Below, in pieces: positions 1 through 57,604 of a DNA stretch of 57,604 bases. Each line of letters begins with the position of its first letter. Positions within the stretch are counted from its first letter, which is position 1. Both the position numbers and the translations under genes were made by a program. The stretch spans positions 1 through 57,604 of the forward strand of contig JACQXV010000195.1 of the NCBI GenBank assembly GCA_016208715.1, written 5' to 3'. The DNA is from Candidatus Woesearchaeota archaeon (GTDB taxonomy: Archaea > Nanobdellota > Nanobdellia > Woesearchaeales > UBA11576). The notes under the pieces are model-generated. The model saw only the letters and a program-made list of their open reading frames with translations. It did no database searches and had not been told where the DNA came from.

Positions 1-2060
1 AAATTATCTTTTTGGAGAATATTCTCCATTTTTTCTTTAACGTATTCTCTTACTTCATAGATTTTATCCATATCTTCATCAAGAAGATATTTGAACAGTT
101 TTTCAACTTGAAGTATAAACGCTGAAACAAGAGGATTTTTTTTTGTATTTAGTGAAATTAACGGCGCAATTTCATTCTTTAATTCATTGACATAGTCTTT
201 TAAATCACACTTCCGCGATACAACTTTTTTGATTATGGGTAATTTTTCTCTGACAATAAAAGAATCTTTGCCTAAAGCGTCAACTTCATCAATAATCTTA
301 TTTTCAATAAACACTTTTTGTTTATCGTTCAATTTTTTCTTTAATAGCTCAACTCTATTCAGGAAAATCTTTGTTAAAATATCTGTTCCTGCTTTACTCT
401 CTTTAGCTTCTTTTAAATGATGATACCTAATGTTTGAATGTCCACCTATTGTAAAATCAAGTATTAAGAATTCTTGTTTATCATTATTTGGAAGCCATTC
501 TTTATGCTTGCAGGCTCTTAAGTTTCTTGTTCCCCGACCTAACATTTGCCAGAATCTAATACCGGAGAATACTGGCTTAACAAAAATGAGGTTACAAACT
601 TCTGGAATATCAACACCTGTATCTAGTACACCCACAGACAACGCAATTCGTGGCTCAGAATCTAATTTAAATCTGGAAATTTCATCAGTATACCTGTAAA
701 TTTCTGAAATGATTATTTGAACGTCGTTGCTTAATCTTGGATCAAGTCTGTTAAATATTCTCTTAATGTGTTTCGCATGAGCTACATTTGCGCAAAAAAA
801 TATAGTTTTTGCCGGTTTTCCTTCATCTGACTTATAACATCTATTCAAAAATTCCCTAACAACTAATTCATTGGTTTTATCATCCATAAAAACTTTAGCG
901 AAAGAAGAACCTGGAAGCATCATATATCTTGGGTCTTCTTCCTGTTTCATTAATTCAAGTTGCAGCTGTTTTGTTAGGCTTGCTCCTTCAATTCCTAGGG
1001 AGAGAACTTTAGTATCAATAATTTGTGCGTTATACGGAACGAGAACCTCATCTCTAATCGCATCATCATAAGTATATTCAACAGTCGCTTTATGCCCCTC
1101 ACAACCAAATAATTCAAATGTATTTCTGGTTTCTTCTTTTGAGGGGGTTGCGGTTAATCCTATTCTAATCGCATCAAAATATCTGTGAATCTCTCTATTG
1201 GGGTCATAAATTGAACGGTGAGCTTCATCAAATATAAGTAAATCGAAGAACCCCGGGCTAAATTTTTCATACCATTTTTTCTTTTTACCGCTTCTTAGTG
1301 TTTGAACTGTTGTAACATAAAGCCCATTTGGGAAACTACTAGGATTTTCTCTCAGATCAACGACCGCCTCTTGAAAAAACTCTTTGAAGCCAGCAGATTT
1401 AGCTTGATTGGTTAATGCAATCCTATCGGCAATGAACAAAACATTTCGCACAATGTTTACTTTCAAAAGAATGTCAATCATACCCATAGCGACTCTTGTC
1501 TTTCCTGTTCCAGTTGCCATAGAAATAAGTCCTGCCCTGTTTCCTTTATGGATATGCTCCATCATCTGTTTAACAATAAGTACGCTTCTTGGACGGTCAA
1601 CAATGTTGCTAATATTTATCTTAGTTGGATCCCTTCTCTTACGATGCAACTCTAATCTTCTTTTCAAATCGGATTGAGAAAATACACCACTAACGTGCCG
1701 TTCTATGCCGTCTTGGTCTATGAAGAGCCATTTATTGCCATTCGTAAGAAAATAGGGGATCTTTTCTGAAGTTTGTTTTTCTACATCCCTAAGATATGTT
1801 CTTGCTTGAGCCCGCCCAATATCTTCTGATTTAGAAAACTTTTTTGCTTCAATAAACGCAATAGGGCTATTATCCTCAGCCAGCAGTAAGTAATCCATAA
1901 ACCTTCCAGAATCGTCATCTTTCCCCTCTGAAAGAACATACTCCTTAGTATTGAAATTAGACTTAATTGTATTAATTTCTTCCTTAACGTACTTCTTAAG
2001 CCAGCCAGCAGTAACTAACTGTTTGTCAATCAACTGCTCTCTCGTTTGTTTTTCATCCAT
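1..2060 (-). CDS. Type I restriction enzyme R-subunit-like (HsdR-family) nuclease/helicase; C-terminus runs off the left window edge
   Basis: My own reverse-strand translation from the ATG at 2060 is open to position 1 (about 686 codons); the ORF is missing from the track because it is edge-truncated. N-terminus reads MDEKQTREQLIDKQLVTAGW (HsdR_N-like), with a PD-(D/E)xK-like DYLLLAEDNSPIAFIEAKK. Helicase motifs: Walker A MATGTGKT, DEAH box LIFDEAH, TATP, and motif VI QMLGRGTR. Confidence 0.75.
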   Translation of the reverse strand, partial: MDEKQTREQLIDKQLVTAGWLKKYVKEEINTIKSNFNTKEYVLSEGKDDDSGRFMDYLLLAEDNSPIAFIEAKKFSKSEDIGRAQARTYLRDVEKQTSEKIPYFLTNGNKWLFIDQDGIERHVSGVFSQSDLKRRLELHRKRRDPTKINISNIVDRPRSVLIVKQMMEHIHKGNRAGLISMATGTGKTRVAMGMIDILLKVNIVRNVLFIADRIALTNQAKSAGFKEFFQEAVVDLRENPSSFPNGLYVTTVQTLRSGKKKKWYEKFSPGFFDLLIFDEAHRSIYDPNREIHRYFDAIRIGLTATPSKEETRNTFELFGCEGHKATVEYTYDDAIRDEVLVPYNAQIIDTKVLSLGIEGASLTKQLQLELMKQEEDPRYMMLPGSSFAKVFMDDKTNELVVREFLNRCYKSDEGKPAKTIFFCANVAHAKHIKRIFNRLDPRLSNDVQIIISEIYRYTDEISRFKLDSEPRIALSVGVLDTGVDIPEVCNLIFVKPVFSGIRFWQMLGRGTRNLRACKHKEWLPNNDKQEFLILDFTIGGHSNIRYHHLKEAKESKAGTDILTKIFLNRVELLKKKLNDKQKVFIENKIIDEVDALGKDSFIVREKLPIIKKVVSRKCDLKDYVNELKNEIAPLISLNTKKNPLVSAFILQVEKLFKYLLDEDMDKIYEVREYVKEKMENILQKDN

Positions 2061-2272
2061 TTATAAACTGAAATACCTACTTTATTATATAAATTCTACG
2101 ATTAAAACTCCTAAGCCCCTCACGAACCATAGTCTCGCTTTGCTCGAAATTTGATAAAAATACAATCTAAAAAACTACGGCACCTATCTGATTTTCGGCA
2201 GTAAGAAAACTCTGCGCTCACTACGTTCGCTTGCCCAGCTGCGCTCTCACTTCATTTTTATGTCCTGCGGGA

Positions 2273-2755
2273 CTAAACTCGTCCGGCTTCCTCGTTCACA
2301 AACCGTCGAACTTCTTCTTCACTTGTTTCATCGACGGTGAGAAACATTGCGTTTATTCCTTCTTTGAGGTTTTCTTCGTCTGAAATGAGGTGGTGTGTTT
2401 TGGGGTTGATAATCCACTTCTTGTCTTGATTTGAGAAAGGATTGACGAAATAGATAATGAGATTGTCTATTGATGAGAGTTTATTCCACGCCCTGAGGAG
2501 TGCTGCGAGATTCTTGGCGGTGTTGAAGACGGCGATTCCTTTGTGCGGTTCAGAAAGAACGGGAGATAGTGCAGACTCAAAATCTTCAACAAATGGTACG
2601 ATAATATAGGTGGTATTCTTGTCCTTGCTCTCTACTTTTACAAAATTGCCTTCCATCTTGATTGCGTTGATTTTGCGGAAGGCCAGGTCGCGATTTTTAA
2701 GGTAGCGTTCAAGCCATTCTGCAAGGTAGGCAGCAGGGTCTCTTTTTTGATTCAC
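2273..2755 (-). CDS. hypothetical protein (160 aa), no recognisable motif
   Basis: Clean ORF with backbone-like composition and a TAG stop. I recognise no family. Confidence 0.45.
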   Translation of the reverse strand: MNQKRDPAAYLAEWLERYLKNRDLAFRKINAIKMEGNFVKVESKDKNTTYIIVPFVEDFESALSPVLSEPHKGIAVFNTAKNLAALLRAWNKLSSIDNLIIYFVNPFSNQDKKWIINPKTHHLISDEENLKEGINAMFLTVDETSEEEVRRFVNEEAGRV

Positions 2756-2890
2756 GCAAATTCCTCTTTTGGTATTTAATGCTCACAAAGCAGGCAACTA
2801 ATGCGTTGGCAGATATTTAAAGTTTTTGTAATCTCAGGAATAAAAGAATAATCTGAAGAATAACCTCTGCGTAGAATAAGTAAATAAAAT

Positions 2891-3175
2891 GTATTTGTTT
2901 AGCTCACTTTGTGCGTTCACACTTTTCACGACCAGCACCGCGAGAGCCACGCTGCGCGTGTCTTCGCTCAACCAATGCCGCGTGAAGCTCAGGGCGCGAT
3001 GCTGGTTGCCGAATCGTGCCACCCCGTAAGGGGCGCGATGCTGGTTGCCGAATCGTGCCACCCCGTAAGGGACAACCCCCGTCACGAAGTGATACAGAAA
3101 TATTCATGCCCTTCGCAAACTTCACGGCGGCATTGGTTGTGCTGGTCGTGCGACAGTATGTGGCTAAACAAATAC
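2891..3175. mobile_element. MITE-like element, B-type termini (GTATTTGTTTAGC...GCTAAACAAATAC), 285 bp
   Basis: 13-bp terminal inverted repeats. An exact 8-bp direct repeat AATAAAAT flanks it at 2883-2890 and 3176-3183. The interior folds back on itself (CACGACCAGCAC at about 2928 pairs with GTGCTGGTCGTG at about 3140). It has no coding capacity. Confidence 0.75.
2993..3070. repeat. Perfect tandem duplication, 2 x 39 bp (GGCGCGATGCTGGTTGCCGAATCGTGCCACCCCGTAAGG), inside the MITE
   Basis: Units at 2993-3031 and 3032-3070 are identical by direct reading. Confidence 0.9.
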
Positions 3176-3182
3176 AATAAAA

Positions 3183-4916
3183 TTAATAGTTATCAGGAAT
3201 CCTTCGAAACACTTTGCGCAATCGTGTAAGCGGCAATGTGTTCACGACATCTGCTTTCGTGAGCCAGCCGCGCCGCGCCTGCGCAACTCCATACCGCATA
3301 TTGAGTAGTTGTGTTGAAGCGTGACTGTCAGTATCGATGGAAAATAGTAAGCCATATTCTTTTGCAATCCTGATGTGCGAGCCATTAAGATCAAGACGGG
3401 CGAGCTGACTGTTGATCTCGACTACCTTCTTATTCTGCGCCGCAACATCAAAAATCTTCGCGAAGTCTGCTTCATACGGTTCACGCTGCCCGATGAGCCG
3501 CCCTGATGGGTGTCCTAAAATGTCGAGATATTTATTCTCCAGTGCGGAACAAATCCGTTGTGTCATTTCCTGCTCGCTTGACTTAAAGCGTGAGTGAATA
3601 GAACAGACTGCAATGTGCAGTTGACGGAGGATCTCATCAGGATAGTCCAAAGTCCCGTCGGCGCGGATGTCGATCTCCGACCCTTTAAGGACGCGGATCT
3701 TGTATTTTCTCGACAGGGCATCGATTTGTTTCCATTGCTGTTTCAGCCTGTCTATTTCAAGGCCGTGCGCGATTCTTTCAGAAGGCGAATGGTCAGTGAT
3801 AGCAATATACTCATACCCGAGTTTTTGTGCTGCTGCAACCATCGCTTCGATGCTCTCTGTTCCATCGGAAAGCTTTGTGTGGACGTGAAGGTCGCCGCGG
3901 ATATCGGCAGCCTCAATAAGCTTTGGGAGTTTGCCCTTTTGCGCTGCTTCAAGCTCGCCTGCGGACTCCCGCAGTTCAGGAGGAACATAAGAAAATCCAA
4001 GTTTTGAGTATACTTCTTCTTCCGTTGCCCCGGCAACTTGTTCTCCCGTCTTCTTTGAAAAGAGGCCGTACTCTGAAAGTTTGTATCCTTTTTTGATCGC
4101 GATGTTCCGTAGCGCAATGTTGTGGTCTTTGCTTCCGGTGAAGTACTGCAGCGCTGCTCCATAACTTTTTCTTGGAAGTATGCGCAGGTCAACGTGCACG
4201 CCTTCTTTTAGGATGATGCTGCTTTTTGTCTTGCCTGAAGCAAGCACACGCTTGACAGAGGGGAGGTGCGTGAATGCGCGCGTGACCTTTGCTGCTTCGG
4301 ATGAGACTACAAGGATGTCGATGTCGCCGATAGTCTCTTTCATGCGCCGAAGCGAGCCAGCGTACTGGATCTGCTGTAGCTGCGCTCTCATCTTTAGAAA
4401 CGCGATAATCTCTTCTGCAAGTGGCAGTGCCCTTCCCAAAAGCATGCGTTGCCGCCCAAGTTCGTGTAGCGCGAGCGATTTAAGCAGGTTTTGTTCGCTG
4501 ACTTCTCCGAATCCGGCGACGTTTCGGAGTTTGTGCTCCTCAAGTGCTTTACTGAGACTTACAAGATTTTTGATGCCAAGTTTTTCGGTAAGGATTTTGA
4601 CTTTACGCGGGCCAAGTCCTTCTATTTCGAGAAGTTCCGTGTAGCCCTTGGGCGCTTTTTTAAGAATTGTCAGGAATCTTTGGACTTTTCCTTTTTTAAT
4701 GTATTCTATGATGTGGTCTGCTATGCCGGATCCAACGCCCGGAATTTCTTCGAGCCCTTTTTTTCCTTTGCTCTCGAAGATTCCAGCTAAATCGTCCTGC
4801 ATGGCTTCAATAGCTCGTGCAGCCTTGCGGTATGCTTCGGGTTTCCAGGGGACCTGCTGTAATTCAAGTACATCGGCAACGTCATACAGGAGTTTTACGA
4901 ATTGTTGGTTGATCAT
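3183..4916 (-). CDS. polX: Family X DNA polymerase (PolX) with C-terminal PHP phosphoesterase domain
   Basis: 577 aa. N-terminal HhH/Pol-beta-like region with the nucleotidyltransferase motif GDIDILV. C-terminal PHP motifs [12 protein letters not shown] and IAITDHS. The start overlaps the ligase stop (ATGA at 4913-4916). Confidence 0.9.
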
Positions 4917-6643
4917 GAGCTATTATTTCTTTTGTAGAGTGCGATGATTTGTTTGATGGTGGTGGCGTCGGTCGGTCCTTTGTCTTTTCGTATCCTGATG
5001 AATCGTGGGAAGCGCAGAGCGAGCCCTGTCTTGAGTATATCCTTTGCAGCAGTGTGATTTGGACTTTTGGTGATCTCGGCCCCGAGGACTTCAATCACTA
5101 GTCTCGGTTCATAGTAAGTATCTGGGATCATTGGCTTTTCGACTCTTAAAAGTTTCTGTTTTGTTTTTATTTCAAAGGGGCGCAGTTCTTTCTTGAGCTG
5201 TGCGAAATCTTTTTCAGTGAATCCGCTGCCAACTTTAGTGAATGTCTCGAATTGCCCGTTTTGCTTATTGTACGCTGCGCAGAGGAGCGCTCCAAAAAAT
5301 CCTTTCCTGATTCCTTTACCCGCGTAGCTCCCGATGACAACAAGGTCGAATGTTTCGCGCATGCCTTGGGCGTATTCTTTTTTCCATTTTATCCATGCCC
5401 AGCCGCGCTTGCCTGGCCTGTAGAATGAGTCGGGTCCTGTCGATTTTGCGATGATGCCTTCGAGTCCTCGCTTGACGGATCTTTCGAAAAATGCTTGGAT
5501 AACATTGATGCGTGCGGATGTAACGCCTCCTGCAAGTTTAAGGCGCTCAGATTCACGCATGATGCTTGCAAGCAGTTTTTTGCGTTCAGGATAGCTTTTT
5601 TTGAGAAGTGATCTGCCATTCAGGTAAAGGACATCAAACAGGAATATCTTGGTTGGAATTTTTGCTCTGTATGCTTCAACATCGTACTTACGTCGTCGTT
5701 GCATGAGCAGCTGGAATGGCATGATCTTGCCATTCTTGACAGCCACAACTTCTCCATCCAGGACAGCAGTTTTTGCCGTGATGCCTTTTCTGGCCGCTTC
5801 AATGATTTCTGGGTATTGTGCGCCAATGTTTTCGAGGCGTCGTGAGAATGCAATGATTCGGTCGCCGTTTTTGTGAATCTGCATGCGTTCTCCATCGTAT
5901 TTCTCCTCAGCAGAAATCTCTCCAGGGATCTTCTCGAAAATCTCTGCGACGGCATTGACGCGTTGCGCAAGCATCGACTGCACAGGCCTGCCGACACTGA
6001 TATCGAACTGCTCGGTCGCTTTGATTCCTCTTTTTGCAAGAGATTCTCCAAGCCAGCCTATGTCGGTACACACATTGTAGCTGTCTTCGATTCGTTGACG
6101 ATTGGCAATGCTTCCCGTGAACGCCAGTGCGAAAGCGTCGAGCAGGGATTTGTCAGCGACGCCGAGACGCAGCTTGCCAAGCGCGATGCGCACAAGGTAT
6201 TTAGCTTCGGTAGGAGACGCTTGCTTGAGCAGTTTTGCTATGAGTTGTATTTTTTTTTCTTGGCTTCGTTCTCCAGCAGCGTCTCTCACAGCTAACAGCG
6301 TCTGGTGTACTTTTTGGATTGTGAGTTTGTTCTTGCCGTGTGAAGAGAGCGACTCTGCGACGTCTCCAAGATCGCCTTTTTGCAAAAGCAGTCTCTTCAC
6401 TTTTTGGGGGAGTTCTTCGCTTGCCGCGCAGACTGCGCGCATGGCCATCTTTTCTGCGATGCCCAGCTCTGTTTTCTCGTAGTGTGGCCCTACTGTTCCA
6501 AGGGAAAGGTACGCTGCGGTCTTCACATCTCCTCTTGGGATTTGCTTAAAAAATCTGACAAGAATGTCGCGTATCTTTAAGTAAGAAGTCTCTTTTTCCA
6601 GTTCAGCATAGAGTGCCGCCAGGTTCTTGAATGCTGTAGGCAT
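4913..6643 (-). CDS. lig: ATP-dependent DNA ligase
   Basis: 576 aa. Adenylation motif EEKYDGERMQIH (KxDG), plus LDGEVVA and FLFDVLYLNG; the OB-fold region has a typical archaeal Lig1 layout. Confidence 0.95.
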   Translation of the reverse strand: MPTAFKNLAALYAELEKETSYLKIRDILVRFFKQIPRGDVKTAAYLSLGTVGPHYEKTELGIAEKMAMRAVCAASEELPQKVKRLLLQKGDLGDVAESLSSHGKNKLTIQKVHQTLLAVRDAAGERSQEKKIQLIAKLLKQASPTEAKYLVRIALGKLRLGVADKSLLDAFALAFTGSIANRQRIEDSYNVCTDIGWLGESLAKRGIKATEQFDISVGRPVQSMLAQRVNAVAEIFEKIPGEISAEEKYDGERMQIHKNGDRIIAFSRRLENIGAQYPEIIEAARKGITAKTAVLDGEVVAVKNGKIMPFQLLMQRRRKYDVEAYRAKIPTKIFLFDVLYLNGRSLLKKSYPERKKLLASIMRESERLKLAGGVTSARINVIQAFFERSVKRGLEGIIAKSTGPDSFYRPGKRGWAWIKWKKEYAQGMRETFDLVVIGSYAGKGIRKGFFGALLCAAYNKQNGQFETFTKVGSGFTEKDFAQLKKELRPFEIKTKQKLLRVEKPMIPDTYYEPRLVIEVLGAEITKSPNHTAAKDILKTGLALRFPRFIRIRKDKGPTDATTIKQIIALYKRNNSS

Positions 6644-6662
6644 GAGGATGAAAAATGCACCC

Positions 6663-6674
6663 AGGTTTATAAGG
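6663..6674 (-). promoter_or_regulatory. TATA-like box (AGGTTTATAAGG) about 26 nt upstream of the ligase ATG; implies a leaderless or short-leader mRNA
   Basis: The spacing to the ATG at 6643 fits an archaeal TATA-to-TSS distance. The same AGGTTTAWA motif recurs upstream of other genes in the window. Confidence 0.4.
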
Positions 6675-6812
6675 ATTGTCCAGTTTACTGTCTTTGACCC
6701 GAATATACTGCGGCAAACTGCGGAGCATAAAGCACAAACGAAATTATCAGGTAATGAAATTCATAAGATAGTATATCAGATAGTACACAAACAAGAGAAA
6801 ACAAAAACCTTA

Positions 6813-6973
6813 GAGTCTATCTCGGTAGGTCGGATCGAGCATGGGAAACAAGATGCAAGCAGTGCAAGGCGCGAGGAAGGAGCATAGCCAGAGGCTATGT
6901 GACTGACGAAGCAACGCAGCAATGCGCTGCGGATTGTTTGCCAGGCGATGAGAGCACCTATCGAGATAGGCTC
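6813..6973. mobile_element. About 161-bp imperfect palindromic element (candidate MITE or structured sRNA) abutting the PCNA stop codon
   Basis: Ends are GAGTCTATCTCGGTAGGT and ACCTATCGAGATAGGCTC (18-nt inverted repeat, 2 mismatches). TTA flanks it on both sides (6810-6812 and 6974-6976), and the right-hand TTA is the PCNA TAA stop read on the minus strand. There is an internal hairpin CATAGCC-aga-GGCTATG. Confidence 0.4.
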
Positions 6974-7717
6974 TTAGTCGTTCTCAACTCTTGGCGCAAG
7001 AATAAAGCCGAGGAACATCTTATCGATAACTTTGTACTCGATCTTGAGCGGGTAGTCCTTGTTGAACTGCAGGGTGACATCATTTGCGAGCTTGCCTGCA
7101 GCGATCATCTTCTTGAGATATTCTATTGAGTACTTTGCTTTGACCTTGTCCGAAGTGTCGGACACAATGATGGTGTCGTCTTTGGATGGGATTTCAATGC
7201 GCGCCTTGCTTAAGTCTCCTTCTGCAAGGACAGTGAACTTTTTGTTGTCTACAATGAAACTGACCGATTCAGCAACAACATCTACGTCTTCGATTGCGTC
7301 TGCAAGCACCGCGGTTTTTGTCTTGATCGTAAGCGGAAAGCGCAAGTCTGGGACGCGCTGCTCTTTCTCTTCAACATCGATGATCGGCAAGTAGAACGTG
7401 CGAGTCGATCCGCCCTTAAACTCCACTTTAAGTTTGCCTTCCTCAATCTCAAGAGTAAGCGTGTCATTTGATTTTCCGCGCTTGAGGATCTGTTTGAAGT
7501 TATTAAGGTTAATCGCGATCTCAACATCTTCTCCGACTTTGAATTCAGAAAATGCAGAAGAAAGAAGTTTGAAGACGACCATCGCGACGTTTGCGGGGTC
7601 CATCGCGACAAGCTCCATCGAGTGCTTGGTGATCTTAAACGAAGCTTCATTAACAAGTTCAGCAATCAGAGAAACGCTATCCCGTAGATAATTTGGTTCG
7701 ACCAGTGTCAGTTTCAT
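6974..7717 (-). CDS. pcn: DNA polymerase sliding clamp PCNA
   Basis: 247 aa from the internal ATG (MKLTLVEPNYLRD...). Length and sequence pattern are archaeal PCNA-like. The 16-codon upstream extension in the ORF track is probably not translated. Confidence 0.88.
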   Translation of the reverse strand: MKLTLVEPNYLRDSVSLIAELVNEASFKITKHSMELVAMDPANVAMVVFKLLSSAFSEFKVGEDVEIAINLNNFKQILKRGKSNDTLTLEIEEGKLKVEFKGGSTRTFYLPIIDVEEKEQRVPDLRFPLTIKTKTAVLADAIEDVDVVAESVSFIVDNKKFTVLAEGDLSKARIEIPSKDDTIIVSDTSDKVKAKYSIEYLKKMIAAGKLANDVTLQFNKDYPLKIEYKVIDKMFLGFILAPRVEND

Positions 7718-7794
7718 GCTAACCCCTTTCAAAAGTGTGCTCGCTTCTTTGAGAAGGCCACACATACGTTATATTTATGTTTTATGGTAGCGGA

Positions 7795-7937
7795 GGCTCT
7801 GTCCCGAATCTGCCGCTGCCACCCTGCGAGCTGAAACGATTTACCTTGTGTTAGACATCCTCTCGGTTACGATATGACCAACACATTCACAGCGAGCGGT
7901 GCAGCGGCCGAGCGTAAGCGAGATTCGGGACAGAGCC
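7795..7937. mobile_element. MITE-like element, A-type termini (GGCTCTGTCCCGAATCT...AGATTCGGGACAGAGCC), 143 bp
   Basis: 17-bp perfect terminal inverted repeats. An exact 9-bp direct repeat GGTAGCGGA flanks it at 7786-7794 and 7938-7946. It shares the inner core (GCCGCTGCCACCCTGCGAGCTG ... CAGCGAGCGGTGCAGCGGC) with the other copies. Confidence 0.85.
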
Positions 7938-7997
7938 GGTAGCGGAAACGGGTTTTAAAGCCTATAAAAGAAGAATCGTTCAAATATTGGTTCTGGT

Positions 7998-9212
7998 TCA
8001 ACCAAACATGCGTAGGTAATCGTCGCCTTCTATTTCTCCAGAGCGTTTGACCTTTTCAATTGCGGATAGAAAATCCTTTTCAATGACTTTTATACGGTTG
8101 TCTCGGATAGCGAAGTATCCTGCTTCAGTGCAGCTTGCTTTGATTTCGGCGCCGGAGAACCCTTCCATGAGGTTAAAGAGTTTTTCAGCATTGATCTTTT
8201 TGTCAAGTGTCATTCTAGCAGTGTGTATCTTGAAGATTTCCTTGATGCCTTCTTTGTTCGGATTGGACACGTGTATGAGACGGTCGAGTCGTCCAGGTCG
8301 CAATATTGCTGGATCGAGGATGTCTTTACGGTTTGTGCAGCCGATGATTTTGACGTTATCAAGGTGCTTAAACCCGTCGATTTCTGCAAGGAATTGCATG
8401 AATGTTCGTTGGACTTCGCGCTCGCCGCTCGTTCCGATTTCGATGCGCTTTGCGGCAAGTGCGTCGATTTCGTCTATAAAGATTATGCTGGGTGCCTTTT
8501 CGCGTGCAAGCTGGAATATTTCCTTGATCAGTTTTGCGCCTTCGCCGATAAATTTCTGCACAAGTTCTGATCCTACAATTTCGATGAAGATTGAGTGAGT
8601 GGACGATGCTACTGCTTTTGCTAACAACGTCTTGCCGGTTCCTGGAGGACCATAGAGGAGGATTCCTTTAGGTGGGTGGATGCCGACTTTTTCGAAGAGT
8701 TCGGGTTTTTGAAGGGGAAGTTCGATGACCTCTTTGATCTCTTCTGCTTGTTCTGCGAGTCCGCCCACCTCTTCCCAGGAAAGGTTTGGCTTTTCAACGA
8801 TGACGAATCGTTCGACATTGAATGTTTTTGAGAGAGGAATTTTTCGGACAACTGTGAGATTTTTTTGTTCAACAAGAACCGAATCTCCGGCTTTTAGGTC
8901 AGCGACATTGGGCGACAGGCCTACGTAGAATTCATTGCCATTGTTGAGCTTGAGCAACACGTTTTCATCTATGACATCTTTGATTTCTGCCACAAGCAGC
9001 GGAACTTGTTGGAATCGTGCAAGCTCTTTTTTAAGGTGCCCAACGGTTTCTTTAAGAATGCGGTTCTCGTCTTCAAGAACATGCATGTCGGTAGAATATC
9101 CGGTAATGATGCTGGTTAGGATCTCCTTGTCTCGCGCTTCGGCGCTAATTGCACCGGCAGTCGCGCCAGCAGCTGCTCCTATAGCCTTCTGCAGCTTATT
9201 TTTACTGTCCAT
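7998..9212 (-). CDS. pan: Proteasome-activating nucleotidase (PAN, AAA+ ATPase)
   Basis: 404 aa. N-terminal coiled coil and OB region, Walker A GPPGTGKT, Walker B IIFIDEIDA, typical PAN C-terminus. Confidence 0.9.
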   Translation of the reverse strand: MDSKNKLQKAIGAAAGATAGAISAEARDKEILTSIITGYSTDMHVLEDENRILKETVGHLKKELARFQQVPLLVAEIKDVIDENVLLKLNNGNEFYVGLSPNVADLKAGDSVLVEQKNLTVVRKIPLSKTFNVERFVIVEKPNLSWEEVGGLAEQAEEIKEVIELPLQKPELFEKVGIHPPKGILLYGPPGTGKTLLAKAVASSTHSIFIEIVGSELVQKFIGEGAKLIKEIFQLAREKAPSIIFIDEIDALAAKRIEIGTSGEREVQRTFMQFLAEIDGFKHLDNVKIIGCTNRKDILDPAILRPGRLDRLIHVSNPNKEGIKEIFKIHTARMTLDKKINAEKLFNLMEGFSGAEIKASCTEAGYFAIRDNRIKVIEKDFLSAIEKVKRSGEIEGDDYLRMFG

Positions 9213-9257
9213 AAGCCACCAGAACGTTGATGCGCTTTATAAAGGTTGCGAATTTCA

Positions 9258-9303
9258 GGCTCTGTCCCGAATCTCGCTTACGCTCGATCGCTGCACTGGT
9301 GCA
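9258..9303. repeat. Solo half of an A-type MITE (one terminal arm only, inverted orientation)
   Basis: GGCTCTGTCCCGAATCTCGCTTACGCTCGATCGCTGCAC matches the reverse complement of the right arm of the 7795 and 37828 copies. No partner arm lies nearby. Confidence 0.55.
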
Positions 9304-9409
9304 TAATCATGGTACATAATCAAATACGGTGATGGAAACAAGGCACAATTCTGAATAGAACCGAATTTTACCGGAATGATTATTCAGATGAAATTCAGAT
9401 GAAACTCTT

Positions 9410-10501
9410 TCAGCGCAGAACAAGGAGAGAGCGACTAGATTTCGTGAGTGCTTGAGGGCCTTTTTTTGTCATGACGTAATCATCTTCTATGCGGATGCCG
9501 AATCTTTTTGGATAGTATACGCCTGGTTCGATTGTAAAAACGGTATCTTGTCCCAATTGTGTGAATGATTTGTTGTGATGACCGTGTACAAATGGATACT
9601 CATGAACATCAACGCCGAGTCCGTGACCAATGCTGTGGATAAAGTTTTTGCTGTATTTGCCGAGTCTCTGCCGAGCAACCTTCTCGATGCTTGCAAAGCT
9701 GCAGCCGGGGACTGCCACTCCGCGCGCAGCATCGTGAGCAGCGAACACTGCAGCGTACGCGGCTTGCTCGTGTTTCGTTGGCTTTCCAAGAAATACTGTC
9801 CGTGTCATGTCTGCACAGTATCCTTGGTAACGGATTCCATAATCAATGATGCAGAATCCTTTGCACAGTTTTTTCTGTTTCACTTCGTAATGGGGTCGTG
9901 CTCCAGACGTGCCTGACGCGACGATTGGTCTGAAGCTTGGCTCACAGCCGAAGCGAGCGGTTTCTTGCAGCATAAATGCTGCAATGTCTGCTTCTGTACG
10001 AAATGAATCAAATACGTCAAATGTTTTCTGAAAGGTTTTGTCAGTGAGCATACACGCACGTTGAATTTTCTCAATCTCGGATGGTGTTTTTCGTAATCTG
10101 ATTGTCTGACAGAGTTCTGCAACATCGACAAAAGATGACCGAACATATTTACGAAGTCGTGCCTGTTGCGCCATGCTCGTGTGGTCATAGTCAAGCCCGA
10201 GACGTTTTTCGTGCAACATTCGTCGCGAGAATCGTGCCGCGATCTCTACGGGAAGCTTCCTTTTCATGATAGCAACCGGCACGCTGCTCGCGTCTTTTGC
10301 TCGTTCATATTCCATCTGAGCTACAAGAAGCAGGGGTTTGCCATCGGCAGGAATAATCAGAACTCCTAACCCGTTGTAGTTACATAAATAAAAGAAGTTG
10401 CCGCTGGGCGCGTGCCCGTCTATGTTCTGCAACAACGCATAGCCCATGTTGCGCGCCCGCAGCATGTCCTGGAACCGGCTCACGTTGGAACGAATTGCCA
10501 T
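9410..10501 (-). CDS. Xaa-Pro aminopeptidase / M24 family metallopeptidase
   Basis: M24 signatures HSIGHGLGVDVHE and FTIEPGVY. I place the start at the internal ATG (MAIRSNVSRF..., 364 aa), because the longer track ORF overlaps the divergent M16 gene. Confidence 0.85.
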   Translation of the reverse strand: MAIRSNVSRFQDMLRARNMGYALLQNIDGHAPSGNFFYLCNYNGLGVLIIPADGKPLLLVAQMEYERAKDASSVPVAIMKRKLPVEIAARFSRRMLHEKRLGLDYDHTSMAQQARLRKYVRSSFVDVAELCQTIRLRKTPSEIEKIQRACMLTDKTFQKTFDVFDSFRTEADIAAFMLQETARFGCEPSFRPIVASGTSGARPHYEVKQKKLCKGFCIIDYGIRYQGYCADMTRTVFLGKPTKHEQAAYAAVFAAHDAARGVAVPGCSFASIEKVARQRLGKYSKNFIHSIGHGLGVDVHEYPFVHGHHNKSFTQLGQDTVFTIEPGVYYPKRFGIRIEDDYVMTKKGPQALTKSSRSLLVLR

Positions 10502-10541
10502 AATGCAAAATATTATAAGGCGCGGATATTTAATTCTTGTC
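10502..10541. promoter_or_regulatory. 40-bp divergent intergenic region with two TATA-like boxes (TATTATAAGG, ATATTTAATT)
   Basis: This is the whole spacer between the ATGs of the M24 and M16 peptidase genes. It is too short for leaders on both sides, so leaderless transcripts are implied. Confidence 0.4.
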
Positions 10542-11744
10542 ATGCTCGTGCAGAAAAAATTGCCGAATGGCTGTCGGATGGTAATTGAGAGGAGGAGTTC
10601 TCCCATCGTCTGCGTCCAGATCAGCGTAGGCGTCGGTTCTGACGATGAGAACTTGCGTGTCGCAGGAATATCCCACTTTCTTGAGCATATGCTTTTTGAA
10701 GGCTCTACGACGCGCACGACTAAGGAGATAAGCGAGGCCATCGAGAATGTTGGTGGCGAGCTTAATGCTGCGACTTCTAATGAGAGGACTTTCTATTACG
10801 CGAAGGTGCCGAGAAAGCATTTTGCGATGGCACTGGAGATTCTTGCGGACGTGGTTTTCAATCCAGTGTTCGATCCCAAGATGCTTGAGAAGGAACGCAA
10901 CGTCATCTTGGAAGAGATAAAGATGACCGACGATCAGCCTTTGCAATACCAGTGGATACTATTTGAGAAGACTCTTTGGAAGAAACTCCCCGCAAAGAAT
11001 CCTACCTACGGGACTGTGGAGACTGTGAAAGCGATAACGCGAAAAGACATGATTGACTATCATCAGAGATGGTATTGTCCACAGAATATAATAGTTAGCG
11101 TCGTGGGCGACGCGCCTGGTGCGGAGCGTGAGATCAAGAGGTGGTTTGATAGGCGCAAGTCGACTGCTGTGCCAGAGTTACCGAAGGTCACAGAGCCTGT
11201 GGACAATCGCGCGCTTGTCAAGCGAGAGAAGAGAGGTGTACAGCAGGCGTACATGAATTTCGGCTACAAAACTGTGCCGCGACGTCACCCTGACAGTGTC
11301 GTGCTTGATGTGATAAGCGCGGTTTTCTGTAAGGGTCTTTCTGGAAGGATTGTCGACGAGATCCGCATCAAGCGCGGTCTTGTGTATTCTGTCGGTTGCA
11401 CGCATCAATCTCTCGGCAGTTTCGGTTTTTTTGCGGTTTATCTCAATGCTGCGAAGAAAAACATCGAGCCTTGCCGCAGGATAATACTTCAGGAGATCGG
11501 CAAGCTTTCTACGCTCAGTAAGCGCGAACTTGACGAGGCTAAGGATTACATCGAAGGTAAGCTAATCATGTCTACTGAGGACCATCAGCACCGCGCCGAT
11601 ATTTTGGCGTTCTGGGAATCTGTGAGTTCCGCAAAGGACGCCGAGAGCTATCTCAAAGATGTGGAGAAGGTCTCAAAGGCAGATGTCTTGCGGGTCGCTC
11701 AGAGATATCTCAACAAGAACTACACTATGACGGTTGTGGAATAA
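10542..11744 (+). CDS. M16 family (pitrilysin-like) zinc peptidase
   Basis: Inverted zinc motif HFLEHMLFEG (HxxEH) near the N-terminus; about 400 aa. Start chosen at MLVQKKLPNG... Confidence 0.85.
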   Translation: MLVQKKLPNGCRMVIERRSSPIVCVQISVGVGSDDENLRVAGISHFLEHMLFEGSTTRTTKEISEAIENVGGELNAATSNERTFYYAKVPRKHFAMALEILADVVFNPVFDPKMLEKERNVILEEIKMTDDQPLQYQWILFEKTLWKKLPAKNPTYGTVETVKAITRKDMIDYHQRWYCPQNIIVSVVGDAPGAEREIKRWFDRRKSTAVPELPKVTEPVDNRALVKREKRGVQQAYMNFGYKTVPRRHPDSVVLDVISAVFCKGLSGRIVDEIRIKRGLVYSVGCTHQSLGSFGFFAVYLNAAKKNIEPCRRIILQEIGKLSTLSKRELDEAKDYIEGKLIMSTEDHQHRADILAFWESVSSAKDAESYLKDVEKVSKADVLRVAQRYLNKNYTMTVVE

Positions 11745-11815
11745 TGCCTATTACAATCCAGTTCGCCTTCAAGCTGAGCTAAATAGCTAAATAAATACAA
11801 ATCAGGCAGAATTGG

Positions 11816-12916
11816 CTAACGTGTAATCTTAAAGCTCTGCACTTGCTCTAACAGTCGTCGTGCCTGCGGGTTCTTCACGAAGTGTTCTCGCACCGGCCTG
11901 ATAAGTTCGTTCGTGTAGTGCGCGACAGCATTCTTAAGATCAAGGGGGTGGAGTTTTCCCGATGTATATTCCTCTTCAAGTTCAAGGAAGCTTGCAAGTT
12001 CCAGCGGCCCGCCGAATTTCTGTGACCTGTCTATATTGATTGTCTTGAATTTTGGAAATAATAGGTGGCGAGCATAGTCAATGATTGGGTTTTCGTGCAC
12101 AACCTTCTCAGGGCAGTATGCTTTTTTGATTTTGTGTTTGATTTGTTCTTCGCTATCTGTCATAAAAATCGCTGTGTCGGGGATAGATTTGCTCATCTTG
12201 AGCGCGATCACGCGATCGATAGTATCAGCAGCGGATTTTGGAGGCTCTCCAAGGCCGAGCAGCATGTGGTGGTGCACGCAAACGGGCTTATAATAGCCGA
12301 GTTTAGGGCCGAGTTCTCGCGCGAGCACGTTGACTTTGCGCTGATCCATGCCGAGTTGTGCGATGTCAACGCCAAGGTAGAAAATATCTGCGGCCTGCAT
12401 GCACGGGTAGAGAATCTGTGCTGCTGATAGTTGCTCGGACTCGCTCCGGCCCATGATTTGTGAGCAGCGCACGATGCGATTCACCGTGCTGTTCCTGCTG
12501 ACCTGCATGACCATCTTCCAGTACGCGTCATCCTTGACAAGATCAGATGCCCACACAAACTCTACATTGTCGAGGTCCATGCCGCATGCCTTCCAGACTT
12601 CGATCAGGTATTTGCCGGTGGTCTGGATCTTCTCAAGGTCTCCGCCAAGCTTATTGTTTGCCCACCCGTGCCAGTCTGCAACGAGCATCTTGAACTTGAC
12701 TCCTGCAGCGGTCATGCGGTTGATGTTGATAGATCGCATGATACCTTGTGCGATATGGGGATTGCCACTCGGCTCAAAGCCATCATAGGCGACAGGGTAT
12801 TTTTTTGTACTGAGAAGTTCGTCGAGCTCTTCGCGGGTGAGAATCTCTTCGCCAACCTGTTCGATAAGGTCAAGTCTCTTTTCGCGTTGCATTGTTATAG
12901 CTTGACCGTGCTTCAT
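11816..12916 (-). CDS. tyrS: Tyrosyl-tRNA synthetase (archaeal type)
   Basis: Class I motifs GFEPSGNPHIAQG (HIGH-like) and KMSKS. KKAYCP, ENPI and LHPLDLKNAVA match the archaeal TyrS pattern. The true start may be the internal MQREKRL. Confidence 0.9.
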   Translation of the reverse strand: MKHGQAITMQREKRLDLIEQVGEEILTREELDELLSTKKYPVAYDGFEPSGNPHIAQGIMRSININRMTAAGVKFKMLVADWHGWANNKLGGDLEKIQTTGKYLIEVWKACGMDLDNVEFVWASDLVKDDAYWKMVMQVSRNSTVNRIVRCSQIMGRSESEQLSAAQILYPCMQAADIFYLGVDIAQLGMDQRKVNVLARELGPKLGYYKPVCVHHHMLLGLGEPPKSAADTIDRVIALKMSKSIPDTAIFMTDSEEQIKHKIKKAYCPEKVVHENPIIDYARHLLFPKFKTINIDRSQKFGGPLELASFLELEEEYTSGKLHPLDLKNAVAHYTNELIRPVREHFVKNPQARRLLEQVQSFKITR

Positions 12917-13112
12917 ATATAAAGTTTATGAGGCTGGTTTGGGCTGAAGAAGATTGAAGAAGCCATTATTAAAAAATATAAACATGACCTCCTCCCACGC
13001 CTTAAAGGGCAGGGGTTTAAACCCTCAGCTCGCTATGCTCGCTCTAAACAAAGCAAAAAAGAAAGACAAAAAAAATAGAAAGAAAATGACTTACGGATGT
13101 GCTGGCGCGATT

Positions 13113-14228
13113 TTAGTCAACCTTCATCTTCGCGACCCACATATGGCCTTTTTTCTTTTCCATAGTCCCGTCTAAATGATGCGTGACGGCTCCTCCCAGT
13201 GTCACGGGTGCGTAAAGATGGCACTTGTTGTATGCAAGGCTGTGAGAATCACTGAGCAAGCGATATTCAAAACCACTGCTCTCAAGTTCTGGGATTCGGC
13301 AAGTGCCGGCATGTTCCATACCGTAGGTGAATGTGTGGAACGCGTCACGATCACGGACGATCACACCTTGGTCAGTCACGGCGATACCGTCAGTCAATCG
13401 GCACAGCGCGCTAAGGTCAAACACCTCGAAACTGCCGTCCATCGTGATCTTTCCTACTGAATTCCAGCATTCGTCCTTGCCGCCATCGAGCGTGATGTAG
13501 ATGCAATCGTTCCCAACGGCGAAATCACAATAGCTGTGGAACTGGTAGGGGATGTGCTCCTGGAAGATAACCTGTTCAAGATTCCCCTCAAGATCGAATC
13601 TCTGCAGCCGCAGACCCTCTCCTTGATCAAGCAGGTAGAGTTTATCATCTTTGACTTGGATCGCGGCATACCTGCGAGTGTTGGGATGAAACGCGATATG
13701 TCCTGCATCCTGCCCTAAAGAGAGCATCTTCTTGATTCCATTTCCATCATTATCGAATACAGCGATGTTCGCTGTCGTCACTTCATAACTGACGGCATTG
13801 TTGAGCCAGAACGTTCCATAATCTAGGACAAAGATGCGGTCATCAGTGCATGCAATGCTCATAGGATATTTTATGTGATCCTTTGCCTTCGCGAGATGGC
13901 GTGGTTCATTGTTCTGCAGCGCAGAGGTCGCCGCGTTGTAGATGACTTGTGGAACGTACGAGATGTACGCTCCGACAAGGGTAAACAGGGTGAAATCTCC
14001 CGGTCCTCCGAACGGATTGAAATCGCGGTACAGGATCTTTGATGGGAGAAACCTCCGCGCGTGGTCCTTCCCGAACTGCTTCACAAGTTTCCCGTCGTGT
14101 GCCAGAAGATCAAGATAGTGATCCTCCTTGCCGAACGTGATACGCGAACCGACTATGTGGTCCTTATTGACACACACTTCGTCATATCTTCCAGGCACTT
14201 CAATCAATTCTTCAAGCTTCACTACCAT
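13113..14228 (-). CDS. hypothetical protein (371 aa), beta-rich, possibly propeller-like
   Basis: Long clean ORF with no diagnostic motif. It sits beside an IS remnant in a small accessory patch. Confidence 0.45.
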   Translation of the reverse strand: MVVKLEELIEVPGRYDEVCVNKDHIVGSRITFGKEDHYLDLLAHDGKLVKQFGKDHARRFLPSKILYRDFNPFGGPGDFTLFTLVGAYISYVPQVIYNAATSALQNNEPRHLAKAKDHIKYPMSIACTDDRIFVLDYGTFWLNNAVSYEVTTANIAVFDNDGNGIKKMLSLGQDAGHIAFHPNTRRYAAIQVKDDKLYLLDQGEGLRLQRFDLEGNLEQVIFQEHIPYQFHSYCDFAVGNDCIYITLDGGKDECWNSVGKITMDGSFEVFDLSALCRLTDGIAVTDQGVIVRDRDAFHTFTYGMEHAGTCRIPELESSGFEYRLLSDSHSLAYNKCHLYAPVTLGGAVTHHLDGTMEKKKGHMWVAKMKVD

Positions 14229-14401
14229 TTTCGCACCCCGTCTAGTGATCGTGTCCGTATTGGAATCTCAGCACCGCAAGATCGCTCTGCGTTCTGTACG
14301 CGGTTTTGAGCACACCGTAGCTGAACGCGAAGCGCCAGCTTTCCCTGCCGACAAACTTCAGCGCATCGGTGTGGAGTGCGCCCTTATTTTTGGACAGTAA
14401 G

Positions 14402-14659
14402 TTAGGTAATATTTAATACCTCTACTTCCATTTCATTGGTTGTTTTGTACCCAATCGATGAATAGAGTCGTTTTGCGTTGTACACCTCCTCGATACAATG
14501 GTTTGTCGGACGTTCGGCACGTGCAGGAGATAGCCAGTGAACAGGATTTTCGATCCTGCCCTTGATGACACGCACATCCTCCCTGTCAAGCATCGAAAGC
14601 CGCTTAACGAGGTCCCTATCATCTATCTTATAACGATACTTTCTGCACCAGTCAATACA
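14402..14659 (-). pseudogene. Remnant of a DDE transposase (rve/integrase-core C-terminal fragment, IS3/IS481-like)
   Basis: The translation ...RPTNHCIEEVYNAKRLYSSIGYKTTNEMEVE resembles the conserved C-terminal ...YN..R.HSSLGY.TP.E.E tail of rve-domain transposases. No catalytic core or N-terminus lies upstream. Confidence 0.5.
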
Positions 14660-14837
14660 CTAAAAATGTCCCTACCCTCAAGTGTTCCCATTTGAAGAGA
14701 AAAATACAAAGGTTTATATATGATGGCCTCTCTCGGTGGGACAATAAAAGTGAGTTTTACTACAGATTATTCGGATCATTGCGGTAACCTGTGTAAAAAG
14801 AGGTTGACATAAAAAAAGGTTTAGAGGGGTTATAACC

Positions 14838-15101
14838 ATGGCTGATGATGATAAGAGATTTGCGCGCGAACTCATTGGTAAGACTGTTGTTTCTAAGACC
14901 GGTAAGAAATTTGGTGAAGTTGGCGACATAGTTTTTGAAGTGAAATCTGGCGAGCTTATCCACCTGGTCCTTGTAAAACCGACGGCGTACACCGAAAAAC
15001 TTGAACTTGAAAAGGATAAATCAGACAACATCTTGATTCCGTATTCTTCACTCATCGCGATCGGCGACTTCATGGTGATCGCAGAAGAAGATATTATCTA
15101 A
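14838..15101 (+). CDS. PRC-barrel domain protein
   Basis: 87 aa. LIGKTVVSKTGKKFGEVGDIVFEVKSGELIHLVL is a typical PRC-barrel pattern. A GAGGGGT Shine-Dalgarno-like sequence precedes the ATG. Confidence 0.7.
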   Translation: MADDDKRFARELIGKTVVSKTGKKFGEVGDIVFEVKSGELIHLVLVKPTAYTEKLELEKDKSDNILIPYSSLIAIGDFMVIAEEDII

Positions 15102-15208
15102 AATCATTTCCTTTTCTCCTTTCTCTCCGTTTTGTCAGCGATCATGTTTCCGGGAATTCTTAATGCTCAATAGCAACTTTTTTATAGCGTGTTGGATTCC
15201 AAACATGC

Positions 15209-16213
15209 ATGATCGAGAACAGACCAGAACACTCGCACGACGAGGAATCACGGGCTTCAGATCACACGATGTGGACTGAAAAGTATCGTACAAAGAATTT
15301 TTCAGAAGTTCTTGGGCAAGACGAAATTGTTAAGCGCGTAGAGGCGTTCGTAAAGCAGAGGAACATGCCACACGTGCTTTTTTCCGGTCCTGCGGGGGTC
15401 GGGAAGACGTCGCTCGCACTCGTGATCGCGCGCCGGTTGTTCGGTGATTCGTATCACATGAATTTCCTTTAGTTGAATGCGTCGGACGAGCGCGGAATTG
15501 ATGTTATCAGAAACAAAGTAAAGGATTTCGCTCGGACGCGCTCAATCGGGGATGTACCGTTTAAAATTATTTACCTTGATGAGTGCGATGCGCTCACCAG
15601 GGAAGCTCAGCAGGCATTGCGCAGGACGATGGAAAATTTTACGCAAACAACGCGCTTCATTCTCTCAGCAAATTATTCAAGCAAGATCATAGATCCCATA
15701 CAATCGCGGTGCGCGATCTTTCGCTTCAAGCCTCTTGCAAAGGAAGATATCTTCAGGCTGATTGACAACATTGTCGGTCAGGAGGGGGTTAGGATCGATC
15801 CGGGAGCAAAAGAAGCACTCTACGTCATCTCACAAGGCGACTGTCGCCGGGTTGAGAATATCTTACAGAGCGCCGCGTCGATGGAGAAGCACATCACTGA
15901 AGAGGAAGTTTTTTCCCTTGCATCGATGGCAAGGCCCAAGGAAGTTAAAGAGGTTTTGGAGTTTGCACTTAAGAACAAATTCGTGGACGCCAGAAACAAA
16001 CTTTTAAATATAATGCTTGACTATGGATTGTCAGGAATTGACGTCATTAAGCAAATTCAGTCGGAGATCATCTCGCTTGACATTTCAGGAAAGCAGCGGA
16101 TGATTCTGATGGAGAAGTGCGGCGAGGTCGAGTTTCGCATGAGTGAAGGAAGTGATGAGTTTTTGCAGTTGGAGTCATTCCTTGCGCACGTCGCATTAGT
16201 TGGTATGCAGTGA
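15209..16213 (+). CDS. rfcS: Replication factor C small subunit, interrupted by one in-frame TAG at 15470-15472
   Basis: Walker A GPAGVGKT, NASDERGID, DExD box YLDECDAL and SRC motif IQSRCAIFRF. Track ORFs 15209-15472 and 15473-16213 are in the same frame and are separated only by TAG, at the position where RFC-S consensus (NF.E.NASDERGI) has Glu. Confidence 0.85.
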
Positions 16214-16271
16214 CACTTCATGCGCGCGCGGGCTTGCGCGCCACAAGAGCACGGAGCAAAAAAGCGGTGAC

Positions 16272-17357
16272 ATGGCAAATCCTCTGACCCTCGACGAACT
16301 GGAAAAGAAAAGTCAGGAGATGCTCACACTCCAGCACGATCTTACGAATCGGCTTTCTCAAAGTCAACAAATTATTGCGGATTTCTCACTCGAGCTAGAA
16401 CGTCTCAAAGAGCAGATTACAACAAAGGAAGGCGCCGAGCGTTTGTTGCCGGGGTATCTTGGCACGCTGCAGTCAGCACTGCTCGAAAAACAGGAATTGA
16501 TAAAGAACTTGATTGATGATGTCACAACATTACGAAGCGTCATAGACAAGAAGGACGAGCACCTGCGCGAGTTAAAACAAAAGCTTACGGAAAAGATAGC
16601 CATAGCGACTGAAAACGAAGCAACAGCCGTTACTCTGAAGCAGGAACTTCTCGAAGCGAGTAAAGAGATTATACGGTTGAAGAACGACGTCGCCATCTTT
16701 GGTTCAAAGTTTAGCGAAGGTGATGCACAAAATAAAAAGCTTGCAGCGGATTTGCTACAAACAAAAGACGAGCTGCAGCATACGGCCACCGAACTTAAGG
16801 CTGTACAGGCCGCCCTTGCTGAACAGCAACAGAACATGAAAAACACAATAAAGAATCTTGTAGACGAGCACGAGACTGTAACGAAGAGGATCATGAATGA
16901 AAGTGTCCAGCGCAATTTGGTGCTTGCAACAGAAGTGAGGCGGTTGCGCAACATGGTGGACGCACAGCGCAGGACTATTGAGCTCAAAGAGAAAAAGGAG
17001 ACGGAGCTTGCGCAGGAGACGGTAAGCAGAGTGAAAGACCTGCTCGCCGTCAAAGAAAGTGCTTCGCAGACAAGTGAAGATTTATCCGGAAGCGTTTCGC
17101 CCGCGTTATCTCGGTTAGAATATACGCAGGAAGCGTACGTTGAGGAGGAGGAAGATCTTCTTGAAAGCTTGCGGACGCTCGTTGGAAGCGATCAGTATGA
17201 ACAGAGTGCCACTATTCCGCAGTTGAGCGACTTGTGCCCAATGATCGAGACCGCATTTGATCATGGAGATACGAAAGATGAGATCATTCGGTCGCTGCGT
17301 GGTTGTGGATATGCGCGTTCAGACATCGAAGCGGCATTCAGGAAGCTTGGAAGATAA
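16272..17357 (+). CDS. Coiled-coil protein (361 aa), function unknown
   Basis: Start taken at ATG MANPLTLDELEKK. Heptad-rich, E/K/Q/L-rich sequence through most of its length, with an acidic linker and a small C-terminal globular domain. Confidence 0.55.
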   Translation: MANPLTLDELEKKSQEMLTLQHDLTNRLSQSQQIIADFSLELERLKEQITTKEGAERLLPGYLGTLQSALLEKQELIKNLIDDVTTLRSVIDKKDEHLRELKQKLTEKIAIATENEATAVTLKQELLEASKEIIRLKNDVAIFGSKFSEGDAQNKKLAADLLQTKDELQHTATELKAVQAALAEQQQNMKNTIKNLVDEHETVTKRIMNESVQRNLVLATEVRRLRNMVDAQRRTIELKEKKETELAQETVSRVKDLLAVKESASQTSEDLSGSVSPALSRLEYTQEAYVEEEEDLLESLRTLVGSDQYEQSATIPQLSDLCPMIETAFDHGDTKDEIIRSLRGCGYARSDIEAAFRKLGR

Positions 17358-17383
17358 TACTATTTCAAACTATTGGTTGAAAG

Positions 17384-17535
17384 AACTCTGTCACGAATCT
17401 GCCGCTGCCACCCTGCGGGCTGGCGGCAGGCACATCGTCTCACAGGACTCTCGGTTCATGTTTAACTACTTTAATCAGTTTGACGTGCGCAACGAGCGTC
17501 GTGGCGACGCTGCAATTTAGGCGGCTAAAACAAAT
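17384..17535. mobile_element. Chimeric MITE-like element: A-type-like left arm, B-type right arm
   Basis: The left arm CTCTGTCACGAATCTGCCGCTGCCACCCTGCG resembles the A terminus. The right arm GAGCGTCGTGGCGACGCTGC...GGCTAAAACAAAT resembles the B terminus. No flanking direct repeat. Confidence 0.6.
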
Positions 17536-17552
17536 GCAGAAAAAGTAAAAAA

Positions 17553-18533
17553 TTATCCACCAACGTGCTGCACCACAAGCGGCTTGTTTACGAACTGCTT
17601 GTAATCATATCCAAGTTCGATCGTGACGAGTTTTTCAAGGTCGGTTGGGTTGTTGACTGTTTGCGTACAGCGGATTTCTCTTTCTCCATTGAGAAGTGTT
17701 GCATCCCCTTCAAAGGTTGTTCCGCTTGCTGCCCCGTTCTGGAGCCCACTGCAGGTTAAGCCATCAGAAAGTCCCGTGTCAACTTTGATGTGGACCTTGT
17801 CTTTTTTCTGGAAGCTTCCATCACACTCGCTTAATTTCTCGTGGACAGTTCCCGTTCCGACGGATTTCACCTTAAAAACAAATGCAACTTTGTTTGAGGA
17901 GCTGACAGATTCTCGAAATGACTGGCTCTCGATCTGGACAGGCGCTCCTGAATTGTCAATAGTTTTGACTTCGTTGATCTGACAAAGCGTATTTGTTTTA
18001 CCTTCTGTTCCAAGAATATCTTCCAGGATGCACAGTTTGGTGTTTGTTATGCTTTTGTATTCATAGCAGACGTCTGCGCGCACATTGTAGCTTACGGATC
18101 CAGCGATCGTCTTTTGATGCTGCATGGTGCTTCCAGCAGCCGGAAAGTCGATTGTTACGTCGGCTCCAGAGACAGCATTGCCGCTTGCGTCCTTTTGCGC
18201 CCCGCGCAATGGGTCTGGGCTGTCGTGCTTAAGGTCTGCAGCAGTGACTCCAAAATCCGCTGGGTCGATGCCACTGATCGTGACTGTTGCGTCAGCAGTA
18301 TTCTCAATGCTGTAGTCTCCTTTGTTCACGAGGCGTACGCTGATGCCGAACGGCTGACCTGTATCGAAGACCTTGTCGGGTGGAGTTCCTGCGACGAAGC
18401 TGAGCTCGAGTCCTTGGGTTCCTCCGACAAATTGTGATCCTGCGACTCCTTGCTGTTTTTGTCCCCCATTGCATCCTGCGAGGACGATAAGAAGGACAGT
18501 TAGGGCGACGATGGGGATGATTTTTTTGTTCAT
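17553..18533 (-). CDS. Secreted lipobox protein, paralog 1 of 3 (326 aa)
   Basis: N-terminus MNKKIIPIVALTVLLIVLAGC (signal plus lipobox-like LAGC). Shares blocks with 18663 and 19803: GT.G.....F....PP...F; a C.(Y/K)Y(K/Q).......(L/V)CI pair of cysteines; and a G.(A/P)V motif. Confidence 0.65.
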   Translation of the reverse strand: MNKKIIPIVALTVLLIVLAGCNGGQKQQGVAGSQFVGGTQGLELSFVAGTPPDKVFDTGQPFGISVRLVNKGDYSIENTADATVTISGIDPADFGVTAADLKHDSPDPLRGAQKDASGNAVSGADVTIDFPAAGSTMQHQKTIAGSVSYNVRADVCYEYKSITNTKLCILEDILGTEGKTNTLCQINEVKTIDNSGAPVQIESQSFRESVSSSNKVAFVFKVKSVGTGTVHEKLSECDGSFQKKDKVHIKVDTGLSDGLTCSGLQNGAASGTTFEGDATLLNGEREIRCTQTVNNPTDLEKLVTIELGYDYKQFVNKPLVVQHVGG

Positions 18534-18662
18534 GTCTTGTGCCTCCGAAATAGTGATCGTAACAGTGATCGTGATTCAGTTAACATGCGCTTCTCCTTCG
18601 TTTTTCTTCTCTTTCATTTTTCCCTTCTCATTTATTTTCCTGATTTATATTTTCCTGAGTTA

Positions 18663-19607
18663 TTAGGTTGTTTGCGTGTTTTGAATTTCTACCATTCTGC
18701 TGATGGAATTCTTGTAACCGTAGTCGAGTTTAATCGTGAGTGGAGTTTGGTATGCGGCGCCTGAGAGACCATCGAACTTGCAGAAGATTGTTGCTATATT
18801 GTTCGCAAGTCTGATTGGCGAGGGTGGTTGGCACGAGCCGACTTTTCCACCAGCAAGCGTAACTTGATAATTGATTTTGTTGAGTGCGGTGTAATCAAGT
18901 TGATTTGGGCATTGGCTGAGTGCTCCTATATCGTATGCAACACCCAACGGCTGGATATTTTGAAGATGGATTCGAAAGAACATCGCTGATGGGGTGGCTT
19001 CGGATTCGACATTCGTAACCGCGACAGGCGCTCCTTGACCACCGCCGGTCGCGTATGCCTTTTGTACTGTGCATGCTTTGTCAGAGAGCTTGTCCTGCGG
19101 CCGTGGATCAATGCACACGAGCGGGTTTGCATTGGTCTGGTAAGGGTAGCATGCAGTGACCAAGAAATTTGGTTTGTACGTGATCATTGATTGCGGTAAT
19201 TGGGTGGGGCTTGAGACGAATGAAGCCGTTTGGTATCCTCCCTCAGGATTGAACTGTGATTTTGCATCGATTTGTTGTGGGAAAAGGTACGTGTTTGTTA
19301 ACCCTTGGATGATCGCCGGGTCAAAGCCACTCAGGTAGAGTGCTGCTGCCGGGACGGTGAATGTTCCTCTGTTGCGAACTTCAACAAGAATACTGATGGG
19401 TGATCCTGTGAAGATGATGTTGGGTGGTTGCTCAGGAGCAAAAGTCATGACGATTCCTTCAGTGCCGGTTGCCGCGAATGCCGCAGTAATGGGCGGTTGG
19501 TTCTTTCCTCGTTGCTCAAAAGCACCGCACCCTGCAAGAAGGAAGAGCATAACAAGCGTAAGGGAAAAAAAAGTAGTTCGATTCAATAACTGATCCGATA
19601 ATGTCAT
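18663..19607 (-). CDS. Secreted lipobox protein, paralog 2 of 3 (314 aa)
   Basis: Start placed at the internal ATG (MTLSDQLLNRTTFFSLTLVMLFLLAGC). The upstream part of the track ORF runs into a repeat element. Same conserved blocks as paralogs 1 and 3 (ACYPYQTNANPLVCIDP, GGGQGAPVAV). Confidence 0.65.
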   Translation of the reverse strand: MTLSDQLLNRTTFFSLTLVMLFLLAGCGAFEQRGKNQPPITAAFAATGTEGIVMTFAPEQPPNIIFTGSPISILVEVRNRGTFTVPAAALYLSGFDPAIIQGLTNTYLFPQQIDAKSQFNPEGGYQTASFVSSPTQLPQSMITYKPNFLVTACYPYQTNANPLVCIDPRPQDKLSDKACTVQKAYATGGGQGAPVAVTNVESEATPSAMFFRIHLQNIQPLGVAYDIGALSQCPNQLDYTALNKINYQVTLAGGKVGSCQPPSPIRLANNIATIFCKFDGLSGAAYQTPLTIKLDYGYKNSISRMVEIQNTQTT

Positions 19608-19677
19608 AAGGAATCCTCTTTTCGTCAGCTCCTCGACGATTCTACAGCTTCCACCTTTTAAATACTTTTCGGTGAGT

Positions 19678-19792
19678 TGTACGTGGAAAGCTTCGTCGGT
19701 AAGCGAACTTCGCCACATATGTACGACCAGCACCGCTCAGACGCGCTGCGCGCATCTTCGCTCATTTTCCGCCACAGCCAGCTCGTGAGCGG
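19678..19792. repeat. D-type repeat copy 1 (115 bp), 4 mismatches to the copy at 57365-57479
   Basis: Direct comparison of the two copies. The segment ACGACCAGCACCGC..CGCTGCGCG..TCTTCGCTCA also matches the left inner arm of the 2891 MITE. Track ORFs 19677-19895 and 57358-57543 are translations of this repeat. Confidence 0.75.
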
Positions 19793-19802
19793 TTTCAGTG
19801 TA

Positions 19803-21035
19803 TTATGGACAACAGACGATGGTTGCTGCCCCTGGGCAAAGCCCTTTGACGCATCCGAGATTCTGCAAACACGCAATGTTCGCATCAGGGCATGACGTGC
19901 TGATGTCCTTGCAAGAGTAGTCAGTATATGCTTGAGAACACGCGTCAGCAGTTGCACCCGCTGTGCCGCTGACTCCCGTTGGGGTTGGTTTTCCGCAATC
20001 TACATTTTGTCCAGGCGGCGGCGAAACAAGAATTGATTTGAGCGCGCTCTGCGACACTCGGTACGATAAGCGCGCAGTGACGGGCGCCACAAACGCTCCT
20101 TTTACTTGCTCTGGTGGGAGTGTTTTGCTGCACTTCACAACGCTATCGCCGCTTGTATGCAGTTCAAGTTGTTTGGCATTGCACTGCATCGCTTGTCCCG
20201 AAAGAAATACTTCAATTTCAACATTATTGAGGCTATCGGCACTAAAGCAGCCGTTTGGTGATTGAGAACTATAGATAGAAACCTTGCTGTTGAGTTTCGC
20301 GATGCCAACGGTCACGTCAACATTGATGTCTTTTCCATAGGGGACGACGCCTACGTTAATGGTAGTGACTCCTACAGGTCCTCCTTGTCCACCAGAGAAC
20401 GTAACGGGTTTTGGCGTGCACTCGGGTTTTTCTGATGTGGTTCTGCTGCGAACAGGATCGATGCAGACGCTTGCATCTGCTTGTGTTTGGTACTTAAAGC
20501 ACGCGATTGCCTTGAAATTGCTCGTGTAGTTGATTTTTGCCGATGCTGCACTTCCTGTGTAGCCGGGAAAGCACTGGCTTTCGACTGGAAATGTGACGAT
20601 GTCCTCACCGCCTTGGCTAAGAAACTGCGATCGTCCGGGAATCGTGAATGTTTGCGTTGGCGGGCTTGTCTGGAATTTCCATGCGGTTTGCTCAAAGCCG
20701 GCGAGCGTGACGGTCCCTTCGCTGATGTCGTACGCTCCCACGTTCTTGATGAGGAACGCAACGTTAAATTTGTCTTTGACGAAGACTGCGGGGGGCGGGC
20801 TGTTCTCCAAAAACTCGATCGATACAGCATCTGTTCCTCTACGAAAGTTTTCAAGAGTGAGCGATCTGGTGTCTTGTTTTTTGAAGGAGCTCTGAATGTA
20901 TCCGCATCCACCAATGCCAATAAGTAGAACTATAACGAAAATAAAATACAATTTGTTTCTTGCGCGCCTGTTTCTTGCACGCCTGCTTTTTGTGCGCAGA
21001 GGATACATTTGGTGTGTTGGGTTTATTTGATTCAT
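19803..21035 (-). CDS. Secreted lipobox protein, paralog 3 of 3 (410 aa), with Cys-rich C-terminal tail
   Basis: Basic N-terminus followed by LLIGIGGCG. Conserved blocks ACFKYQTQADASVCIDP and SGGQGGPVGV. The last roughly 70 aa contain 9 Cys. Confidence 0.65.
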   Translation of the reverse strand: MNQINPTHQMYPLRTKSRRARNRRARNKLYFIFVIVLLIGIGGCGYIQSSFKKQDTRSLTLENFRRGTDAVSIEFLENSPPPAVFVKDKFNVAFLIKNVGAYDISEGTVTLAGFEQTAWKFQTSPPTQTFTIPGRSQFLSQGGEDIVTFPVESQCFPGYTGSAASAKINYTSNFKAIACFKYQTQADASVCIDPVRSRTTSEKPECTPKPVTFSGGQGGPVGVTTINVGVVPYGKDINVDVTVGIAKLNSKVSIYSSQSPNGCFSADSLNNVEIEVFLSGQAMQCNAKQLELHTSGDSVVKCSKTLPPEQVKGAFVAPVTARLSYRVSQSALKSILVSPPPGQNVDCGKPTPTGVSGTAGATADACSQAYTDYSCKDISTSCPDANIACLQNLGCVKGLCPGAATIVCCP

Positions 21036-21077
21036 GACAGATTACATCGAATAGTTTTATCTCTTGTTCTAATTATT

Positions 21078-23342
21078 CTAAGCTGTAGATGGTGCCGGAG
21101 TCGTAGTTGAAGAGGCATTGCTTGCATTGTTTGATGTAACAGCAGCAGCTTTCACCGGCACCTTCTTCTTTTCGCACCGCGTTCCATTCGGATACAATAC
21201 TTCTAAATCATTCCGTTCCTGGATCACGTAGGAGTAAATTACGCTTGCGGTGAACGTTGCTGGCGTCGGTTCGTTCTCAACTATGAATGCTGCTGAGCTT
21301 TGATCGAGTGTGATATGGCAGGAGGGAAACACTTTTTGAAGCGATTTATCGACGCCGGCGAGTGATTCCTGGATTGTTTGTAAGTACTGCGGGCTTAATG
21401 AGAGCGTTTGTCCGCTCTGGATCCACGAAGGACACAATGATTGGCCGCTCACAGATTCTCCTGAACTGACGCGGAAGCCTTCGGGTATCGTGACACTGAC
21501 AGTGTCGATCTTTTTGATCCAGCCATCGATAGTGTTCTCAACCCCCACTTTAAGTTTGAGGTTCGTGTTTTCGTCAATGCCGATGAGCGGAAGTTTTTCA
21601 GTCAGCAAGAGGAGTTTGACTGGCCCTTTGTCTGAAATTGAGATGCTGCTGCTGAGTTCTGGCCAGATGCTGCGGATCGCAGAGTTAACCGCGCCTTCGT
21701 CGTCAAGGCTGATCTGTTTTTCTTTTGCGTATGCTTCAAGTCGGTCTCGCAGGACTTTCTTCTGGATGAAGTTATTTTGCAGGAATGCGTCTGTGCGCAT
21801 CGAATCGACTTGTGTTGAGTAGGTAATGCGGTAATTGCCGCAGGCCGTTATCTTTGGATAGCACGTGACGTCTTCGGTGAAGCTGAGCTGGTCCTTGACT
21901 TGTTCGGGTGTGATAATCTGCTGCACCCCGGGGTCACGGTCAATCTTGGTTTCTCCAGCGGTGGTGGTTACGGAAAATAGTTCGCGGTCCTTGAGTGAAC
22001 AAGTAGTTGATGCGGTCATGGAATGCTTGTTGCCAAACCCGTGGAGTCGTGTTGAGAACTCGGCAGGCTCTCCTTGGAGTATTTTTTTGGGATTTGGAAG
22101 AAGCGGCGGTTTATACTGGATGCCGACAAATTCCTTGGTAGTTTTATCCACGTCGCCTTGGATGTATTCTCCTGTTGCGATCTGTGTGTTGCGTTGCCAG
22201 CTGCGTTTGAATTCTTGTGCGATTCCTGCAAATCCTTCCTTGCCTTTTTCAACTGAAACGATGGCACTTTGTTTTGCTTCTCCTGATTGATAGGCGGCCA
22301 ATGCTTTGGGCATTGCATACGTCATGCCATACCCGAATGCAACGATGAAAAGCATGATGGTGACTATATTGATGCCGCCCTTCATTGCTCTTTTAAACGT
22401 GAAAGCGCCACGGCTCATTGCACGTGATGCAATCCATCCTTTGCCTGAGCCTGCTCTGATAGTCATCTTCCCGCCGGCCGCTTGTGCGGGTTGAGCCTCT
22501 GCAATTCCTTGAAGTTTGTTTTCGCGTTCTTTAACGTTGGCGAGTTCTTTTTCGGTATTGTCCAATTCTTCTTTGAGCGAGTCGAGCTGTTCTGTAAGAG
22601 GTTTGAGTTGGGAATCTTCAACCTCCTTGATTTCCTGCTTCTGGATTTTTCGTGTTTTGTAGATTGCAAACATATACCAAGGGAGAATGTCTAGCCCTGG
22701 AACCATATCGAGAAATGCGAGTCCCTTCTGGTAGTCCTTTCCCATTATAATTGGAAAGATGAACAGATTGATGCTCAGGTCAATCGCCGCTTCAATGACT
22801 GCTCCAACAACACTCGCAGTTATTGCTTCTTCAATGCCCGTGGCCCAACCGATGACGCCCCATGCGTCAATGCCCAACGCGAACAAGTAGCCAATGATGA
22901 CGCGTATAAAAGAGATTTTATTTTGATTGATTTCATCTTGTTTCTTACTGACTTCATCTTTCTTCGCATCGAAGTGCTTTTCAAGTTGCTCTTTTCTCCC
23001 TGTTTCTCCTGTTTCTTTGTCACCTTCGAGGCTTCGTCGCTGGTCCTCAAGTGTTTGCAATTCCCACTCGATCTGCTGCTGGCTCAGCTCTTCTGGTTCA
23101 GGCGGCTTTCCTTTTTCACGCGTCGCTGCTTGCTGTTGTTGCACTGGCTGCTGTTGAGGAAATCCTTGTGGGTATCGCGGCGGCGCCTGGAGCGGTGGAG
23201 CTTGTGCCCCTCCAATTTGGCCAGAACCCATTTGACCAGCAATGAGTTGATCTACGTACTCCGCGCTTGGTTGTTGAGGAGGTTTGGGTGATTGCGCTTT
23301 TGCCGGCATACGAAGTGATGCTCTCGCTTTCTTGCTGCGCAT
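21078..23342 (-). CDS. Large membrane protein (754 aa): P/Q-rich N-terminus, coiled coils, multi-pass TM block, large extracytoplasmic C-terminal domain
   Basis: Hydrophobic segments IRVIIGYLFALGIDAWGVIGW, VVGAVIEAAIDLSINLFIFPII, LDILPWYMFAIY and INIVTIMLFIVAFGYGMTYAM, flanked by heptad-rich E/K/Q stretches. S/T-rich C-terminus. Confidence 0.6.
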   Translation of the reverse strand: MRSKKARASLRMPAKAQSPKPPQQPSAEYVDQLIAGQMGSGQIGGAQAPPLQAPPRYPQGFPQQQPVQQQQAATREKGKPPEPEELSQQQIEWELQTLEDQRRSLEGDKETGETGRKEQLEKHFDAKKDEVSKKQDEINQNKISFIRVIIGYLFALGIDAWGVIGWATGIEEAITASVVGAVIEAAIDLSINLFIFPIIMGKDYQKGLAFLDMVPGLDILPWYMFAIYKTRKIQKQEIKEVEDSQLKPLTEQLDSLKEELDNTEKELANVKERENKLQGIAEAQPAQAAGGKMTIRAGSGKGWIASRAMSRGAFTFKRAMKGGINIVTIMLFIVAFGYGMTYAMPKALAAYQSGEAKQSAIVSVEKGKEGFAGIAQEFKRSWQRNTQIATGEYIQGDVDKTTKEFVGIQYKPPLLPNPKKILQGEPAEFSTRLHGFGNKHSMTASTTCSLKDRELFSVTTTAGETKIDRDPGVQQIITPEQVKDQLSFTEDVTCYPKITACGNYRITYSTQVDSMRTDAFLQNNFIQKKVLRDRLEAYAKEKQISLDDEGAVNSAIRSIWPELSSSISISDKGPVKLLLLTEKLPLIGIDENTNLKLKVGVENTIDGWIKKIDTVSVTIPEGFRVSSGESVSGQSLCPSWIQSGQTLSLSPQYLQTIQESLAGVDKSLQKVFPSCHITLDQSSAAFIVENEPTPATFTASVIYSYVIQERNDLEVLYPNGTRCEKKKVPVKAAAVTSNNASNASSTTTPAPSTA

Positions 23343-23484
23343 GAAGCTCTTCAGAGAATTCAGAGAATCACGCGGGTGAAAAAGAAGCTCCTGTGGTGTT
23401 TGTTGAGAAATCTCCCTGCACCTCTTTTGTTACAAACAAGAGTCGACTCCGCCGCCTATTCAAATCCATAAATGTGAAATAAAA

Positions 23485-23624
23485 GTATTTGTTTAGCAGC
23501 GTCGCCACCGACCTGCGAGCTAACGGCTTTCACATCGTCTCGCACGACTCTCGGTTCGGTAAGCGGCTTAACTTACACAGCGAGCGTCGTGGCGACGCTG
23601 CGATGTGAGTAGCTAAACAAATAC
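23485..23624. mobile_element. MITE-like element, B-type, short form (140 bp)
   Basis: TIRs GTATTTGTTTAGC and GCTAAACAAATAC. 13-bp perfect inner stem GCAGCGTCGCCAC/GTGGCGACGCTGC. It differs from the 43835 copy by 2 substitutions and 1 indel. No clear TSD. The right TIR overlaps the last 4 codons of gene 23613-24812. Confidence 0.8.
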
Positions 23625-24812
23625 GAGCCAGTCGGTGATATCTCTCTTATAGTCTGCTTCTTTTTGGTAGATGTTGGTCTCATGCCCGTTGAAGTTGATC
23701 TTGCCTGTCTTGAGTTCTTTGCTATCGAGGAACTTGAGTCGCAGTTCTACGCTGTAGCGTCCTGCTTTGAGGTCATTGATGGTGTTTTGGGTGATGTCGA
23801 AGTAAAACACGGGTTGCGTGATTTGTTTCATCTCTGATGTAATCTTAGTTAGATCCACAAGGTAGTTTCCTTTTTCGGTTCGGAAGATGATGAGGTTTTC
23901 TCCCTCGCGCAGAATATCCGGCGTGAATTCAATCGTGACCTTACCGCCGCAATCAGGCAGTGTTGAGTAGACGGAGTGGCCATTGATTGTGATATCAAGT
24001 TTTCCTACTTTTGTGACTTCACAGTCAGGAGCGAAGCGTAGAACACTGCGTTGCACGTTGTTCTTCTCGGTCGCGCTCACGATGAAGCTGTTCTGGCTTC
24101 GTTGTTGAGTAACGTCAGTAACATCTGCGGAAATTTGGACTGTTTGCAGACCGAATTCGTGCACGCGCCAGAAAAGCCACCCGACTCTGCTTGATTCAAA
24201 TTCGAGCGTATTCTTACCTTGCAGCAGACTTGACTTAGCAAGACGGAGCGGTTCGACGTTTTCTTGCGTGATCGGTCCATTGAATATCTCATTTCCGTTA
24301 AGTCGGATTACCAAACGTCCTTTGCTTCGGGTCGTTGCGCGAAATGTAAGAAGGACGTTGTCCGTATTTTCAAAGTCGCTGATTGCGAACGTCACGTTTG
24401 CGCGCTCTTGCCGCATGAATGTCGTTCGAACATAGAGGTTACTTCGCGTCTCAAGGATTTTGGCATTTTCCTTTGCAAAGAGATAGACTGCTCCGATGTT
24501 ATGCTCTATGTCTTTAGTGTCAAGGGGTGAGAGGGTTCCGGGTGTTGCTAAGAGCAGTGTATCGTTTGCACCGCCAGTCCCTGGTCCGGTCGTGGTGGTT
24601 TGATTTCCTTCCAGGATCTGGTCACGAAATTCAGGTGGAATGAAAAGGAGATAGAAGATAATGAGCAGTGCAAGGAGCGCTACAAGCGTTGCTGCAGCGT
24701 TTGCATCGGCTTGAGCTTTGGTGCATCGGCCCCGCTGAGAAAAATACGTTGAATAATGCGTTGAATAAGAGGCATTGTATGAATACATTGGAGACCGAAC
24801 CGACCGAACCAT
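23613..24812 (-). CDS. Membrane-anchored beta-rich protein (399 aa), function unknown; first gene of surface cluster 1
   Basis: Single N-terminal hydrophobic segment ATLVALLALLIIFYLLFIPP, then a T/G-rich linker and a beta-rich domain. The final codons VFV and the TAG stop lie inside the MITE terminal repeat. Confidence 0.6.
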   Translation of the reverse strand: MVRSVRSPMYSYNASYSTHYSTYFSQRGRCTKAQADANAAATLVALLALLIIFYLLFIPPEFRDQILEGNQTTTTGPGTGGANDTLLLATPGTLSPLDTKDIEHNIGAVYLFAKENAKILETRSNLYVRTTFMRQERANVTFAISDFENTDNVLLTFRATTRSKGRLVIRLNGNEIFNGPITQENVEPLRLAKSSLLQGKNTLEFESSRVGWLFWRVHEFGLQTVQISADVTDVTQQRSQNSFIVSATEKNNVQRSVLRFAPDCEVTKVGKLDITINGHSVYSTLPDCGGKVTIEFTPDILREGENLIIFRTEKGNYLVDLTKITSEMKQITQPVFYFDITQNTINDLKAGRYSVELRLKFLDSKELKTGKINFNGHETNIYQKEADYKRDITDWLVFV

Positions 24813-24916
24813 GCTGTTTTCACCTTTTAGAGTAGTGTCATTGAAGAAGGTTTAAATATATATGTTTTTTGCTTTTTAGGTGCTGTGTCCTTAAACGTGC
24901 TTAAAACGGGTTTATT

Positions 24917-25972
24917 ATGAAGGTTGTTTCATTTCATAAGAATGTAGCCTCCCTGCGCATTGAAAGCTTGGATGACTTGTGGTATTTGAGTTCGCTTCTG
25001 GAAGCGGGCGACTTGGTTGAAGGAAAGACGATGCGAAAGATCAAGCTCGGCGGAGGGGAGGAGCGCTCCACAAGCGTCGTAAAGAAGCCCGTGTATCTCA
25101 AGATTGAAGTCGAAAAGGTTGAGTTTCATAAGTTCTCAAATAATTTACGCGTTGCGGGAAGAATTCTGGAAGGGACTGAGGATATTCCAAAAGGAAGCTA
25201 TCATACTTTCGCGATCGAAGATGACTCTCAAATCAAACTTCAAAAGGGGGAATGGCTTTCGTTTCATAAAGAGCGCTTGCGTGAAGCGAGTAAAGAGCGG
25301 CGGCCGCCATTACTCATCTGCGTGTTTGATCGTGATGAGGCCTTAATCGCGATCATGAAGCAATATGGGTATGATCTTCTTGCACACCTGCATGGTGCTG
25401 TCCAGAAGAAACGTGATGTCACGCAGGTCACGTCAAACTTTTACGAAGAGATTGAGAATGCGATCAAGGAGTACATTGACCGTTTTCATGTTCGCAGTGT
25501 TCTCATGGCAAGTCCGGGATTTTGGAAAGATGAATTCCTCAAAAACCTTAAAGATGACGCACTGAAGAAGAAGATCGTTTTTGCAACTGTAAGTAGTGTA
25601 GACAAGGGAGCAATCAACGAACTGCTTGGGCGCCCTGAAGTAAAGTCTGTGCTGCAACAGGAGCGTTTTGCGCAGGAAGTGGCGCTGGTGAACGACTTAT
25701 TATCGGCTATTGCAAAAGTCGGACTCGCCGCCTACGGTCTCAAAGAGACTGCTGCAGCCGCAGAGGCTTGTGCAGTCAAACGTTTGCTGATCACCGACGG
25801 ATTTCTACAAAAAAAGCGAGAGCAAGATGCATTCGAGCCCATTCAAACCCTCTTGCATACCGTAGATAAAGGGAAAGGCGAGATCCACATCATCAGTTCA
25901 GATCATGACGGTGGCAAGAAGCTCGATGGGCTTGGCGGCATTGCTGCACTACTTCGATTTGCAATATCATAA
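24917..25972 (+). CDS. pelA: Pelota (Dom34 homolog), mRNA surveillance / ribosome rescue factor
   Basis: 351 aa. The N-terminal LRIESLDDLWYLSSLLEAGDLVEGKT pattern and the eRF1-like domain layout are typical of archaeal Pelota. Confidence 0.9.
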   Translation: MKVVSFHKNVASLRIESLDDLWYLSSLLEAGDLVEGKTMRKIKLGGGEERSTSVVKKPVYLKIEVEKVEFHKFSNNLRVAGRILEGTEDIPKGSYHTFAIEDDSQIKLQKGEWLSFHKERLREASKERRPPLLICVFDRDEALIAIMKQYGYDLLAHLHGAVQKKRDVTQVTSNFYEEIENAIKEYIDRFHVRSVLMASPGFWKDEFLKNLKDDALKKKIVFATVSSVDKGAINELLGRPEVKSVLQQERFAQEVALVNDLLSAIAKVGLAAYGLKETAAAAEACAVKRLLITDGFLQKKREQDAFEPIQTLLHTVDKGKGEIHIISSDHDGGKKLDGLGGIAALLRFAIS

Positions 25973-26120
25973 AAATCCGCCGCAGGCGTTCCACTCCGCA
26001 CTAAAGTGCGGAGTGGAACGCCTGCTTTGATAGGCGGATTTTTAGGATGCCAAAAACTTCGCCCTGAAGGGCGGGGTTTTAAACCCCGCACAAAAACATC
26101 TGGCGAAGTTTTTGTGCATC
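25971..26120. repeat. C-type two-hairpin repeat, copy 1, fused to the Pelota stop codon
   Basis: Outer stem AAAAATCCGCC/GGCGGATTTTT encloses a perfect 20-bp hairpin with a TAAA loop. A second hairpin pairs CAAAAACTTCGCC with GGCGAAGTTTTTG around GCCCTGAAGGGCGGGGTTTTAAACCCC. The architecture and anchor sequences match the copy at 36630. Confidence 0.65.
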
Positions 26121-26129
26121 ATAAACTTT

Positions 26130-26162
26130 GTATTTGTTTAGCAACGCCGCCGACACGCGCGA
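26130..26162. repeat. Truncated left end of a B-type MITE (TIR plus partial core), ending exactly at the ackA stop codon
   Basis: GTATTTGTTTAGCAACGCCGCCGACACGCGCGA matches the B-type left terminus and then breaks off at 26162/26163. Confidence 0.55.
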
Positions 26163-27269
26163 TCAGCGTCTTGTCAGTTTCAGAAGGTGTTCTACTTCCC
26201 GTGCAATCATCAATTCTTCATTTGTCGGGATCACGAGCGCCTTGATGCGCGAAGAATATTTTGTAATGATCGCCTTATTCTTTCTGTTTGCGCTAGAATC
26301 GAGAGCGACGCCGATGCAGGAAAGTTGTTTAAGGACGTTCTCTCGTAAAAGTGCTGCATGCTCTCCTATCCCTGCAGTAAAAACGATCGCATCGCACCCT
26401 CCAAGTTCTACGTAATATGCTCCAAGATATTTCACAAGGCGATGACACATTACGTCAAATGCGAGCCGCGCGTGCTGCGAACCCTTTCCTTTCCACGACT
26501 TCATCGATGCAATGATGTCGCGCAAGTCTTTTTTTCCAGACAGTCCGAGAAGCCCCGATTCCTTATTGAGTAGATTGACGACGCGCGCTGCGGGAATCTT
26601 TTCCTTTTCTGCAAGGTACGCGACGAGTGCAGGATCAAGATCACCGCTTCGGCTTCCCATCACGAGGCCTTCAAGAGGTGTGAATCCCATACTTGTATCG
26701 ACTGACTTGCCGCGGTCGATTGCGCATATTGACTGGCCATTGCCAAGGTGGCAGGTGATGAGTTTAAGCTGTGCTAGTGGTTTGCCGAGGATCTTTGCCG
26801 CTTCGTGAGCGACGTACTTGTGGCTGATGCCATGGAAACCGTACCTTCGGATGTGATACTTGTTTGCAAATTTGCGCGGTATCGCATAGGTGTATGCTTT
26901 TGGCGGCAGAGTTTGATGAAATGCTGTGTCAAACACTGCGACTTGCGGTACGTTCATCAATGAAAGACATACCTTAATGCCTTCTACTTCGGAAGGATCG
27001 TGGAGCGGTGCGAGTTCGCAAAGCATCTCCAGTTGCTTCACAACGGCCGGCGTGATTATTTCTGGTTGCGTATGCGCTCCACCGTGCACCACGCGGTGTC
27101 CGACCGCGTCAATTGTTCTATTGCATGACTTGACATCCGCGATGACTTGTTTCATGCCCTTGCAGTAATTAGTGACTCGTTCAAGATACCCGCGTGTGAC
27201 GAGTTTTTGAGATGCAAAAAGAGAATACTTGATTGACGACGAACCGATGTTGAGAACTAGAATGTTCAC
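26163..27269 (-). CDS. ackA: Acetate kinase
   Basis: Motifs VLVLNIGSSSIKY, HRVVHGG, GFHGISH and FTAGIGE. I place the start at an in-frame GTG (27269), 4 nt after the pta stop, rather than at the track ATG (27329), which overlaps pta by 56 nt. Confidence 0.9.
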   Translation of the reverse strand: MNILVLNIGSSSIKYSLFASQKLVTRGYLERVTNYCKGMKQVIADVKSCNRTIDAVGHRVVHGGAHTQPEIITPAVVKQLEMLCELAPLHDPSEVEGIKVCLSLMNVPQVAVFDTAFHQTLPPKAYTYAIPRKFANKYHIRRYGFHGISHKYVAHEAAKILGKPLAQLKLITCHLGNGQSICAIDRGKSVDTSMGFTPLEGLVMGSRSGDLDPALVAYLAEKEKIPAARVVNLLNKESGLLGLSGKKDLRDIIASMKSWKGKGSQHARLAFDVMCHRLVKYLGAYYVELGGCDAIVFTAGIGEHAALLRENVLKQLSCIGVALDSSANRKNKAIITKYSSRIKALVIPTNEELMIAREVEHLLKLTRR

Positions 27270-27273
27270 GCCG

Positions 27274-28311
27274 CTACCTCTTCTTCGCCGGGTGCTTGTG
27301 GCTTCGGCTAACACGCTGCGCCTGCACAACGGTCACAGCAGTCACATCAACAATATCTTCAACGCTGCATCCTCGCGAGAGGTCATTCACAGGCAACGCC
27401 AGTCCCTGCAGAATGGGTCCGATTGCTTTTGCCCCGGCCAGCCGTTCGACGAGTTTGTACGCAATGTTGCCCACGCTTACATCTGGAAAGATGAGAACGT
27501 TTGCTTTGCCGCACACCGGGCTTGCTTTGCATTTGATCGCAGCAACTGACGGCAGGAGCGCCGCGTCCACCTGAAGCTCCCCGTCGATGAGAATGTCCGG
27601 CCGTTTCTTGCGCACAATCTTTACAGCATCGCGCAGTTTCTTGAGGACGGGATGCTCGGCTGAGCCGTGCGTTGAAAACGACAATAGGGCAACGCGCGGC
27701 ACGAGTCCGAACTCTTCTGCAGTTGTTGCAGAATCAATCGCTATCTCAGCAAGCGTGCGTGCATCAGGATCGATGTTGACGGAACAGTCTGCAAAAACGA
27801 GATTCTCATCCTTGAGCTCCATGAGGAAAAGTCCGCTTACACGGTGGAATCGTTCCTTAGTTTTGATGATCTGCAGCGCCGGCCGAACAGTTTGCGCGGT
27901 GGTGTAGAACGCTCCGCCGATCAGCCCGTCTGCTTCGCCAACTTTAACCATCATAGTACCGTAGTAGATGGGATTTTCCATCAATTTGTGCGCCTTGTCG
28001 ATTGTCATTCCTTTTTTCTTACGAAGCTGATAGAGTAAGTGTGCGAAATGTTTACGTTCTGGCATATTCCTGTAGTCGATGATCGTGATCTTTGGAAGAA
28101 GTAGTTGGTGGTTTACACCAGTCTTTTTCATTGCAGCAATAGCTTCCTGTCGCGAGCAGAGGAGGAGGGGTTTTGCAATCCCTTGCTTAACGATAAGCTC
28201 AACAGCGCGGATCGTTCGGCTCTCGCATGCTTCGGGGTAGACAATCGTTTTTGGATTTTTCTTTGCAAGGTTCTTGATTTTTTGGACAATGTCTATTGCC
28301 ATGCACTCCAC
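27274..28311 (-). CDS. pta: Phosphate acetyltransferase (PTA_PTB family, short form)
   Basis: 345 aa. GLIGGAFYTTAQTVRPALQIIK and DVSVGNIAYKLVERLAGAKAIGPILQG are typical of Pta. It lies immediately upstream of ackA on the same strand. Confidence 0.9.
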   Translation of the reverse strand: MECMAIDIVQKIKNLAKKNPKTIVYPEACESRTIRAVELIVKQGIAKPLLLCSRQEAIAAMKKTGVNHQLLLPKITIIDYRNMPERKHFAHLLYQLRKKKGMTIDKAHKLMENPIYYGTMMVKVGEADGLIGGAFYTTAQTVRPALQIIKTKERFHRVSGLFLMELKDENLVFADCSVNIDPDARTLAEIAIDSATTAEEFGLVPRVALLSFSTHGSAEHPVLKKLRDAVKIVRKKRPDILIDGELQVDAALLPSVAAIKCKASPVCGKANVLIFPDVSVGNIAYKLVERLAGAKAIGPILQGLALPVNDLSRGCSVEDIVDVTAVTVVQAQRVSRSHKHPAKKR

Positions 28312-28363
28312 CTTTTTCAGCTATCTTAGCCCTTCATTTGTATTGTTATTTGTATTGTTTATT

Positions 28364-28612
28364 GTATTGTTTAGCGGCCTCGCCACCGACCCGCGAGCTA
28401 GCAGTTCTTGCATAGTCTCGCACGATTCTCGGCTCGTTACGTGAGTTAAAACTTTACACATTAATCCTTTACACATTAATTCAAAATTCATCTAAAAACG
28501 GATAGTCGAAGCGACTTCGACGAAGTCGAATGTAACCTGAAGGTGCCAGCCGACTTTTCAGCTGACGGCGAGCGTCGTGGCGACGCTGCTAACTGAGTGG
28601 CTAAACAAATAT
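28364..28612. mobile_element. MITE-like element, B-type termini, long form (about 249 bp)
   Basis: Shares the common core plus a roughly 130-bp inner module with copies at 38503 and 46172. The left TIR tip is reiterated (GTATTGTT three times at 28340, 28352 and 28364). There is an internal 14-bp tandem duplication CTTTACACATTAAT. No clear TSD. Confidence 0.7.
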
Positions 28613-28717
28613 CCTCGTTTTACTGATTACTGCATATTCAATATATATTTTGGTAACAAGTATTTAAATAATAGTAGTGCGTTGTCATGATATATTTCAA
28701 CAAAAAGAGTTGACGCG

Positions 28718-30754
28718 ATGGCCGCAGTTGATGCTCTCGATGATCTTGGAACCTATACCGGTCCTGATGGCGTCATTATCAACGCGCTTGAAACAGCTCT
28801 CCCCTCTGGATTCAAACCGTACTGGCTGATAGTGATTCTGGAGGCCCTTCTTATTTTTGATATCGTGCGCAAAATCAAAGATAAGCAGGGAATAAAAAGC
28901 GTCATTGGACAGATCGCGTTCGGTGTCCTGCTCTTGACTTTTGTTCTTCCGATTTCTCCTGTGTTAATTCTCACAGGTTTGTTCCTGTTCGTTTCCATCT
29001 TGCTGGTGTGGAACTTTCACCGCATGCAGCTTGGGGGCATGCTAGGAAGTCTCTTGTTTTTATGGTTGTGCTCGTACTTGTTATTCTCAAATGCGATTGC
29101 TGGAGTGCTCGCGGGAGTTGGTGCAGCAGGCATTGGTTGGTGGCTTCGTCGGCTGATCAAGAGGGCGGAGTTTGGCACACGCGCAGAGCGAATTGCTGCT
29201 GCAGAGATGGGCTTTCCCATTGCAGCAGACATTAAGGCAATCAAAACTGAAGAGAAGATTGAACGGATGGGAAAACGCGGAGAGCATGGAGAATTGGGAG
29301 CGCTTGGTGCGGTGACCGAAGAAGCCGCAAAGCTCGAAGAACGCACTATTGAAGCGACACTCCACGTTGAAGCAATTGCTGCGGGAGAAGCAGAGATCGG
29401 CAAGACGCTTGAACAGCTGCGCAACGCTGAGCTGACAACTCAGCAGCGAAATACGCGAATCGAAGAAATGATTCGCAATCTTGATTCTCAACTCAAGAAC
29501 ATCAACAAAAGTAATGATATAGATGCTGCTGCAGCGAAATATCTTGAAAAATTCATGACAGGCATCATTAAGCTGATGGGGGAGCTTATTAATGATGAAA
29601 AATATGAGGAGCATTATCGCAAGCGCGCACTTGAGGTGTTTCGTTCAACGGTGAAGATGCTTAAAGATGCAGCCAGTGAAGCTTATAGGATATCCCGTAT
29701 AGAGCTGGTGGATGAATCGGGCTTGAAGTCTGCAGCAAAGGCAAGCATCAAGAAGCTTGAGAGCAAGTTGAATGAAACAGAACACAAATTGGAGAAGGCG
29801 TTTGAAAGGTATGCTGCGGTCAAGGATCCCGAAACGAAGAAGAAACTCAAAGAAGGAATGAACAACATTGCAAAAGAGCGGGACTTCCTGAAGCAAGAAT
29901 ATGCAAAACTTGTGCAAATTGAGAATTATTTGCAGGTTGTTCTTGGAAAGCACAACAGCGTGTTGAAAAAATTACGAGCAGATGCATCGCGGTTGACAGA
30001 CCTCGGGAAGAATCTTTCTGGTGCAGACGAACGGATGGAGAAATATGATAAGAGCATCCAGGAGAGCATTGCAAAAATGAAGAATGCATACACCGCATTT
30101 GAGCAGGCCGTTGGCGTGATCGAGAGGGGCGAGATTCCTGAAGAGCTTGCGATCGTGATCTCGACGAATACTGGGAACATTTTTGGTGAACTGGCCGCTG
30201 TACTGGCGCGATCAAAGGAGTTTACTGAGAAAGAGTTGGCACCATTTATGGAACAGAATCGCTTCATGATCCAGGACGCGTACAAGATCCAGGAATCAGA
30301 AGAATTCTGTAACATCGCATCGATGCGCCTCAATGACGCAGTGAGAGCGCTGGGCCAGCTGGCTCTCGATGTGGTGAAAGGAGCGGGAGGTGTGGACTCT
30401 AATAAAATTCAGAAGGAATTGCTGATGGATATAGAGGCCGAGAAATGGGAAGAAAGCATCTCCCGCTTTGCTGCAAAGAAAGGCATCAAGACAAAGAACG
30501 TGTTTCAGCAGGCCGAAAATCAGTTAGTGGTTGGCCAGCAATCCGCGCGCGAATTATTGGAGACATTGAATAATGAGATTGTCCAGACAGAAGACACAAA
30601 GAAGTTGACGCTGGATGCGCTTGTTGGCGCAACGGATACGTTGCTCAAAAATCGTGTGCGTATTAATAAGGACTTCCAAGCAAAGGCGGATGAGGTCATG
30701 TCAGATCTGAAAAAGGAAAAAGTTGCTGAGGCACGAGCAAAGGCATATGCCTAA
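28718..30754 (+). CDS. Membrane-anchored long alpha-helical / coiled-coil protein (678 aa), function unknown
   Basis: About 4-5 N-terminal TM segments (residues 30-150), followed by about 500 aa of E/K/A/L-rich helical sequence. Confidence 0.6.
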   Translation: MAAVDALDDLGTYTGPDGVIINALETALPSGFKPYWLIVILEALLIFDIVRKIKDKQGIKSVIGQIAFGVLLLTFVLPISPVLILTGLFLFVSILLVWNFHRMQLGGMLGSLLFLWLCSYLLFSNAIAGVLAGVGAAGIGWWLRRLIKRAEFGTRAERIAAAEMGFPIAADIKAIKTEEKIERMGKRGEHGELGALGAVTEEAAKLEERTIEATLHVEAIAAGEAEIGKTLEQLRNAELTTQQRNTRIEEMIRNLDSQLKNINKSNDIDAAAAKYLEKFMTGIIKLMGELINDEKYEEHYRKRALEVFRSTVKMLKDAASEAYRISRIELVDESGLKSAAKASIKKLESKLNETEHKLEKAFERYAAVKDPETKKKLKEGMNNIAKERDFLKQEYAKLVQIENYLQVVLGKHNSVLKKLRADASRLTDLGKNLSGADERMEKYDKSIQESIAKMKNAYTAFEQAVGVIERGEIPEELAIVISTNTGNIFGELAAVLARSKEFTEKELAPFMEQNRFMIQDAYKIQESEEFCNIASMRLNDAVRALGQLALDVVKGAGGVDSNKIQKELLMDIEAEKWEESISRFAAKKGIKTKNVFQQAENQLVVGQQSARELLETLNNEIVQTEDTKKLTLDALVGATDTLLKNRVRINKDFQAKADEVMSDLKKEKVAEARAKAYA

Positions 30755-30943
30755 AACGTACAATTGACTCCCGAATCATTCACAACAAATTCTTCACTAA
30801 CGAGTGAAAAGTTTTCCTTCCTGATTTGTCCTACTGTGTGGGGAATAAAAAGCGCAACATATATTAACCAGTAATCCGTAGTAATTTTCACACCGTTTAA
30901 TTTGGTAGCAACTGTTTGACAGAAAAAGGGGGAGGGTTTCACG

Positions 30944-31765
30944 ATGATCGTTAAAGAAGAATTTCTTTCCAAACTACGACGCTATTTCTCACTGAATCTT
31001 TATGAAGTGAAGATTTGGACTGCGTTGTTGTCTCGTGGGGTTTCTACTGCTGGTGAATTGTCTGATATTGCGAATGTTCCTCGGTCTCGTTCATACGACG
31101 TTCTTGAAAGCCTGGAAAAGAAGGGTTTTGCGGTTACGAAGCTTGGTAAGCCTATCAAGTACATCGCAGTTCCTCCTGAAGAAGTTCTTGAGCGTGTGAA
31201 GAAGAACATGAAAGAGGAAGCAGATGGCAAAGTCCAACGTCTTGAAGAACTCAAAGGAACTGAAGTGCTTGATGAACTTAAATCCTTGCACACGCAAGGC
31301 ATTGAACTGGTCGAGCCAGCGGATCTTTCCGGCAGTTTGAGAGGCAGACATAATCTTTACAATCATTTAGAACTTACGATCCGTAACGCGGAAGAATCTG
31401 TGACGATTATGACGACAACGCAAGGCTTGATGCGCAAGATCGAAGGCCTCAAACCGGTGTTTGAAAAGCTCAAGAAGCGCGGCGTGAAGATTCGCATTGC
31501 TGCTCCAATCACGAAGGAGTGCTCACGTGTTGTTAAAGACCTTGGCGATACTGCAGAGGTCCGTCACGCAAACAGCAAAGCGCGATTCTGTATCGTTGAC
31601 AGCTCGGAACTCATCTTCATGGTGATGGATGATCAAGAAGTGCACCCCACGTATGACGTTGGCATTTGGGTCAACACGCCCTTTTTTGCAAATGCCCTCG
31701 AGGGACTATTCGATCTTTCCTGGAAGAACTTAAAGCCTGCAAAAGAAGTTCTGCCCAAGCAATAA
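30944..31765 (+). CDS. TrmB-family transcriptional regulator (paralog 1)
   Basis: N-terminal winged HTH: YEVKIWTALLSRGVSTAGELSDIANVPRSRSYDVLESLEKKGF. The C-terminal domain is collinear with paralog 2 (40998-41813). Confidence 0.8.
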   Translation: MIVKEEFLSKLRRYFSLNLYEVKIWTALLSRGVSTAGELSDIANVPRSRSYDVLESLEKKGFAVTKLGKPIKYIAVPPEEVLERVKKNMKEEADGKVQRLEELKGTEVLDELKSLHTQGIELVEPADLSGSLRGRHNLYNHLELTIRNAEESVTIMTTTQGLMRKIEGLKPVFEKLKKRGVKIRIAAPITKECSRVVKDLGDTAEVRHANSKARFCIVDSSELIFMVMDDQEVHPTYDVGIWVNTPFFANALEGLFDLSWKNLKPAKEVLPKQ

Positions 31766-31846
31766 AATCCCTTTTCTTTTTACATGGTCGTTCAAGAGCT
31801 ATTATTTTATAATTCAATACGAAGATTTTTAAAGTTATTATGATGC

Positions 31847-33391
31847 GTGGGCGGCATGGATATTAAAAGACTCGCCGAGAGCCTGCATCCCCTTGAAGCG
31901 CGCACGGTTGCTTTCTTGAAGAATGCGAAGACACTGCACGAACTGGTTGCAGCGACAGGGCTTTCTGAAGTTGAAGTGATGCGCGCGCTGCAATGGCTTG
32001 AGAACAAGGACGTTCTGAAGACTCGCCAAGAAGTCAAAGAGATCGTTAAGATAGATACGAATGGCGAGCTATACGCAGTGAAAGGATTGCCTGAACAACG
32101 ATTACTCAAAGCACTTGAAGAAGTACCAAGAACGATTAATGAAGTGGGAAAACAAGCCGGTCTCTCCAAGGAAGAGGTGGGAATTTCTCTGGGAGTGTTG
32201 AGGGCTGGCGGGGCACTCTCGCTTGCAGCTGGAAAACTGTCCATCACACCAGCGGGTAAGAAGATTCTCCAGAAAGAGACTGCGGAGGCGACATTGCTTA
32301 AGAAACTAATGACGCACCCCGTCAATGTCGTACACCTTTCAGACCAAGAGCGCGCAACATTCGACTCTCTTCGAAGACGAAAGAGCATCGTCAAGACAAC
32401 GCTCGAAAAAACGCGTTTTGTGGACCTTACGGCCACCGGCAAGGAACTGATCAAGATAGATGTGCGTAAACTGGAAAGCACGGTTGATCGTCTGACCCCT
32501 GAAATGCTGCGCGATAGCTCATGGAAAAACAAAACATTTCGTCGCTACGATGTGTGCATTAATGTCCCGCGGATTTATCGTGGCAAGCGCCATTTCGTAA
32601 ACCAGGCAACGGACTACGCTCGCCGAGTGTGGATTGAAATGGGTTTTGAGGAAATGGAGGGACCGCTCATCAACACGTCGTTTTGGAATTTTGACGCCCT
32701 TTTCACCGCGCAAGATCATCCGGTGCGCGAGATGCAGGACACGTTCTTTATTCACAATCCGCAAAAAGGAAACGTGCTTAGCCAAAAACTTGCAGAACGA
32801 ATCAAAGCCGTGCACGAACACGGTGGAAATCTTGGGAGTACAGGCTGGAAGTATGCCTGGGATATAGAAGAAGCGAAGCGCAATGTGCTGCGTACACATA
32901 CAACGGTGCTTTCCGCAAAGACGCTTGCAAGTCTCAAGAAAGCGGATTGGCCCGCGAAGTTTTTTGCTGTGGGAAAATGTTTTCGTAACGAGACATTGGA
33001 TTGGAGTCACTTGTTTGAATTCAATCAGACAGAGGGGATCGTGGTTGATCCTGATGCAAACTTTCGCCACTTATTGGGGTATCTTAAACGATTTTTTTCG
33101 AAGCTGGGATTTCCGCAGGCGCGGTTCAGACCCGCGTACTTTCCGTACACAGAGCCCAGCATCGAGATTGATGTGTTTCATCCGGTGCACCGTACGTGGG
33201 TGGAACTTGGTGGAGCGGGAATCTTTAGGCCGGAGGTTGTCGAACCACTGTTAGGTGAGCCGGTTCCTGTGCTTGCGTGGGGTCCGGGCTTTGATCGCAT
33301 CATGCTTGAATACTATAAGATCGCTGATATTCGTGATTTGTACAGCAATGATATCAAACAGCTGCGTGAAATGAAAGAGTGGATGCGCTGA
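31847..33391 (+). CDS. pheS: Phenylalanyl-tRNA synthetase alpha subunit (archaeal type)
   Basis: 514 aa. N-terminal winged-helix repeats. Class II motifs GKCFRNETLD (motif 2) and GAGIFRPEV (motif 3). Confidence 0.9.
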   Translation: MGGMDIKRLAESLHPLEARTVAFLKNAKTLHELVAATGLSEVEVMRALQWLENKDVLKTRQEVKEIVKIDTNGELYAVKGLPEQRLLKALEEVPRTINEVGKQAGLSKEEVGISLGVLRAGGALSLAAGKLSITPAGKKILQKETAEATLLKKLMTHPVNVVHLSDQERATFDSLRRRKSIVKTTLEKTRFVDLTATGKELIKIDVRKLESTVDRLTPEMLRDSSWKNKTFRRYDVCINVPRIYRGKRHFVNQATDYARRVWIEMGFEEMEGPLINTSFWNFDALFTAQDHPVREMQDTFFIHNPQKGNVLSQKLAERIKAVHEHGGNLGSTGWKYAWDIEEAKRNVLRTHTTVLSAKTLASLKKADWPAKFFAVGKCFRNETLDWSHLFEFNQTEGIVVDPDANFRHLLGYLKRFFSKLGFPQARFRPAYFPYTEPSIEIDVFHPVHRTWVELGGAGIFRPEVVEPLLGEPVPVLAWGPGFDRIMLEYYKIADIRDLYSNDIKQLREMKEWMR

Positions 33392-34030
33392 ATGGCTTCA
33401 CACAAAAATAAGGATGCGGCAGAAGTCAAGAAGCAGTTCACTAAAGAACATACTAATTACCCAACGCTCGTCGGAAAAGTGAGGGGCGTGTTGTTTGAGT
33501 GCAGTTCTTTCTTTGAAGAGATGAAGGCGCGGGCATCGGTGAGCCGGTCGTTCGTGTATTTTGCGATCATCGTACTCGTCTACTTGGCTGTAGTAAGTGT
33601 GGTCTACGCAGTCACATATAAGCCAGAAGCGCGGGCGTTGCCACCGTCGCAAGCGATCGCCATCGCAGCGATTCTTGGCTTTGCCGTTTCAGTCATTTTC
33701 CTTTTCGTGAGTTCCGTGCTCGCGCATACTACTGCACGGTTCCTTAAAGGAACGGGAACGTATGCGCAGACATTGACGGTGGTGAGTTTTGGTTCGACTC
33801 CCGCGTACTTGCTTGGCTGGGTTCCGTTCTTTGGCTTGCTCGCGATCGCCTATGGTGCGATCATCCAAATTAAAGGCATAGCGATAATGCACGATCTTTC
33901 ACAAGGGAAGGCGGCAACAAGCATCCTCTTTCCTCTCGCGCTCATACTCGCAATCGGTGTTTTGCTATTAGTATGGTCGGAAGCGAATCCCTTCACGGCC
34001 GTGGCGAATTCAACTGCGACAACCGCTTAA
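33392..34030 (+). CDS. Yip1-like multi-pass membrane protein
   Basis: 212 aa with 5 predicted TM segments. The ATG directly follows the pheS TGA, and the gene sits between pheS and pheT. Confidence 0.55.
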   Translation: MASHKNKDAAEVKKQFTKEHTNYPTLVGKVRGVLFECSSFFEEMKARASVSRSFVYFAIIVLVYLAVVSVVYAVTYKPEARALPPSQAIAIAAILGFAVSVIFLFVSSVLAHTTARFLKGTGTYAQTLTVVSFGSTPAYLLGWVPFFGLLAIAYGAIIQIKGIAIMHDLSQGKAATSILFPLALILAIGVLLLVWSEANPFTAVANSTATTA

Positions 34031-34072
34031 TAAAGGAACAGGAAAGGAACAGGAAATATACACACGTGATGA

Positions 34073-35725
34073 ATGATGCCAACAATAACGCTCGATAAGG
34101 GAGTTTTTGAGTCACTTGTAGGAAAAAAGCTCGATCTCGACAAGCTGAAGGATCGCATCAGCATGCTGGGGACTGATCTGGAAAAGATTGAAGGCAACGA
34201 GATTCATGTGGAGGTTTTTCCGAATCGTCCTGATATGCTTTCTGAACAGGGGTTCGCGCGCGCATTCGGCGCATTCATTGGCGTCAGTCCCGGATTACGA
34301 AAATATGAAGTGAAGCCTTCGGGTGAAAAAACAATCATCAAGAACATTCCGAAGGAGTGGCCCTATGCGGTGACGGCGATCGTGAAAGGCTTAAAGTTCT
34401 CTGATGAGAAAATTCGTGAAGTGGTGCAGATCCAGGAAAAGCTGGCGGTCACGCACTTGCGCAACCGTAAGAAGGGCGGTATAGGCATTTATCCCTTGGA
34501 CAACATCACGTTTCCAGTCAATTTCACGGGAAAGGCTCCTCAGGAAATAGTATATCGCCCACTTGAGTTCTCTAAAGCGATCTCTGCTCCTGAAATTCTT
34601 GAGAAGCACCCAACGGGCAAAAAGTTTGGCAACATCTGTAAAGGATGGAAAAAACTCCCTGTATTTATAGATGCTTCTGGAAAGATTCTATCGATGCCGC
34701 CAATCGTGAACTCGCACGAGATGGGAAAGATCAATGAGAAAACAAAGGACGTTTTCATCGAAGCGACAGGAACAGACCTAGAAACTTTGAAGGTCACGAT
34801 AAATATTCTTTCGACAGCGCTTGCAGACATGGGTGGCCAGATTTACAGCATGGATGTCATGTATGGGGATACAACGCTGACGATTCCTGATCTCTCTCCG
34901 CGCAGAACGAAGGTAGATACCGCGTTTGTCAATAAACTGCTCGGGTTGAACATTAAAGAACTGGATGTGAAGCGGTTGCTTGAGCGGATGGGTTACGGTT
35001 ATCAGGATGGCGCCGTATTGATTCCAGCATACCGTGCGGACATTCTCCACCAGGTGGACTTGATCGAAGACATTGCGATCGCGTACGGGTATGAAAATTT
35101 CAAGGAGGAACTGCCAAAAGTAGCGACGGTTGGAAAAGAGAGCGACGTCGAGATCTTGAAGCGGCGTATCGCTAGCATTCTAATTGGTGTTGGTCTTCTT
35201 GAAGTACACACGTATCACATCACGAATGAGGAGAATCATGATAGGAAGATGATGCATCCGACAAAATTGGTACGTCTTGCAAATGCCCTCACAGCGGATT
35301 ACGATTCTTTGCGCAACTGGATGATCCCGTCACTTCTCAGGGTTCTTTCGAGCAACACGCGCCACGAGTATCCTCAGATGATTTTTGAGATTGGCCGCGT
35401 ATTCATCGAAGATGAATCGATGGAAACGGGTGTTCGTGAACCATACCGCCTTGCAGTCATTTTGTGCGGTCCGGGTTTTGATTTCACGCGTGCAAAGCAG
35501 GTATTCGATGCGTTGATGGCGGCGCTTGACTTAACGTACGATGTTGCGGAAGTTGAGCATCCTTCATTTATTCCTGGCCGCGTTGGACGGGCATCGATCA
35601 CTAAGAAGAATGTTGCATATATTGGAGAGATTGCTCCAGCGGTGTTGGCGAATTGGGGCATCGAGATGCCTGCTGTGGGTTTTGAACTCAATATCTCAGA
35701 TCTATTTGAACTCATGAAAAAGTAA
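34073..35725 (+). CDS. pheT: Phenylalanyl-tRNA synthetase beta subunit (archaeal type)
   Basis: 550 aa. B3/4- and B5-like regions, and a C-terminal catalytic-like domain matching the archaeal PheT pattern (RPDMLSEQG, ADILHQVDLIEDIAIAYGY). Confidence 0.9.
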   Translation: MMPTITLDKGVFESLVGKKLDLDKLKDRISMLGTDLEKIEGNEIHVEVFPNRPDMLSEQGFARAFGAFIGVSPGLRKYEVKPSGEKTIIKNIPKEWPYAVTAIVKGLKFSDEKIREVVQIQEKLAVTHLRNRKKGGIGIYPLDNITFPVNFTGKAPQEIVYRPLEFSKAISAPEILEKHPTGKKFGNICKGWKKLPVFIDASGKILSMPPIVNSHEMGKINEKTKDVFIEATGTDLETLKVTINILSTALADMGGQIYSMDVMYGDTTLTIPDLSPRRTKVDTAFVNKLLGLNIKELDVKRLLERMGYGYQDGAVLIPAYRADILHQVDLIEDIAIAYGYENFKEELPKVATVGKESDVEILKRRIASILIGVGLLEVHTYHITNEENHDRKMMHPTKLVRLANALTADYDSLRNWMIPSLLRVLSSNTRHEYPQMIFEIGRVFIEDESMETGVREPYRLAVILCGPGFDFTRAKQVFDALMAALDLTYDVAEVEHPSFIPGRVGRASITKKNVAYIGEIAPAVLANWGIEMPAVGFELNISDLFELMKK

Positions 35726-35773
35726 CTGGTGATGATTATTAGGTCCATGAATGAACAAGGAAGGTGACTGGCT

Positions 35774-36631
35774 ATGGATTTAATGAAGGAGAAACACGCG
35801 CAACGGCAGGGAGCTCCCGCGGCAAGCACAGTTTCTGTGGAACGTCAGCGAGTGGAGAAAGCAGAGAAAGAGTTTAAACACTACGCGCCCAGAGAGAGCT
35901 TCCTGGATAAACAAATCAGTATTCGTGCGCTCGTGCGAAACGTAATTGTAGTACTTTTAATTTTGGCAATTCTCGCAGCGGTCTTCTTGCTGGGCCGCTG
36001 GAGTGCCCTTTCTTCTTCTAAAGATTCACAAAATCTTACAATAACATCACTGAATTCAAATACGGTAATGCAAAAAGGAACTGCCAAGCCTACCATGAAC
36101 GTTTCTGAGAACGCGGCAAAAGCGTCCGTCGGTGCACCAAATGCGAGCGTACCAAAAGAAGAAAATAAAACGGCCATTGCACCTGAAGAGGCGTCCGCGG
36201 CACAAATGAAGCCCTCGGTGACAAACGTGACAGCAACTCCATCAACCACTCCTGAAAAGGCCGGTGAAGGTTTTGAATACAAGAGCGTTGGCGTCTATAT
36301 TGGCGAAGTCAAGCACCTTAAGAAAGGCGATGATTGGGGTACAGTGACTTCGATTGAAGTGACGGTGGAAAACCTTGAGAAGGTATTAGTATATCCTGTA
36401 AAAGTCAAAGCGCGATTGTACAAAGCCGGTGAGGAAGGCAACTGGTGGGACATGGAGGAGGACGTTCCTGCGCTCATGACCCAGTTGGCATCAAAGGCAA
36501 GCGCCAAATACACCTTTGAGACGCACATCTCTTACAGTGGTCTTACTGAGGAGAAAACGCTTAAGGTTGTAGTGTTTGATCAATATAATCAAAAGATGGG
36601 AGACGTCATCAAGACGGTGACATTGTCATAA
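35774..36631 (+). CDS. Single-pass membrane protein (285 aa), function unknown
   Basis: One TM segment (VIVVLLILAILAAVFLLG), an S/T/A/P-rich linker and a beta-rich C-terminal domain. The last codon and stop (TCATAA) are part of C-type repeat copy 2. Confidence 0.5.
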   Translation: MDLMKEKHAQRQGAPAASTVSVERQRVEKAEKEFKHYAPRESFLDKQISIRALVRNVIVVLLILAILAAVFLLGRWSALSSSKDSQNLTITSLNSNTVMQKGTAKPTMNVSENAAKASVGAPNASVPKEENKTAIAPEEASAAQMKPSVTNVTATPSTTPEKAGEGFEYKSVGVYIGEVKHLKKGDDWGTVTSIEVTVENLEKVLVYPVKVKARLYKAGEEGNWWDMEEDVPALMTQLASKASAKYTFETHISYSGLTEEKTLKVVVFDQYNQKMGDVIKTVTLS

Positions 36632-36761
36632 AAATCCGCCGAAAGCACCCTACCTCGGGCTAAAGCCCGAGGCTTGACGGGCACTTTCTTTGACTGCGGA
36701 TTTTTAGGACGCCAAAAAAGAGCCAACGCCCTAAAGGGCAGGGCTATCTTTTTTGAGCGTC
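36630..36761. repeat. C-type two-hairpin repeat, copy 2
   Basis: Same anchors as copy 1 (TCATAAAAATCCGCC ... GCGGATTTTTAGGAYGCCAAAAA ... GCCCTRAAGGGC) and a TAAA loop. Both hairpin stems have different sequence but keep their pairing (CTCGGGC/GCCCGAG; GACGCCAAAAAAGA/TCTTTTTTGAGCGTC). Confidence 0.65.
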
Positions 36762-36805
36762 TTAAATGTTTTTTAATCTTATTTAGGTAAACTAATACAA
36801 GAAAA

Positions 36806-37222
36806 TTATTGCCTGCTCGCCGCCTTTTCCAGTTTTGTCTCCTTGACTGCCGGTTTTGCAGCTGGCAGTTTTGATGCAGCGGCTTTAGGCTTCTGCTTCT
36901 CTTGAGATTTTGGAGCCATAGCTTTTCGCTGTTGTGCGCGTACAGGTCGAGGCCTTGGTTTTGCTTCTTCCTTTGGTTGTGCTCTCTTTACAACAAGCTC
37001 GATTCCCAGCAACTTGAATACTCGACTTACTTCATCATGGCTTGCGCCTTGTGAAATCTCGACTGTCTGCGGTAATGGTTCAAGGTGTGAGATGTTGCAT
37101 TTACGCCTGCGGGTCTCGCCATCGATGAGGGCGTAGGACTTGTCGAGTTGGTCGACGACAACGCATTTCTTGCCAGCGTCGCGTCCTGCAGTCTTGATAC
37201 ATAATCTTCCTACTGTGATCAT
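36806..37222 (-). CDS. rpl14e: Ribosomal protein L14e with a long K/A/P-rich C-terminal extension
   Basis: MITVGRLCIKTAGRDAGKKCVVVDQLD...RRRKCNISHLEP is the KOW/L14e pattern. The roughly 60-aa tail is rich in K, A, P and Q. Start set at an internal ATG. Confidence 0.85.
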   Translation of the reverse strand: MITVGRLCIKTAGRDAGKKCVVVDQLDKSYALIDGETRRRKCNISHLEPLPQTVEISQGASHDEVSRVFKLLGIELVVKRAQPKEEAKPRPRPVRAQQRKAMAPKSQEKQKPKAAASKLPAAKPAVKETKLEKAASRQ

Positions 37223-37404
37223 GGTGTTCCCTCCTGTTATCGTTGCATAAGCGTGTTGAATGTGCAATAAGACATGCAATGAGAAAGTCTGTTAAGCTTT
37301 CTCATTTTAATGATCTTCACTCGCGCGTCGCCACGCAGTTGCATCAATGATTAAAAGAGACTATTTTAAAAGAGACTCATAAAATAAAATGGAATTACGC
37401 GGAA

Positions 37405-37674
37405 TTACGTCTGCCTTGCGCGCGCGATCATCGTGCGTCGCATACACGCACTGCATAAAACTCCGCCGTACGGTCGCTCTGGCCGCTTTTCTGTTTTTGC
37501 CAGGGTGCGGAGCTGCGTGGCCCGCACGCGAGCAACCCCTGAAAGCATTGAACCGCAGGAAGCGCACTGTGCTTTTGCACTCTTGCGCTTCTTGAAGAGC
37601 ATCGAGAGTTTTCCTCCGGGTGTTTTTCGAAACACGCGGCGTTTGGATCTAGATCGTCTGCTAGGGTTTACCAT
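37405..37674 (-). CDS. rpl34e: Ribosomal protein L34e
   Basis: 89 aa. Basic N-terminus RRSRSKRRVFRKTPGG and zinc-ribbon cysteines CASCG...CSAC. Confidence 0.9.
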   Translation of the reverse strand: MVNPSRRSRSKRRVFRKTPGGKLSMLFKKRKSAKAQCASCGSMLSGVARVRATQLRTLAKTEKRPERPYGGVLCSACMRRTMIARARQT

Positions 37675-37805
37675 GGTTCTTTACATGTTTCGTATTTTTT
37701 ATTTCGAGTTAAAGGAGACACCCCCCTTATAAATCTTTGCACAAGAAACTATCACTGGCTAGAAACAAAAGGTTTATAAGTACCTTTCACGGGAAGAACA
37801 GAGCA

Positions 37806-37820
37806 TTTAAAGGTTTAATA
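37806..37820 (+). promoter_or_regulatory. TATA-like box (TTTAAAGGTTTAATA), probably the original tfe promoter, now separated from tfe by a MITE
   Basis: It matches the recurrent AAGGTTTAWA motif and sits immediately left of the MITE target-site duplication. Without the insertion it would lie about 10-25 nt from the tfe start codons. Confidence 0.4.
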
Positions 37821-37827
37821 TTGAGGT

Positions 37828-37971
37828 GGCTCTGTCCCGAATCTGCCGCTGCCACCCTGCGAGCTGAAGCGATAAACAGGTTGCTTAAACATCCTCTCGG
37901 CAAAAGATTACCTGATATGTTCACAGCGAGCGGTGCAGCGGCCGAGCGTAAGCGAGATTCGGGACAGAGCC
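37828..37971. mobile_element. MITE-like element, A-type, 144 bp
   Basis: 17-bp perfect TIRs GGCTCTGTCCCGAATCT/AGATTCGGGACAGAGCC. An exact 9-bp TSD TATTGAGGT sits at 37819-37827 and 37972-37980. Arms are near-identical to the 7795 copy, with a different central loop. Confidence 0.88.
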
Positions 37972-37981
37972 TATTGAGGTA

Positions 37982-38500
37982 TTGCACCCATTGACAGGCA
38001 TAAAGTTATCAAACAAGCTCGTGGAAGACGTAGTTGAGGAAGTTGCAGGAGAAGATGTTCTCCCATTAGTGCGCGCACTCAAGAATAAAAAGAATATTTC
38101 TGAGTTCAAGCTTGCAGAGATGATCAGCCAAGAAGTAAACATCATCCGCAATATGCTGTACCGCCTGCACCAGGCCAACTTGGTCACGTTCACGCGCAGA
38201 AAAGATAAGAAGAAGGGATGGTACATCTACTATTGGACATTTCGCATCAAGCAGATAAAGTATTTGGCGATGAGTTTGCGCAAGACGCGCTTGGAAAAAC
38301 TGAAGGACCGGCTGAATCGCGAAAAGGAGAGTTGTTTCTTTCTGTGCCCAAATGGGTGCATGCGTCTTGATTTCGAGCAGGCGATAAGCTTCGAGTTCAA
38401 GTGTCCCGAGTGCGCGACCATCATGAACCAGGAGCATAACGAGAAAAAGATCAAGGATGTCGAGGAGGAGATCAGGAGCATTGAGAAGGAAGTTGTTTGA
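37982..38500 (+). CDS. tfe: Transcription factor E (TFIIE alpha homolog)
   Basis: Winged-helix N-terminus (EDVLPLVRALKNKKNISEFKLAEMISQEVNIIRNMLYRLHQANLV) and zinc ribbon CPNGC...CPEC. There is no ATG near the N-terminus, so a TTG start at 37982 or 37991 is implied. Confidence 0.85.
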   Translation: MHPLTGIKLSNKLVEDVVEEVAGEDVLPLVRALKNKKNISEFKLAEMISQEVNIIRNMLYRLHQANLVTFTRRKDKKKGWYIYYWTFRIKQIKYLAMSLRKTRLEKLKDRLNREKESCFFLCPNGCMRLDFEQAISFEFKCPECATIMNQEHNEKKIKDVEEEIRSIEKEVV

Positions 38501-38502
38501 TC

Positions 38503-38736
38503 GTATTTCTTGGCGGCAGCACCACCGACCCGCGAGCTAGCGGTTCTTACCGCGTCTCGTGCGATTCTCGGCTCGTTACGTGAGTTAAAACTTTACACAT
38601 TAATTCAAAATTCATCTAAAAACGGATAGTCGAAGCGACTTCGACGAAGTCGAATGTAACCTGAACGTGCCAGCTGACTTTTCAGCTGACGGCGAGCGTC
38701 GTGGCGACGCTGCAAAGTGATCTGATAAACAAATAC
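38503..38736. mobile_element. MITE-like element, B-type termini (left TIR degenerate), long form, 234 bp
   Basis: An exact 8-bp TSD GTTTGATC sits at 38495-38502 and 38737-38744; the left copy contains the tfe TGA stop. The inner module is nearly identical to the 28364 copy. Confidence 0.82.
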
Positions 38737-38793
38737 GTTTGATCAATCGGCGGCATTTTCTATCTTGCGCCTTATCTTTTCATGGTGTACTTG

Positions 38794-39768
38794 TCATTTT
38801 CTTTCGAACATCCACGTTTGTTCCTTGCGCGACACCTCGACAAAAGTTTGCGGTGCGTGAATGCCAAATTCGCTGATGATCGCAGTAATGTACTTAGGAT
38901 GGATTCGTTCAAATGCGTAATTATGGATAGCGACTCCCGCGGGCGCGTCTTTCCAGACTTCTTGTGCGTAGCGTTCCTCGATGGGCTCCTCAAAACCGAA
39001 CACGGTTTGTGGGTCAAATTTCCATGAATGGGAGAGCACGTACACTGGAATATCATATTCGTTTGCGACAAATGAGAGGAGTTCTGATCCTATCTTGTTG
39101 ATAACGTATCCTTCGGCAGTGATCGCGTCTGCACCGATGAAAAAGACATCAGATTCTTTGAGGGCGAGTCGGGCTGCAGAATCCACATAGTGAGTGACCT
39201 GAATTCCTGCCTTAGCCAGCTCTGTTGCGGTGATGCGGCCTTGATAGAGCGGGCGTGTTTCCGTGTTTTTTACAGAGAATTTTGTGTTGTTCTTGTGCGC
39301 GGTTATGAGAGCGTGCGTGACAGTACTAGAATGGCAATGTGTGAATATACGCATGTCGCTGCGGATCTTTTTTGACGCAAAGTTACTGATGATTTTGTCT
39401 GCCTCCTCAAAGTAGGAGAGTGTTTCGTTGATGCGCGAGTTGACGATGTTGATAAGCGCGTTTGATTCCATCGCCGACAATGTTTTGGATTCGCGCAGGA
39501 TTGAGTTTATTGCGTTACGAAGTGTGGGCTCTGTGGGCCGCACTGAAAAGAGCAATTCTTTTGCTACGAGAAGCCTTTTGAGGACGATTTCGCCAGGGTG
39601 GTTTGCTTTTTTTGATTGAATGAGAAGATGTTGTAGTGACGCTGCTGCCTGGCGAGCGATGTTCTGTGCCCCCTGAATCTTCAGAAATTTTATGTCAGAA
39701 ACAATGCGTAGAAATTGTGAAGGGAGTTCGTGTGTTGTTCTCGCGTTGCGCTTTGGTGCGGTGTTCAT
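38794..39768 (-). CDS. eIF-2B alpha/beta/delta family protein (possible ribose-1,5-bisphosphate isomerase)
   Basis: 324 aa. The pattern IFTHCHSSTV...LYQGRITATELAKAGIQVTH..DSA......VFFIGADAI...G.VINKIG is typical of the IF-2B family. Confidence 0.8.
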   Translation of the reverse strand: MNTAPKRNARTTHELPSQFLRIVSDIKFLKIQGAQNIARQAAASLQHLLIQSKKANHPGEIVLKRLLVAKELLFSVRPTEPTLRNAINSILRESKTLSAMESNALINIVNSRINETLSYFEEADKIISNFASKKIRSDMRIFTHCHSSTVTHALITAHKNNTKFSVKNTETRPLYQGRITATELAKAGIQVTHYVDSAARLALKESDVFFIGADAITAEGYVINKIGSELLSFVANEYDIPVYVLSHSWKFDPQTVFGFEEPIEERYAQEVWKDAPAGVAIHNYAFERIHPKYITAIISEFGIHAPQTFVEVSRKEQTWMFERK

Positions 39769-40433
39769 TGTACAACAGATGAAAGAGTGGGGGCTATGCG
39801 AGTTCTCTTGATGGCGTTCAGATGTTCGGGTGTTGGTCTGAAGAGGTATGCCTGCTCGTCGTCAAAATGCCCGCAGCGGAATTCGTAAAGAGGTATGCCT
39901 GTCCGCTTCGAGAGCATGAGTGCGTAAAAATACGTTTGACAGCTCGCGTATTTTTCTTTGTGGGCATTCGGTTTGTAATCCCATATCCAAATCTTCCCGT
40001 CGTCTTGGACTCGTAAAACATCGATGTGCCCGGAGAGGGGATTATCAGTATCAAAGAGTCTTCTGAAGAACTCAAGTTCGCGGTCGTGGAGCCAGAGAGG
40101 AATCTCGACGGCGATTGTTGCAGAGTCATTTTCAAGCATAAAGACTTCAACATTTGAGTGTGCAGTTTTATAGCGTGATTGCGAGAGTCCTTTTTTTGCG
40201 AGCTGCGAGATTTCATGGCCACGCACGGCTTGGGGCTGGATGCCGAGATCAAAGCGCAGCGTGCTCGATCGCGGTCCATTGACAAAGTAGTCGTCAGGGC
40301 ATCCGTCAAACATACTAAATAGATAATCTCGCAGTGGAAGAAGGTTATTTGTGCAAAGTTGTTTGGTTTTGGAAAGGTGGACTCGATAGTGGTAGAACCA
40401 TCCATGAGAAAAGGACGCGTGGCGGATGCTCAT
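39765..40433 (-). CDS. PD-(D/E)xK-type nuclease-like protein
   Basis: GHIDVLRVQDDGKIWIWDYKPN fits a D...(D/E)xK nuclease core. Its stop overlaps the downstream eIF-2B-like start. Start placed at the internal ATG MSIRHASF. Confidence 0.5.
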   Translation of the reverse strand: MSIRHASFSHGWFYHYRVHLSKTKQLCTNNLLPLRDYLFSMFDGCPDDYFVNGPRSSTLRFDLGIQPQAVRGHEISQLAKKGLSQSRYKTAHSNVEVFMLENDSATIAVEIPLWLHDRELEFFRRLFDTDNPLSGHIDVLRVQDDGKIWIWDYKPNAHKEKYASCQTYFYALMLSKRTGIPLYEFRCGHFDDEQAYLFRPTPEHLNAIKRTRIAPTLSSVVQ

Positions 40434-40467
40434 GGGGTGTACCACAATAATAAATGAAGAAAAGAAT

Positions 40468-40701
40468 TCAGTGCTTTTTGGAGCTTGATTTCTTTGCACT
40501 TAGCATTTTTTCGATGCGCTTTTCTTCATCAAGGACACTGAGCTCCTCACGCTCGAGTCGATTTGCTATGCGAAGAAGATTTTCGTCCATGCGCGCAATG
40601 CGCCGTTCGAGGAGTACGAGAATCCGTAAACTGTAAACAATGGCCGCCAACGTCCCAATGATGATGGCGAGCGTGACTCCTTCCAATCCTAATCCTGCCA
40701 T
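40468..40701 (-). CDS. Small membrane protein with C-terminal coiled coil (77 aa)
   Basis: MAGLGLEGVTLAIIIGTLAAIVYSL is a TM segment, followed by a charged helical tail. The upstream part of the track ORF overlaps a MITE and is unlikely to be coding. Confidence 0.4.
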   Translation of the reverse strand: MAGLGLEGVTLAIIIGTLAAIVYSLRILVLLERRIARMDENLLRIANRLEREELSVLDEEKRIEKMLSAKKSSSKKH

Positions 40702-40825
40702 AGTGTGACCTCCTTTTTGGAAGAATACTCGATTGTTATCGTAGTAATCTGGCCTATTTCTGTGCCTATTTATTAGGCTGTTGCTGGTATATAAAGCTTG
40801 CGCACGTAAACTTGGGATCTGCACC

Positions 40826-40978
40826 AAATATGCCGCCACCGACCCGCGAGCTGAAGGTTTTTAGATCATCTCGCACCATTATTTCTCGCACGATTCAGTA
40901 TGTGACTCAAGTTGAACTTGCGCAGCGAGTATCGTGGCGGCGCTGCGATAAAATCAACTAAACAAATATGGAAATCAG
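40826..40978. mobile_element. MITE-like element, degraded B-type copy (left TIR missing)
   Basis: Core GCCGCCACCGACCCGCGAGCTG ... CAGCGAGTATCGTGGCGGCGCTGC and a right terminus ACTAAACAAATA. There is no left GTATTTGTTTAGC and no TSD. Confidence 0.55.
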
Positions 40979-40997
40979 ATTGAGAATTTGTTTGTTA

Positions 40998-41813
40998 TTA
41001 CTTGGCTATCTGTTCAACAGGTTTCATGTCCTTCCATTCGTTGTCAAACAGTTGTGCAAGCGCAGTCGCGAAGAAAGGTGTGTTGACCCAAATGCCAACG
41101 TCATACGTTGGATGAACGTCTGCGTCATCTAGAAGCATAAATGTCATATGTTTCTTGTCAACAAGGCAGAAGCGTGCTTTGAGGGTGTTTGTGTGCCGCA
41201 CTTCTGCGAGGCCGCGCAGGTCCTTGAGTGCTTTTTCTGTTTCTTTGGTGAGCGGTGCTGCTATGCGCACTTTCACTTTTCTGTCTTTTGCTTTCTGCAG
41301 TGCATTCTTGAAGACATCTGCTTCGCGCGCGAGTCCCTGGCTTGTTGTCATTATGTCGACGCGGCTTTCTGCATTCTTGATCAGGGACTCGATATGATTG
41401 TAAACATTATTTCTTCCTTTGACTGCGCCGGAGAGATCGGTGGGATCAACCATTTCGACACCTTGGTTATGGAGAAGAGTGAGCTCGCCGAGGATCTCGC
41501 TTCCATGAAGGCTTTCGAGAATTTTGGTTTGTTTGTCTGCCTCTTCATTGACTTTCTTCTTGACACGTTCCAAGACTTCTTCGGGTGAAACTGCAACGTA
41601 CTTGATGGGCTTGCCCAGTTTCATGATAATGAATCCTTTCTTTTCCAGGCTTTCAAGAACGTCGTATGAACGAGACCGAGGAACATTCGCAATATCAGAC
41701 AATTCACCAGCAGTAGAAACCCCACGAGACAACAACGCAGTCCAAAGTTTGCTTTCGTAGGTGTTAAGGCCGAAATCCTTGAGTTTGTTTAAAAAATCCT
41801 TTTGAACAATCAT
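40998..41813 (-). CDS. TrmB-family transcriptional regulator (paralog 2)
   Basis: Start at MIVQKDFLNKL. Its HTH region is 100% identical at nucleotide level over 109 nt to paralog 1. The remainder is collinear but diverged. Confidence 0.8.
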   Translation of the reverse strand: MIVQKDFLNKLKDFGLNTYESKLWTALLSRGVSTAGELSDIANVPRSRSYDVLESLEKKGFIIMKLGKPIKYVAVSPEEVLERVKKKVNEEADKQTKILESLHGSEILGELTLLHNQGVEMVDPTDLSGAVKGRNNVYNHIESLIKNAESRVDIMTTSQGLAREADVFKNALQKAKDRKVKVRIAAPLTKETEKALKDLRGLAEVRHTNTLKARFCLVDKKHMTFMLLDDADVHPTYDVGIWVNTPFFATALAQLFDNEWKDMKPVEQIAK

Positions 41814-42245
41814 GTTTTCCCACAGTTTTTTGTTTGAAAGCAACGATGACGCGCGGAAACCCTTTTTTGACAAAAAGTTAAGCAAATTAAGCAAATAAGT
41901 AATAAAATGGCGTTAACGGCGTTAATTTAACTAAAAACATCTAAAATATCTTCTATATCTTCTTTTCTATATCTTCTTCCTAAACCTCTCTTAAACTGGT
42001 TTTGAACATGGCTTATTTGAAAAAGAGACGTTTTGATGTTTTCGGATATGATATTTTTGTGCGCGCCGCCAATTTTGCAAGCGTCGAAGGTATTGCGTGC
42101 GACATTTTTACTATCAGCGAGATATAACAATTATATAAACGTTTCGTTGTTGTATCTATCAATTAGTAATAAATATGTATCATGTGTATAAATATTGAGC
42201 GTTTGCTGTTTAACTGCGTATTGCTGCATATTGGCGCCTTTCTGC

Positions 42246-42524
42246 CTAGGTTGGCCGAATATCAAAATAGTCAAATTCTTCCTCTAGTGGCTCTTCCTTG
42301 ATATCAAGGGATAGGACGTTTGCTCCCATGGGCCCGCGTCGGCATGCGGAAATGAATGCGTCAATGGGTTTTTGTTCGCCCTGGACAATGATCTCGAGTT
42401 TGCCTTGCTTGGTATTTTTAGCCCATCCGGTGATGCCTAGTTTGTTCGCGTGCTGTTTTGCAAACTCTCGAAAGAAGACGTTCGTGACTTTGCCACCGAT
42501 GGAGATGTGGAGTTGTTTTTTCAT
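42246..42524 (-). CDS. acyP: Acylphosphatase
   Basis: 92 aa. GKVTNVFFREFAKQHANKLGITGWAKN...LEIIVQG fits the acylphosphatase signature. Confidence 0.85.
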   Translation of the reverse strand: MKKQLHISIGGKVTNVFFREFAKQHANKLGITGWAKNTKQGKLEIIVQGEQKPIDAFISACRRGPMGANVLSLDIKEEPLEEEFDYFDIRPT

Positions 42525-42533
42525 TTCATTTCC

Positions 42534-42902
42534 TCAAAGCGGCGTGCGCCACTGAATCTTATCGCCGTGTCTGGTCTTGGTTTTGGCGATAGTGCCCGAC
42601 GGTAATTCAATCGCGTATTGGGAAAGCTGTCGTGATTTATAGATGCGAAACGGGTGGAAATTCTCCTTAATGTCCACAACACGCCTTCTAGAATCTAAAA
42701 AGATGATATCAATCGGATAGAAAACAAAGAACATATGAAATTCTTGAACGCGGGGTTTTTTGAAAACAAAAACAAGCGAGTGTTTCTGTATATATGCTGG
42801 CGTGGTGAACATGAGTCCGAGGGACTTTGAAAGGATACTTGAACACGTGCGAAATTGCCTGCAAAGTGTTTTTCCACGAGTGGCGTTAATGATCATTTTC
42901 AT
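42534..42902 (-). CDS. DUF192-family protein
   Basis: 122 aa. The pattern ...FHMFFVFYPIDIIFLDSRRRVVDI...YAIELPSG resembles DUF192 proteins. Confidence 0.65.
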   Translation of the reverse strand: MKMIINATRGKTLCRQFRTCSSILSKSLGLMFTTPAYIQKHSLVFVFKKPRVQEFHMFFVFYPIDIIFLDSRRRVVDIKENFHPFRIYKSRQLSQYAIELPSGTIAKTKTRHGDKIQWRTPL

Positions 42903-43150
42903 GTATAGTGCATCTCTTGGGGGTTGTTCTGGAGGAGAGGAGGGTAAACCTGGGTGTGTTTGGAGGAGGAGGGAGGTTAAAACCGCGATTTACAGGGAAA
43001 GCGTCTAAAAGTCAAAGTTTCCATGGGAAATCGAGGAGGTCCTGATAGTTGAATAGTTATTATTGAACCTGTCGGTTTAAAAATAAAAGTATTTATAAAC
43101 AAGCTCGTATTTCTGTTTAAATAGTATTTAAATTTTATGGGGGTATTTTT

Positions 43151-43714
43151 ATGACGCAACGAGACATCAGCATCGTAAATATCGTGGTTTCCTCGTCTCT
43201 TGGGCACGATATTCCGCTGGAAAAAATGGCGGCAACATTATCGAACACAGAATACAATCCCGAGCAGTTTCCAGGTCTGGTTTTCCGAATCAAGGAGCCA
43301 AAGACCTCCGCATTGATTTTTAATAGCGGAAAAATCGTCTGTACTGGCGCCCGTAATATCGAGGACGTGCACAAGTCGATCAAGCAGATCATTAAAAGCC
43401 TTGAGAAGATCAATGTCAAGATCACGATCCAGCCAGTCGTTGCAATTCAGAACATTGTGGCTTCGGGCGCAGTTGGGATGGATCTTAACCTCAATAGCCT
43501 TGCGATGAAGCTACAGAACACAGAGTACGAGCCTGAGCAATTTCCGGGTCTTGTGTATAAGCTTAACATCGAGCCTCAGGGAGAGAAGTCGTTCAAGGCG
43601 ACATTTTTGCTCTTTTCAAATGGAAAAGTTGTCTGTACTGGAACGAAGAGCGAAAAGCAGGTTCACCAGGCGCTTGATCAGCTAGTCGATAATCTCAAGA
43701 AGGTTGTCAAGTAA
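43151..43714 (+). CDS. tbp: TATA-box binding protein
   Basis: Two direct repeats, each with NIV(V/A)S...(L)..TEY(N/E)PEQFPGLV(F/Y)(R/K)...F.(S/N)GK(I/V)VCTG. Confidence 0.95.
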   Translation: MTQRDISIVNIVVSSSLGHDIPLEKMAATLSNTEYNPEQFPGLVFRIKEPKTSALIFNSGKIVCTGARNIEDVHKSIKQIIKSLEKINVKITIQPVVAIQNIVASGAVGMDLNLNSLAMKLQNTEYEPEQFPGLVYKLNIEPQGEKSFKATFLLFSNGKVVCTGTKSEKQVHQALDQLVDNLKKVVK

Positions 43715-43834
43715 ATATCCTGGCTCCTGAAGCATTTGTGAAAATCTTTTCACTTTTTCAAAACAAGCTTTTTATGTAAGTGAATAAACCCAGTAGCTGT
43801 AGCTATCGAAATTGTACGAATAAGTAGAATAAAT

Positions 43835-43975
43835 GTATTTGTTTAGGCAGCGTCGCCACCGACCTGCGAGCTAACGGCTTTCACATCGCCTCGCACGATT
43901 CTCGGTTCGGTAAGCGGCTTAACTTACACAGCGAGCGTCGTGGCGACGCTGCGATGTGAGTAGCTAAACAAATAC
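43835..43975. mobile_element. MITE-like element, B-type, short form (141 bp), near-twin of the 23485 copy
   Basis: Exact TIRs. An exact 8-bp TSD GAATAAAT sits at 43827-43834 and 43976-43983. The element lies 33 nt upstream of the MCM ATG. Confidence 0.88.
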
Positions 43976-44007
43976 GAATAAATAAATAGAATAAAAAGTG
44001 TGTGACA

Positions 44008-46026
44008 ATGGAAGTCTCTGAACAGATCCAGCGTTTCGCGAATTTTGTAGAACAGACCTATCATTCTGACTTGTTTGAATCATTGCGTGTGGGTCATGAT
44101 TTCTTGGTGGTTGATTTTGCACTGCTTGCGAAGTTTGATCCTGATCTTGCGGACTTATTGCTTGATGAGCCTGAAGAGGTGTTGAAGGCGTTTGAGCTTG
44201 GGATCAAGACGCTTGATATTCCTGAGTCATCAAAGAAATTCTATGTGCGCTTCTTCAATCTGCCGCAAAGCCAGTCCGTGCGCATCCGCGACATCCGCAG
44301 CAGCCACATCGAGAAGTTTATCATGGCTGAGGGAATCGTTCGTCAGAAGTCCGACGTGCGTCCACAGGTGACAACAGCGCGGTTTGAGTGTCCCAGCTGC
44401 GGCAACATCATCTCCGTAATTCAGTTAGAAATCAAGTTCCGTGAGCCAACGCGCTGCGGTTGCGGGCGAAAAGGGAAATTCCGTCTTATAAGCAAGGAAC
44501 TAGTTGATGCCCAAAAGCTCGTACTTGAAGAAATGGCAGAAAATCTTGATGGAGCTGACCAGCCTAAGCGCATGGATATCTTTCTCAAGAATGACTTGGT
44601 CAGTCCGCTCGGCGACAAGCAGACAAATCCTGGAACAAAGATTCGCGTCAATGGAATGGTGAAGGAAGTCCCGATCCAAGCAAATGATGGTGGAAAATTG
44701 ATTCGTTTCGACTTAATGATCGATGCAAATTTTGTCGTGCCACTGGAAGAAGATTATGGTGAGATCAGTATCTCCCCGAAGGAAGAAGAGAAAATAAGGG
44801 AGCTTGCCAAGGATAAGCATGTTATTGGGAAGCTTGTGCAATCGATTGCACCGTCTATATACGGTCATGATAAGGTCAAGGAAGCTATCCTGTATCAGTT
44901 GCTGGGCGGCGTGCGCAAGCGCCGCGATGACGGCGCCGTCACACGTGGCGATATTCACGTTCTTCTCGTCGGTGATCCGGGTGCAGGAAAATCGCAGATA
45001 CTTAAGCGCGCGCAGCTTGTGGCGCCGAAATCAAGGTACGTTTCTGGAAAAGGTGCCTCAGGTGCAGGCCTTACGGCTGCGGTTGTGAAAGATGATTTTC
45101 TGAAAGGCTGGAGTCTTGAAGCTGGCGCGCTCGTGCTTGCACATCGTGGTTTCTGTATGGTGGACGAGCTTGACAAAATGAGCAAAGAGGACCGCAGTGC
45201 GATGCATGAAGCGCTCGAACAGCAGACTGTGACGATCTCGAAGGCGAACATTCAGGCGACGCTGCATTGTGAGACTACTGTGCTTGCTGCTGCAAACCCA
45301 AAGTGGGGGCGTTTTGATCCGCTTGAAATCATCGGCAAGCAGATTGACATGCCTACGGCACTTCTGAGCCGTTTCGATTTGATCTTTCCAATAAGAGACA
45401 TTCCGAATCGTGAGCAGGACGAGCGTCTTGCGGGCTTTGTGCTGGAGTTGCATCAGAAGAGTGCTGTTGGAAATGTTCCCATCGAAACTGACTTGCTGCG
45501 CAAGTACATCTCTTTTGCACGAAGGACGTGCTTTCCCAAGCTGACAGATAAGGCGCTTGAGGAGATCAAGTCGTATTATGTGCAGATTCGTAATGCGGTA
45601 AGTGGGGAGGGCGCGATGAAGACGATCGCGATCACAGCGCGCCAGCTTGAAGCACTAGTGCGTCTAGCAGAAGCGTCTGCCAAGGCGCGTCTTTCTGACA
45701 AGGTGAAGCGCGAGGATGCGCAGAAGGCGATTGATATCTTGCAGCATTGCATGTCCCAAGTTGGTATTGATCCGACTACTGGAAAGATTGACATTGACGT
45801 GCTGATAAGCGGCTTTTCATCTTCAGCACGCAACAGCATTATCATCGTGAAGGAAGTCATCAATGATCTTGAGACTAAAGTAGGCAAGCAGATTCCGCTT
45901 GATGACGTGATGCTGGAAGCCTTGAAGAAGGGGCTTGCTAAAGAAAAGATCGAAGAAATATTGGAAAAGTTGACGCGCGCGGGAGATGTTTTTGAGCCAA
46001 GGCGCGGAGTTATTCAGAAGATGTGA
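44008..46026 (+). CDS. mcm: MCM replicative helicase
   Basis: Zinc motif CPSCG...CGCG, Walker A GDPGAGKS, Walker B CMVDELDKM, arginine finger SRFDLIF and a C-terminal winged helix. ATG at 44008 preferred over the track GTG at 44002. Confidence 0.95.
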   Translation: MEVSEQIQRFANFVEQTYHSDLFESLRVGHDFLVVDFALLAKFDPDLADLLLDEPEEVLKAFELGIKTLDIPESSKKFYVRFFNLPQSQSVRIRDIRSSHIEKFIMAEGIVRQKSDVRPQVTTARFECPSCGNIISVIQLEIKFREPTRCGCGRKGKFRLISKELVDAQKLVLEEMAENLDGADQPKRMDIFLKNDLVSPLGDKQTNPGTKIRVNGMVKEVPIQANDGGKLIRFDLMIDANFVVPLEEDYGEISISPKEEEKIRELAKDKHVIGKLVQSIAPSIYGHDKVKEAILYQLLGGVRKRRDDGAVTRGDIHVLLVGDPGAGKSQILKRAQLVAPKSRYVSGKGASGAGLTAAVVKDDFLKGWSLEAGALVLAHRGFCMVDELDKMSKEDRSAMHEALEQQTVTISKANIQATLHCETTVLAAANPKWGRFDPLEIIGKQIDMPTALLSRFDLIFPIRDIPNREQDERLAGFVLELHQKSAVGNVPIETDLLRKYISFARRTCFPKLTDKALEEIKSYYVQIRNAVSGEGAMKTIAITARQLEALVRLAEASAKARLSDKVKREDAQKAIDILQHCMSQVGIDPTTGKIDIDVLISGFSSSARNSIIIVKEVINDLETKVGKQIPLDDVMLEALKKGLAKEKIEEILEKLTRAGDVFEPRRGVIQKM

Positions 46027-46035
46027 ATTTGATAT

Positions 46036-46161
46036 GTCAGCATACCACCAATCTATGATTGGTGGATAGTGGTGGTATGCTGAGCATGCTCAAAAGGTGG
46101 CAGGGGTGAGCGAAGCGAACATGCCACCAGTCTTGGACTGGTGGTTCCCTGCCGCCTTTTG
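46036..46161 (+). other. Two strong hairpins directly downstream of the mcm stop (possible 3' structure, terminator or repeat relic)
   Basis: H1: CAGCATACCACC (46038-46049) pairs with GGTGGTATGCTG (46071-46082), with an inner CCACCAAT/ATTGGTGG stem. H2: CAAAAGGTGGCAGGG (46091-46105) pairs with CCCTGCCGCCTTTTG (46147-46161), with an inner CCACCAGTC/GACTGGTGG stem. Confidence 0.45.
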
Positions 46162-46171
46162 ACATTCTCAA

Positions 46172-46408
46172 GGCTCTGTTTGGAATTGTGCTGCTGCCAC
46201 CCTGCGAGCTGAAAGGCCCACCTTGTCTCGTGCGATTCTCGGCTCGTTGTGTGAGCTAAACCTTTGCACATTAATTCGAAATTTATTTAAAATCGGGGTA
46301 GTCGAAGCGACTTCGATGAAGTCGGATGTCGTCCGAAGGTGCTAGCTGACTTTTCAGCTAACAGTGCGCGATGCAGCGGCCGCTGAAAGAGAAATTCCGC
46401 ACAGAGCC
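46172..46408. mobile_element. MITE-like element, diverged A-type termini carrying the long inner module
   Basis: GGCTCTGTTTGGAAT...GCTGCCACCCTGCGAGCTG on the left and ...GCAGCGGCCGCTGAAAGAGAAATTCCGCACAGAGCC on the right. The interior is homologous to the 28364 and 38503 copies. No TSD. Confidence 0.65.
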
Positions 46409-46417
46409 AGAAAGTAA

Positions 46418-46432
46418 GAAAGTTTTAAATAG
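46418..46432 (+). promoter_or_regulatory. TATA-like box (AAAGTTTTAAATAGC) about 27 nt upstream of the ATG at 46454; implies a leaderless mRNA
   Basis: Spacing and composition fit an archaeal BRE/TATA. No Shine-Dalgarno sequence precedes the ATG. Confidence 0.5.
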
Positions 46433-46453
46433 CTCGCGCCAGCAAATTGCCGT

Positions 46454-49400
46454 ATGGAAAAAGGAGGAATCTGCAGCGTCTGCCTGTTTCTCATATATCT
46501 TCTTATTTCACTCCCGCTGATCGCCTCCGTTGTTTCTGCAGACTCGTTTTCTGTCAACATTCATGGTGTTGATGAGGTTGCGGGTTTTCGAAAAAGTAAT
46601 GACGTTACAATCATTAATGCATCCGTGAATATTGCGGGAGATGTTCTCATAGATAGTTCTCAAGTAAAGTTAGTTACAGATCCTACTCGCGCATTTAGTT
46701 GTATTCCTCTGCCCGACAGCTCCGCCTCGTGCTTCATGACTATTCCGCAAATTCTTGCTGGCGGCGTCTATCCCTTTCAGTTTCAGGCGTTCCATGATGA
46801 TTTAACGCCTTCTTCTGCTGTTGCAAGCGCGCAAGTTGTTGTTGATGATTCCCCTGCAAAGCCTGTTGGTCTTGAGATTTCGTTGAAAGGAACAACAGTG
46901 AATGTTACAGTTGGCGCTCTTGATCAAGCGTGCGCCACGTGCCCCCCGACAGCGTGTTCCGGTATTGAAAAAATTGCTTATTTGTCAAATAACGCACAGC
47001 TCAAAGAACAGTCGCTCAAGACAAGTCAGTGTGTTGTTGGAGCGAGCTCGACAATGTTCAATATATCTGTTGGGAAAACGACTGAAAATCGCACGCTTTG
47101 TGTTGAGGTTTACGATCGTCTTGATCAAAAGAGCTCTGAATGTAAAATTGTGACGATCGATGGTTCGCCCCCGTCGCTTGTGAACATGTCGGTGTGGAAG
47201 GGCGAGTCGCTTCTCTCTTTCAGTAGCGGGAAGCCGGAGACTGTCAAGATAAGGGCAATTATCAAGGACGACAGCGGGATTGATGCCAACAGTATGGTTG
47301 CTGATTTTTCAATCATCAATCAGATTCCACAATTCAACCAGCAGTATAAAGCAATTGATAACTCGACACAATACAAAAATATCTATGAAGGTTGCAAGCC
47401 AACGGCAAAGAAGGGGCTCGTTGAGTGCGTGTGGAATAATCTCGTCATGGTCCTCCCTGCCGAAATAGAGCCGCAGGTGCGCCTTGCGTTCAATGACTTG
47501 AATGGGAATCTTCCTGCAGCTATCTACACGTTGCCGGTGAAATTTGACAACGCTGCGCCCAAAGTGCTCAAGATTCGTAGTCAGAGTGTTGATAATGCTG
47601 GAAAGAATTGGGTGGGCAGATACAATAATACGATCACAGCCGATATTGAGGAGACCGGTTCTGGTCTTACCAAGCGCGGGATTGTTCTTGATGTTGCCGG
47701 CTTTGGCTCTCAGCTGACAAACATTGGTCAAGTAACAACCTTGTTTCCAAATAATTGTTCGGTTGGCTGGTCCTGTGTGTGGAATGGTGTGAATGTTACA
47801 TCATCAAAACCAAAGAATGGTGACGTGCTCACAGTCACTATTGTGTATCCTTCGCAGGATGACGCAGGAAATGCCGTTGAAGGAAATACGATCAGCGCGA
47901 TGTACTTGGATCTTGCAGCGCCTTCAATCGTCAATATTACCGGCTCGCAAGTTTGCCCTGTCGCTGGTGAGGATATCAAACTGATAGTAAACGTGAGCGA
48001 GAAAGAGTCGGGTGATGTCAAAGCGACTGTTTCTGCATCTGCGTTGAGTTTAGATCATTTCCCCAGAGAGTTTGAATGCGAAAAGACAAGCGAGGATGGC
48101 AAATGGCTTTGTGAGATCGCGATTGGAAATTTGCCGACGTATTATGCTAAGGATTTCGTAAACATCACTATCTCTGATCTTGCAGGAAACAAGAACTCGA
48201 CAGTATTTCCTCAGGAAGTGTGTGAGTCTGCGCCGGGCATTCCTCCAAACGTAGTTGGTGTATCAAAAGTTGATATCTTTCCGCGAAACGGCGTTGATAA
48301 AATGGTTGCTGAACGGATATCCTTCCCGCTCTTCTTTCAACCGTTCTTTACAACCGCAGGCACTGTTACAAAGATCCAGAAGGTTTCAGTTGTAGGCTGT
48401 GAAATCACCGGGGGCACTGTGAATGACCCGTATGTTGTGACTGAATTTTTGGTTGATAAGCCGCTCATAAGCACGAAGGTCCTCTTCATGCCGGAGGCAT
48501 TCAAGAATGCAAGTGGTGCGGGCGCCCTTGGCGATAAAGCGAAGATGAACTGCAGCACGCGTTTGATTGTTCGTTCAGGAACAAAAGTCTTCAAGGAGCC
48601 GGAAATCGAGAACGTGATGTTTGATGTGCCGTTGCATGGGACGCTGTTTGGTGAGATTACGAAAACAGTGAAGGCCAAGATCGATGCAAAGCAGAGGGAG
48701 ATTGATGCTACGCAAGAAAGCATTGACAGCTTGCAAAAGTGGGTTAATATTCTTGGAACGATGTGCACTGTGGCAGAGATTTTGGCGAAGCTCGTCGCCG
48801 CGCTCGATCTCTTGTATGTGGTTATTTGGGGCGTTTCTTGGGCACTTGAATTGACTGGAATACTTGCTGGCGTCGGCCAAGGATTGTATCATGGAGCGTG
48901 CCAGTTCATGTCCTATGTCACAGGATACGGTGTGCCTACCTTCTGGCAGACAAATATGGCACTGAACCTGCCTAATTCTCTTGAGTCACCTGCCGCGTCG
49001 TCGCCGGGGTTTTGGCTTAAATTAATATGTGCATTTGTGTCGTGCCGTTTGCTTGAAACATCAAACGCGTTTGAACTTATTGCAAACACCGGTTCTGCTG
49101 ATGGGGGCGATTATGCTGAATTTGTTGCAAATGATAAAGCAACAACTCCTGGAAGACCGAACAGGATTGATGTATCAAAAGACAAACCCACAGGAAAGAC
49201 CGGGGATGTCACAGAATCGGTGATTGGATTTTCTGGTCCGGACCTGCTTTCTCCGTACAGAAGCTTGCCTGTCGCGACACGATTGTTCTGCTCGCCAGGC
49301 GAACTCTACGGGCTTAAGAAGGAACGACAAGTGAAATGTATGACGCGCAATTGTTACCGGGACTTTGTAACCGCTGGTTTTTCACCTGCGATTTGCGATC

Positions 49401-49789
49401 GGATGGAGGAGTTACGGACCTGCTTATACGTTGATGGTGCAGCATACAGGATTGTTGGTGACGCGGGGGTTGTCATGCGTTATATGACAGGCATTCTGGA
49501 ATATTGGCTTACGCAGTTCCTTGCTACGTTGGGATCGGTATTTCTTGCAAAATTTACTCGGTGTCCCTGGCCATTGGGTCTCGCACAATCGGGCGAAATA
49601 TCCGCAAAAATACAAATGCCCTACATGTGTACAAGCCCTACGGTGAGCTCCGGCTGGGTTTCTGCCTACTGCAGCGGTGCTATGGCAGGATTATTGTACC
49701 TTGATGTTGGAGATTGGCTTGGAGGAAGCGACTTTAAGTGGAATTACTACAATAAAAAATTAGAAGATCCTGATTATTGTGTACTGTAA
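46454..49789 (+). CDS. Giant secreted/membrane protein (1111 aa): signal peptide, repeated beta (Ig-like) modules, coiled-coil segment, TM helices, Cys-rich C-terminal domain
   Basis: N-terminus MEKGGICSVCLFLIYLLISLPLIASVVSA. About 700 aa of beta-rich repeats. KIDAKQREIDATQESIDSLQKW is followed by hydrophobic helices (ILGTMCTVAEILAKLVAALDLLYVVIWGVSWALELTGILAGV). The last roughly 300 aa contain many Cys. Confidence 0.7.
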   Translation: MEKGGICSVCLFLIYLLISLPLIASVVSADSFSVNIHGVDEVAGFRKSNDVTIINASVNIAGDVLIDSSQVKLVTDPTRAFSCIPLPDSSASCFMTIPQILAGGVYPFQFQAFHDDLTPSSAVASAQVVVDDSPAKPVGLEISLKGTTVNVTVGALDQACATCPPTACSGIEKIAYLSNNAQLKEQSLKTSQCVVGASSTMFNISVGKTTENRTLCVEVYDRLDQKSSECKIVTIDGSPPSLVNMSVWKGESLLSFSSGKPETVKIRAIIKDDSGIDANSMVADFSIINQIPQFNQQYKAIDNSTQYKNIYEGCKPTAKKGLVECVWNNLVMVLPAEIEPQVRLAFNDLNGNLPAAIYTLPVKFDNAAPKVLKIRSQSVDNAGKNWVGRYNNTITADIEETGSGLTKRGIVLDVAGFGSQLTNIGQVTTLFPNNCSVGWSCVWNGVNVTSSKPKNGDVLTVTIVYPSQDDAGNAVEGNTISAMYLDLAAPSIVNITGSQVCPVAGEDIKLIVNVSEKESGDVKATVSASALSLDHFPREFECEKTSEDGKWLCEIAIGNLPTYYAKDFVNITISDLAGNKNSTVFPQEVCESAPGIPPNVVGVSKVDIFPRNGVDKMVAERISFPLFFQPFFTTAGTVTKIQKVSVVGCEITGGTVNDPYVVTEFLVDKPLISTKVLFMPEAFKNASGAGALGDKAKMNCSTRLIVRSGTKVFKEPEIENVMFDVPLHGTLFGEITKTVKAKIDAKQREIDATQESIDSLQKWVNILGTMCTVAEILAKLVAALDLLYVVIWGVSWALELTGILAGVGQGLYHGACQFMSYVTGYGVPTFWQTNMALNLPNSLESPAASSPGFWLKLICAFVSCRLLETSNAFELIANTGSADGGDYAEFVANDKATTPGRPNRIDVSKDKPTGKTGDVTESVIGFSGPDLLSPYRSLPVATRLFCSPGELYGLKKERQVKCMTRNCYRDFVTAGFSPAICDRMEELRTCLYVDGAAYRIVGDAGVVMRYMTGILEYWLTQFLATLGSVFLAKFTRCPWPLGLAQSGEISAKIQMPYMCTSPTVSSGWVSAYCSGAMAGLLYLDVGDWLGGSDFKWNYYNKKLEDPDYCVL

Positions 49790-49794
49790 TTCAC

Positions 49795-50382
49795 ATGGAA
49801 ATGATCACACGCAACAAAATGATAAAATGGGTTTTACTCACGTGTATCCTATTTCTGCTGTTTTCGTTAGCTGTTGCTGCCTCAAAGCGCGAGTTTAGTG
49901 GTTGGAACGTGATTGGACAGGATTTACCGATCGGCAGCGATCACGGCGTTCCAACCACTCCTTGGTATAAGGTATCGCAGTGGGAGGTGAACGTGTGCTC
50001 CTATTATGGAGGAAATGACCCAACAGCATTCATTCAGCCCGGCGCCGCCGGAGAATATTATCATAACTTGATGCTCACATTGCAAGCACAAAAATCAAGC
50101 CCTTTGCCAAGCATCGCCGCCCCATTAAATACGAGAATCTATGAAGTTGCATATTTTATCCAGCCGACGGAGGATGACGAGAGCGTGAACTTTGAGGTTA
50201 TAGTGCGCAGCCGGGATGGTGTTGAAAAATCAATCGCGTCGGGTAGCTCGAACTACGTAAACGGGTATCGTGATTATTATGTTGAAGAATCTGAAACAAA
50301 TTACTCCCTCGCACGACTGCATTATTGGAATCAAAAAGGCGAGGGGACATTAGAAGTAAACTTCATGGAGCAACCGTCATGA
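49795..50382 (+). CDS. Small secreted protein (196 aa), function unknown
   Basis: ATG 6 nt after the upstream stop. Signal-like N-terminus KWVLLTCILFLLFSLAVAAS. The stop overlaps the next ATG (ATGA). Confidence 0.5.
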   Translation: MEMITRNKMIKWVLLTCILFLLFSLAVAASKREFSGWNVIGQDLPIGSDHGVPTTPWYKVSQWEVNVCSYYGGNDPTAFIQPGAAGEYYHNLMLTLQAQKSSPLPSIAAPLNTRIYEVAYFIQPTEDDESVNFEVIVRSRDGVEKSIASGSSNYVNGYRDYYVEESETNYSLARLHYWNQKGEGTLEVNFMEQPS

Positions 50383-51083
50383 AAACCATTCATCGCGAGC
50401 AACGGAACCCTGGCAAGCAAAAAAGTAGAAAAGAACGTCCAAAAAATAAAGTGGTGGCTCTTGCCCGCACATCATGGAAAATTTTCTGGCAAAAGCAAAG
50501 TTTCGTGCTTTTTCTATATGATTTGCTCGGAATTGTACTTGCTGTTGCATTGCTAGTCGGCGGGGCAGTATTGGTAAAGTGGACGTACCTTGGTTTTACA
50601 CCAACCGCGAAGTTGGCATTTGAAACAGCGCAAGCCATCAATGTGAATCCAAACCAGGTGACCGCCTTTAAGGATCAAATTTCAACGATCAAATTGGGTT
50701 TGTACCGCTGGATTGCTGGCATGATCTTTGCCACAGCCGCTATGCTTGTGATCCCGCTCGTGACGTTTTCTGTGTCTTCATTCTTTTCTGCATCAAAATT
50801 GGTAGAGAGCCTGAAGACGCGTCAATCAAGACTTAGCTGGAAACAACTTGGAGGAACTGGCGCATTGGGAATGTTCCTTGGCATTCTATTTTTGTGCATC
50901 TCGCTGCTCACTGCGCTAGTCCTGCGACCGCCAGTTAACGCAATTATTGTCCTGGTCCTTTTCTTTATTTTCGTAGTGTGGTGGCTTGTTGCATTGTACG
51001 AGTTCATAATCACAAAAAGAGTGCTGCATTCCTTGGTGTTTTTTTGGACAGGGGGCTGCAAGGACATTCTTTTTTTGTGTTGA
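50379..51083 (+). CDS. Multi-pass membrane protein (234 aa), function unknown
   Basis: Basic N-terminus, then 4 hydrophobic segments. Translationally coupled to the preceding gene through an ATGA overlap at 50379-50382. Confidence 0.55.
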   Translation: MKTIHREQRNPGKQKSRKERPKNKVVALARTSWKIFWQKQSFVLFLYDLLGIVLAVALLVGGAVLVKWTYLGFTPTAKLAFETAQAINVNPNQVTAFKDQISTIKLGLYRWIAGMIFATAAMLVIPLVTFSVSSFFSASKLVESLKTRQSRLSWKQLGGTGALGMFLGILFLCISLLTALVLRPPVNAIIVLVLFFIFVVWWLVALYEFIITKRVLHSLVFFWTGGCKDILFLC

Positions 51084-51273
51084 ATTGTATTGTTTGTGCT
51101 GGTTTTATTCATGTCAGGGAATGTCATACTCAGTTTAGCAAAACTTGTATCTCTAAAAGCATATGCATTTTTACTGGTGATTTGGATTGTTGCGAATTTC
51201 ATGTTGCTAAGAAGTGTAATTTTCTGCTACTTGCATTTTCATACGGTGAAGATCACACGGTGAGGAGGAGGGT

Positions 51274-53619
51274 ATGAAAAGAAAAAGAAGCACCCTCCGG
51301 ATGATGTCTACCGAGCGCGGGCCGTCGTTTATAACATCACGAAAGTCTCAAATTACAATATTCATTATCATCGGCCTATTGCTCATCGCTGCGTTGGGTG
51401 TCTTCTTGGCGCTGAGGGAGCAAGTAAAAGAAATCGAGCTCCCGGAAGAGCGCGTTGCGAGGGTCCCGCTGCAAGCGAAGCCAATCAACGCTTTTATTGA
51501 ATCGTGCGTACAGTCAGTTGCAACGGAGGCAATAAAGAAAATGGGCCAGCATGGTGGGTACATCAATCCGTTGGAAGAAAAAAATCCCGGCACGGGGATG
51601 AAGTTTGACCCGCAAAATCCCACCGACTCTGACGGGCTAACGCTGGTTGATGACCCTTCAACAGCAGTTGTATATTGGTGGTATTTGAAAACGCCAAACA
51701 ATTGCTTCAACTGCTTGCTGAGTGATGAGCGCGCCCCCGCGATCTCTTCGGTCGAAACTCAAGTAGATGAATATCTCAAGAACAATATCGATGCGTGCCT
51801 CAATAAGTTTGAGAGCTTCAAAGCTGCGGGATTTGCAGTCACAAAGAGGGGAGACCTAGTGGCAAAAACGACGGTGACGGAAAACGACGTCTTGGTTGTT
51901 GTAAGATTTCCGATCACTGTGGCGTTGGGCGCGGAAACGACAGATTTGACTGATTTCGTTGCACGCGTTCCAATCAGGCTAAAAGATATGCTTGAAGTAG
52001 CAACTGCCGTGGCCGACGCAGAGGCAACAGCGAATTTCTTGGAGTACGTTGGAAAGATGCTGATTAGCTACAACAGCGCTCTTGACACATCAAAACTTCC
52101 GCCGATCTACGCCCGTGAGGAAAGTTACGTGCCGAAAATTTGGATTAAACCCTCTGTTGAATCTCAGGTGAAGGACTTGCTGACGAGTTACATCCCGTTG
52201 GTGCAAATCAATGCAACAAAAGGAGCGGCTCCTATCCCTGCCGCCGATCCATTTACGCGAGGAATTTACAAAAGCTTTTTCTTTCCAACACTCAATGCGT
52301 CATTTGTGAATTATTCGGTCAGATTTTATTACTTGGATTGGCCGATCTATCTTCACATCACTCCAAACAGCGGAGGAATTTACGAAGCGAGCAGGGTAAC
52401 CGCAATCGAACGATCGCTGCTTGGTTTTCCTTCAATTGTCACGACAGCCCCAACGCGCGAGTATGAATTTTTTTATGACCTTTCTTTTCCGGTGCTCGTT
52501 GAAGTCAGAAACAACGAAGACCTCTATGGTGAAGGTTTCACGTGGCTTTTTGCACTAGAAGCAAACATTCGTGACAACCGGGGAGTGCGCCAGTGGTTCG
52601 AGGGAAATGGCACATGGGGGCCGTACAGGTATAACTTGTACAGTCTTGGTGCAAAATCAGAAGTACTTCAATCAGACTTTGGAAAGAAGCATCCGGCACT
52701 TGCGCCCAAGACTGCTAAGACACTTTTCTGTAATAGGAATCAATTGCTGAGCGGTAACGTGACTGTTGTGGTTCGTGATGCTGAAAACAAGACTTCCCTG
52801 GTTGGCGTTTCGGTCGTATACTCCTGCGGGGCCTATGCGGGTTGTCCGATGGGAATGACCGCTTTTGATGAAAAAACAAATGAATCGCGCTTTGTTTCCC
52901 CTTTTCCAATATGTATCGGCGGTGGAATCTTAACGCTTAAGAAACAAGGATACGAAACTAAAACGAAGATTGACATTTCAACAAAGCCTACGGTGCCTCT
53001 TGATATTGAAGAAGAGATGCAGCACGTTTATGAAAAAGAAGTTAAAGTCAAGAAACTGCTGCTGAATAGAAATATTCTTTATCGCAGACCATTGGGGGAT
53101 CATGGCAACACGTACATTCGATTCATGCGGTTGTCTGGAGCAACTGCAGACATCAATCTCAATTCAGAAAGCGTAATCCTAACAGTTAGAAGGAGTGATG
53201 GGGATAAATTTGGCCCGCCATCTGCGCAAACGATTGTGTTTGATAAGACTAAGGATGATCCTATCCTGCACAAAATAACGCTCGTCCCGGGAACGTATGA
53301 AGTGCGTACTACATACATCAACATGCAGGAATCAAAAATTCCTCCAGAATACCGCTGTGAAGACGGGGATGAAGATTGTTTTTGGATCCCTGAGCCGCCG
53401 GGGGTTAAGATGGACGCTTCATTGGGTGGAGGTTTAGAGTTGGTGAATAGTACAGGATACTGGATTGTGAGCTTGTCTGATCTCAAGAAGGGAAATGTGG
53501 TGTTGTTCACGATTCTACAACTTCCGCCGCCATTAGTTGTGGAAGACTTATCAGAGTTTGGAAAGCTTGAAGATTATTCCAAACAATTTCGCTCACTGCT
53601 TCAACCAGCATTCTCCTAG
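51274..53619 (+). CDS. Large N-terminally anchored extracytoplasmic protein (781 aa), function unknown
   Basis: GGAGGAGGG Shine-Dalgarno-like sequence upstream. The N-terminus ...SRKSQITIFIIIGLLLIAALGVFLAL is a signal anchor, possibly class III (pilin-like). The remainder is a large beta/alpha-rich region. Confidence 0.6.
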   Translation: MKRKRSTLRMMSTERGPSFITSRKSQITIFIIIGLLLIAALGVFLALREQVKEIELPEERVARVPLQAKPINAFIESCVQSVATEAIKKMGQHGGYINPLEEKNPGTGMKFDPQNPTDSDGLTLVDDPSTAVVYWWYLKTPNNCFNCLLSDERAPAISSVETQVDEYLKNNIDACLNKFESFKAAGFAVTKRGDLVAKTTVTENDVLVVVRFPITVALGAETTDLTDFVARVPIRLKDMLEVATAVADAEATANFLEYVGKMLISYNSALDTSKLPPIYAREESYVPKIWIKPSVESQVKDLLTSYIPLVQINATKGAAPIPAADPFTRGIYKSFFFPTLNASFVNYSVRFYYLDWPIYLHITPNSGGIYEASRVTAIERSLLGFPSIVTTAPTREYEFFYDLSFPVLVEVRNNEDLYGEGFTWLFALEANIRDNRGVRQWFEGNGTWGPYRYNLYSLGAKSEVLQSDFGKKHPALAPKTAKTLFCNRNQLLSGNVTVVVRDAENKTSLVGVSVVYSCGAYAGCPMGMTAFDEKTNESRFVSPFPICIGGGILTLKKQGYETKTKIDISTKPTVPLDIEEEMQHVYEKEVKVKKLLLNRNILYRRPLGDHGNTYIRFMRLSGATADINLNSESVILTVRRSDGDKFGPPSAQTIVFDKTKDDPILHKITLVPGTYEVRTTYINMQESKIPPEYRCEDGDEDCFWIPEPPGVKMDASLGGGLELVNSTGYWIVSLSDLKKGNVVLFTILQLPPPLVVEDLSEFGKLEDYSKQFRSLLQPAFS

Positions 53620-53658
53620 TAGAATAAGAATTGATGAGAAAGAATTAATGAAAAATCG

Positions 53659-53821
53659 GTATTGTTTAGCAGACCTTTAGCAGATCGTTTCGCGGAACGG
53701 CCACGACACTCGCTGCGCACGTAAAACTGGTTAACTAAGTTAGTTAACTAACTTGGAATCGTGCGAGACGAGGTGAATGCCGTCAGCTCACGGGTCGGTG
53801 ACGGCGCCGCCAAACAAATAC
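53659..53821. mobile_element. MITE-like element, B-type termini, inverted orientation, 163 bp
   Basis: TIRs GTATTGTTTAGC and CAAACAAATAC. An exact 8-bp TSD AAAAATCG sits at 53651-53658 and 53822-53829. The core arms are recognisable in reverse complement. The interior holds a TTAACTAAGTTAGTTAACTAACTT palindrome-like stretch. Confidence 0.82.
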
Positions 53822-53855
53822 AAAAATCGGGGAACCGAAAATGGGAGGAGATAAA

Positions 53856-55211
53856 TTACGTTGGCGTTTGAGCCGTGCTGTTTTCCGCGGTTGCGTTCTC
53901 TGCTGAAAATTTGCTTAAGCCTATCCCACCAAAAAGTGTGTAAATGTCCTGCTGTTGTCCTGACTGTGCTAAAGCTGGAACAGAGTTCGCTAGCCCCATC
54001 AGTTTACATGAGTTCTTTGCCTGTTCAATAGTGATCCTGCTACAATATTGTGCATCACGCGTTTGCAGCACGACTTGCAGATAGCATGAGTCTTTCCCGC
54101 GCGTCCCGTTGATGAACTCGCAAAAGTTCCCTTGAGTCTTGAATGTTGCAAGCATAGTGATGCATTGAGCGACATTGCTCTCGAAGTCGAATGTTTGGCA
54201 GAGCCCTGCTGCGCGGTTGGGTTCACGTACTGCCATTTGTTTAACAATCTCGAATGCCTCTTCCTTGGTTTTTCCTTCAAAGGGACCGGCGGGCTTTGGC
54301 GGCGTTGGCTGCGCTAGTGGCTGCGCAGGCTTAAGCGGCAGAAGTATTGGCTTAGGTGCTTCGGTTGGTGGAGTCTGTGCAGTAATGTTAGGTTTCTTCT
54401 CTTCAACGATGGGTACCTTCTTTCTTATTTCTTCGAGCTTTTGCTTTGCTATTTGTTCGGGTTCGATGGTGAAGATAAATCCTGATGTTGCTGTGTAATT
54501 TCCGTACAGCGCGTCCGTGCGTAATACGTATTCGCCGGGCGTGATGTCTTCTGGGAGCAGGAAGGTCACAACGCGTTGCGTTGTGGTGGCAATTGCGACA
54601 GTCTCTTGTTGCTCAAGAATGGTCTGGTCAGTTTCTTTTCGTAGGATTCTATAGCGTAGCGTGATATCATACGGCTGCAGCTTTCCAAAGTTAATGACGT
54701 CTGTCGTGAAGATGAAGTCCTCGCCAGGGATGGGGATGGTCGTCAGCTTGTTAACTTTCACGTCGAGGAGCGCTGTTGCTTCGGAAGGTTTTGCAGCAAG
54801 CACAAACATTTTGACATAAAAGAAGGACATGACTCCGCTCATTACGATGATTGCAATGAGCGCAAAGACGACGAGTTTGTGCTCCGCGTGGATTTCTTTT
54901 GCGGGTGCAGTGACGAGGTTAATTGCTGAATCAACTTCATAATATAGATATCCTTTGCTGACAAGAAATTCTTTGATTGTGTTGAGTGGGTATCCCGCGC
55001 GCTGTTGCTGCTGGATATAGTACGAGAGCTGCTGGATGCGTTGGTTTGCAGCAAGCTGCGGGTTTTGTTGGAGATTAATAACGTACTGGATCGAGCTCTC
55101 GACTTCTGCGCGATCATAGCCTGAATTGATGAGAAAGTTGTTGATTGCCTCAATTGTTTGTCCTGCTTGAAGTTGGGTGATAATATACGCAACGAGGCTT
55201 TGTTGTATCAT
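53856..55211 (-). CDS. Membrane protein (451 aa): two N-terminal helical repeats, TM, beta domain, Pro-rich linker, Cys-rich C-terminal domain
   Basis: The N-terminal motif is repeated (YIITQLQAGQTIEAINNFLINSGYDRAEVESSIQYV and YIQQQQRAGYPLNTIKEFLVSKGYLYYEVDSAINLV). TM segment VVFALIAIIVMSGVMSFFYV. PTPPKP-type linker. Confidence 0.55.
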   Translation of the reverse strand: MIQQSLVAYIITQLQAGQTIEAINNFLINSGYDRAEVESSIQYVINLQQNPQLAANQRIQQLSYYIQQQQRAGYPLNTIKEFLVSKGYLYYEVDSAINLVTAPAKEIHAEHKLVVFALIAIIVMSGVMSFFYVKMFVLAAKPSEATALLDVKVNKLTTIPIPGEDFIFTTDVINFGKLQPYDITLRYRILRKETDQTILEQQETVAIATTTQRVVTFLLPEDITPGEYVLRTDALYGNYTATSGFIFTIEPEQIAKQKLEEIRKKVPIVEEKKPNITAQTPPTEAPKPILLPLKPAQPLAQPTPPKPAGPFEGKTKEEAFEIVKQMAVREPNRAAGLCQTFDFESNVAQCITMLATFKTQGNFCEFINGTRGKDSCYLQVVLQTRDAQYCSRITIEQAKNSCKLMGLANSVPALAQSGQQQDIYTLFGGIGLSKFSAENATAENSTAQTPT

Positions 55212-55352
55212 ATAAGATACGAAATTGGTTTTTACTTATTTAAATATTGTGGGATGCGCACAAGCCGGGATGCACGATATCTATGAAGATGAAATTTAGA
55301 GGAAGGCGGATGGAAAGAAAGATTTATAATAACTCTCTTTTCTCAAATTAAG

Positions 55353-55645
55353 GTATTTGTTTAGCAGCGTCGCCACCGACCCGCGAGCGAATGCGGTGGT
55401 TTGATGTAGGTGCGACTTGCTTGTCGGTGCATTGAGCGTGTTGGGCTTTTTCATGATCATTCCTGCGACTCATGACATCCCCGAAGGGGATCCCTGTCAT
55501 TCGTCGACGCGAGGCAGGATTCCCAAAGGGATGCCGAGCGTCGCAGGAAGGATTATTCACAAAAAGCACGACTGCACCACGCAAATCACAACGGAAGATG
55601 GCGAGCGTCGTGGCGACGCTGCGATGTGAGTAGCTAAACAAATAC
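55353..55645. mobile_element. MITE-like element, B-type termini, 293 bp with a distinct interior
   Basis: About 40 nt at each end match the short-form copies at all but one position. An exact 8-bp TSD AAATTAAG sits at 55345-55352 and 55646-55653. The roughly 200-bp interior is unrelated to the other copies and contains several hairpins. Confidence 0.85.
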
Positions 55646-55673
55646 AAATTAAGCAAAAGTTGTGGTGGCGGCG

Positions 55674-56435
55674 ATGGTTGTTAGTGGAGAAGAACAAACA
55701 AATCAAGCTTCGAACGATGTCCTCCCTTCATCAGGTAGGCGCGAGACCGCAGTTCATGTGCGCATTGCTGACGTTCTCGCGGGCGAGTATACAAAACGAG
55801 AGGGGTGGGAACCAAATACGATAGATCTTGGTAATTTTCATTTTTCTCGCGTGAATCTGTTGGGAGTGATTGTTTCGGGCAGAGCGACAGGGGAGGGTCT
55901 CGCGTCATCGGTGTTGGTGCTTGATGATGGTTCTGGCCAGATCGTGTTGCGTTCATTCGACACGCGGTCTTTTTCGGTAGTGGTGGGTGATTTGGTGCTG
56001 GTGATTGGGCGTCCTCGTGAATTTGCTGGTGAGCGGTATGTTGTGCCTGAGATCGTTCGTAAATTAGATAACCCCAAGTGGGTTGATGTCCGAAAGCGGG
56101 AATTGGAACTTCTTGACGGCGAACGTTTAGATAAAAGAAACGCCGGAGATGCGGCAAGCGGTGCGACGGGGCAACAGAAGAGCGCGAGCGACGAAAGCAC
56201 AACAATTGTTGTGAGCGAAGAAGCGATATCGAACGTAAATACACAACCAGCAAAGAGCAATCCTGCCGAGAGAATTCTTGAAGTAATTCGTGCAAAAGAC
56301 TTAGGGTCAGGTGTCGCGTTTGAAGATATTTCTGCCGCATGCCCGGAGAGTGATGTTGAAGCATTTCTTCGTCGTCTGATCGAATCAGGAGACGTGTTTG
56401 AATTGCGGGCGGGAAAGTATAAGTCCCTTGAGTAA
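55674..56435 (+). CDS. RPA32/Stn1-like OB-fold protein with C-terminal winged helix
   Basis: The OB-fold pattern RVNLLGVIVS...VLDDGSGQIVLRSFD...GDLVLVIGRPREFAGERYVVPEIV is followed by an acidic linker and a wHTH-like tail. ATG at 55674 preferred over the track GTG. Confidence 0.6.
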   Translation: MVVSGEEQTNQASNDVLPSSGRRETAVHVRIADVLAGEYTKREGWEPNTIDLGNFHFSRVNLLGVIVSGRATGEGLASSVLVLDDGSGQIVLRSFDTRSFSVVVGDLVLVIGRPREFAGERYVVPEIVRKLDNPKWVDVRKRELELLDGERLDKRNAGDAASGATGQQKSASDESTTIVVSEEAISNVNTQPAKSNPAERILEVIRAKDLGSGVAFEDISAACPESDVEAFLRRLIESGDVFELRAGKYKSLE

Positions 56436-56451
56436 TTCGCGCGGGTTCTCT

Positions 56452-57321
56452 CTAGAAGAGAATGGGCGTAATGTAAGATTCGATGACGGCTGAAGCAAAG
56501 AGTATCACTAGTGATAAGATCAAGAGCGAGCTTGTATCAAAGAGTATTTTGTGAAATTTCTCATTCTGGGTGTGATGATTTATAATTGCCGCACCGATTA
56601 TGCCGCCGGCAAGGCCTGCAATCATATACGCGATCATTTCGGGAAGTCCATGGATGAAATATCTAGAAAATGAGAATGAGATCGTTTGCAAGTAGGCCAC
56701 GACCTTCGTGAATCCTATGGTTGCCGCGTACTTTTTGATGCCAATTTTGATGAGGTTGCCAATCGCGACGGCGACAACGCTCGCGTTCCAGGTGAGGATG
56801 AAAATTGCTCCGGCGCCGTAGATGAACGAGAAGATGATGCAGAAAATAAGAACTTTAAGGTTGTTGCTGAAGACACGTAAGAGTATCTGTGATGAAACTG
56901 CGTTGCTCGTGGCGCCATCGGCCGTATTCGCAACGGGTGCATTGATTTGTGCGATGGTGGTTGTTTGCTGCCGAAACATGACCGAGCTAATGTCTGCGGG
57001 AAGCACTACGTACCAGGTGACAAGGGCAACGGTCATTCCTAAGAAGAGAAAAATGTAGAATGCGATGAGTTTGCTGTGTTCTGTAAGGATGCCTTTCTCT
57101 GTTGGCAAGAGCAAATCTTTTTTCTCTTCAATTCGTATGGAGTGGAACATGAGAGGCGTTGCAGCAAAGACAATGAGAAAAATCATGACGAGATCTGCTT
57201 TATCCCGGAATACCCAATAACTCAAAAATAAACTGATGGATGAGATGAGAAGGCCGTAAAAGAATAGTTCCCACGGGCGTTTTTCCGCGCGCAAAGGACG
57301 GATGATCGATTCAAGAACCAT
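56452..57321 (-). CDS. SpoIIM-like (DUF95) integral membrane protein
   Basis: 289 aa with about 6 TM segments. FSNNLKVLIFCIIFSFIYGAGAIFILTWNASVVA is a pattern typical of the SpoIIM family. Confidence 0.6.
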   Translation of the reverse strand: MVLESIIRPLRAEKRPWELFFYGLLISSISLFLSYWVFRDKADLVMIFLIVFAATPLMFHSIRIEEKKDLLLPTEKGILTEHSKLIAFYIFLFLGMTVALVTWYVVLPADISSVMFRQQTTTIAQINAPVANTADGATSNAVSSQILLRVFSNNLKVLIFCIIFSFIYGAGAIFILTWNASVVAVAIGNLIKIGIKKYAATIGFTKVVAYLQTISFSFSRYFIHGLPEMIAYMIAGLAGGIIGAAIINHHTQNEKFHKILFDTSSLLILSLVILFASAVIESYITPILF

Positions 57322-57364
57322 GCTACTTTTATTTAAAAGACATTATTTAAATGTTTCTTGGGAA

Positions 57365-57479
57365 TGTACATGGAAAGCTTCGTCGGTAAGCAAACTTCGC
57401 CACATATGTACGACCAGCACCGCTCAGACGCGCTACGCGCATCTTCGCTCAATTTCCGCCACAGCCAGCTCGTGAGCGG
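57365..57479. repeat. D-type repeat copy 2 (115 bp shared with 19678-19792); related structured sequence may continue to the window edge
   Basis: 4 mismatches in 115 nt versus copy 1. Downstream sequence holds further hairpins (ATAAGGGA-atgc-TTCCCTTAT) and a GACATCCCC motif also found in the 55353 element. Confidence 0.7.
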
Positions 57480-57604
57480 ATACAGTTCATCTAAGGCCGA
57501 CATCCCCATAAGGGAATGCTTCCCTTATCAACCCACATCGTAGTATTTTGCTTCGCTCAATACTACTCAATGTTCGTCGTCCGGTTGGAGCGTAGCGAAA
57601 ACCG

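Follow-up and report, generated by a model that had tools for sequence, protein, structure and literature searches.

The 57,604-nucleotide window considered here (the whole stretch of DNA that was analysed) belongs to a Woesearchaeota (DPANN) archaeon and carries housekeeping genes, and it raises the question of what the hairpin-forming repeats in its spacers are and how they have spread. We consider it probable that they are MITEs, short non-coding deletion derivatives of related insertion sequences, moved in trans by DDE-type transposases encoded outside the window. The MITE family is a new one; the kind of element is already known, and this is an unusually dense example of it. Searches with BLAST and nhmmer recovered 17 copies or fragments in the window: 12 with the shared core, an A-end fragment (9258), two solo B ends (11786 and 26130) and two copies of a related repeat (19678 and 57365), the interior of which is shared with the copy at 2891. 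Elements measure 140–293 bp, and the family accounts for 4.9% of the window's sequence and for 38% of the intergenic DNA in it. A member is present in 16 of the 30 spacers of at least 60 bp, so that the preliminary description, which placed members in most spacers, was slightly generous.

The recurrence of the constituent motifs far exceeds what shuffled sequence produces. Each of four motifs (two terminal ones, the core stem and the internal one) is present 7–16 times, as against 0.1–1.7 expected: with up to two mismatches GTATTTGTTTAGC is found at 16 sites (1.7 expected) and GTGGCGACGCTGC at 13 (1.5 expected), and with up to three mismatches GGCTCTGTCCCGAATCT and TCTCGCACGATTCTCGG are found at 7 sites each (0.14 and 0.24 expected, respectively). 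No shuffle equalled the observed count for any of the four motifs. These counts, together with the inventory, bear out the proposal of a dense, modular, hairpin-forming MITE-like family.

Perfect terminal inverted repeats (TIRs), of 13 bp in B-type and 17 bp in A-type elements, stand at the very tips of the elements, and direct reading of the sequence confirmed that each of the seven reported target-site duplications (TSDs) is exact, with a length of 8 bp in five cases and 9 bp in two. The five 8-bp TSDs flank B-type elements: 2891..3175 (+), which has a different interior, "core 2", with the stem CACGACCAGC/GCTGGTCGTG and an internal 39-bp exact tandem duplication (TSD AATAAAAT, at 2883–2890 and 3176–3183); the long element 38503..38736 (+), the TSD of which, GTTTGATC, includes the TGA stop of TFE-alpha; the short element 43835..43975 (+) in the TBP/MCM spacer (TSD GAATAAAT); 53659..53821 (−), in reversed orientation (TSD AAAAATCG); and 55353..55645 (+), with a highly structured interior of 230 bp (TSD AAATTAAG). 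The two 9-bp TSDs flank A-type elements, namely the 143-bp element 7795..7937 (+), in which the 17-bp TIR is GGCTCTGTCCCGAATCT (TSD GGTAGCGGA), and the 144-bp element 37828..37971 (+), which lies between a promoter-like AAAGGTTTAATAT on one side and the TFE-alpha start codon on the other (TSD TATTGAGGT). An eighth TSD, TACTACTC, was found in the relative L036, and a ninth, TATCGAAGA, flanks an element in the relative L047 with a terminus of type C, a type found only in a relative. TSD length tracks terminus type, being 8 bp for 6/6 B-type elements and 9 bp for 3/3 elements of type A or C (Fisher p = 0.012), and the involvement of more than one transposase is thereby supported.

Four full-length copies are without a clear TSD, and two of them are chimeras. 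In 17384..17535 (+), alignment columns 1–30 are 90% A-type, B-type sequence forms the interior and right arm, and the termini have degenerated at both ends. In 46170..46408 (+), the termini GGCTCTGTTTGGAATT/AAATTCCGCACAGAGCC are of a further type, A', the left arm is A-like and the interior is ~85% identical to the long B interior. The other two are the long B-type element 28363..28612 (+), with an interior module of ~150 bp and two additional tandem 12-mers directly before its left terminus (28340–28362), and the short B-type element 23485..23624 (+), which is 140 bp long with perfect termini, the right one supplying the final codons and stop of the ORF 23613–24812 (−). The latter is 98% identical to the copy at 43835, from which it differs by two substitutions and one indel over 141 aligned columns, and the A-type copies have arms that are 100% identical around loops that are ~70% identical; such near-identical copies point to recent activity. 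Loss of parts is equally visible. An old B-type copy, 40816..40969 (+), has lost the left terminus that its ortholog in the relative L065 keeps intact; 9258..9296 (−) is a truncated A-type right end comprising terminus, spacer and the beginning of the stem; 11786..11798 (+) is a solo B-like right terminus, GCTAAATAAATAC, with one mismatch and no core, and is a weak case; and 26130..26170 (+) is a solo left terminus of type B, its left arm degenerate, directly adjoining the acetate kinase stop codon. The related "R/core 2" repeat is partial at 19678..19799 (+), where it has the terminus-like GTACGTGGAAAGC and 95% identity to 57365–57486, and its second copy, 57365..57604 (+), reaches the contig end, the assembly breaking within the repeat. 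Copies adjoin promoters or ends of the core replication and transcription genes for PCNA, MCM, TFE and TBP.

Interiors are thus exchanged between terminus types, as had been described, and the explanation first offered was that two transposases mobilise recombining modules or that a structured module has been captured. The dependence of TSD length on terminus type and the chimeras speak for the former, but the termini are not unrelated modules: A' is identical to B at 8 of 13 positions and to A at 10 of 13, and the A, A', B and C termini are diverged versions of one GGC-N-Y-TGTT-like end, such as IS903-group and IS6 elements have. Since the whole architecture (terminus, right-side spacer, stem with an extra C, GCGAGC) is homologous throughout the types, one ancestral element that diverged and then recombined is more economical than the capture of a foreign structured module.

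Comparison with related genomes, recommended earlier as a search for empty sites, did uncover such sites in L046, L047, L064 and L066, several of them read directly. L046, with an MCM 83% identical to that of the window, has no family member in a syntenic stretch of 22 kb, and none was found in the syntenic DNA of L064 or L066. The site of the 43835 copy is empty in L047, L064 and L046; two closer relatives (MCM 91%) lack this copy but have others, one of them with an 8-bp TSD. The spacer orthologous to the 38503 site measures 13 bp in L046 and 44 bp in L066, and that orthologous to the 53659 site is 77 bp and empty in L046. The copy at 40816 is common to the window, where it is decaying, and L065, and in another case the same spacer holds different elements in the window and in a relative. 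These presence/absence differences indicate that the elements are mobile. Had they been vertically inherited non-coding RNA genes or regulatory hairpins, their intergenic location and strong predicted folding (−60 to −136 kcal/mol) would be as expected; exact TSDs, empty orthologous sites and the occupation of one spacer by different elements would not, folding is about equally good on both strands, and Rfam gave no match over the whole window at gathering scores or at E up to 1. We therefore regard RNA genes, the alternative named at the outset, as refuted by the empty sites and the lack of an Rfam match, and hardly credible as an account of the family. ARAGORN found no tRNA in the window.

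The hairpin itself has properties that plain inverted repeats by themselves leave unexplained. In both A and B arms the predicted fold is a stem, a 1-nt C bulge, 3 bp, a 2-nt bulge, 2 bp, a tandem G.A loop and 3–4 bp, identical although the stem sequences differ, and 14 of the 29 predicted pairs show compensatory changes. GCGAGC stands on the same strand of both arms in A, A' and B and partly in C, giving a conserved G.A/A.G mismatch, and all terminus types keep the asymmetric hairpin with its extra C and tandem G.A loop. In addition, 14 of 16 copies are oriented alike (p = 0.004) on what looks like one replichore, third-codon GC skew along the window being positive for genes of either strand. 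The same-strand GCGAGC with the extra C, and the shared orientation, are what simple inverted repeats do not account for.

One could accordingly envision that the asymmetric hairpin core is the functional unit, a strand-specific folded DNA or RNA signal recognised in single-stranded form, for example within a transcript or at a replication fork, and either needed for mobilisation or useful to the host, perhaps as a terminator, insulator or protein-binding site, with several transposase-specific termini spreading one structured module. The A-type copy at 37828, which has to be transcribed either together with tfe or before it, would suit such a role, as would the convergent spacers of at least 60 bp, all six of which hold at least part of a MITE (in two, a solo B end only) or another hairpin. 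However, covariation between arms is expected also of plain inverted repeats bound by one protein, three copies are antisense to both adjacent genes, the two copies in L036 (n = 2) are oppositely oriented, no Rfam family was matched, and the combination of TIRs with TSDs fixed at 8 or 9 bp is the hallmark of double-strand integration by DDE enzymes. Nor does the orientation bias demand single-strand chemistry, since DDE insertion sequence families may show a replication-relative bias without it (PMC3971601). The strand difference in stability is a further point against: the top strand is merely 0.3–3.6 kcal/mol more stable than the bottom, too little to carry weight as the cause of the bias. 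We think this explanation unlikely, and extend the same small probability to its combined form, in which a family that makes TIRs and TSDs is coupled to replication, or a host-useful structured module is spread by several transposases, through a strand-specific hairpin signal that the 14/16 bias reflects, with transposases that a host cell, plasmid or virus might even supply to the reduced genome from without. Three structural readings were examined and dropped. A pairing between the internal motif CTCGCA and the TGCGAG of the left arm shows no consistent covariation among copies and is absent from A types; a kink-turn would have a three-nucleotide bulge followed directly by tandem G.A/A.G, whereas here two base pairs separate the G.A loop from a 2-nt bulge; and a C/D-box reading was rejected by eye.

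The extrahelical bases and the orientation bias relative to the putative direction of replication might also recall REP/BIME-like or IS200/IS605-derived palindromes moved on single-stranded DNA by a tyrosine (HUH) transposase. Such elements have subterminal hairpins, depend on an HUH Y1 transposase, and have neither terminal inverted repeats nor target-site duplications. In the present family the TIRs extend to the extreme ends and the TSDs are exact copies of constant length, and no TnpA, Y1 or RAYT gene is present in the window; we consider this origin most improbable.

We thus return to DDE-mediated movement of MITEs. The elements would be short (140–290 bp) derivatives that arose by deletion from a single group of related insertion sequences, each consisting of two functional "ends" of ~45–55 bp with a freely evolving loop between them, an end being made up of terminal repeat, right-side spacer, GC-rich stem and GCGAGC motif. 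The ends being inverted copies of each other, the element as a whole can fold back into a long hairpin, and the conserved asymmetric stem may serve as an internal transposase-binding region within long, imperfect inverted repeats. Related transposases, at least two and probably three in number, would act in trans from beyond the window, with B ends (GTATTTGTTTAGC) directing 8-bp staggered cuts and A and C ends (GGCTCTGT... and GGCGTTATTGAA...) directing 9-bp cuts. Copies insert into AT-rich DNA adjoining promoters and gene ends, recombine with one another into chimeras and decay through loss of termini.

The cognate transposases would have to lie elsewhere: the window holds no transposase, in agreement with the earlier observation that no matching autonomous insertion sequence is there, and no autonomous element with matching ends was found in the window or in the loci fetched from relatives. 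The elements encode no protein, as had been stated; a six-frame pseudo-protein from four of them matched nothing among 5.8 billion proteins. Scans of sequence collections for the family were by exact match and found no copies beyond this small clade. The exact core searched in 185,579 species genomes, JGI metagenomes and IMG/VR gave chance GC-rich matches and one close relative, and the exact 20-mer and 22-mer core in genome and metagenome contigs gave chance matches in high-GC bacteria and one true relative, L036. Scans of IMG/VR with the A terminus and with the B terminus plus core yielded chance matches or none, blastn of one B element against PLSDB plasmids and INPHARED phages yielded no match, and exact-protein look-ups of the window's MCM (with a wrong GTG start) and PheRS-beta returned no record.

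Among known insertion sequences, the ends seem most like those of the IS903 group (IS5 family) or the IS6 family. IS903B has the inverted repeat GGCTTTGTTGAATAAATC and 9-bp direct repeats (PMC10569121). The C-type terminus GGCGTTATTGAAAACCT is identical to the IS903 inverted repeat at 12 of 17 positions (p about 1e-4, for one comparison); A, A' and B ends match it at 9 of 17, with IS26-type ends fitting about as well, and A and A' share GGCT-TGT and GAAT. The 9-bp TSDs of A and C (3/3) agree with this group, whereas B elements make 8-bp TSDs (6/6) and are without the GGC tip; the likeness extends over 13–17 nt only, and no IS5-family transposase was found in the window or fetched loci. IS6/IS26-family elements have GG tips, cTGTt and caaa motifs in the inverted repeat and 8-bp direct repeats, with only two MITEs in ISfinder (PMC7986276). 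A and A' ends start GGCTCTGT(T), matching GG..cTGTt, yet make 9-bp TSDs, whereas B ends make 8-bp TSDs but start GTATTTGTT; the caaa motif is absent from the window's family, and again the window and fetched loci hold no such transposase. Movement in the IS6 family proceeds through cointegrates, a poor fit to simple MITE insertions.

In general form the family is alike to other prokaryotic MITEs (Sulfolobus SM1–SM4, Haloquadratum, Halobacterium, Correia/NEMIS and Coxiella QMITE2) in its size of 140–290 bp, TIRs, fixed-length TSDs and lack of an ORF, and likewise in its AT-rich intergenic targets, strong fold-back, many copies and presence/absence polymorphism between close relatives (reviewed in PMC10969869). 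It differs in combining several terminus types, with different TSD lengths, on one conserved asymmetric stem, in that no cognate insertion sequence was found in the window and fetched loci, and in its host, a DPANN archaeon with a reduced genome. An automated census placed a Woesearchaea genome, at 105 per Mb, among the most MITE-dense archaea (PMC11602168). The very high density first remarked upon is upheld locally, the ~240–300 per Mb in this window (a figure for the window only) exceeding the published archaeal maxima of 105–146 per Mb (PMC11602168). BOX elements of Streptococcus pneumoniae and enterobacterial BIMEs show similar module shuffling and dense hairpin-forming intergenic repeats, but without the TIR-plus-TSD signature that the present family has (four full-length copies being without a clear TSD).

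DPANN genomes are small and streamlined; still, one recently active MITE superfamily occupies ~5% of this window, and 38% of the intergenic DNA in it. The family breaks the assemblies of related genomes, affecting MAG quality, and it supplies dated presence/absence markers between close lineages. It is also a compact natural system for studying the sharing and recombination of non-autonomous partners among several related transposases. Should the asymmetric hairpin or the orientation bias turn out to be functional, classical cut-and-paste elements would be tied to replication or to RNA-level roles in archaea.

The terminal, core, and internal motifs named in the preliminary description are all present in the window far above expectation: the B terminus GTATTTGTTTAGC occurs at 16 sites with up to two mismatches (1.7 expected), the A terminus GGCTCTGTCCCGAATCT at 7 (0.14 expected), the core stem GTGGCGACGCTGC at 13 (1.5 expected), and the internal motif TCTCGCACGATTCTCGG at 7 (0.24 expected). 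Its seven target-site duplications (TSDs) proved exact on direct reading, five of 8 bp on B-ended copies (2891, 38503, 43835, 53659, and 55353, named by start coordinate) and two of 9 bp on A-ended copies (7795 and 37828). BLAST and nhmmer inventories give 12 shared-core copies. To these are added a fragment of an A end (9258), solo B ends at 11786 and 26130, and a related repeat, R, present twice (19678 and 57365), whose interior is also found inside B-ended copy 2891. At ∼2.8 kb in total, the family makes up 38% of the intergenic DNA and 4.9% of the window overall; of 30 spacers measuring 60 bp or more, 16 contain a member. As had been noted, no matching autonomous IS accompanies it, none of the window's ORFs being a transposase, integrase, or HUH enzyme.

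Five loci from relatives, obtained via MCM and IF-2B homologues, bear out the proposal that these elements are mobile DNA: some insertions are old and common to relatives, some are recent and lineage-specific, and more distant relatives have none. A 22-kb stretch of an 868-kb JGI contig (L046; MCM 83% identical), collinear with window 33.4–57.3 kb, carries no family member, and its spacers matching element-bearing window spacers are short and empty (e.g., TFE/IF-2B, 13 bp versus 293 bp in the window); in L066 (IF-2B 66% identical), also lacking family members, this spacer is 44 bp. Copy 43835, between TBP and MCM, is missing from both L047 (GCA_016219765.1) and L064 (Logan SRR22388352), although the MCM of each is 91% identical, and it differs from copy 23485 at only three positions (two substitutions, one indel) across 141 aligned columns, a near-identity that indicates recent activity. 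Other copies do occur in the same close relatives: copy 40816, which has lost its left terminus, has an orthologue with intact ends among the terminal B copies of L065, and L036 holds one B copy with TSD TACTACTC. This pattern of presence and absence refutes the alternative that the elements are conserved RNA genes; the window gave no Rfam match at gathering scores or at E up to 1. A third type of terminus, C ((G)GCGTTATTGAAAACCT, 9-bp TSD TATCGAAGA), occurs in L047 in the spacer downstream of MCM (3690–3940), where the window has an A′ copy without a TSD (46160–46440). A promoter-like AAAGKTTTAAATAGC lies 9 nt downstream of the C element and 10 nt downstream of the A′ copy; either this spacer is a hotspot for insertion, or one element has replaced another there.

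Terminus identities of 10/13 (A versus A′), 8/13 (A′ versus B), and 8/13 (B versus R) lead us to regard the termini as diverged forms of a single sequence. Across the window and relatives, TSD length tracks terminus type (8 bp for six B copies, 9 bp for three A or C copies; Fisher p = 0.012), a pattern pointing to two or more related transposases that differ in stagger. Interiors had been described as swapped between copies, and two copies do align as clear chimeras: 17384 has an A left end (90% over the first 30 columns) and a B interior and right end, and lacks a TSD, as expected if recombination joined two copies from different sites, while 46170 has A-like termini and left arm around an interior ∼85% identical to that of the long B copies. 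Of the two explanations offered in the preliminary description, TSD length and the chimeras thus favor two transposases acting on recombining modules; capture of a foreign structured module, which would have to have occurred twice, is not favored, given termini diverged from one sequence and chimeras showing exchange. One ancestral element would then have diverged alongside its transposases, with segments still being exchanged.

All terminus types share one plan: terminus, right-side spacer of 10–12 nt (in relatives also 11–16 nt on the left), GC-rich stem, CY dinucleotide, GCGAGC (carried by both arms on the same strand), and a variable loop of 50–230 nt. The stem has one extra C in its left arm (B, GCCAC-C-GAC; A, GCTGC-C-ACC; C, GCCAC-C-GCC). 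Minimal A and B arms have an identical predicted shape, whether folded as RNA or DNA (stem, 1-nt bulge, 3 bp, 2-nt bulge, 2 bp, 2×2 G.A/A.G loop, 3–4 bp), and compensatory changes between types occur at 14 of 29 consensus pairs. Whole elements are predicted to fold at −36 to −136 kcal/mol, all but truncated 40816 at −55 kcal/mol or stronger, with the two strands roughly equal. Within a type the arms are conserved far above the loop (100% versus ∼70% identity in A copies), which marks them out as the portion under selection for propagation. A plain inverted repeat would not need the extra C or the G.A/A.G loop, both of them conserved asymmetries; they could mark recognition of a folded single strand, or could simply be IRL/IRR differences inherited from a parent IS. 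The two strands differ little in stability (0.3–3.6 kcal/mol).

Orientation is also biased, 14 of 16 orientable copies lying on the window's + strand (p = 0.004), as do 11 of the 12 with core 1, the shared core (p = 0.006). Genes beside co-oriented copies occur on both strands, and L036 shows that relatives can depart from the bias. Measured along the + strand, GC skew at third codon positions is positive in + genes (0.15) and − genes (0.20) alike, and the window therefore probably belongs to a single replichore; replication-related orientation bias is known in DDE IS families (PMC3971601). We consider it unlikely that the hairpin and orientation features reflect anything mechanistically unusual.

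Because no transposase was found, family assignment is by resemblance only. IS903B has the IR GGCTTTGTTGAATAAATC and 9-bp repeats (PMC10569121), the latter equal to the TSD length of the A and C types; it is identical to the C terminus at 12 of 17 positions and has GGCT-TGT and GAAT in common with A and A′. The IS6 family signature is a GG tip, cTGTt, and 8-bp repeats (PMC7986276). This signature matches the A/A′ tips and the TSD length of B copies comparably well, and an IS26-type end resembles the termini to about the same degree. A third possible candidate is the IS1595 family, with ends of the GGCnnTG type and 8-bp repeats.

Several copies adjoin coding sequence. A 399-aa ORF (23613–24812, −) takes its final three codons (V F V) and its TAG stop from the right terminus (23612–23624) of B copy 23485, which lacks a TSD. 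A copy 37828 (region 37810–37991) separates the TFE-alpha start (TTG at 37982 or 37991; the relative's Met codon is ATA here) from a promoter-like AAAGGTTTAATAT, so that tfe mRNA probably starts within, or reads through, the element. Long B copy 38503 struck the TFE-alpha stop codon, and the duplication kept it intact, TSD GTTTGATC (38495–38502 and 38737–38744) including the TGA. Long B copy 28363 has two extra terminus-like tandem 12-mers before its left terminus (28340–28374: GTATTGTTATTT GTATTGTTTATT GTATTGTTTAGC), and 2891 an exact 39-bp tandem duplication (2992–3069), each unit closed by a CCCCGTAAGGGG hairpin. A second hairpin family, unrelated to the MITEs (25969–26045 and 36629–36705), has an outer stem AAAAATCCGCC...GGCGGATTTTT enclosing an inner hairpin that varies, with a further GC hairpin after it; its two copies each separate convergent genes and resemble bidirectional terminators. 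Each of the six convergent spacers that measure 60 bp or more contains either a hairpin of this second family or at least part of a MITE, which in two of them is only a solo B end.

The genes are archaeal housekeeping genes (PolX, ATP-dependent ligase, PCNA, PAN, RFC, MCM, TBP, TFE-alpha, PheRS, TyrRS, eRF1, Ack/Pta, and others); no tRNA gene was found in the window. The top MCM matches are annotated as Candidatus Woesearchaeota or Nanoarchaeota, making the host a DPANN archaeon. In the RFC small-subunit gene (15209–16213, +), an in-frame TAG (15470–15472) replaces the Glu of conserved NFLELNASDERG; the halves (87 and 246 aa) each match RFC/AAA domains, and the interruption could be a pseudogene, sequencing error, or recoding. 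An ORF running past the window start (3–2060, −; >686 aa) encodes a type I/III restriction-enzyme R subunit (ResIII, SWI2_SNF2, Helicase_C) and, at 34% GC versus ∼47% in the remaining window, was probably acquired horizontally.

An exact core search of 185,579 species genomes found the family in GCA_016219765.1 only, the same search of JGI metagenome contigs and IMG/VR did not find it, and blastn against plasmids and phages gave no match; within the limits of exact-match searching, its range appears limited to a narrow Woesearchaeota clade. Family members lie across contig ends in this lineage (the window at 57365–57604, L065 at both ends in B copies, L036 at its start), so the repeats are breaking short-read assemblies, which implies many more copies genome-wide. 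MITEs are well known in archaea (PMC10969869), and an automated census (PMC11602168) already counts one Woesearchaea genome, with 105 per Mb, among the archaea richest in MITEs; local density in the window is ∼240–300 per Mb. The novelty lies in the family and its anatomy: this local density, three or four types of terminus, with TSD length specific to the type, on a single conserved asymmetric hairpin, clear chimeras, and a marked orientation bias.

Follow-up and report, generated by a model that had tools for sequence, protein, structure and literature searches.

We analyzed a 57,604-nucleotide stretch of DNA (the window) from Candidatus Woesearchaeota archaeon, contig JACQXV010000195.1. An initial annotation, made from the sequence alone, had pointed out a cluster of five co-oriented genes and had supposed an episymbiotic archaeon as their source. 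All five open reading frames are present on the minus strand where the annotation placed them (G1 to G5; Table 1), and the organism is indeed a DPANN archaeon (Woesearchaeota). The spacers G1-G2, G2-G3, G3-G4, and G4-G5 are 270, 42, 195, and 129 bp, close to the earlier estimate of about 40-270 bp. As was also noted, two spacers contain repeats: one has a 140-bp MITE-like element and the other has a 15-bp tandem duplication (18633-18662). At its fullest, the G4 reading frame has 356 codons and begins with a GTG at 19733. We favor the ATG at 19607, which gives 314 amino acids, because the orthologs of G4 have 310-312 amino acids and because a TATA-like sequence (TATTTAAAA) lies within the extension.

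Table 1. Genes, protein regions, and other features of the cluster.
Feature	Position	Residues	Strand	Description	Basis
TATA-like ATATATATTTAAA	24851-24863		minus	38-50 nt upstream of G1 ATG	sequence inspection only
G1	23613-24812		minus	399 aa	ORF
G1 signal-anchor helix	about 24642-24704	37-57	minus	followed by disordered linker
G1 jelly-roll domains	about 23640-24512	~101-391	minus	three in tandem, galactose-binding-like beta-sandwiches
MITE-like element	23485-23624			140 bp, overlaps 3' end of G1
G2	21078-23342		minus	754 aa, polytopic membrane protein	ORF, hydropathy
G2 N-terminus		1-142	minus	P/Q-rich and coiled coil
G2 hydrophobic block	22659-22916	143-228	minus	three segments	hydropathy
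G2 last TM segment	22311-22388	319-344	minus	coiled-coil loop before, ectodomain after
G2 conserved ectodomain	21162-22220	~375-727	minus		phmmer among positional equivalents, conservation map
G3	19803-21035		minus	410 aa, first-position paralog	ORF
G3 C-terminal tail	19806-19943	~365-410	minus	9 Cys
G4	18663-19607		minus	314 aa, second-position paralog	ORF and ortholog lengths
G5	17553-18533		minus	326 aa, third-position paralog	ORF
Second MITE-like copy	17403-17529			degenerate, just downstream of G5

The TATA-like motif upstream of G1 sits in a 104-bp divergent region that is common to G1 and the gene for Pelota, and a Shine-Dalgarno-like motif (GGTGA, from sequence inspection only) lies 8 nt before the G1 start. 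A T-rich run directly follows the G5 stop codon (about 17527-17552). The spacers of 129-270 bp, with their TATA-like motifs, would allow separate transcription in the window.

The MITE-like element has 13-bp terminal inverted repeats (GTATTTGTTTAGC and GCTAAACAAATAC) and folds as a long hairpin (z = -4.6). Across the window there are 13 matches to these repeats, versus 0.09 expected. The degenerate second copy (D1/D2) is 76-78% identical to 23503-23617; the two copies bracket G2-G5. G1 is truncated: it lacks the final ~24 residues that are present in its orthologs, because the element supplies the last codons and the stop (comparison with the related locus L008). G1 may therefore be impaired in this genome.

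All five products have an N-terminal membrane anchor by hydropathy, which bears out their description as secreted or membrane proteins. G1, G3, G4, and G5 each have a single N-terminal hydrophobic segment. Even numbers of cysteines are found only in the parts that are predicted to be outside. N-glycosylation sequons are not enriched. The initial annotation recognized no characterized family, and neither did we: none of the proteins has a match in Pfam or NCBIfam at E ≤ 1, or in PHROGs, PADLOC, or the sequences in the PDB.

The relatedness of the three lipobox proteins is far beyond chance (BLASTP E = 3e-23, 4e-13, and 6e-8 among G3-G5). Their lipoboxes, which align, are IGGC in G3 and LAGC in both G4 and G5, and each follows a signal peptide. 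The proteins fit the lipobox class (pattern [LVI][ASTVI][GAS]C, with a conserved Cys), and lipidation is predicted. A strict pattern is found in 161 of 182 family members and nearly all of the others have xFGC or xYGC; in A2, the lipobox Cys is nearly invariant. The shared motifs that had been reported, namely GT(D/E/Q)..F..PP..F, the Cys-pair block, and GGQG(A/G)PV, all appear in the alignment, except that G5 has NSGAPV rather than GGQG.

G4 comprises two Ig-like beta-sandwich domains with six further conserved cysteines, and its AF2 model is all-beta (pLDDT 85.5, pTM 0.78). G3 has two beta-sandwich domains, then a linker, and then the Cys-rich tail, which is also found on the first paralog of L003, L008, L017, and L018 and on G2 of L003. 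A profile of the paralogs matches 3411 cluster representatives. Orthology is position-specific: it holds for 94.5% of proteins at position 2, 98.2% at position 3, and 70% at position 1. This favors non-redundant subunits. The three paralogs are, by this measure, ancient orthogroups tied to gene position, and not a recent amplification, so the earlier description of them as tandemly amplified does not hold.

In the G2 family, the ectodomain is the sole conserved part, and all six cysteines of G2 lie within it. A word search with G2 found close homologs only. In a profile comparison, the ectodomain aligned with the paralogs over 164 columns (hhalign probability 82%, E = 1.1e-5), and on this evidence it is a distant homolog of the lipoproteins. 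The P/Q-rich and coiled-coil region is lineage-specific. The initial annotation had proposed a coiled-coil scaffold, but this part of G2 is not kept across the family. The transmembrane block is poorly conserved too, which disfavors a conserved channel or enzyme.

In relatives, the C-terminus of G2 is an attachment point for SLT, M23, glucosaminidase, NlpC/P60, and fn3/PKD domains and for the Cys-rich tail. When we compared 68 G2 members to Pfam, 10-12 of them (about 15%) had hydrolase domains at the C-terminus (SLT in 6, M23 in 4, glucosaminidase in 2, and NlpC/P60 in 1). Four different families of peptidoglycan hydrolases were fused independently, each after the ectodomain. One first-position paralog among the relatives also bears SLT. 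None of the window's five proteins has a murein-hydrolase domain (Pfam), and, as this G2 has no hydrolase, the core function cannot lie in lysing walls.

The model of G1 (pLDDT 86.3) shows an N-terminal anchor and three jelly-rolls, which form an internal repeat (hhalign 97.7%, E = 1e-12). C264 and C288 are an invariant pair in its ectodomain. The 70 homologs of G1 are all hypothetical proteins of Woesearchaeota or Nanoarchaeota. The structure predictions that had been suggested as a check gave confident all-beta models for G4 and G1, but the Foldseek matches were generic. For G4 we found generic tandem Ig-like folds only, with TM of about 0.2. For G1, the matches in the PDB were GH35 C-terminal sandwiches, PNGase F, and BcsB, again all with TM of about 0.2. 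At such scores, the idea that G1 binds carbohydrate is no more than a fold-level analogy.

Neither sequence nor fold searches linked the cluster to S-layer, ABC-binding-protein, or pilus families, the identities that the initial annotation had set against its own proposal. For S-layers, we found no match to S_layer_N/C, SlaA/SlaB, DUF1608, or SLH in Pfam, NCBIfam, or the PDB, and no S-layer protein was among the top 50 Foldseek PDB matches of the G4 and G1 models. ABC substrate-binding lipoproteins do not fit: the G4 model is all-beta and there is no Pfam match to a substrate-binding protein. Also, neither the window nor any of about 80 related loci has an ABC permease or ATPase gene next to the cluster. 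Type IV pilins or archaellum proteins do not fit either, as G3-G5 carry lipoboxes and G1 is a TM helix followed by a linker and three jelly-rolls; the module has no pilus assembly ATPase or platform gene. Anti-phage defense was rejected for lack of a PADLOC match.

The arrangement of the five genes, which the initial annotation had proposed to compare across relatives, is very strongly conserved. Among 57 species-level loci from Woesearchaeota/Nanoarchaeia with enough flanking sequence, 54-56 keep the order of G1, then G2, then the paralogs. At least two paralogs are present in 54 of the 57 loci, and exactly three in 47. The usual position of the module is between Pelota and RFC: in 58 of 71 related loci Pelota is divergent and lies no more than 600 bp from G1, and RFC is syntenic in 45 of 52 loci. 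The module is single-copy, part of the core genome, and universal within the lineage. Relatives have the genes end to end or with overlaps of a few bases. The flanks differ in L004, which is also the only locus with a Peptidase_A24 gene close to the module.

Because its order is near-universal and wall-cutting enzymes are attached to it in about 15% of relatives, the module is a good candidate for a partner-contact apparatus. The five genes encode a lineage-specific surface module, and we put it at somewhat under an even chance that its products form a heteromeric complex for contact with a partner cell. The complex would lie on the outer side of the cytoplasmic membrane. G2 would be its membrane-embedded core, and the ectodomain of G2 would share its fold family with the three lipoproteins. 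G3, G4, and G5 would be lipid-anchored through the lipobox Cys and would each have two disulfide-stabilized Ig-like sandwiches; as subunits that are not equivalent, they would pack with the ectodomain of G2. G1 would be the binding arm, as a signal-anchored chain of three jelly-rolls of the carbohydrate-binding type. The C-termini of G2 and of the first paralog would be free and point outward, where they would display interchangeable modules: the Cys-rich knot on G3 in this organism, and peptidoglycan hydrolases in about 15% of relatives. The complex could then hold the archaeon against the wall of its partner and act on that wall locally. In the lineages that carry hydrolases, the partner would be bacterial. 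The initial annotation had suggested a surface structure for attachment or transport. Recurrent hydrolase fusions to the C-termini of G2 or G3 in relatives fit attachment or contact. A transport function would be conjectural: we found the module linked to neither an ATPase nor a channel family or transporter.

The module might instead be a structural envelope layer or its anchor, which we consider unlikely, if a serious contender. The lipoproteins, together with the ectodomain of G2, would be the tiles or supports of an S-layer-like coat, G1 would be a stalk or spacer, and the hydrolase fusions would have been added opportunistically to a surface scaffold that is abundant. Ig-like beta-sandwich domains are typical of archaeal S-layer proteins, which may also be lipid-anchored or two-component. 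A universal, single-copy set of membrane-anchored, all-beta core-genome products would suit such a role. On the other hand, no solved S-layer protein turned up in Pfam or among the top Foldseek matches; the module has five small subunits (300-400 amino acids), separately anchored and with one copy of each, unlike the lattices of one or two proteins that are known; and the sequons are not enriched. Also, in a metatranscriptome of Woesearchaeota, S-layer genes that were annotated separately are among the top transcripts (PMC11606122). A platform for capturing glycans or scavenging nutrients, like SusE/F-type lipoproteins or the Csc/WxL proteins of Gram-positive bacteria, seems improbable to us. 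Polysaccharide or murein fragments, set free by the optional hydrolases, would be bound by G1 and the lipoproteins and then taken up by transporters encoded elsewhere. The jelly-rolls of G1 do resemble accessory sandwiches of glycosidases, PNGase F, and BcsB; the paralogs combine a lipobox with Ig-like domains in tandem; relatives have fused murein hydrolases; and a WxL-interacting protein is a weak Foldseek match of G4 (rank 43). But the fold matches are generic, the enzyme domain is absent from most lineages, and no transporter, permease, or glycoside hydrolase is linked in about 80 loci.

Alternatively, these might be independent surface proteins, with no common complex or function, that are inherited together in the frozen neighborhood of a reduced genome. 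Gene order is generally stable here, since the Pelota and RFC flanks are syntenic as well, and the window's spacers have room for separate promoters. Even so, we think this quite improbable: in L004 the five genes are contiguous and co-oriented despite the different flanks, many relatives have operon-like 4-bp overlaps, G2 and the paralogs have a common ancestry, and the same modules shuttle between the C-termini of G2 and of the first paralog. A viral or mobile origin, such as receptor-binding or tail-like proteins of a provirus, is close to refuted. The MITE-like copies that bracket G2-G5 might hint at it, and phage tape-measure proteins often join hydrophobic blocks with SLT or M23 domains, much as G2 has a coiled coil and a TM block, with lysin domains in relatives. 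But copies of the MITE-like element occur all over the window; genes for integrase, capsid, or terminase are absent; the GC content is unremarkable; and the module holds the same Pelota-RFC chromosomal position, in a housekeeping context, over dozens of species. Viral structural proteins had no match in PHROGs, and the BFVD matches (Foldseek) were generic only.

Returning to the proposed partner-contact complex, a more elaborate form of it is a host-contact organelle that is specific to Woesearchaeota. The G2 ectodomain and its three non-equivalent lipid-anchored homologs would form a pseudo-symmetric ring around a membrane conduit made by the G2 TM block, G1 would be a glycan-binding grapple, and distal exchangeable modules (murein hydrolases or the Cys-rich knot) would breach or grip the bacterial wall. 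We consider this form improbable. If true, an archaeon living on bacteria would for the first time have a described molecular apparatus.

Woesearchaeota are among the most widespread uncultured archaea, with reduced genomes and an assumed dependence on partner cells. We know of no host or attachment machinery that has been identified for them. The module, which is in essentially every related genome that we examined and has repeatedly recruited bacterial-wall hydrolases at one defined position, offers a testable molecular handle on partner contact. Its proteins could be targeted by antibodies or labels in cryo-ET, sought in metaproteomes, and assayed heterologously for binding and lysis. To our knowledge, no S-layer of Woesearchaeota has been characterized, so an envelope lattice, if that is what the module forms, would also fill a gap. 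Either way, three protein families that are large by profile search (thousands of members) yet unnamed and absent from curated libraries merit names in domain databases.

Several known systems resemble parts of the module. Two-component S-layers (SlaA/SlaB of Sulfolobales) and the lipid-anchored Haloferax glycoprotein share with it the Ig-like sandwiches, membrane or lipid anchoring, and a core envelope role. In contrast to these, the module has five distinct small subunits, not one or two large ones, and N-terminal lipobox anchors; it does not match them in sequence or fold. The Csc/WxL clusters of Gram-positive bacteria, whose products are thought to act jointly on extracellular polymers or in adhesion, are likewise made up of several co-oriented genes, for surface proteins that have beta-sandwich domains and are anchored in more than one way. 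The module lacks WxL, DUF916, and LPXTG (Pfam), belongs to another domain of life, and uses another anchoring chemistry. The resemblance is an analogy only.

Lipoproteins and the lipidation enzyme AliA have been reported for DPANN archaea, where lipoproteins are predicted to be prevalent (PMC12462473). As in AliA/AliB-dependent archaeal lipoproteins, the signal peptides of G3-G5 lead into [L/I][A/G]GC with a conserved Cys; that class is defined by its anchor and not by function, and we place G3-G5 in it by their predicted lipobox. From the same lineage as the module, large extracellular SLT-domain proteins of Woese- and Pacearchaeota were proposed to bind or degrade bacterial walls (2021, PMC8204110), and we find such domains on the G2-type proteins of L006, L034, L045, and L062. 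The likeness to fam00969 lies in the SLT domain. That study describes a family of domain-containing proteins, while here there is a five-gene module in which the hydrolase is an optional C-terminal addition, absent from the window's G2, and whose conserved core is the G2 ectodomain, the three lipoproteins, and the jelly-roll protein.

Five neighboring genes for membrane-anchored surface proteins (G1 to G5) are separated by spacers of 270, 42, 195, and 129 bp, and in many relatives, consecutive genes of this module overlap by a few bases. G4 has two possible start codons. We favor the shorter form, because its orthologs have 310-312 amino acids and because there is a TATA-like motif inside the GTG extension. 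Each family is present in a single copy in the window, and the flanking genes are housekeeping genes: Pelota is divergent from G1, and the other neighbors encode acetate kinase, phosphotransacetylase, the small subunit of RFC, a PRC-barrel protein, Tyr/Trp-tRNA synthetase, MCM, DNA ligase, and PolX. A tRNA and Rfam scan of the whole window found no RNA gene.

Features of the module and its surroundings, with positions in the window
Feature	Positions	Strand	Remark
G1	23613-24812	-	399-aa ORF
G2	21078-23342	-	754-aa ORF
G3	19803-21035	-	410-aa ORF
Cys-rich tail of G3	19806-19943		about 45 aa, nine Cys
G4 from GTG	18663-19733	-	356-aa ORF
G4 from ATG	18663-19607	-	314-aa ORF
G5	17553-18533	-	326-aa ORF
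MITE-like copies	2891-3175, 23485-23624, 43835-43975, 55353-55645		terminal repeat matches
MITE-like single ends	11786, 26130, 28600, 38724, 53809		terminal repeat matches
MITE-like degenerate copy	17403-17529		after G5
End of G1 within terminal repeat	23613-23624		last codons and stop
15-bp tandem duplication	18633-18662		G4-G5 spacer
15-bp tandem duplication	20954-20983		within G3 N-terminus
RFC small subunit	15209-16213	+	in-frame TAG at 15470-15472
Coiled-coil protein	16200-17357	+	385 aa
Coiled-coil membrane protein	28718-30754	+	678 aa
ORF without Pfam match	46454-49789	+	1111 aa
ORF without Pfam match	51274-53619	+	781 aa
ORF without Pfam match	53856-55211	-	451 aa

To see if this arrangement is conserved, we compared it with related loci from other genomes of Woesearchaeota and Nanoarchaeia (numbered with an L). 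In all six contigs that we fetched via individual proteins, G1 is followed on one strand by a G2-type protein and two or three of the paralogs; Pelota is directly upstream of G1 in five of them. We also scanned one genome per GTDB species, which gave 155 species with a relative of G1. We kept 80 loci and scored their ORFs with profiles of the three families, and we considered gene order where 6 kb or more of sequence was present downstream of G1, which was so for 57 loci. Nearly all of these (56/57) have at least one same-strand paralog downstream of G1, and 47 have exactly three. With at least two paralogs in 54 of the 57 loci, the cluster reported in the initial annotation is indeed conserved in related genomes. 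Between G1 and the paralogs, 47 of the 57 loci have a match to the G2 ectodomain, and in the remaining 10, an ORF of 385-1319 amino acids fills the gap. Pelota is divergent and less than 600 bp from G1 in 58 of 71 loci, and in 45 of 52 loci, RFC is found no more than 10 kb downstream.

A Nanoarchaeota contig (L004, JAUYMN010000019; 237-1115, minus strand) has a module with only two paralogs and different flanks; a Peptidase_A24 (prepilin peptidase) gene lies two genes away, unlike in the other inspected loci. Many metagenome-assembled genome records titled "uncultured Methanosarcinales archaeon" (L009, L010, L013, L017, L020, and others) carry the Woesearchaeota-type module in the same Pelota/RFC neighborhood; the organism names on these third-party assemblies are probably wrong. 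In the window, an in-frame TAG stands in the RFC gene in place of an expected conserved Glu (...NFL-E-LNASDERG...). The TAG differs from GAG by one base; an error in sequencing or assembly, a pseudogene, or read-through could each account for it. There are also 15-bp tandem duplications in perfect register at two sites (93% identical), and one of them doubles RRARN in the positively charged region preceding the signal peptide of G3. Two coiled-coil proteins lack Pfam matches. The 678-aa protein combines a long coiled coil with 4-5 hydrophobic helices grouped at the N-terminus and is syntenic in relatives (L003 1-1296, L005 4096-6099), beyond phosphotransacetylase, acetate kinase, and Pelota. 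The 385-aa protein is conserved and lies between RFC and G5. Speculatively, either could be a cytoplasmic partner of the coiled-coil region of G2. The three large ORFs without Pfam matches are probably another lineage-specific cluster.

The initial annotation recognized no characterized family among the five proteins, and our searches agree: scans with Pfam, NCBIfam, PHROGs, and PADLOC gave no significant match, and sequence searches against the PDB gave only compositional matches to transmembrane segments, whether single proteins or profiles A1, A5, and A6 were used. In tests of membership, none of the five fitted a described S-layer family, the ABC substrate-binding proteins, the type IV pilins, a viral structural family, or a defense system. 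A word-indexed search with the paralogs found 17 relatives, all of them hypothetical proteins from Woesearchaeota or Nanoarchaeota metagenome-assembled genomes. That search badly under-reported family size, and the figure was corrected when we searched 1.84 billion cluster representatives exhaustively with a profile, which found 3411 representatives at E ≤ 1e-3 and 1760 at E ≤ 1e-30. Ten longer members that we examined had no Pfam domain. G1 has at least 70 relatives (30-83% identity, all hypothetical). For G2, the word search gave just four hits, with three close relatives, and its ectodomain (residues ~375-727) is homologous to proteins at the same position in distant loci (L005, 2e-89; L006, 5e-12; L007 is linked via L006 at 2e-25). 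The families are large and, judging from these searches, appear confined to one lineage. Literature searches found no prior description of the five-gene module or its three core families. We rate the module as an undescribed system, built from common folds, with a function that we infer.

By hydropathy, G1, G3, G4, and G5 each have a single hydrophobic segment, which is N-terminal. G2 has a hydrophobic block (residues 143-228) and a further segment (319-344), and all six of its cysteines are in the ectodomain. G1 has an invariant pair (C264/C288), and G4 and G5 each have six conserved cysteines outside the anchor. This distribution is compatible with disulfide-bonded extracellular domains. N-glycosylation sequons, considered as a marker of surface exposure, were not enriched. 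We also searched the transmembrane block of G2 for conserved polar residues, which would hint at an enzyme or channel; conservation was concentrated in the ectodomain instead.

AlphaFold2 modeled G4 (from 18 aligned sequences; mean pLDDT 85.5, pTM 0.78) as a signal helix, a linker, and two beta-sandwich domains. G1 (70 sequences, pLDDT 86.3) was modeled as a transmembrane helix, a disordered linker, and three jelly-roll sandwiches; profile self-comparison confirmed an internal repeat (97.7%, E 1e-12). Foldseek searches of the PDB with G4 matched only generic tandem Ig-like sandwiches (integrin alpha calf/thigh, complement MG domains, and transglutaminase barrels; TM about 0.2), and BFVD yielded nothing specific, just generic multi-sandwich matches. 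The nearest folds to G1 were accessory sandwiches of GH35 galactosidases, PNGase F, and BcsB (TM about 0.2). Because these matches are generic, we draw no specific functional homology from them. When built from deep alignments (about 60 and 182 sequences), profiles of the G2 ectodomain and the paralog family aligned over 164 columns (hhalign probability 82%, E 1.1e-5, versus 34% from shallow alignments). The aligned region contains the G-P-V motif and three strands: one with Cys, one with N-x-G, and a terminal one with Y-x-Y. Profile comparison related G1 to neither. The module thus seems to comprise four members of one fold family, one apparently anchored by a polytopic transmembrane domain and three by lipid, and an unrelated jelly-roll protein. 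A subgroup of G1 orthologs (L042, L045, L050, L066, L069, L071, L079-L081, and L085) has 567-609 amino acids instead of ~400. No Pfam domain matches the additional ~170-200 residues, which may represent one or two more jelly-roll repeats.

The window also contains a family of MITE-like intergenic elements, each some 140-290 bp long. They share 13-bp terminal inverted repeats (GTATTTGTTTAGC / GCTAAACAAATAC), and their interiors are variable. The repeats match the window 13 times, versus 0.09 expected. The 140-nt copy folds as a long hairpin (z = -4.6), and no transposase was identified. A terminal repeat provides the last codons and the stop of G1, which ends ...DITDWLVFV, while the 91%-identical ortholog in the closest relative (L008) and about 69 others have ~24 more residues (...LGSNAVKVTPDEQMEVLKLEVIKKR). 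The missing coding sequence was not found downstream in any frame, and G1 may be impaired in this genome. L008 has a related copy after G1, with TTTTGTT on both sides.

The paralogy of G3 to G5 (BLASTP E of 3e-23, 4e-13, and 6e-8) and all of the motifs first quoted for them were confirmed. They had been described as tandemly amplified, which does not hold: the copies are old and non-equivalent. For 50 loci with exactly three paralogs, we found the best match of each protein in every other genome. It was at the same gene position in 70% (first), 94.5% (second), and 98.2% (third) of comparisons, so the triplication is older than the group's radiation, and every copy was retained. This pattern suggests distinct subunits, rather than amplification for dosage or variation. 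Across the family alignment, the lipobox cysteine is conserved almost without exception. A strict lipobox follows a hydrophobic stretch in 161 of the 182 paralogs from the related loci, and nearly all others have xFGC or xYGC; G3 to G5 all fall in the lipobox class at the sequence level. Abundant lipoproteins and the lipidation enzyme AliA are predicted in DPANN archaea (PMC12462473).

The C-termini of G2 and the first paralog vary. The nine cysteines at the end of G3 are spaced C-x8-C-x6-C-x6-C-x5-C-x4-C-x7-CC-P, ending GLCPG...CCP, and the same tail is found in the first paralog of L003, L008, L017, and L018 and in G2 of L003. The tail alone has no match in Pfam or the PDB; its spacing and terminal CC look loosely defensin- or knottin-like. 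Among 68 G2-position proteins from related loci, Pfam identified SLT in 6 (including L034, L045, and L062), Peptidase_M23 in 4 (including L042, L036, and L020), Glucosaminidase in 2, and NlpC/P60 in 1 (L040). L006 has both SLT (residues 612-666) and M23 (838-943). Allowing for such overlaps, 10-12 of the 68 carry a hydrolase. One further tail is fn3-like and another has a weak PKD-like match. Wherever mapped, these domains are C-terminal to the conserved ectodomain. In L049, SLT is at the C-terminus of the first paralog. Because tails recur on both proteins, both C-termini appear to act as interchangeable display positions. Four unrelated families of murein hydrolases at one position in an archaeal lineage point to contact with bacterial walls, and extracellular SLT-domain proteins noted earlier in Woese- and Pacearchaeota (PMC8204110) agree with this. 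The G2 of the window has no hydrolase domain, so the hydrolase is not the core of the mechanism. Neither is the cytoplasmic coiled-coil and PQ-rich part of G2, because it is lineage-specific.

The analysis establishes the anchors and folds, the paralogy and positional orthology, the synteny, and the fusions, and we infer assembly, orientation, ligand binding, and a role in host contact. Our leading explanation, which we hold tentatively at somewhat under even odds, is a heteromeric complex on the outer face of the membrane. G2 would be its core, G3 to G5 its non-equivalent lipid-anchored partners, and G1 a carbohydrate-binding-type arm, with the exchangeable modules facing the wall of a partner cell. 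An S-layer-like structural scaffold is a less probable but serious alternative: it would also use anchored beta-sandwich proteins. It is unlikely that the module is a platform for capturing glycans; the folds nearest to G1 include those of glycan-active enzymes, and those matches are generic. Slightly less likely still, the five might be independent but syntenic surface proteins; the ancestry that G2 shares with the paralogs speaks against this. A viral or mobile origin, at which the MITE-like copies on either side of G2 to G5 might hint, seems very improbable, given that the module keeps its place beside Pelota and RFC across species. Among published descriptions, the SLT-domain protein family of Castelle et al. 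2021 (PMC8204110) comes nearest to the module; what the two have in common is limited to the optional tail that some G2 proteins carry.

Follow-up and report, generated by a model that had tools for sequence, protein, structure and literature searches.

The EppA-processed pilins of M. maripaludis (EpdA–E) begin with a leader that is short and basic; position −1 is a small residue, position +1 is Gln, and a hydrophobic helix some 21 residues long comes next. EppA cuts them at sites that read RAQI, KGQV, KGQL and KGQI (PMC4371748, Table 1). In modular pilins, such as PilB of Streptococcus sanguinis, a large functional module is grafted onto a pilin-type N-terminus (PMC8179133), and in the Sulfolobus bindosome (Bas system) the sugar-binding proteins bear class III signal peptides, being large non-filament surface proteins that a prepilin-type signal places at the cell surface (PMC3047682). 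Minor-pilin/PilY1 tip complexes and DUF2341 adhesins, the latter found in archaeal T4P loci (Makarova et al. 2016, PMC4858521), pair a pilin-like gene with a neighbour for a surface protein that is not a pilin and exceeds 1,000 aa. SlaB and tetrabrachion combine a Sec signal, beta-sandwiches, a coiled coil, a hydrophobic membrane-proximal segment and N-glycosylation sequons, and adhesins of the Big_13/Big_3_3 type are chains of Ig-like domains.

Among uncultured archaea, Woesearchaeota rank with the most widespread, and we know of no account of how they attach to surfaces or to partner cells. Here we analyse a five-gene block (g1–g5) in a 57,604-nt stretch of Woesearchaeota DNA (the window). 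The block shares individual traits with each of the systems above, as set out below, and its features are as follows.

46170..46408, no strand: MITE-a, between MCM and g1; TIR GGCTCTGT..GAAT / ATTC..ACAGAGCC
46423..46431, + strand: TATA-like box TTTTAAATA with a purine-rich stretch ahead of it; distance to the g1 ATG, 23 nt
46454-49789, + strand: g1, 1111 aa
g1 aa 1-29: Sec signal, with a conserved A-x-A site in the N-terminal hydrophobic signal
g1 aa 30-730: about seven Ig-like domains, beta-sandwiches in the AF2 model, each with a conserved Cys pair
g1 aa 737-765: coiled coil with heptad I/L positions
g1 aa 766-832: semi-hydrophobic helical hairpin
g1 aa 833-1111: Cys-rich all-alpha domain
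49795-50382, + strand: g2, 195 aa, Sec-exported
50379-51263, + strand: g3, polytopic membrane protein (up to the in-frame TGA: 50379-51083, 234 aa)
51264..51272, + strand: Shine-Dalgarno-like element GGAGGAGGG, after the g3 stop and ahead of the g4 ATG
51274-53619, + strand: g4, 781 aa
g4 aa 23-34 (nt 51340-51375), + strand: class III (prepilin-type) site RKS/QITIFIIIG after a basic leader (slash, predicted cleavage point)
g4, next in order: hydrophobic helix
g4 aa 66-445: alpha/beta domain without a PDB fold match
g4 aa ~490-750: three CnaB/transthyretin-like beta-sandwiches
53659..53821, no strand: MITE-b; TIR GTATTGTTTAGC / ..CAAACAAATAC
53856-55211, − strand: g5, 451 aa, bitopic, convergent to g1–g4; two cytoplasmic three-helix repeats, a TM segment at about aa 107-130, a CARDB/MG2-like sandwich (sub-threshold match), a Pro-rich linker and a C-terminal domain with six invariant Cys
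55236..55247, − strand: TATA-like box of g5, lying 25-36 nt ahead of the ATG
55353..55645, no strand: MITE-c, 293 bp; TIR GTATTTGTTTAGC

Gene models and conserved order

All five ORFs called in an earlier, sequence-only reading are present where it had placed them, and g5 is indeed the convergent 451-aa membrane protein with a Pro-rich linker and a Cys-rich domain that it described. The close coupling that it saw between g1 and g2 also stands, with a gap of 5 nt (g1 TAA at 49787-89, then the g2 ATG) in place of the 6 nt counted; g2 is exported by Sec, in keeping with its description as a secreted protein, and is 195 aa long, one residue shorter than had been given. The ATGA overlap of g2 and g3 at 50379-82 was read correctly, so that translational coupling is visible among the cassette genes in the window at both junctions.

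The model for g3, by contrast, changes. It had been taken for a complete 234-aa protein with four TM helices, but its frame runs for 294 codons to a TGA at 51261-63 and is interrupted by an in-frame TGA at 51081-83, whereas intact orthologues are 293–313 aa long with about six TM helices. Recoding of this TGA is ruled out because TGA terminates 11 of the 27 confident genes. Since g3 is truncated in this genome, the cassette may be impaired here; alternatively, this base may be an assembly error.

Several observations show that the order of the genes is conserved. First, HMMs of g1–g5 recovered the order g1-g2-g3-g4 in 26 of 67 Woesearchaeota/Nanoarchaeota loci. Second, g4 genes adjoin g3 or g1 in 66 of 77 cases and adjoin neither in 3, the other 8 having too little flank. 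Third, the order is kept in loci L001 (58% identity), L002 (32%) and L005, L008 and L009 (about 24%), with synteny persisting down to about 22–32% identity in differing genomic neighbourhoods; the cassette lies among core housekeeping genes, and its neighbours vary among loci (for example, MCM or MetRS). Fourth, in many genomes the first cassette has a second, paralogous one (g4'-g1-g2like-g3-g4) beside it, in which a longer g2-like protein (‘X’, layout B) occupies the g2 slot. The g2 family itself carries an invariant motif, WY..(x)WE..C, and its match to ‘X’, though weak by hhalign (probability 5%), is backed by an HMM hit at 4e-8 in L049. A narrow-alignment profile scan of genome contigs returned two loci only.

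Co-occurrence of these genes in other genomes is therefore strongly positive and takes the form of a syntenic cassette. Judged by these sequence comparisons, the block represents one instance of a unit, (g4')-g1-g2-g3-g4 plus a convergent g5, inherited together by Woesearchaeota and ‘Nanoarchaeota’ (DPANN), its five genes being kept together in dozens of Woesearchaeota genomes. A viral origin is rejected because IMG/VR contains no relatives. The resemblance to another surface cluster in the window (cluster 1) that had been pointed out does not extend to sequence: BLAST detected no similarity between that cluster and the g1–g5 block, and homology is rejected on that basis. Rfam and tRNA scans found no RNA genes in the window.

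Exported Ig-chain and prepilin-type proteins of the cassette

As the sequence-only reading had it, g1–g5 belong to no known family, with nothing found in Pfam, NCBIfam, PHROGs or PDB sequence searches. PDB sequence and profile searches of g1, g2, g4 and g5 were null, and searches of 28 g1 and 45 g4 relatives with Pfam, and of the g4 relatives with NCBIfam, gave nothing beyond sporadic matches (Big_13, Big_3_3, DUF7743 and CarboxypepD_reg). Foldseek comparisons of the g1 and g4 models, each taken at full length, with the PDB, and of g1 with BFVD, returned only generic Ig, CnaB and transthyretin-like chains; confident homology to S-layer, adhesin or pilus systems was not found. Profile–profile tests detected no domains shared among g1, g2, g4 and g5.

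The signal peptide, the roughly 700 aa of beta modules and the coiled coil that had been proposed for g1 are all borne out by its sequence features and by an AF2 model (pLDDT 80), in which about seven beta-sandwich domains (aa 31-728) are followed by helices of 64 and 57 residues. The Cys pairs of the Ig domains are invariant among relatives, the heptad I/L positions at 743-760 are kept across 28 of them, and 13 of the 33 Cys fall within residues 771-1109, in agreement with the Cys-rich C-terminal region described earlier. Two hydrophobic segments within aa 766-804 account for the ‘hydrophobic helices’ of that description, but these may not be plain TM helices: the family-mean hydropathy of the hairpin is only 1.0–1.5 and E, N, Q and K residues are conserved in it, which leaves its insertion into the membrane uncertain. 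N-glycosylation sequons number 15 against 7.9 ± 2.5 expected, all inside aa 55-699, and 25 against 10.0 ± 2.7 in the g1 of L002. Signal peptides, one Cys pair per Ig domain and this approximately twofold sequon excess together support an extracytoplasmic location.

The g1 family is large: clustered at 50% identity, it comprises no fewer than 1137 clusters (representatives counted at E ≤ 1e-3), and its named members are all hypothetical proteins of Woesearchaeota or Nanoarchaeota MAGs; a further protein search with a 28-sequence g1 profile gave no additional matches. The features listed above for SlaB and tetrabrachion recur in g1. Unlike those proteins, g1 continues for about 280 aa past its hairpin as a Cys-rich helical domain, so that the hairpin does not sit where a C-terminal TM/PGF-CTERM anchor would; it has only a short coiled coil, and a genome may contain paralogous copies of it. 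With the Big_13/Big_3_3 adhesins, g1 shares a predicted N-terminal 700-aa Ig-like chain with D-x-AGN-type motifs, whereas its C-terminal 375 aa have no counterpart there. Big_13/Big_3_3 HMMs matched 2 of 28 relatives (E 1e-5 to 1e-6), the window g1 remaining below this and every other Pfam threshold. No S-layer domain of Pfam or NCBIfam was found in g1 or its relatives, and Pfam and Foldseek found no DUF2341, vWA or beta-propeller domain in g1.

In g4, the N-terminal hydrophobic helix on which an ‘N-anchor’ had been proposed is present, but its context is that of a class III signal peptide rather than of a plain anchor. The window protein reads RKS/QITIFIIIGLLLIAALGVFLAL, and the family consensus is [KR][GAS]-Q-[IVL]-T followed by about 21 hydrophobic residues. 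Among 53 database relatives, 49 have [KR][GAS]Q and all 53 have Gln at +1; among 68 relatives in the loci, Gln with about 21 hydrophobic residues occurs in 66 and is preceded by [KR][GAS] in 62. This motif coincides with the EppA sites of M. maripaludis, with family members reading KGQI, KAQI and KSQI exactly as Epd sites do, and differs from the site of archaellins of the same lineage. The sequence thus marks the g4 N-terminus as a predicted processing site of the EppA type (class III, type IV prepilin) and so connects the block with an established kind of surface machinery in archaea.

Behind this N-terminus, g4 departs from described pilins. Epd pilins are shorter than 200 aa, whereas the g4 family spans 700–990 aa; like the modular pilins, g4 has a large module grafted behind its pilin-type N-terminus. 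It lacks a Glu at +5. N-terminal pilin and archaellin models of Pfam and NCBIfam matched neither g4 nor its 45 relatives, and the g4 model shows a linker after the N-terminal helix in place of a classic pilin head. Assembly genes of the Epd kind are absent near g4: no T4P ATPase, TadC/PilC or prepilin peptidase was found in the window or in ten Pfam-labelled loci, although archaellin genes in L009 imply that a prepilin peptidase is present in the lineage. Nor was any small major-pilin gene with a g4-type motif found in about 0.9 Mb of related loci. If g4 never polymerised, the bindosome would be its best analogy, as another case of prepilin-type placement of a large surface protein; unlike the bindosome, the cassette has no solute-binding fold, ABC transporter, or Bas-like ATPase or membrane genes. 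PilY1/DUF2341 systems share with it the pairing of a pilin-like gene with a very large partner, but the cassette lacks DUF2341, vWA and beta-propeller domains, lies away from ATPase/TadC operons and also encodes a protein with six TM helices.

A candidate surface attachment complex and its alternatives

One member of the block starts with a type IV pilin-style signal peptide, and for this reason its product is most likely an attachment structure on the cell surface. We favour, with moderate confidence, an undescribed, lineage-wide spike or attachment complex, anchored in the membrane on the outside of the cell and dependent in part on type IV pilin processing. In this complex, g1 would be exported by Sec and project outwards about seven disulfide-stapled, probably N-glycosylated Ig-like domains; it would oligomerise through the heptad coiled coil, with the Cys-rich helical base and the semi-hydrophobic hairpin seating it at or in the membrane. 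g4 would be made with an EppA-type K-[GAS]/Q prepilin-like signal and then cleaved, after which its hydrophobic N-terminal helix could anchor it in the membrane or let it pass into a pilus-like assembly. With its six TM helices, g3 would serve as the membrane platform, g2 as a small exported subunit and g5 as a connection from outside to inside. The surface location of such a complex is well supported; its function, by inference, would probably be attachment or cell-to-cell contact. The earlier proposal of an undescribed envelope or host-interaction system accordingly finds support in a conserved cassette without known homologues, the host-interaction part being the more conjectural.

The main rival, which we consider possible yet unlikely, makes g1 an S-layer or canopy protein with g4 as its partner, the cassette being structural rather than adhesive; g1 would then form a glycosylated, beta-rich arm on a membrane-rooted coiled-coil stalk, as in tetrabrachion or SlaA/SlaB. 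The succession of beta domains, coiled coil and hydrophobic segment, the sequon enrichment, the very large, fast-evolving and lineage-wide g1 family and the position amid housekeeping genes all agree with this, and SbsB and SlaB appear among the Foldseek matches. Those matches, however, are generic beta-sandwiches with TM-scores of 0.1–0.15, no S-layer Pfam domain was found, and the g1 coiled coil spans only about 30–60 residues. At least two divergent tandem cassettes in many genomes would be unusual for a lattice protein, and in Woesearchaeota MAGs it is other genes that are annotated as S-layer proteins and rank among the most highly expressed (PMC11606122).

Somewhat less probable again is a reading in which these genes supply a tip or priming complex to a true type IV pilus whose fibre and motor are encoded elsewhere. 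In it, g4 would be a ‘modular’ minor pilin within the fibre, accompanied by g1 as an adhesin that resembles PilY1 and is not itself a pilin. The identity of the class III motif with EppA substrates speaks for this, as do the precedents of pilins with large grafted modules (PMC8179133) and of large adhesin-like proteins, which are frequent in archaeal T4P loci (PMC4858521). It is weakened by the lack of nearby assembly genes and of a small major-pilin gene bearing the g4 motif in the related loci, and by a g4 model in which no pilin head packs against the N-terminal helix; the membrane-proximal base of g1 and the integral membrane protein g3 fit a membrane-seated complex better.

A bolder form of the attachment reading, to which we give little credence, would see a new type of machine for contact between cells, confined to Woesearchaeota and Pacearchaeota, and in it the apparatus for host attachment or host access long sought in these uncultured symbionts. 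Here g1 would be an oligomeric Ig-stalk spike whose coiled coil and hairpin engage the membrane of the partner cell, g3 as platform and the giant pilin-type g4 would position and perhaps extend the spike, and the g4 domain without a known fold would be putatively catalytic.

More improbable still is that g1 is a contact-dependent membrane attacker (a pore-former or fusogen) whose coiled coil and hairpin insert into the host membrane, giving a symbiont access to the host cytoplasm. Insertion hairpins of alpha-pore-forming toxins are moderately hydrophobic and contain polar residues, and the long helical hairpin of g1 (aa 737-830), with its moderate hydrophobicity and conserved polar residues, is closer to that pattern than to a TM anchor; the DPANN lifestyle, moreover, needs host access. 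Yet no pore-former or fusogen is among the top Foldseek matches of the full-length g1 model in the PDB or BFVD, and the hairpin would be membrane-proximal, not distal, if the Sec-cleaved N-terminus faces outward. Finally, that the five genes are unrelated neighbours, each exported or membrane-bound by chance, would suit the lack of direct evidence for physical interaction, but is very improbable given an order kept at 22–32% identity, across differing flanks and in the duplicates.

What began as a single-genome curiosity is now a defined, widely conserved and often duplicated target, comprising two large families that are annotated nowhere and offering a biochemical handle in the predicted EppA-type cleavage site of the ~780-aa g4. 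The cassette may account for part of ‘Module 98’, the families of unknown function common to Woesearchaeota and Pacearchaeota (PMC8204110). Its proteins offer targets for surface proteomics, for peptidase assays and for labelling with antibodies when enrichments are imaged by cryo-ET.

MITEs and promoter elements

The three MITEs reported at the edges of and within the block are real. All have TIRs, and MITE-b and MITE-c are each enclosed by an 8-bp TSD (AAAAATCG at 53651-58 and 53822-29; AAATTAAG at 55345-52 and 55646-53) and face empty sites in the closest genome, L006. A 13-nt TIR with perfect 8-bp TSDs recurs at four copies (2891-3175, 43835-43975, 53659-53821 and 55353-55645), and MITE-a has its own TIR family, shared with copies at 7774-7937 and 37807-37972. 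Taken together, the elements show the marks of MITEs: TIRs, TSDs, many copies and no coding capacity, with vacant sites in L006 for MITE-b and MITE-c.

Archaeal promoters follow a rule of TATA-to-start spacing. By this rule, the TATA-like box 23 nt before the g1 ATG suggests, from spacing in the sequence, that the g1–g4 transcript would be leaderless. The TATA-like box upstream of g5 is conserved in L006.

Gene layout and conservation of the cassette

The block at 46454–55211, proposed from sequence alone to be a surface cluster, contains five genes that were all reproduced in our ORF list:

46454–49789, + strand: g1, 1111 aa
49795–50382, + strand: g2, 195 aa
50379–51263, + strand: g3 frame
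Between the g3 frame end and the g4 ATG: GGAGGAGGG element
51274–53619, + strand: g4, 781 aa
53856–55211, − strand: g5, 451 aa, convergent
23 nt upstream of the g1 ATG: TATA-like box
25–36 nt upstream of the g5 ATG: TATA-like box

The tight coupling of g1 to g2 claimed in the sequence-only reading holds, except that the g2 ATG lies 5 nt, not 6 nt, past the g1 TAA (49787–49789); the g2 stop does overlap the g3 start, as ATGA at 50379–50382. The spacing of the TATA-like boxes at g1 and g5 makes leaderless transcription of both genes plausible.

The cassette is built from unannotated families. As first suspected, g1–g5 have no match in Pfam, NCBIfam, PHROGs or PDB sequences; PDB profile searches were null, and relatives scanned singly (28 of g1 and 45 of g4) gave only sporadic Ig-type or CarboxypepD_reg matches. 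A word-indexed search returned just three relatives of g1, and 56 of g4 were recovered by indexed search. An exhaustive HMM search with g1 returned 1137 representatives at E ≤ 1e-3, of which 418 also passed E ≤ 1e-30; the majority are 1000–1300 aa long and matched over their full length. All named members are hypothetical proteins from Woesearchaeota or Nanoarchaeota MAGs, and viral contigs contained no relatives. One g1-family gene, with 1331 codons and running off its contig end, lies on CAZBGH010000009.1 (locus L007; GC 33%), binned as 'Methanosarcinales'; this contig is probably mis-binned DPANN DNA, not a true occurrence outside the lineage.

Comparison of gene neighbourhoods shows that g1–g5, which encode exported or membrane proteins, are inherited together. 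The grouping seen in the window is repeated around relatives in other genomes, with the order g1–g2–g3–g4 plus convergent g5 found beside MCM (related loci L001 and L002), beside MetRS (L005 and L008) and elsewhere (L009). A second layout, g4′–g1–X–g3–g4–giant protein, in which g4′ is a paralogous g4 gene and X fills the g2 slot, occurs in L003, L004 and L010. A further 57 loci came from a g4-seeded metagenome scan; when the five family HMMs were then applied to all 67 loci, g1–g2–g3–g4 was present in 26. Among 77 full-length g4 genes, 34 lie directly after g3 and 32 have g1 directly after them, leaving 8 with insufficient flank and 3 that abut neither. Both layouts stand back to back on several contigs, and because the X protein of L049 matches the g2 model at 4e-8, this sequence match indicates that each is a version of one unit, (g4′)–g1–g2–g3–g4.

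Tandem paralogous cassettes, g1–g2–g3–g4–<g5 followed by g4′–g1′ and further genes, are found in L017, L018, L019, L020, L033, L043 and L056; no second copy is present across the 57.6 kb of the window, whose lineage has only the first cassette at this site. Giant proteins of 1800–4900 aa lie after or near the cassette in L003 (19540–22160), L004 (20177–22292), L010 (19912–22157) and L008 (18151–22643), with faint Pfam matches including Big_13, Glucodextran_B, Laminin_G and MopE-type domains.

Architecture of the encoded proteins

The AF2 model of g1 (28 sequences, pLDDT 80) comprises a signal helix, around seven beta-sandwiches extending to residue 728 and an all-alpha C-terminal part with helices of 64 and 57 residues and a disordered loop at 869–929. 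Every sandwich carries its own conserved pair of Cys, the C-terminal domain keeps seven Cys without exception across 28 relatives, and heptad I/L positions are conserved at 743–760. N-X-S/T sequons are enriched about twofold, 15 of 15 falling within aa 55–699. The only Foldseek matches of g1 were Ig chains, for example those of mastigoneme, alpha-2-macroglobulin, SbsB and phage Ig proteins.

g2 encodes a small Sec protein in which W57, Y58, W63, E64 and C68 are invariant. On the cytoplasmic side, g5 carries two three-helix repeats; its single TM helix is followed by a CARDB/MG2-like sandwich that scored below threshold, a Pro-rich linker (replaced in some relatives by CGGxC repeats) and a C-terminal domain with six invariant Cys, 12–14 residues apart.

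g3 had been taken for a complete 234-aa protein, which it is not: the TGA at 51081–51083 interrupts a longer frame, beyond which 59 more in-frame codons run to the TGA at 51261–51263. The full frame of 294 codons is in line with orthologues of 293–313 aa, and the internal TGA aligns to Gly in L001 and to Ser in the nearest genome, JACRKM010000067 (L006), a groundwater Candidatus Woesearchaeota MAG with 77–85% nucleotide identity. Because TGA is an ordinary stop in the window, terminating 11 of 27 genes, and conservation with relatives continues in the peptide beyond it, the interruption is either a nonsense mutation of recent date or an error in the base call or assembly. Where g3 is intact, the protein has some six hydrophobic helices and hardly any residue is invariant, which suits a scaffold rather than an enzyme.

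All full-length relatives of g4 begin with a short basic leader, then the motif [KR]-[GAS]-Q-[IVL]-[TS]-[IVL]-F-I-I-[IVL]-G, then a hydrophobic helix. In its strict form the motif is present in 49 of 53 database relatives, with Q at +1 in all 53; among the 68 relatives in the loci, 66 carry a Gln ahead of about 21 hydrophobic residues, and in 62 of those 66 this Gln immediately follows [KR][GAS]. These sites are the same as those at which EppA cuts Methanococcus maripaludis pilins (RAQI, KGQV, KGQL and KGQI), where Gln at +1 is required (PMC4371748). Archaellins on a related contig carry a different site, EMG|VGTLIIF, a difference that mirrors the FlaK/EppA division of labour. In about 0.25 Mb of related DNA, the motif is confined to g4-family genes. 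The AF2 model of g4 (45 sequences, pLDDT 83) has an N-terminal helix, an alpha/beta region at aa 66–445 in which E257, E429 and N431 are invariant and for which PDB offered no fold match, and then three CnaB/transthyretin-like sandwiches. The motif points to a pilin-type signal; since curated pilin HMMs matched neither g4 nor its relatives and no pilus assembly genes lie nearby, g4 is only a candidate member of a pilin family.

A candidate surface complex and its alternatives

On balance, we lean towards a surface complex in which the g1–g5 proteins would be seated on g3, g1 would be an oligomeric, glycosylated spike and g4 would be positioned via the prepilin pathway, most likely for attachment or cell contact. 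Class III signals on large proteins have precedents in the Sulfolobus bindosome (PMC3047682) and in modular pilins (PMC8179133), and large adhesin-like proteins are frequent in archaeal T4P loci (PMC4858521). We found no published description of the g1–g5 cassette in the literature; it would thus be a new version of a known type of system. Castelle et al. (2021) listed 51 families common to Woesearchaeota and Pacearchaeota, most with unknown function, and predicted many lineage-specific DPANN families to be membrane-bound or extracellular.

The main rival, an S-layer-type structural role, we regard as unlikely. A genuine pilus tip complex, which would be a special case of the surface complex, is slightly less likely again. 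We give little credence to membrane attack by the helical hairpin of g1 (766–832). This segment is above a TM threshold in the window protein; across the family its mean hydropathy is only 1.0–1.5, and C771, E775, N781, Q785, K788, W812 and C816 are conserved. It may lie in the membrane as a hairpin, form a re-entrant element or be buried in a bundle.

Mobile elements and surrounding genes

The MITEs noticed in the sequence-only reading at 46172, 53659 and 55353 are real: all are copies of families with terminal inverted repeats (TIRs), and the latter two have TSDs. Family 1 has 13-nt TIRs (GTATTTGTTTAGC) and many intergenic copies:

2891–3175: family 1, perfect 8-bp TSD AATAAAAT
43835–43975: family 1, perfect 8-bp TSD GAATAAAT
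53659–53821: family 1, flanking g5, perfect 8-bp TSD AAAAATCG
55353–55645: family 1, flanking g5, perfect 8-bp TSD AAATTAAG
23485–23624, 28364–28626 and 26130: further copies of family 1
7774–7937, 9257–9296, 37807–37972 and 46170–46408: second MITE-like family, TIR GGCTCTGTCCCGAATC

L006 has uninterrupted sites in place of both copies flanking g5. Because the TSDs of the four family 1 copies are all AT-rich and copies stop 17–27 nt short of gene starts (MCM at 44002 and an OB-fold gene at 55662), this family seems to pick TATA-like promoter sequence as its target and to duplicate it. In the second family, 7886–7937 and 37920–37971 are 100% identical.

The genes around the block are those of archaeal information processing (PolX, ligase, PCNA, PAN, RFC, eRF1, PheRS, TFE, TBP and MCM). 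The window MCM (674 aa) has the archaeal winged helix and no intein; the MCM adjoining the cassette in L002, a relative of 32% identity, is 1130 aa long (6471–9863) and has one (Intein_splicing plus LAGLIDADG). The RFC small-subunit ORF (15473–16213, 246 aa) has a TTG start and an AAA domain match beginning at profile position 46, and no ORF of at least 150 aa lies ahead of it between 14228 and 15473; its N-terminus, including Walker A, may be in another frame or interrupted. The window also holds a bacterial-type acetate kinase/phosphotransacetylase (Ack/Pta) pair (26163–28311), a combination already reported in Woesearchaeota and Pacearchaeota (PMC8204110), and two genes for TrmB-family regulators that are inverted relative to each other (30944–31765 and 40998–41894) and about 74% identical over 388 nt.

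A cluster at 17553–24812 on the − strand had been said to echo the block; the likeness does not extend to BLAST similarity with g1–g5. Three successive proteins of 326, 356 and 410 aa have lipobox-like N-termini (..LAGC / ..GGCG); membrane proteins of 754 and 399 aa come next, and none of the five has a Pfam match.

At the start of the window, GC is unusually low over 2 kb, at 0.34 against about 0.47 elsewhere. A 39-nt unit is perfectly duplicated in tandem at 2992–3069, and a 122-nt direct repeat of 95% identity links 19678–19799 and 57365–57486, 37.7 kb apart.
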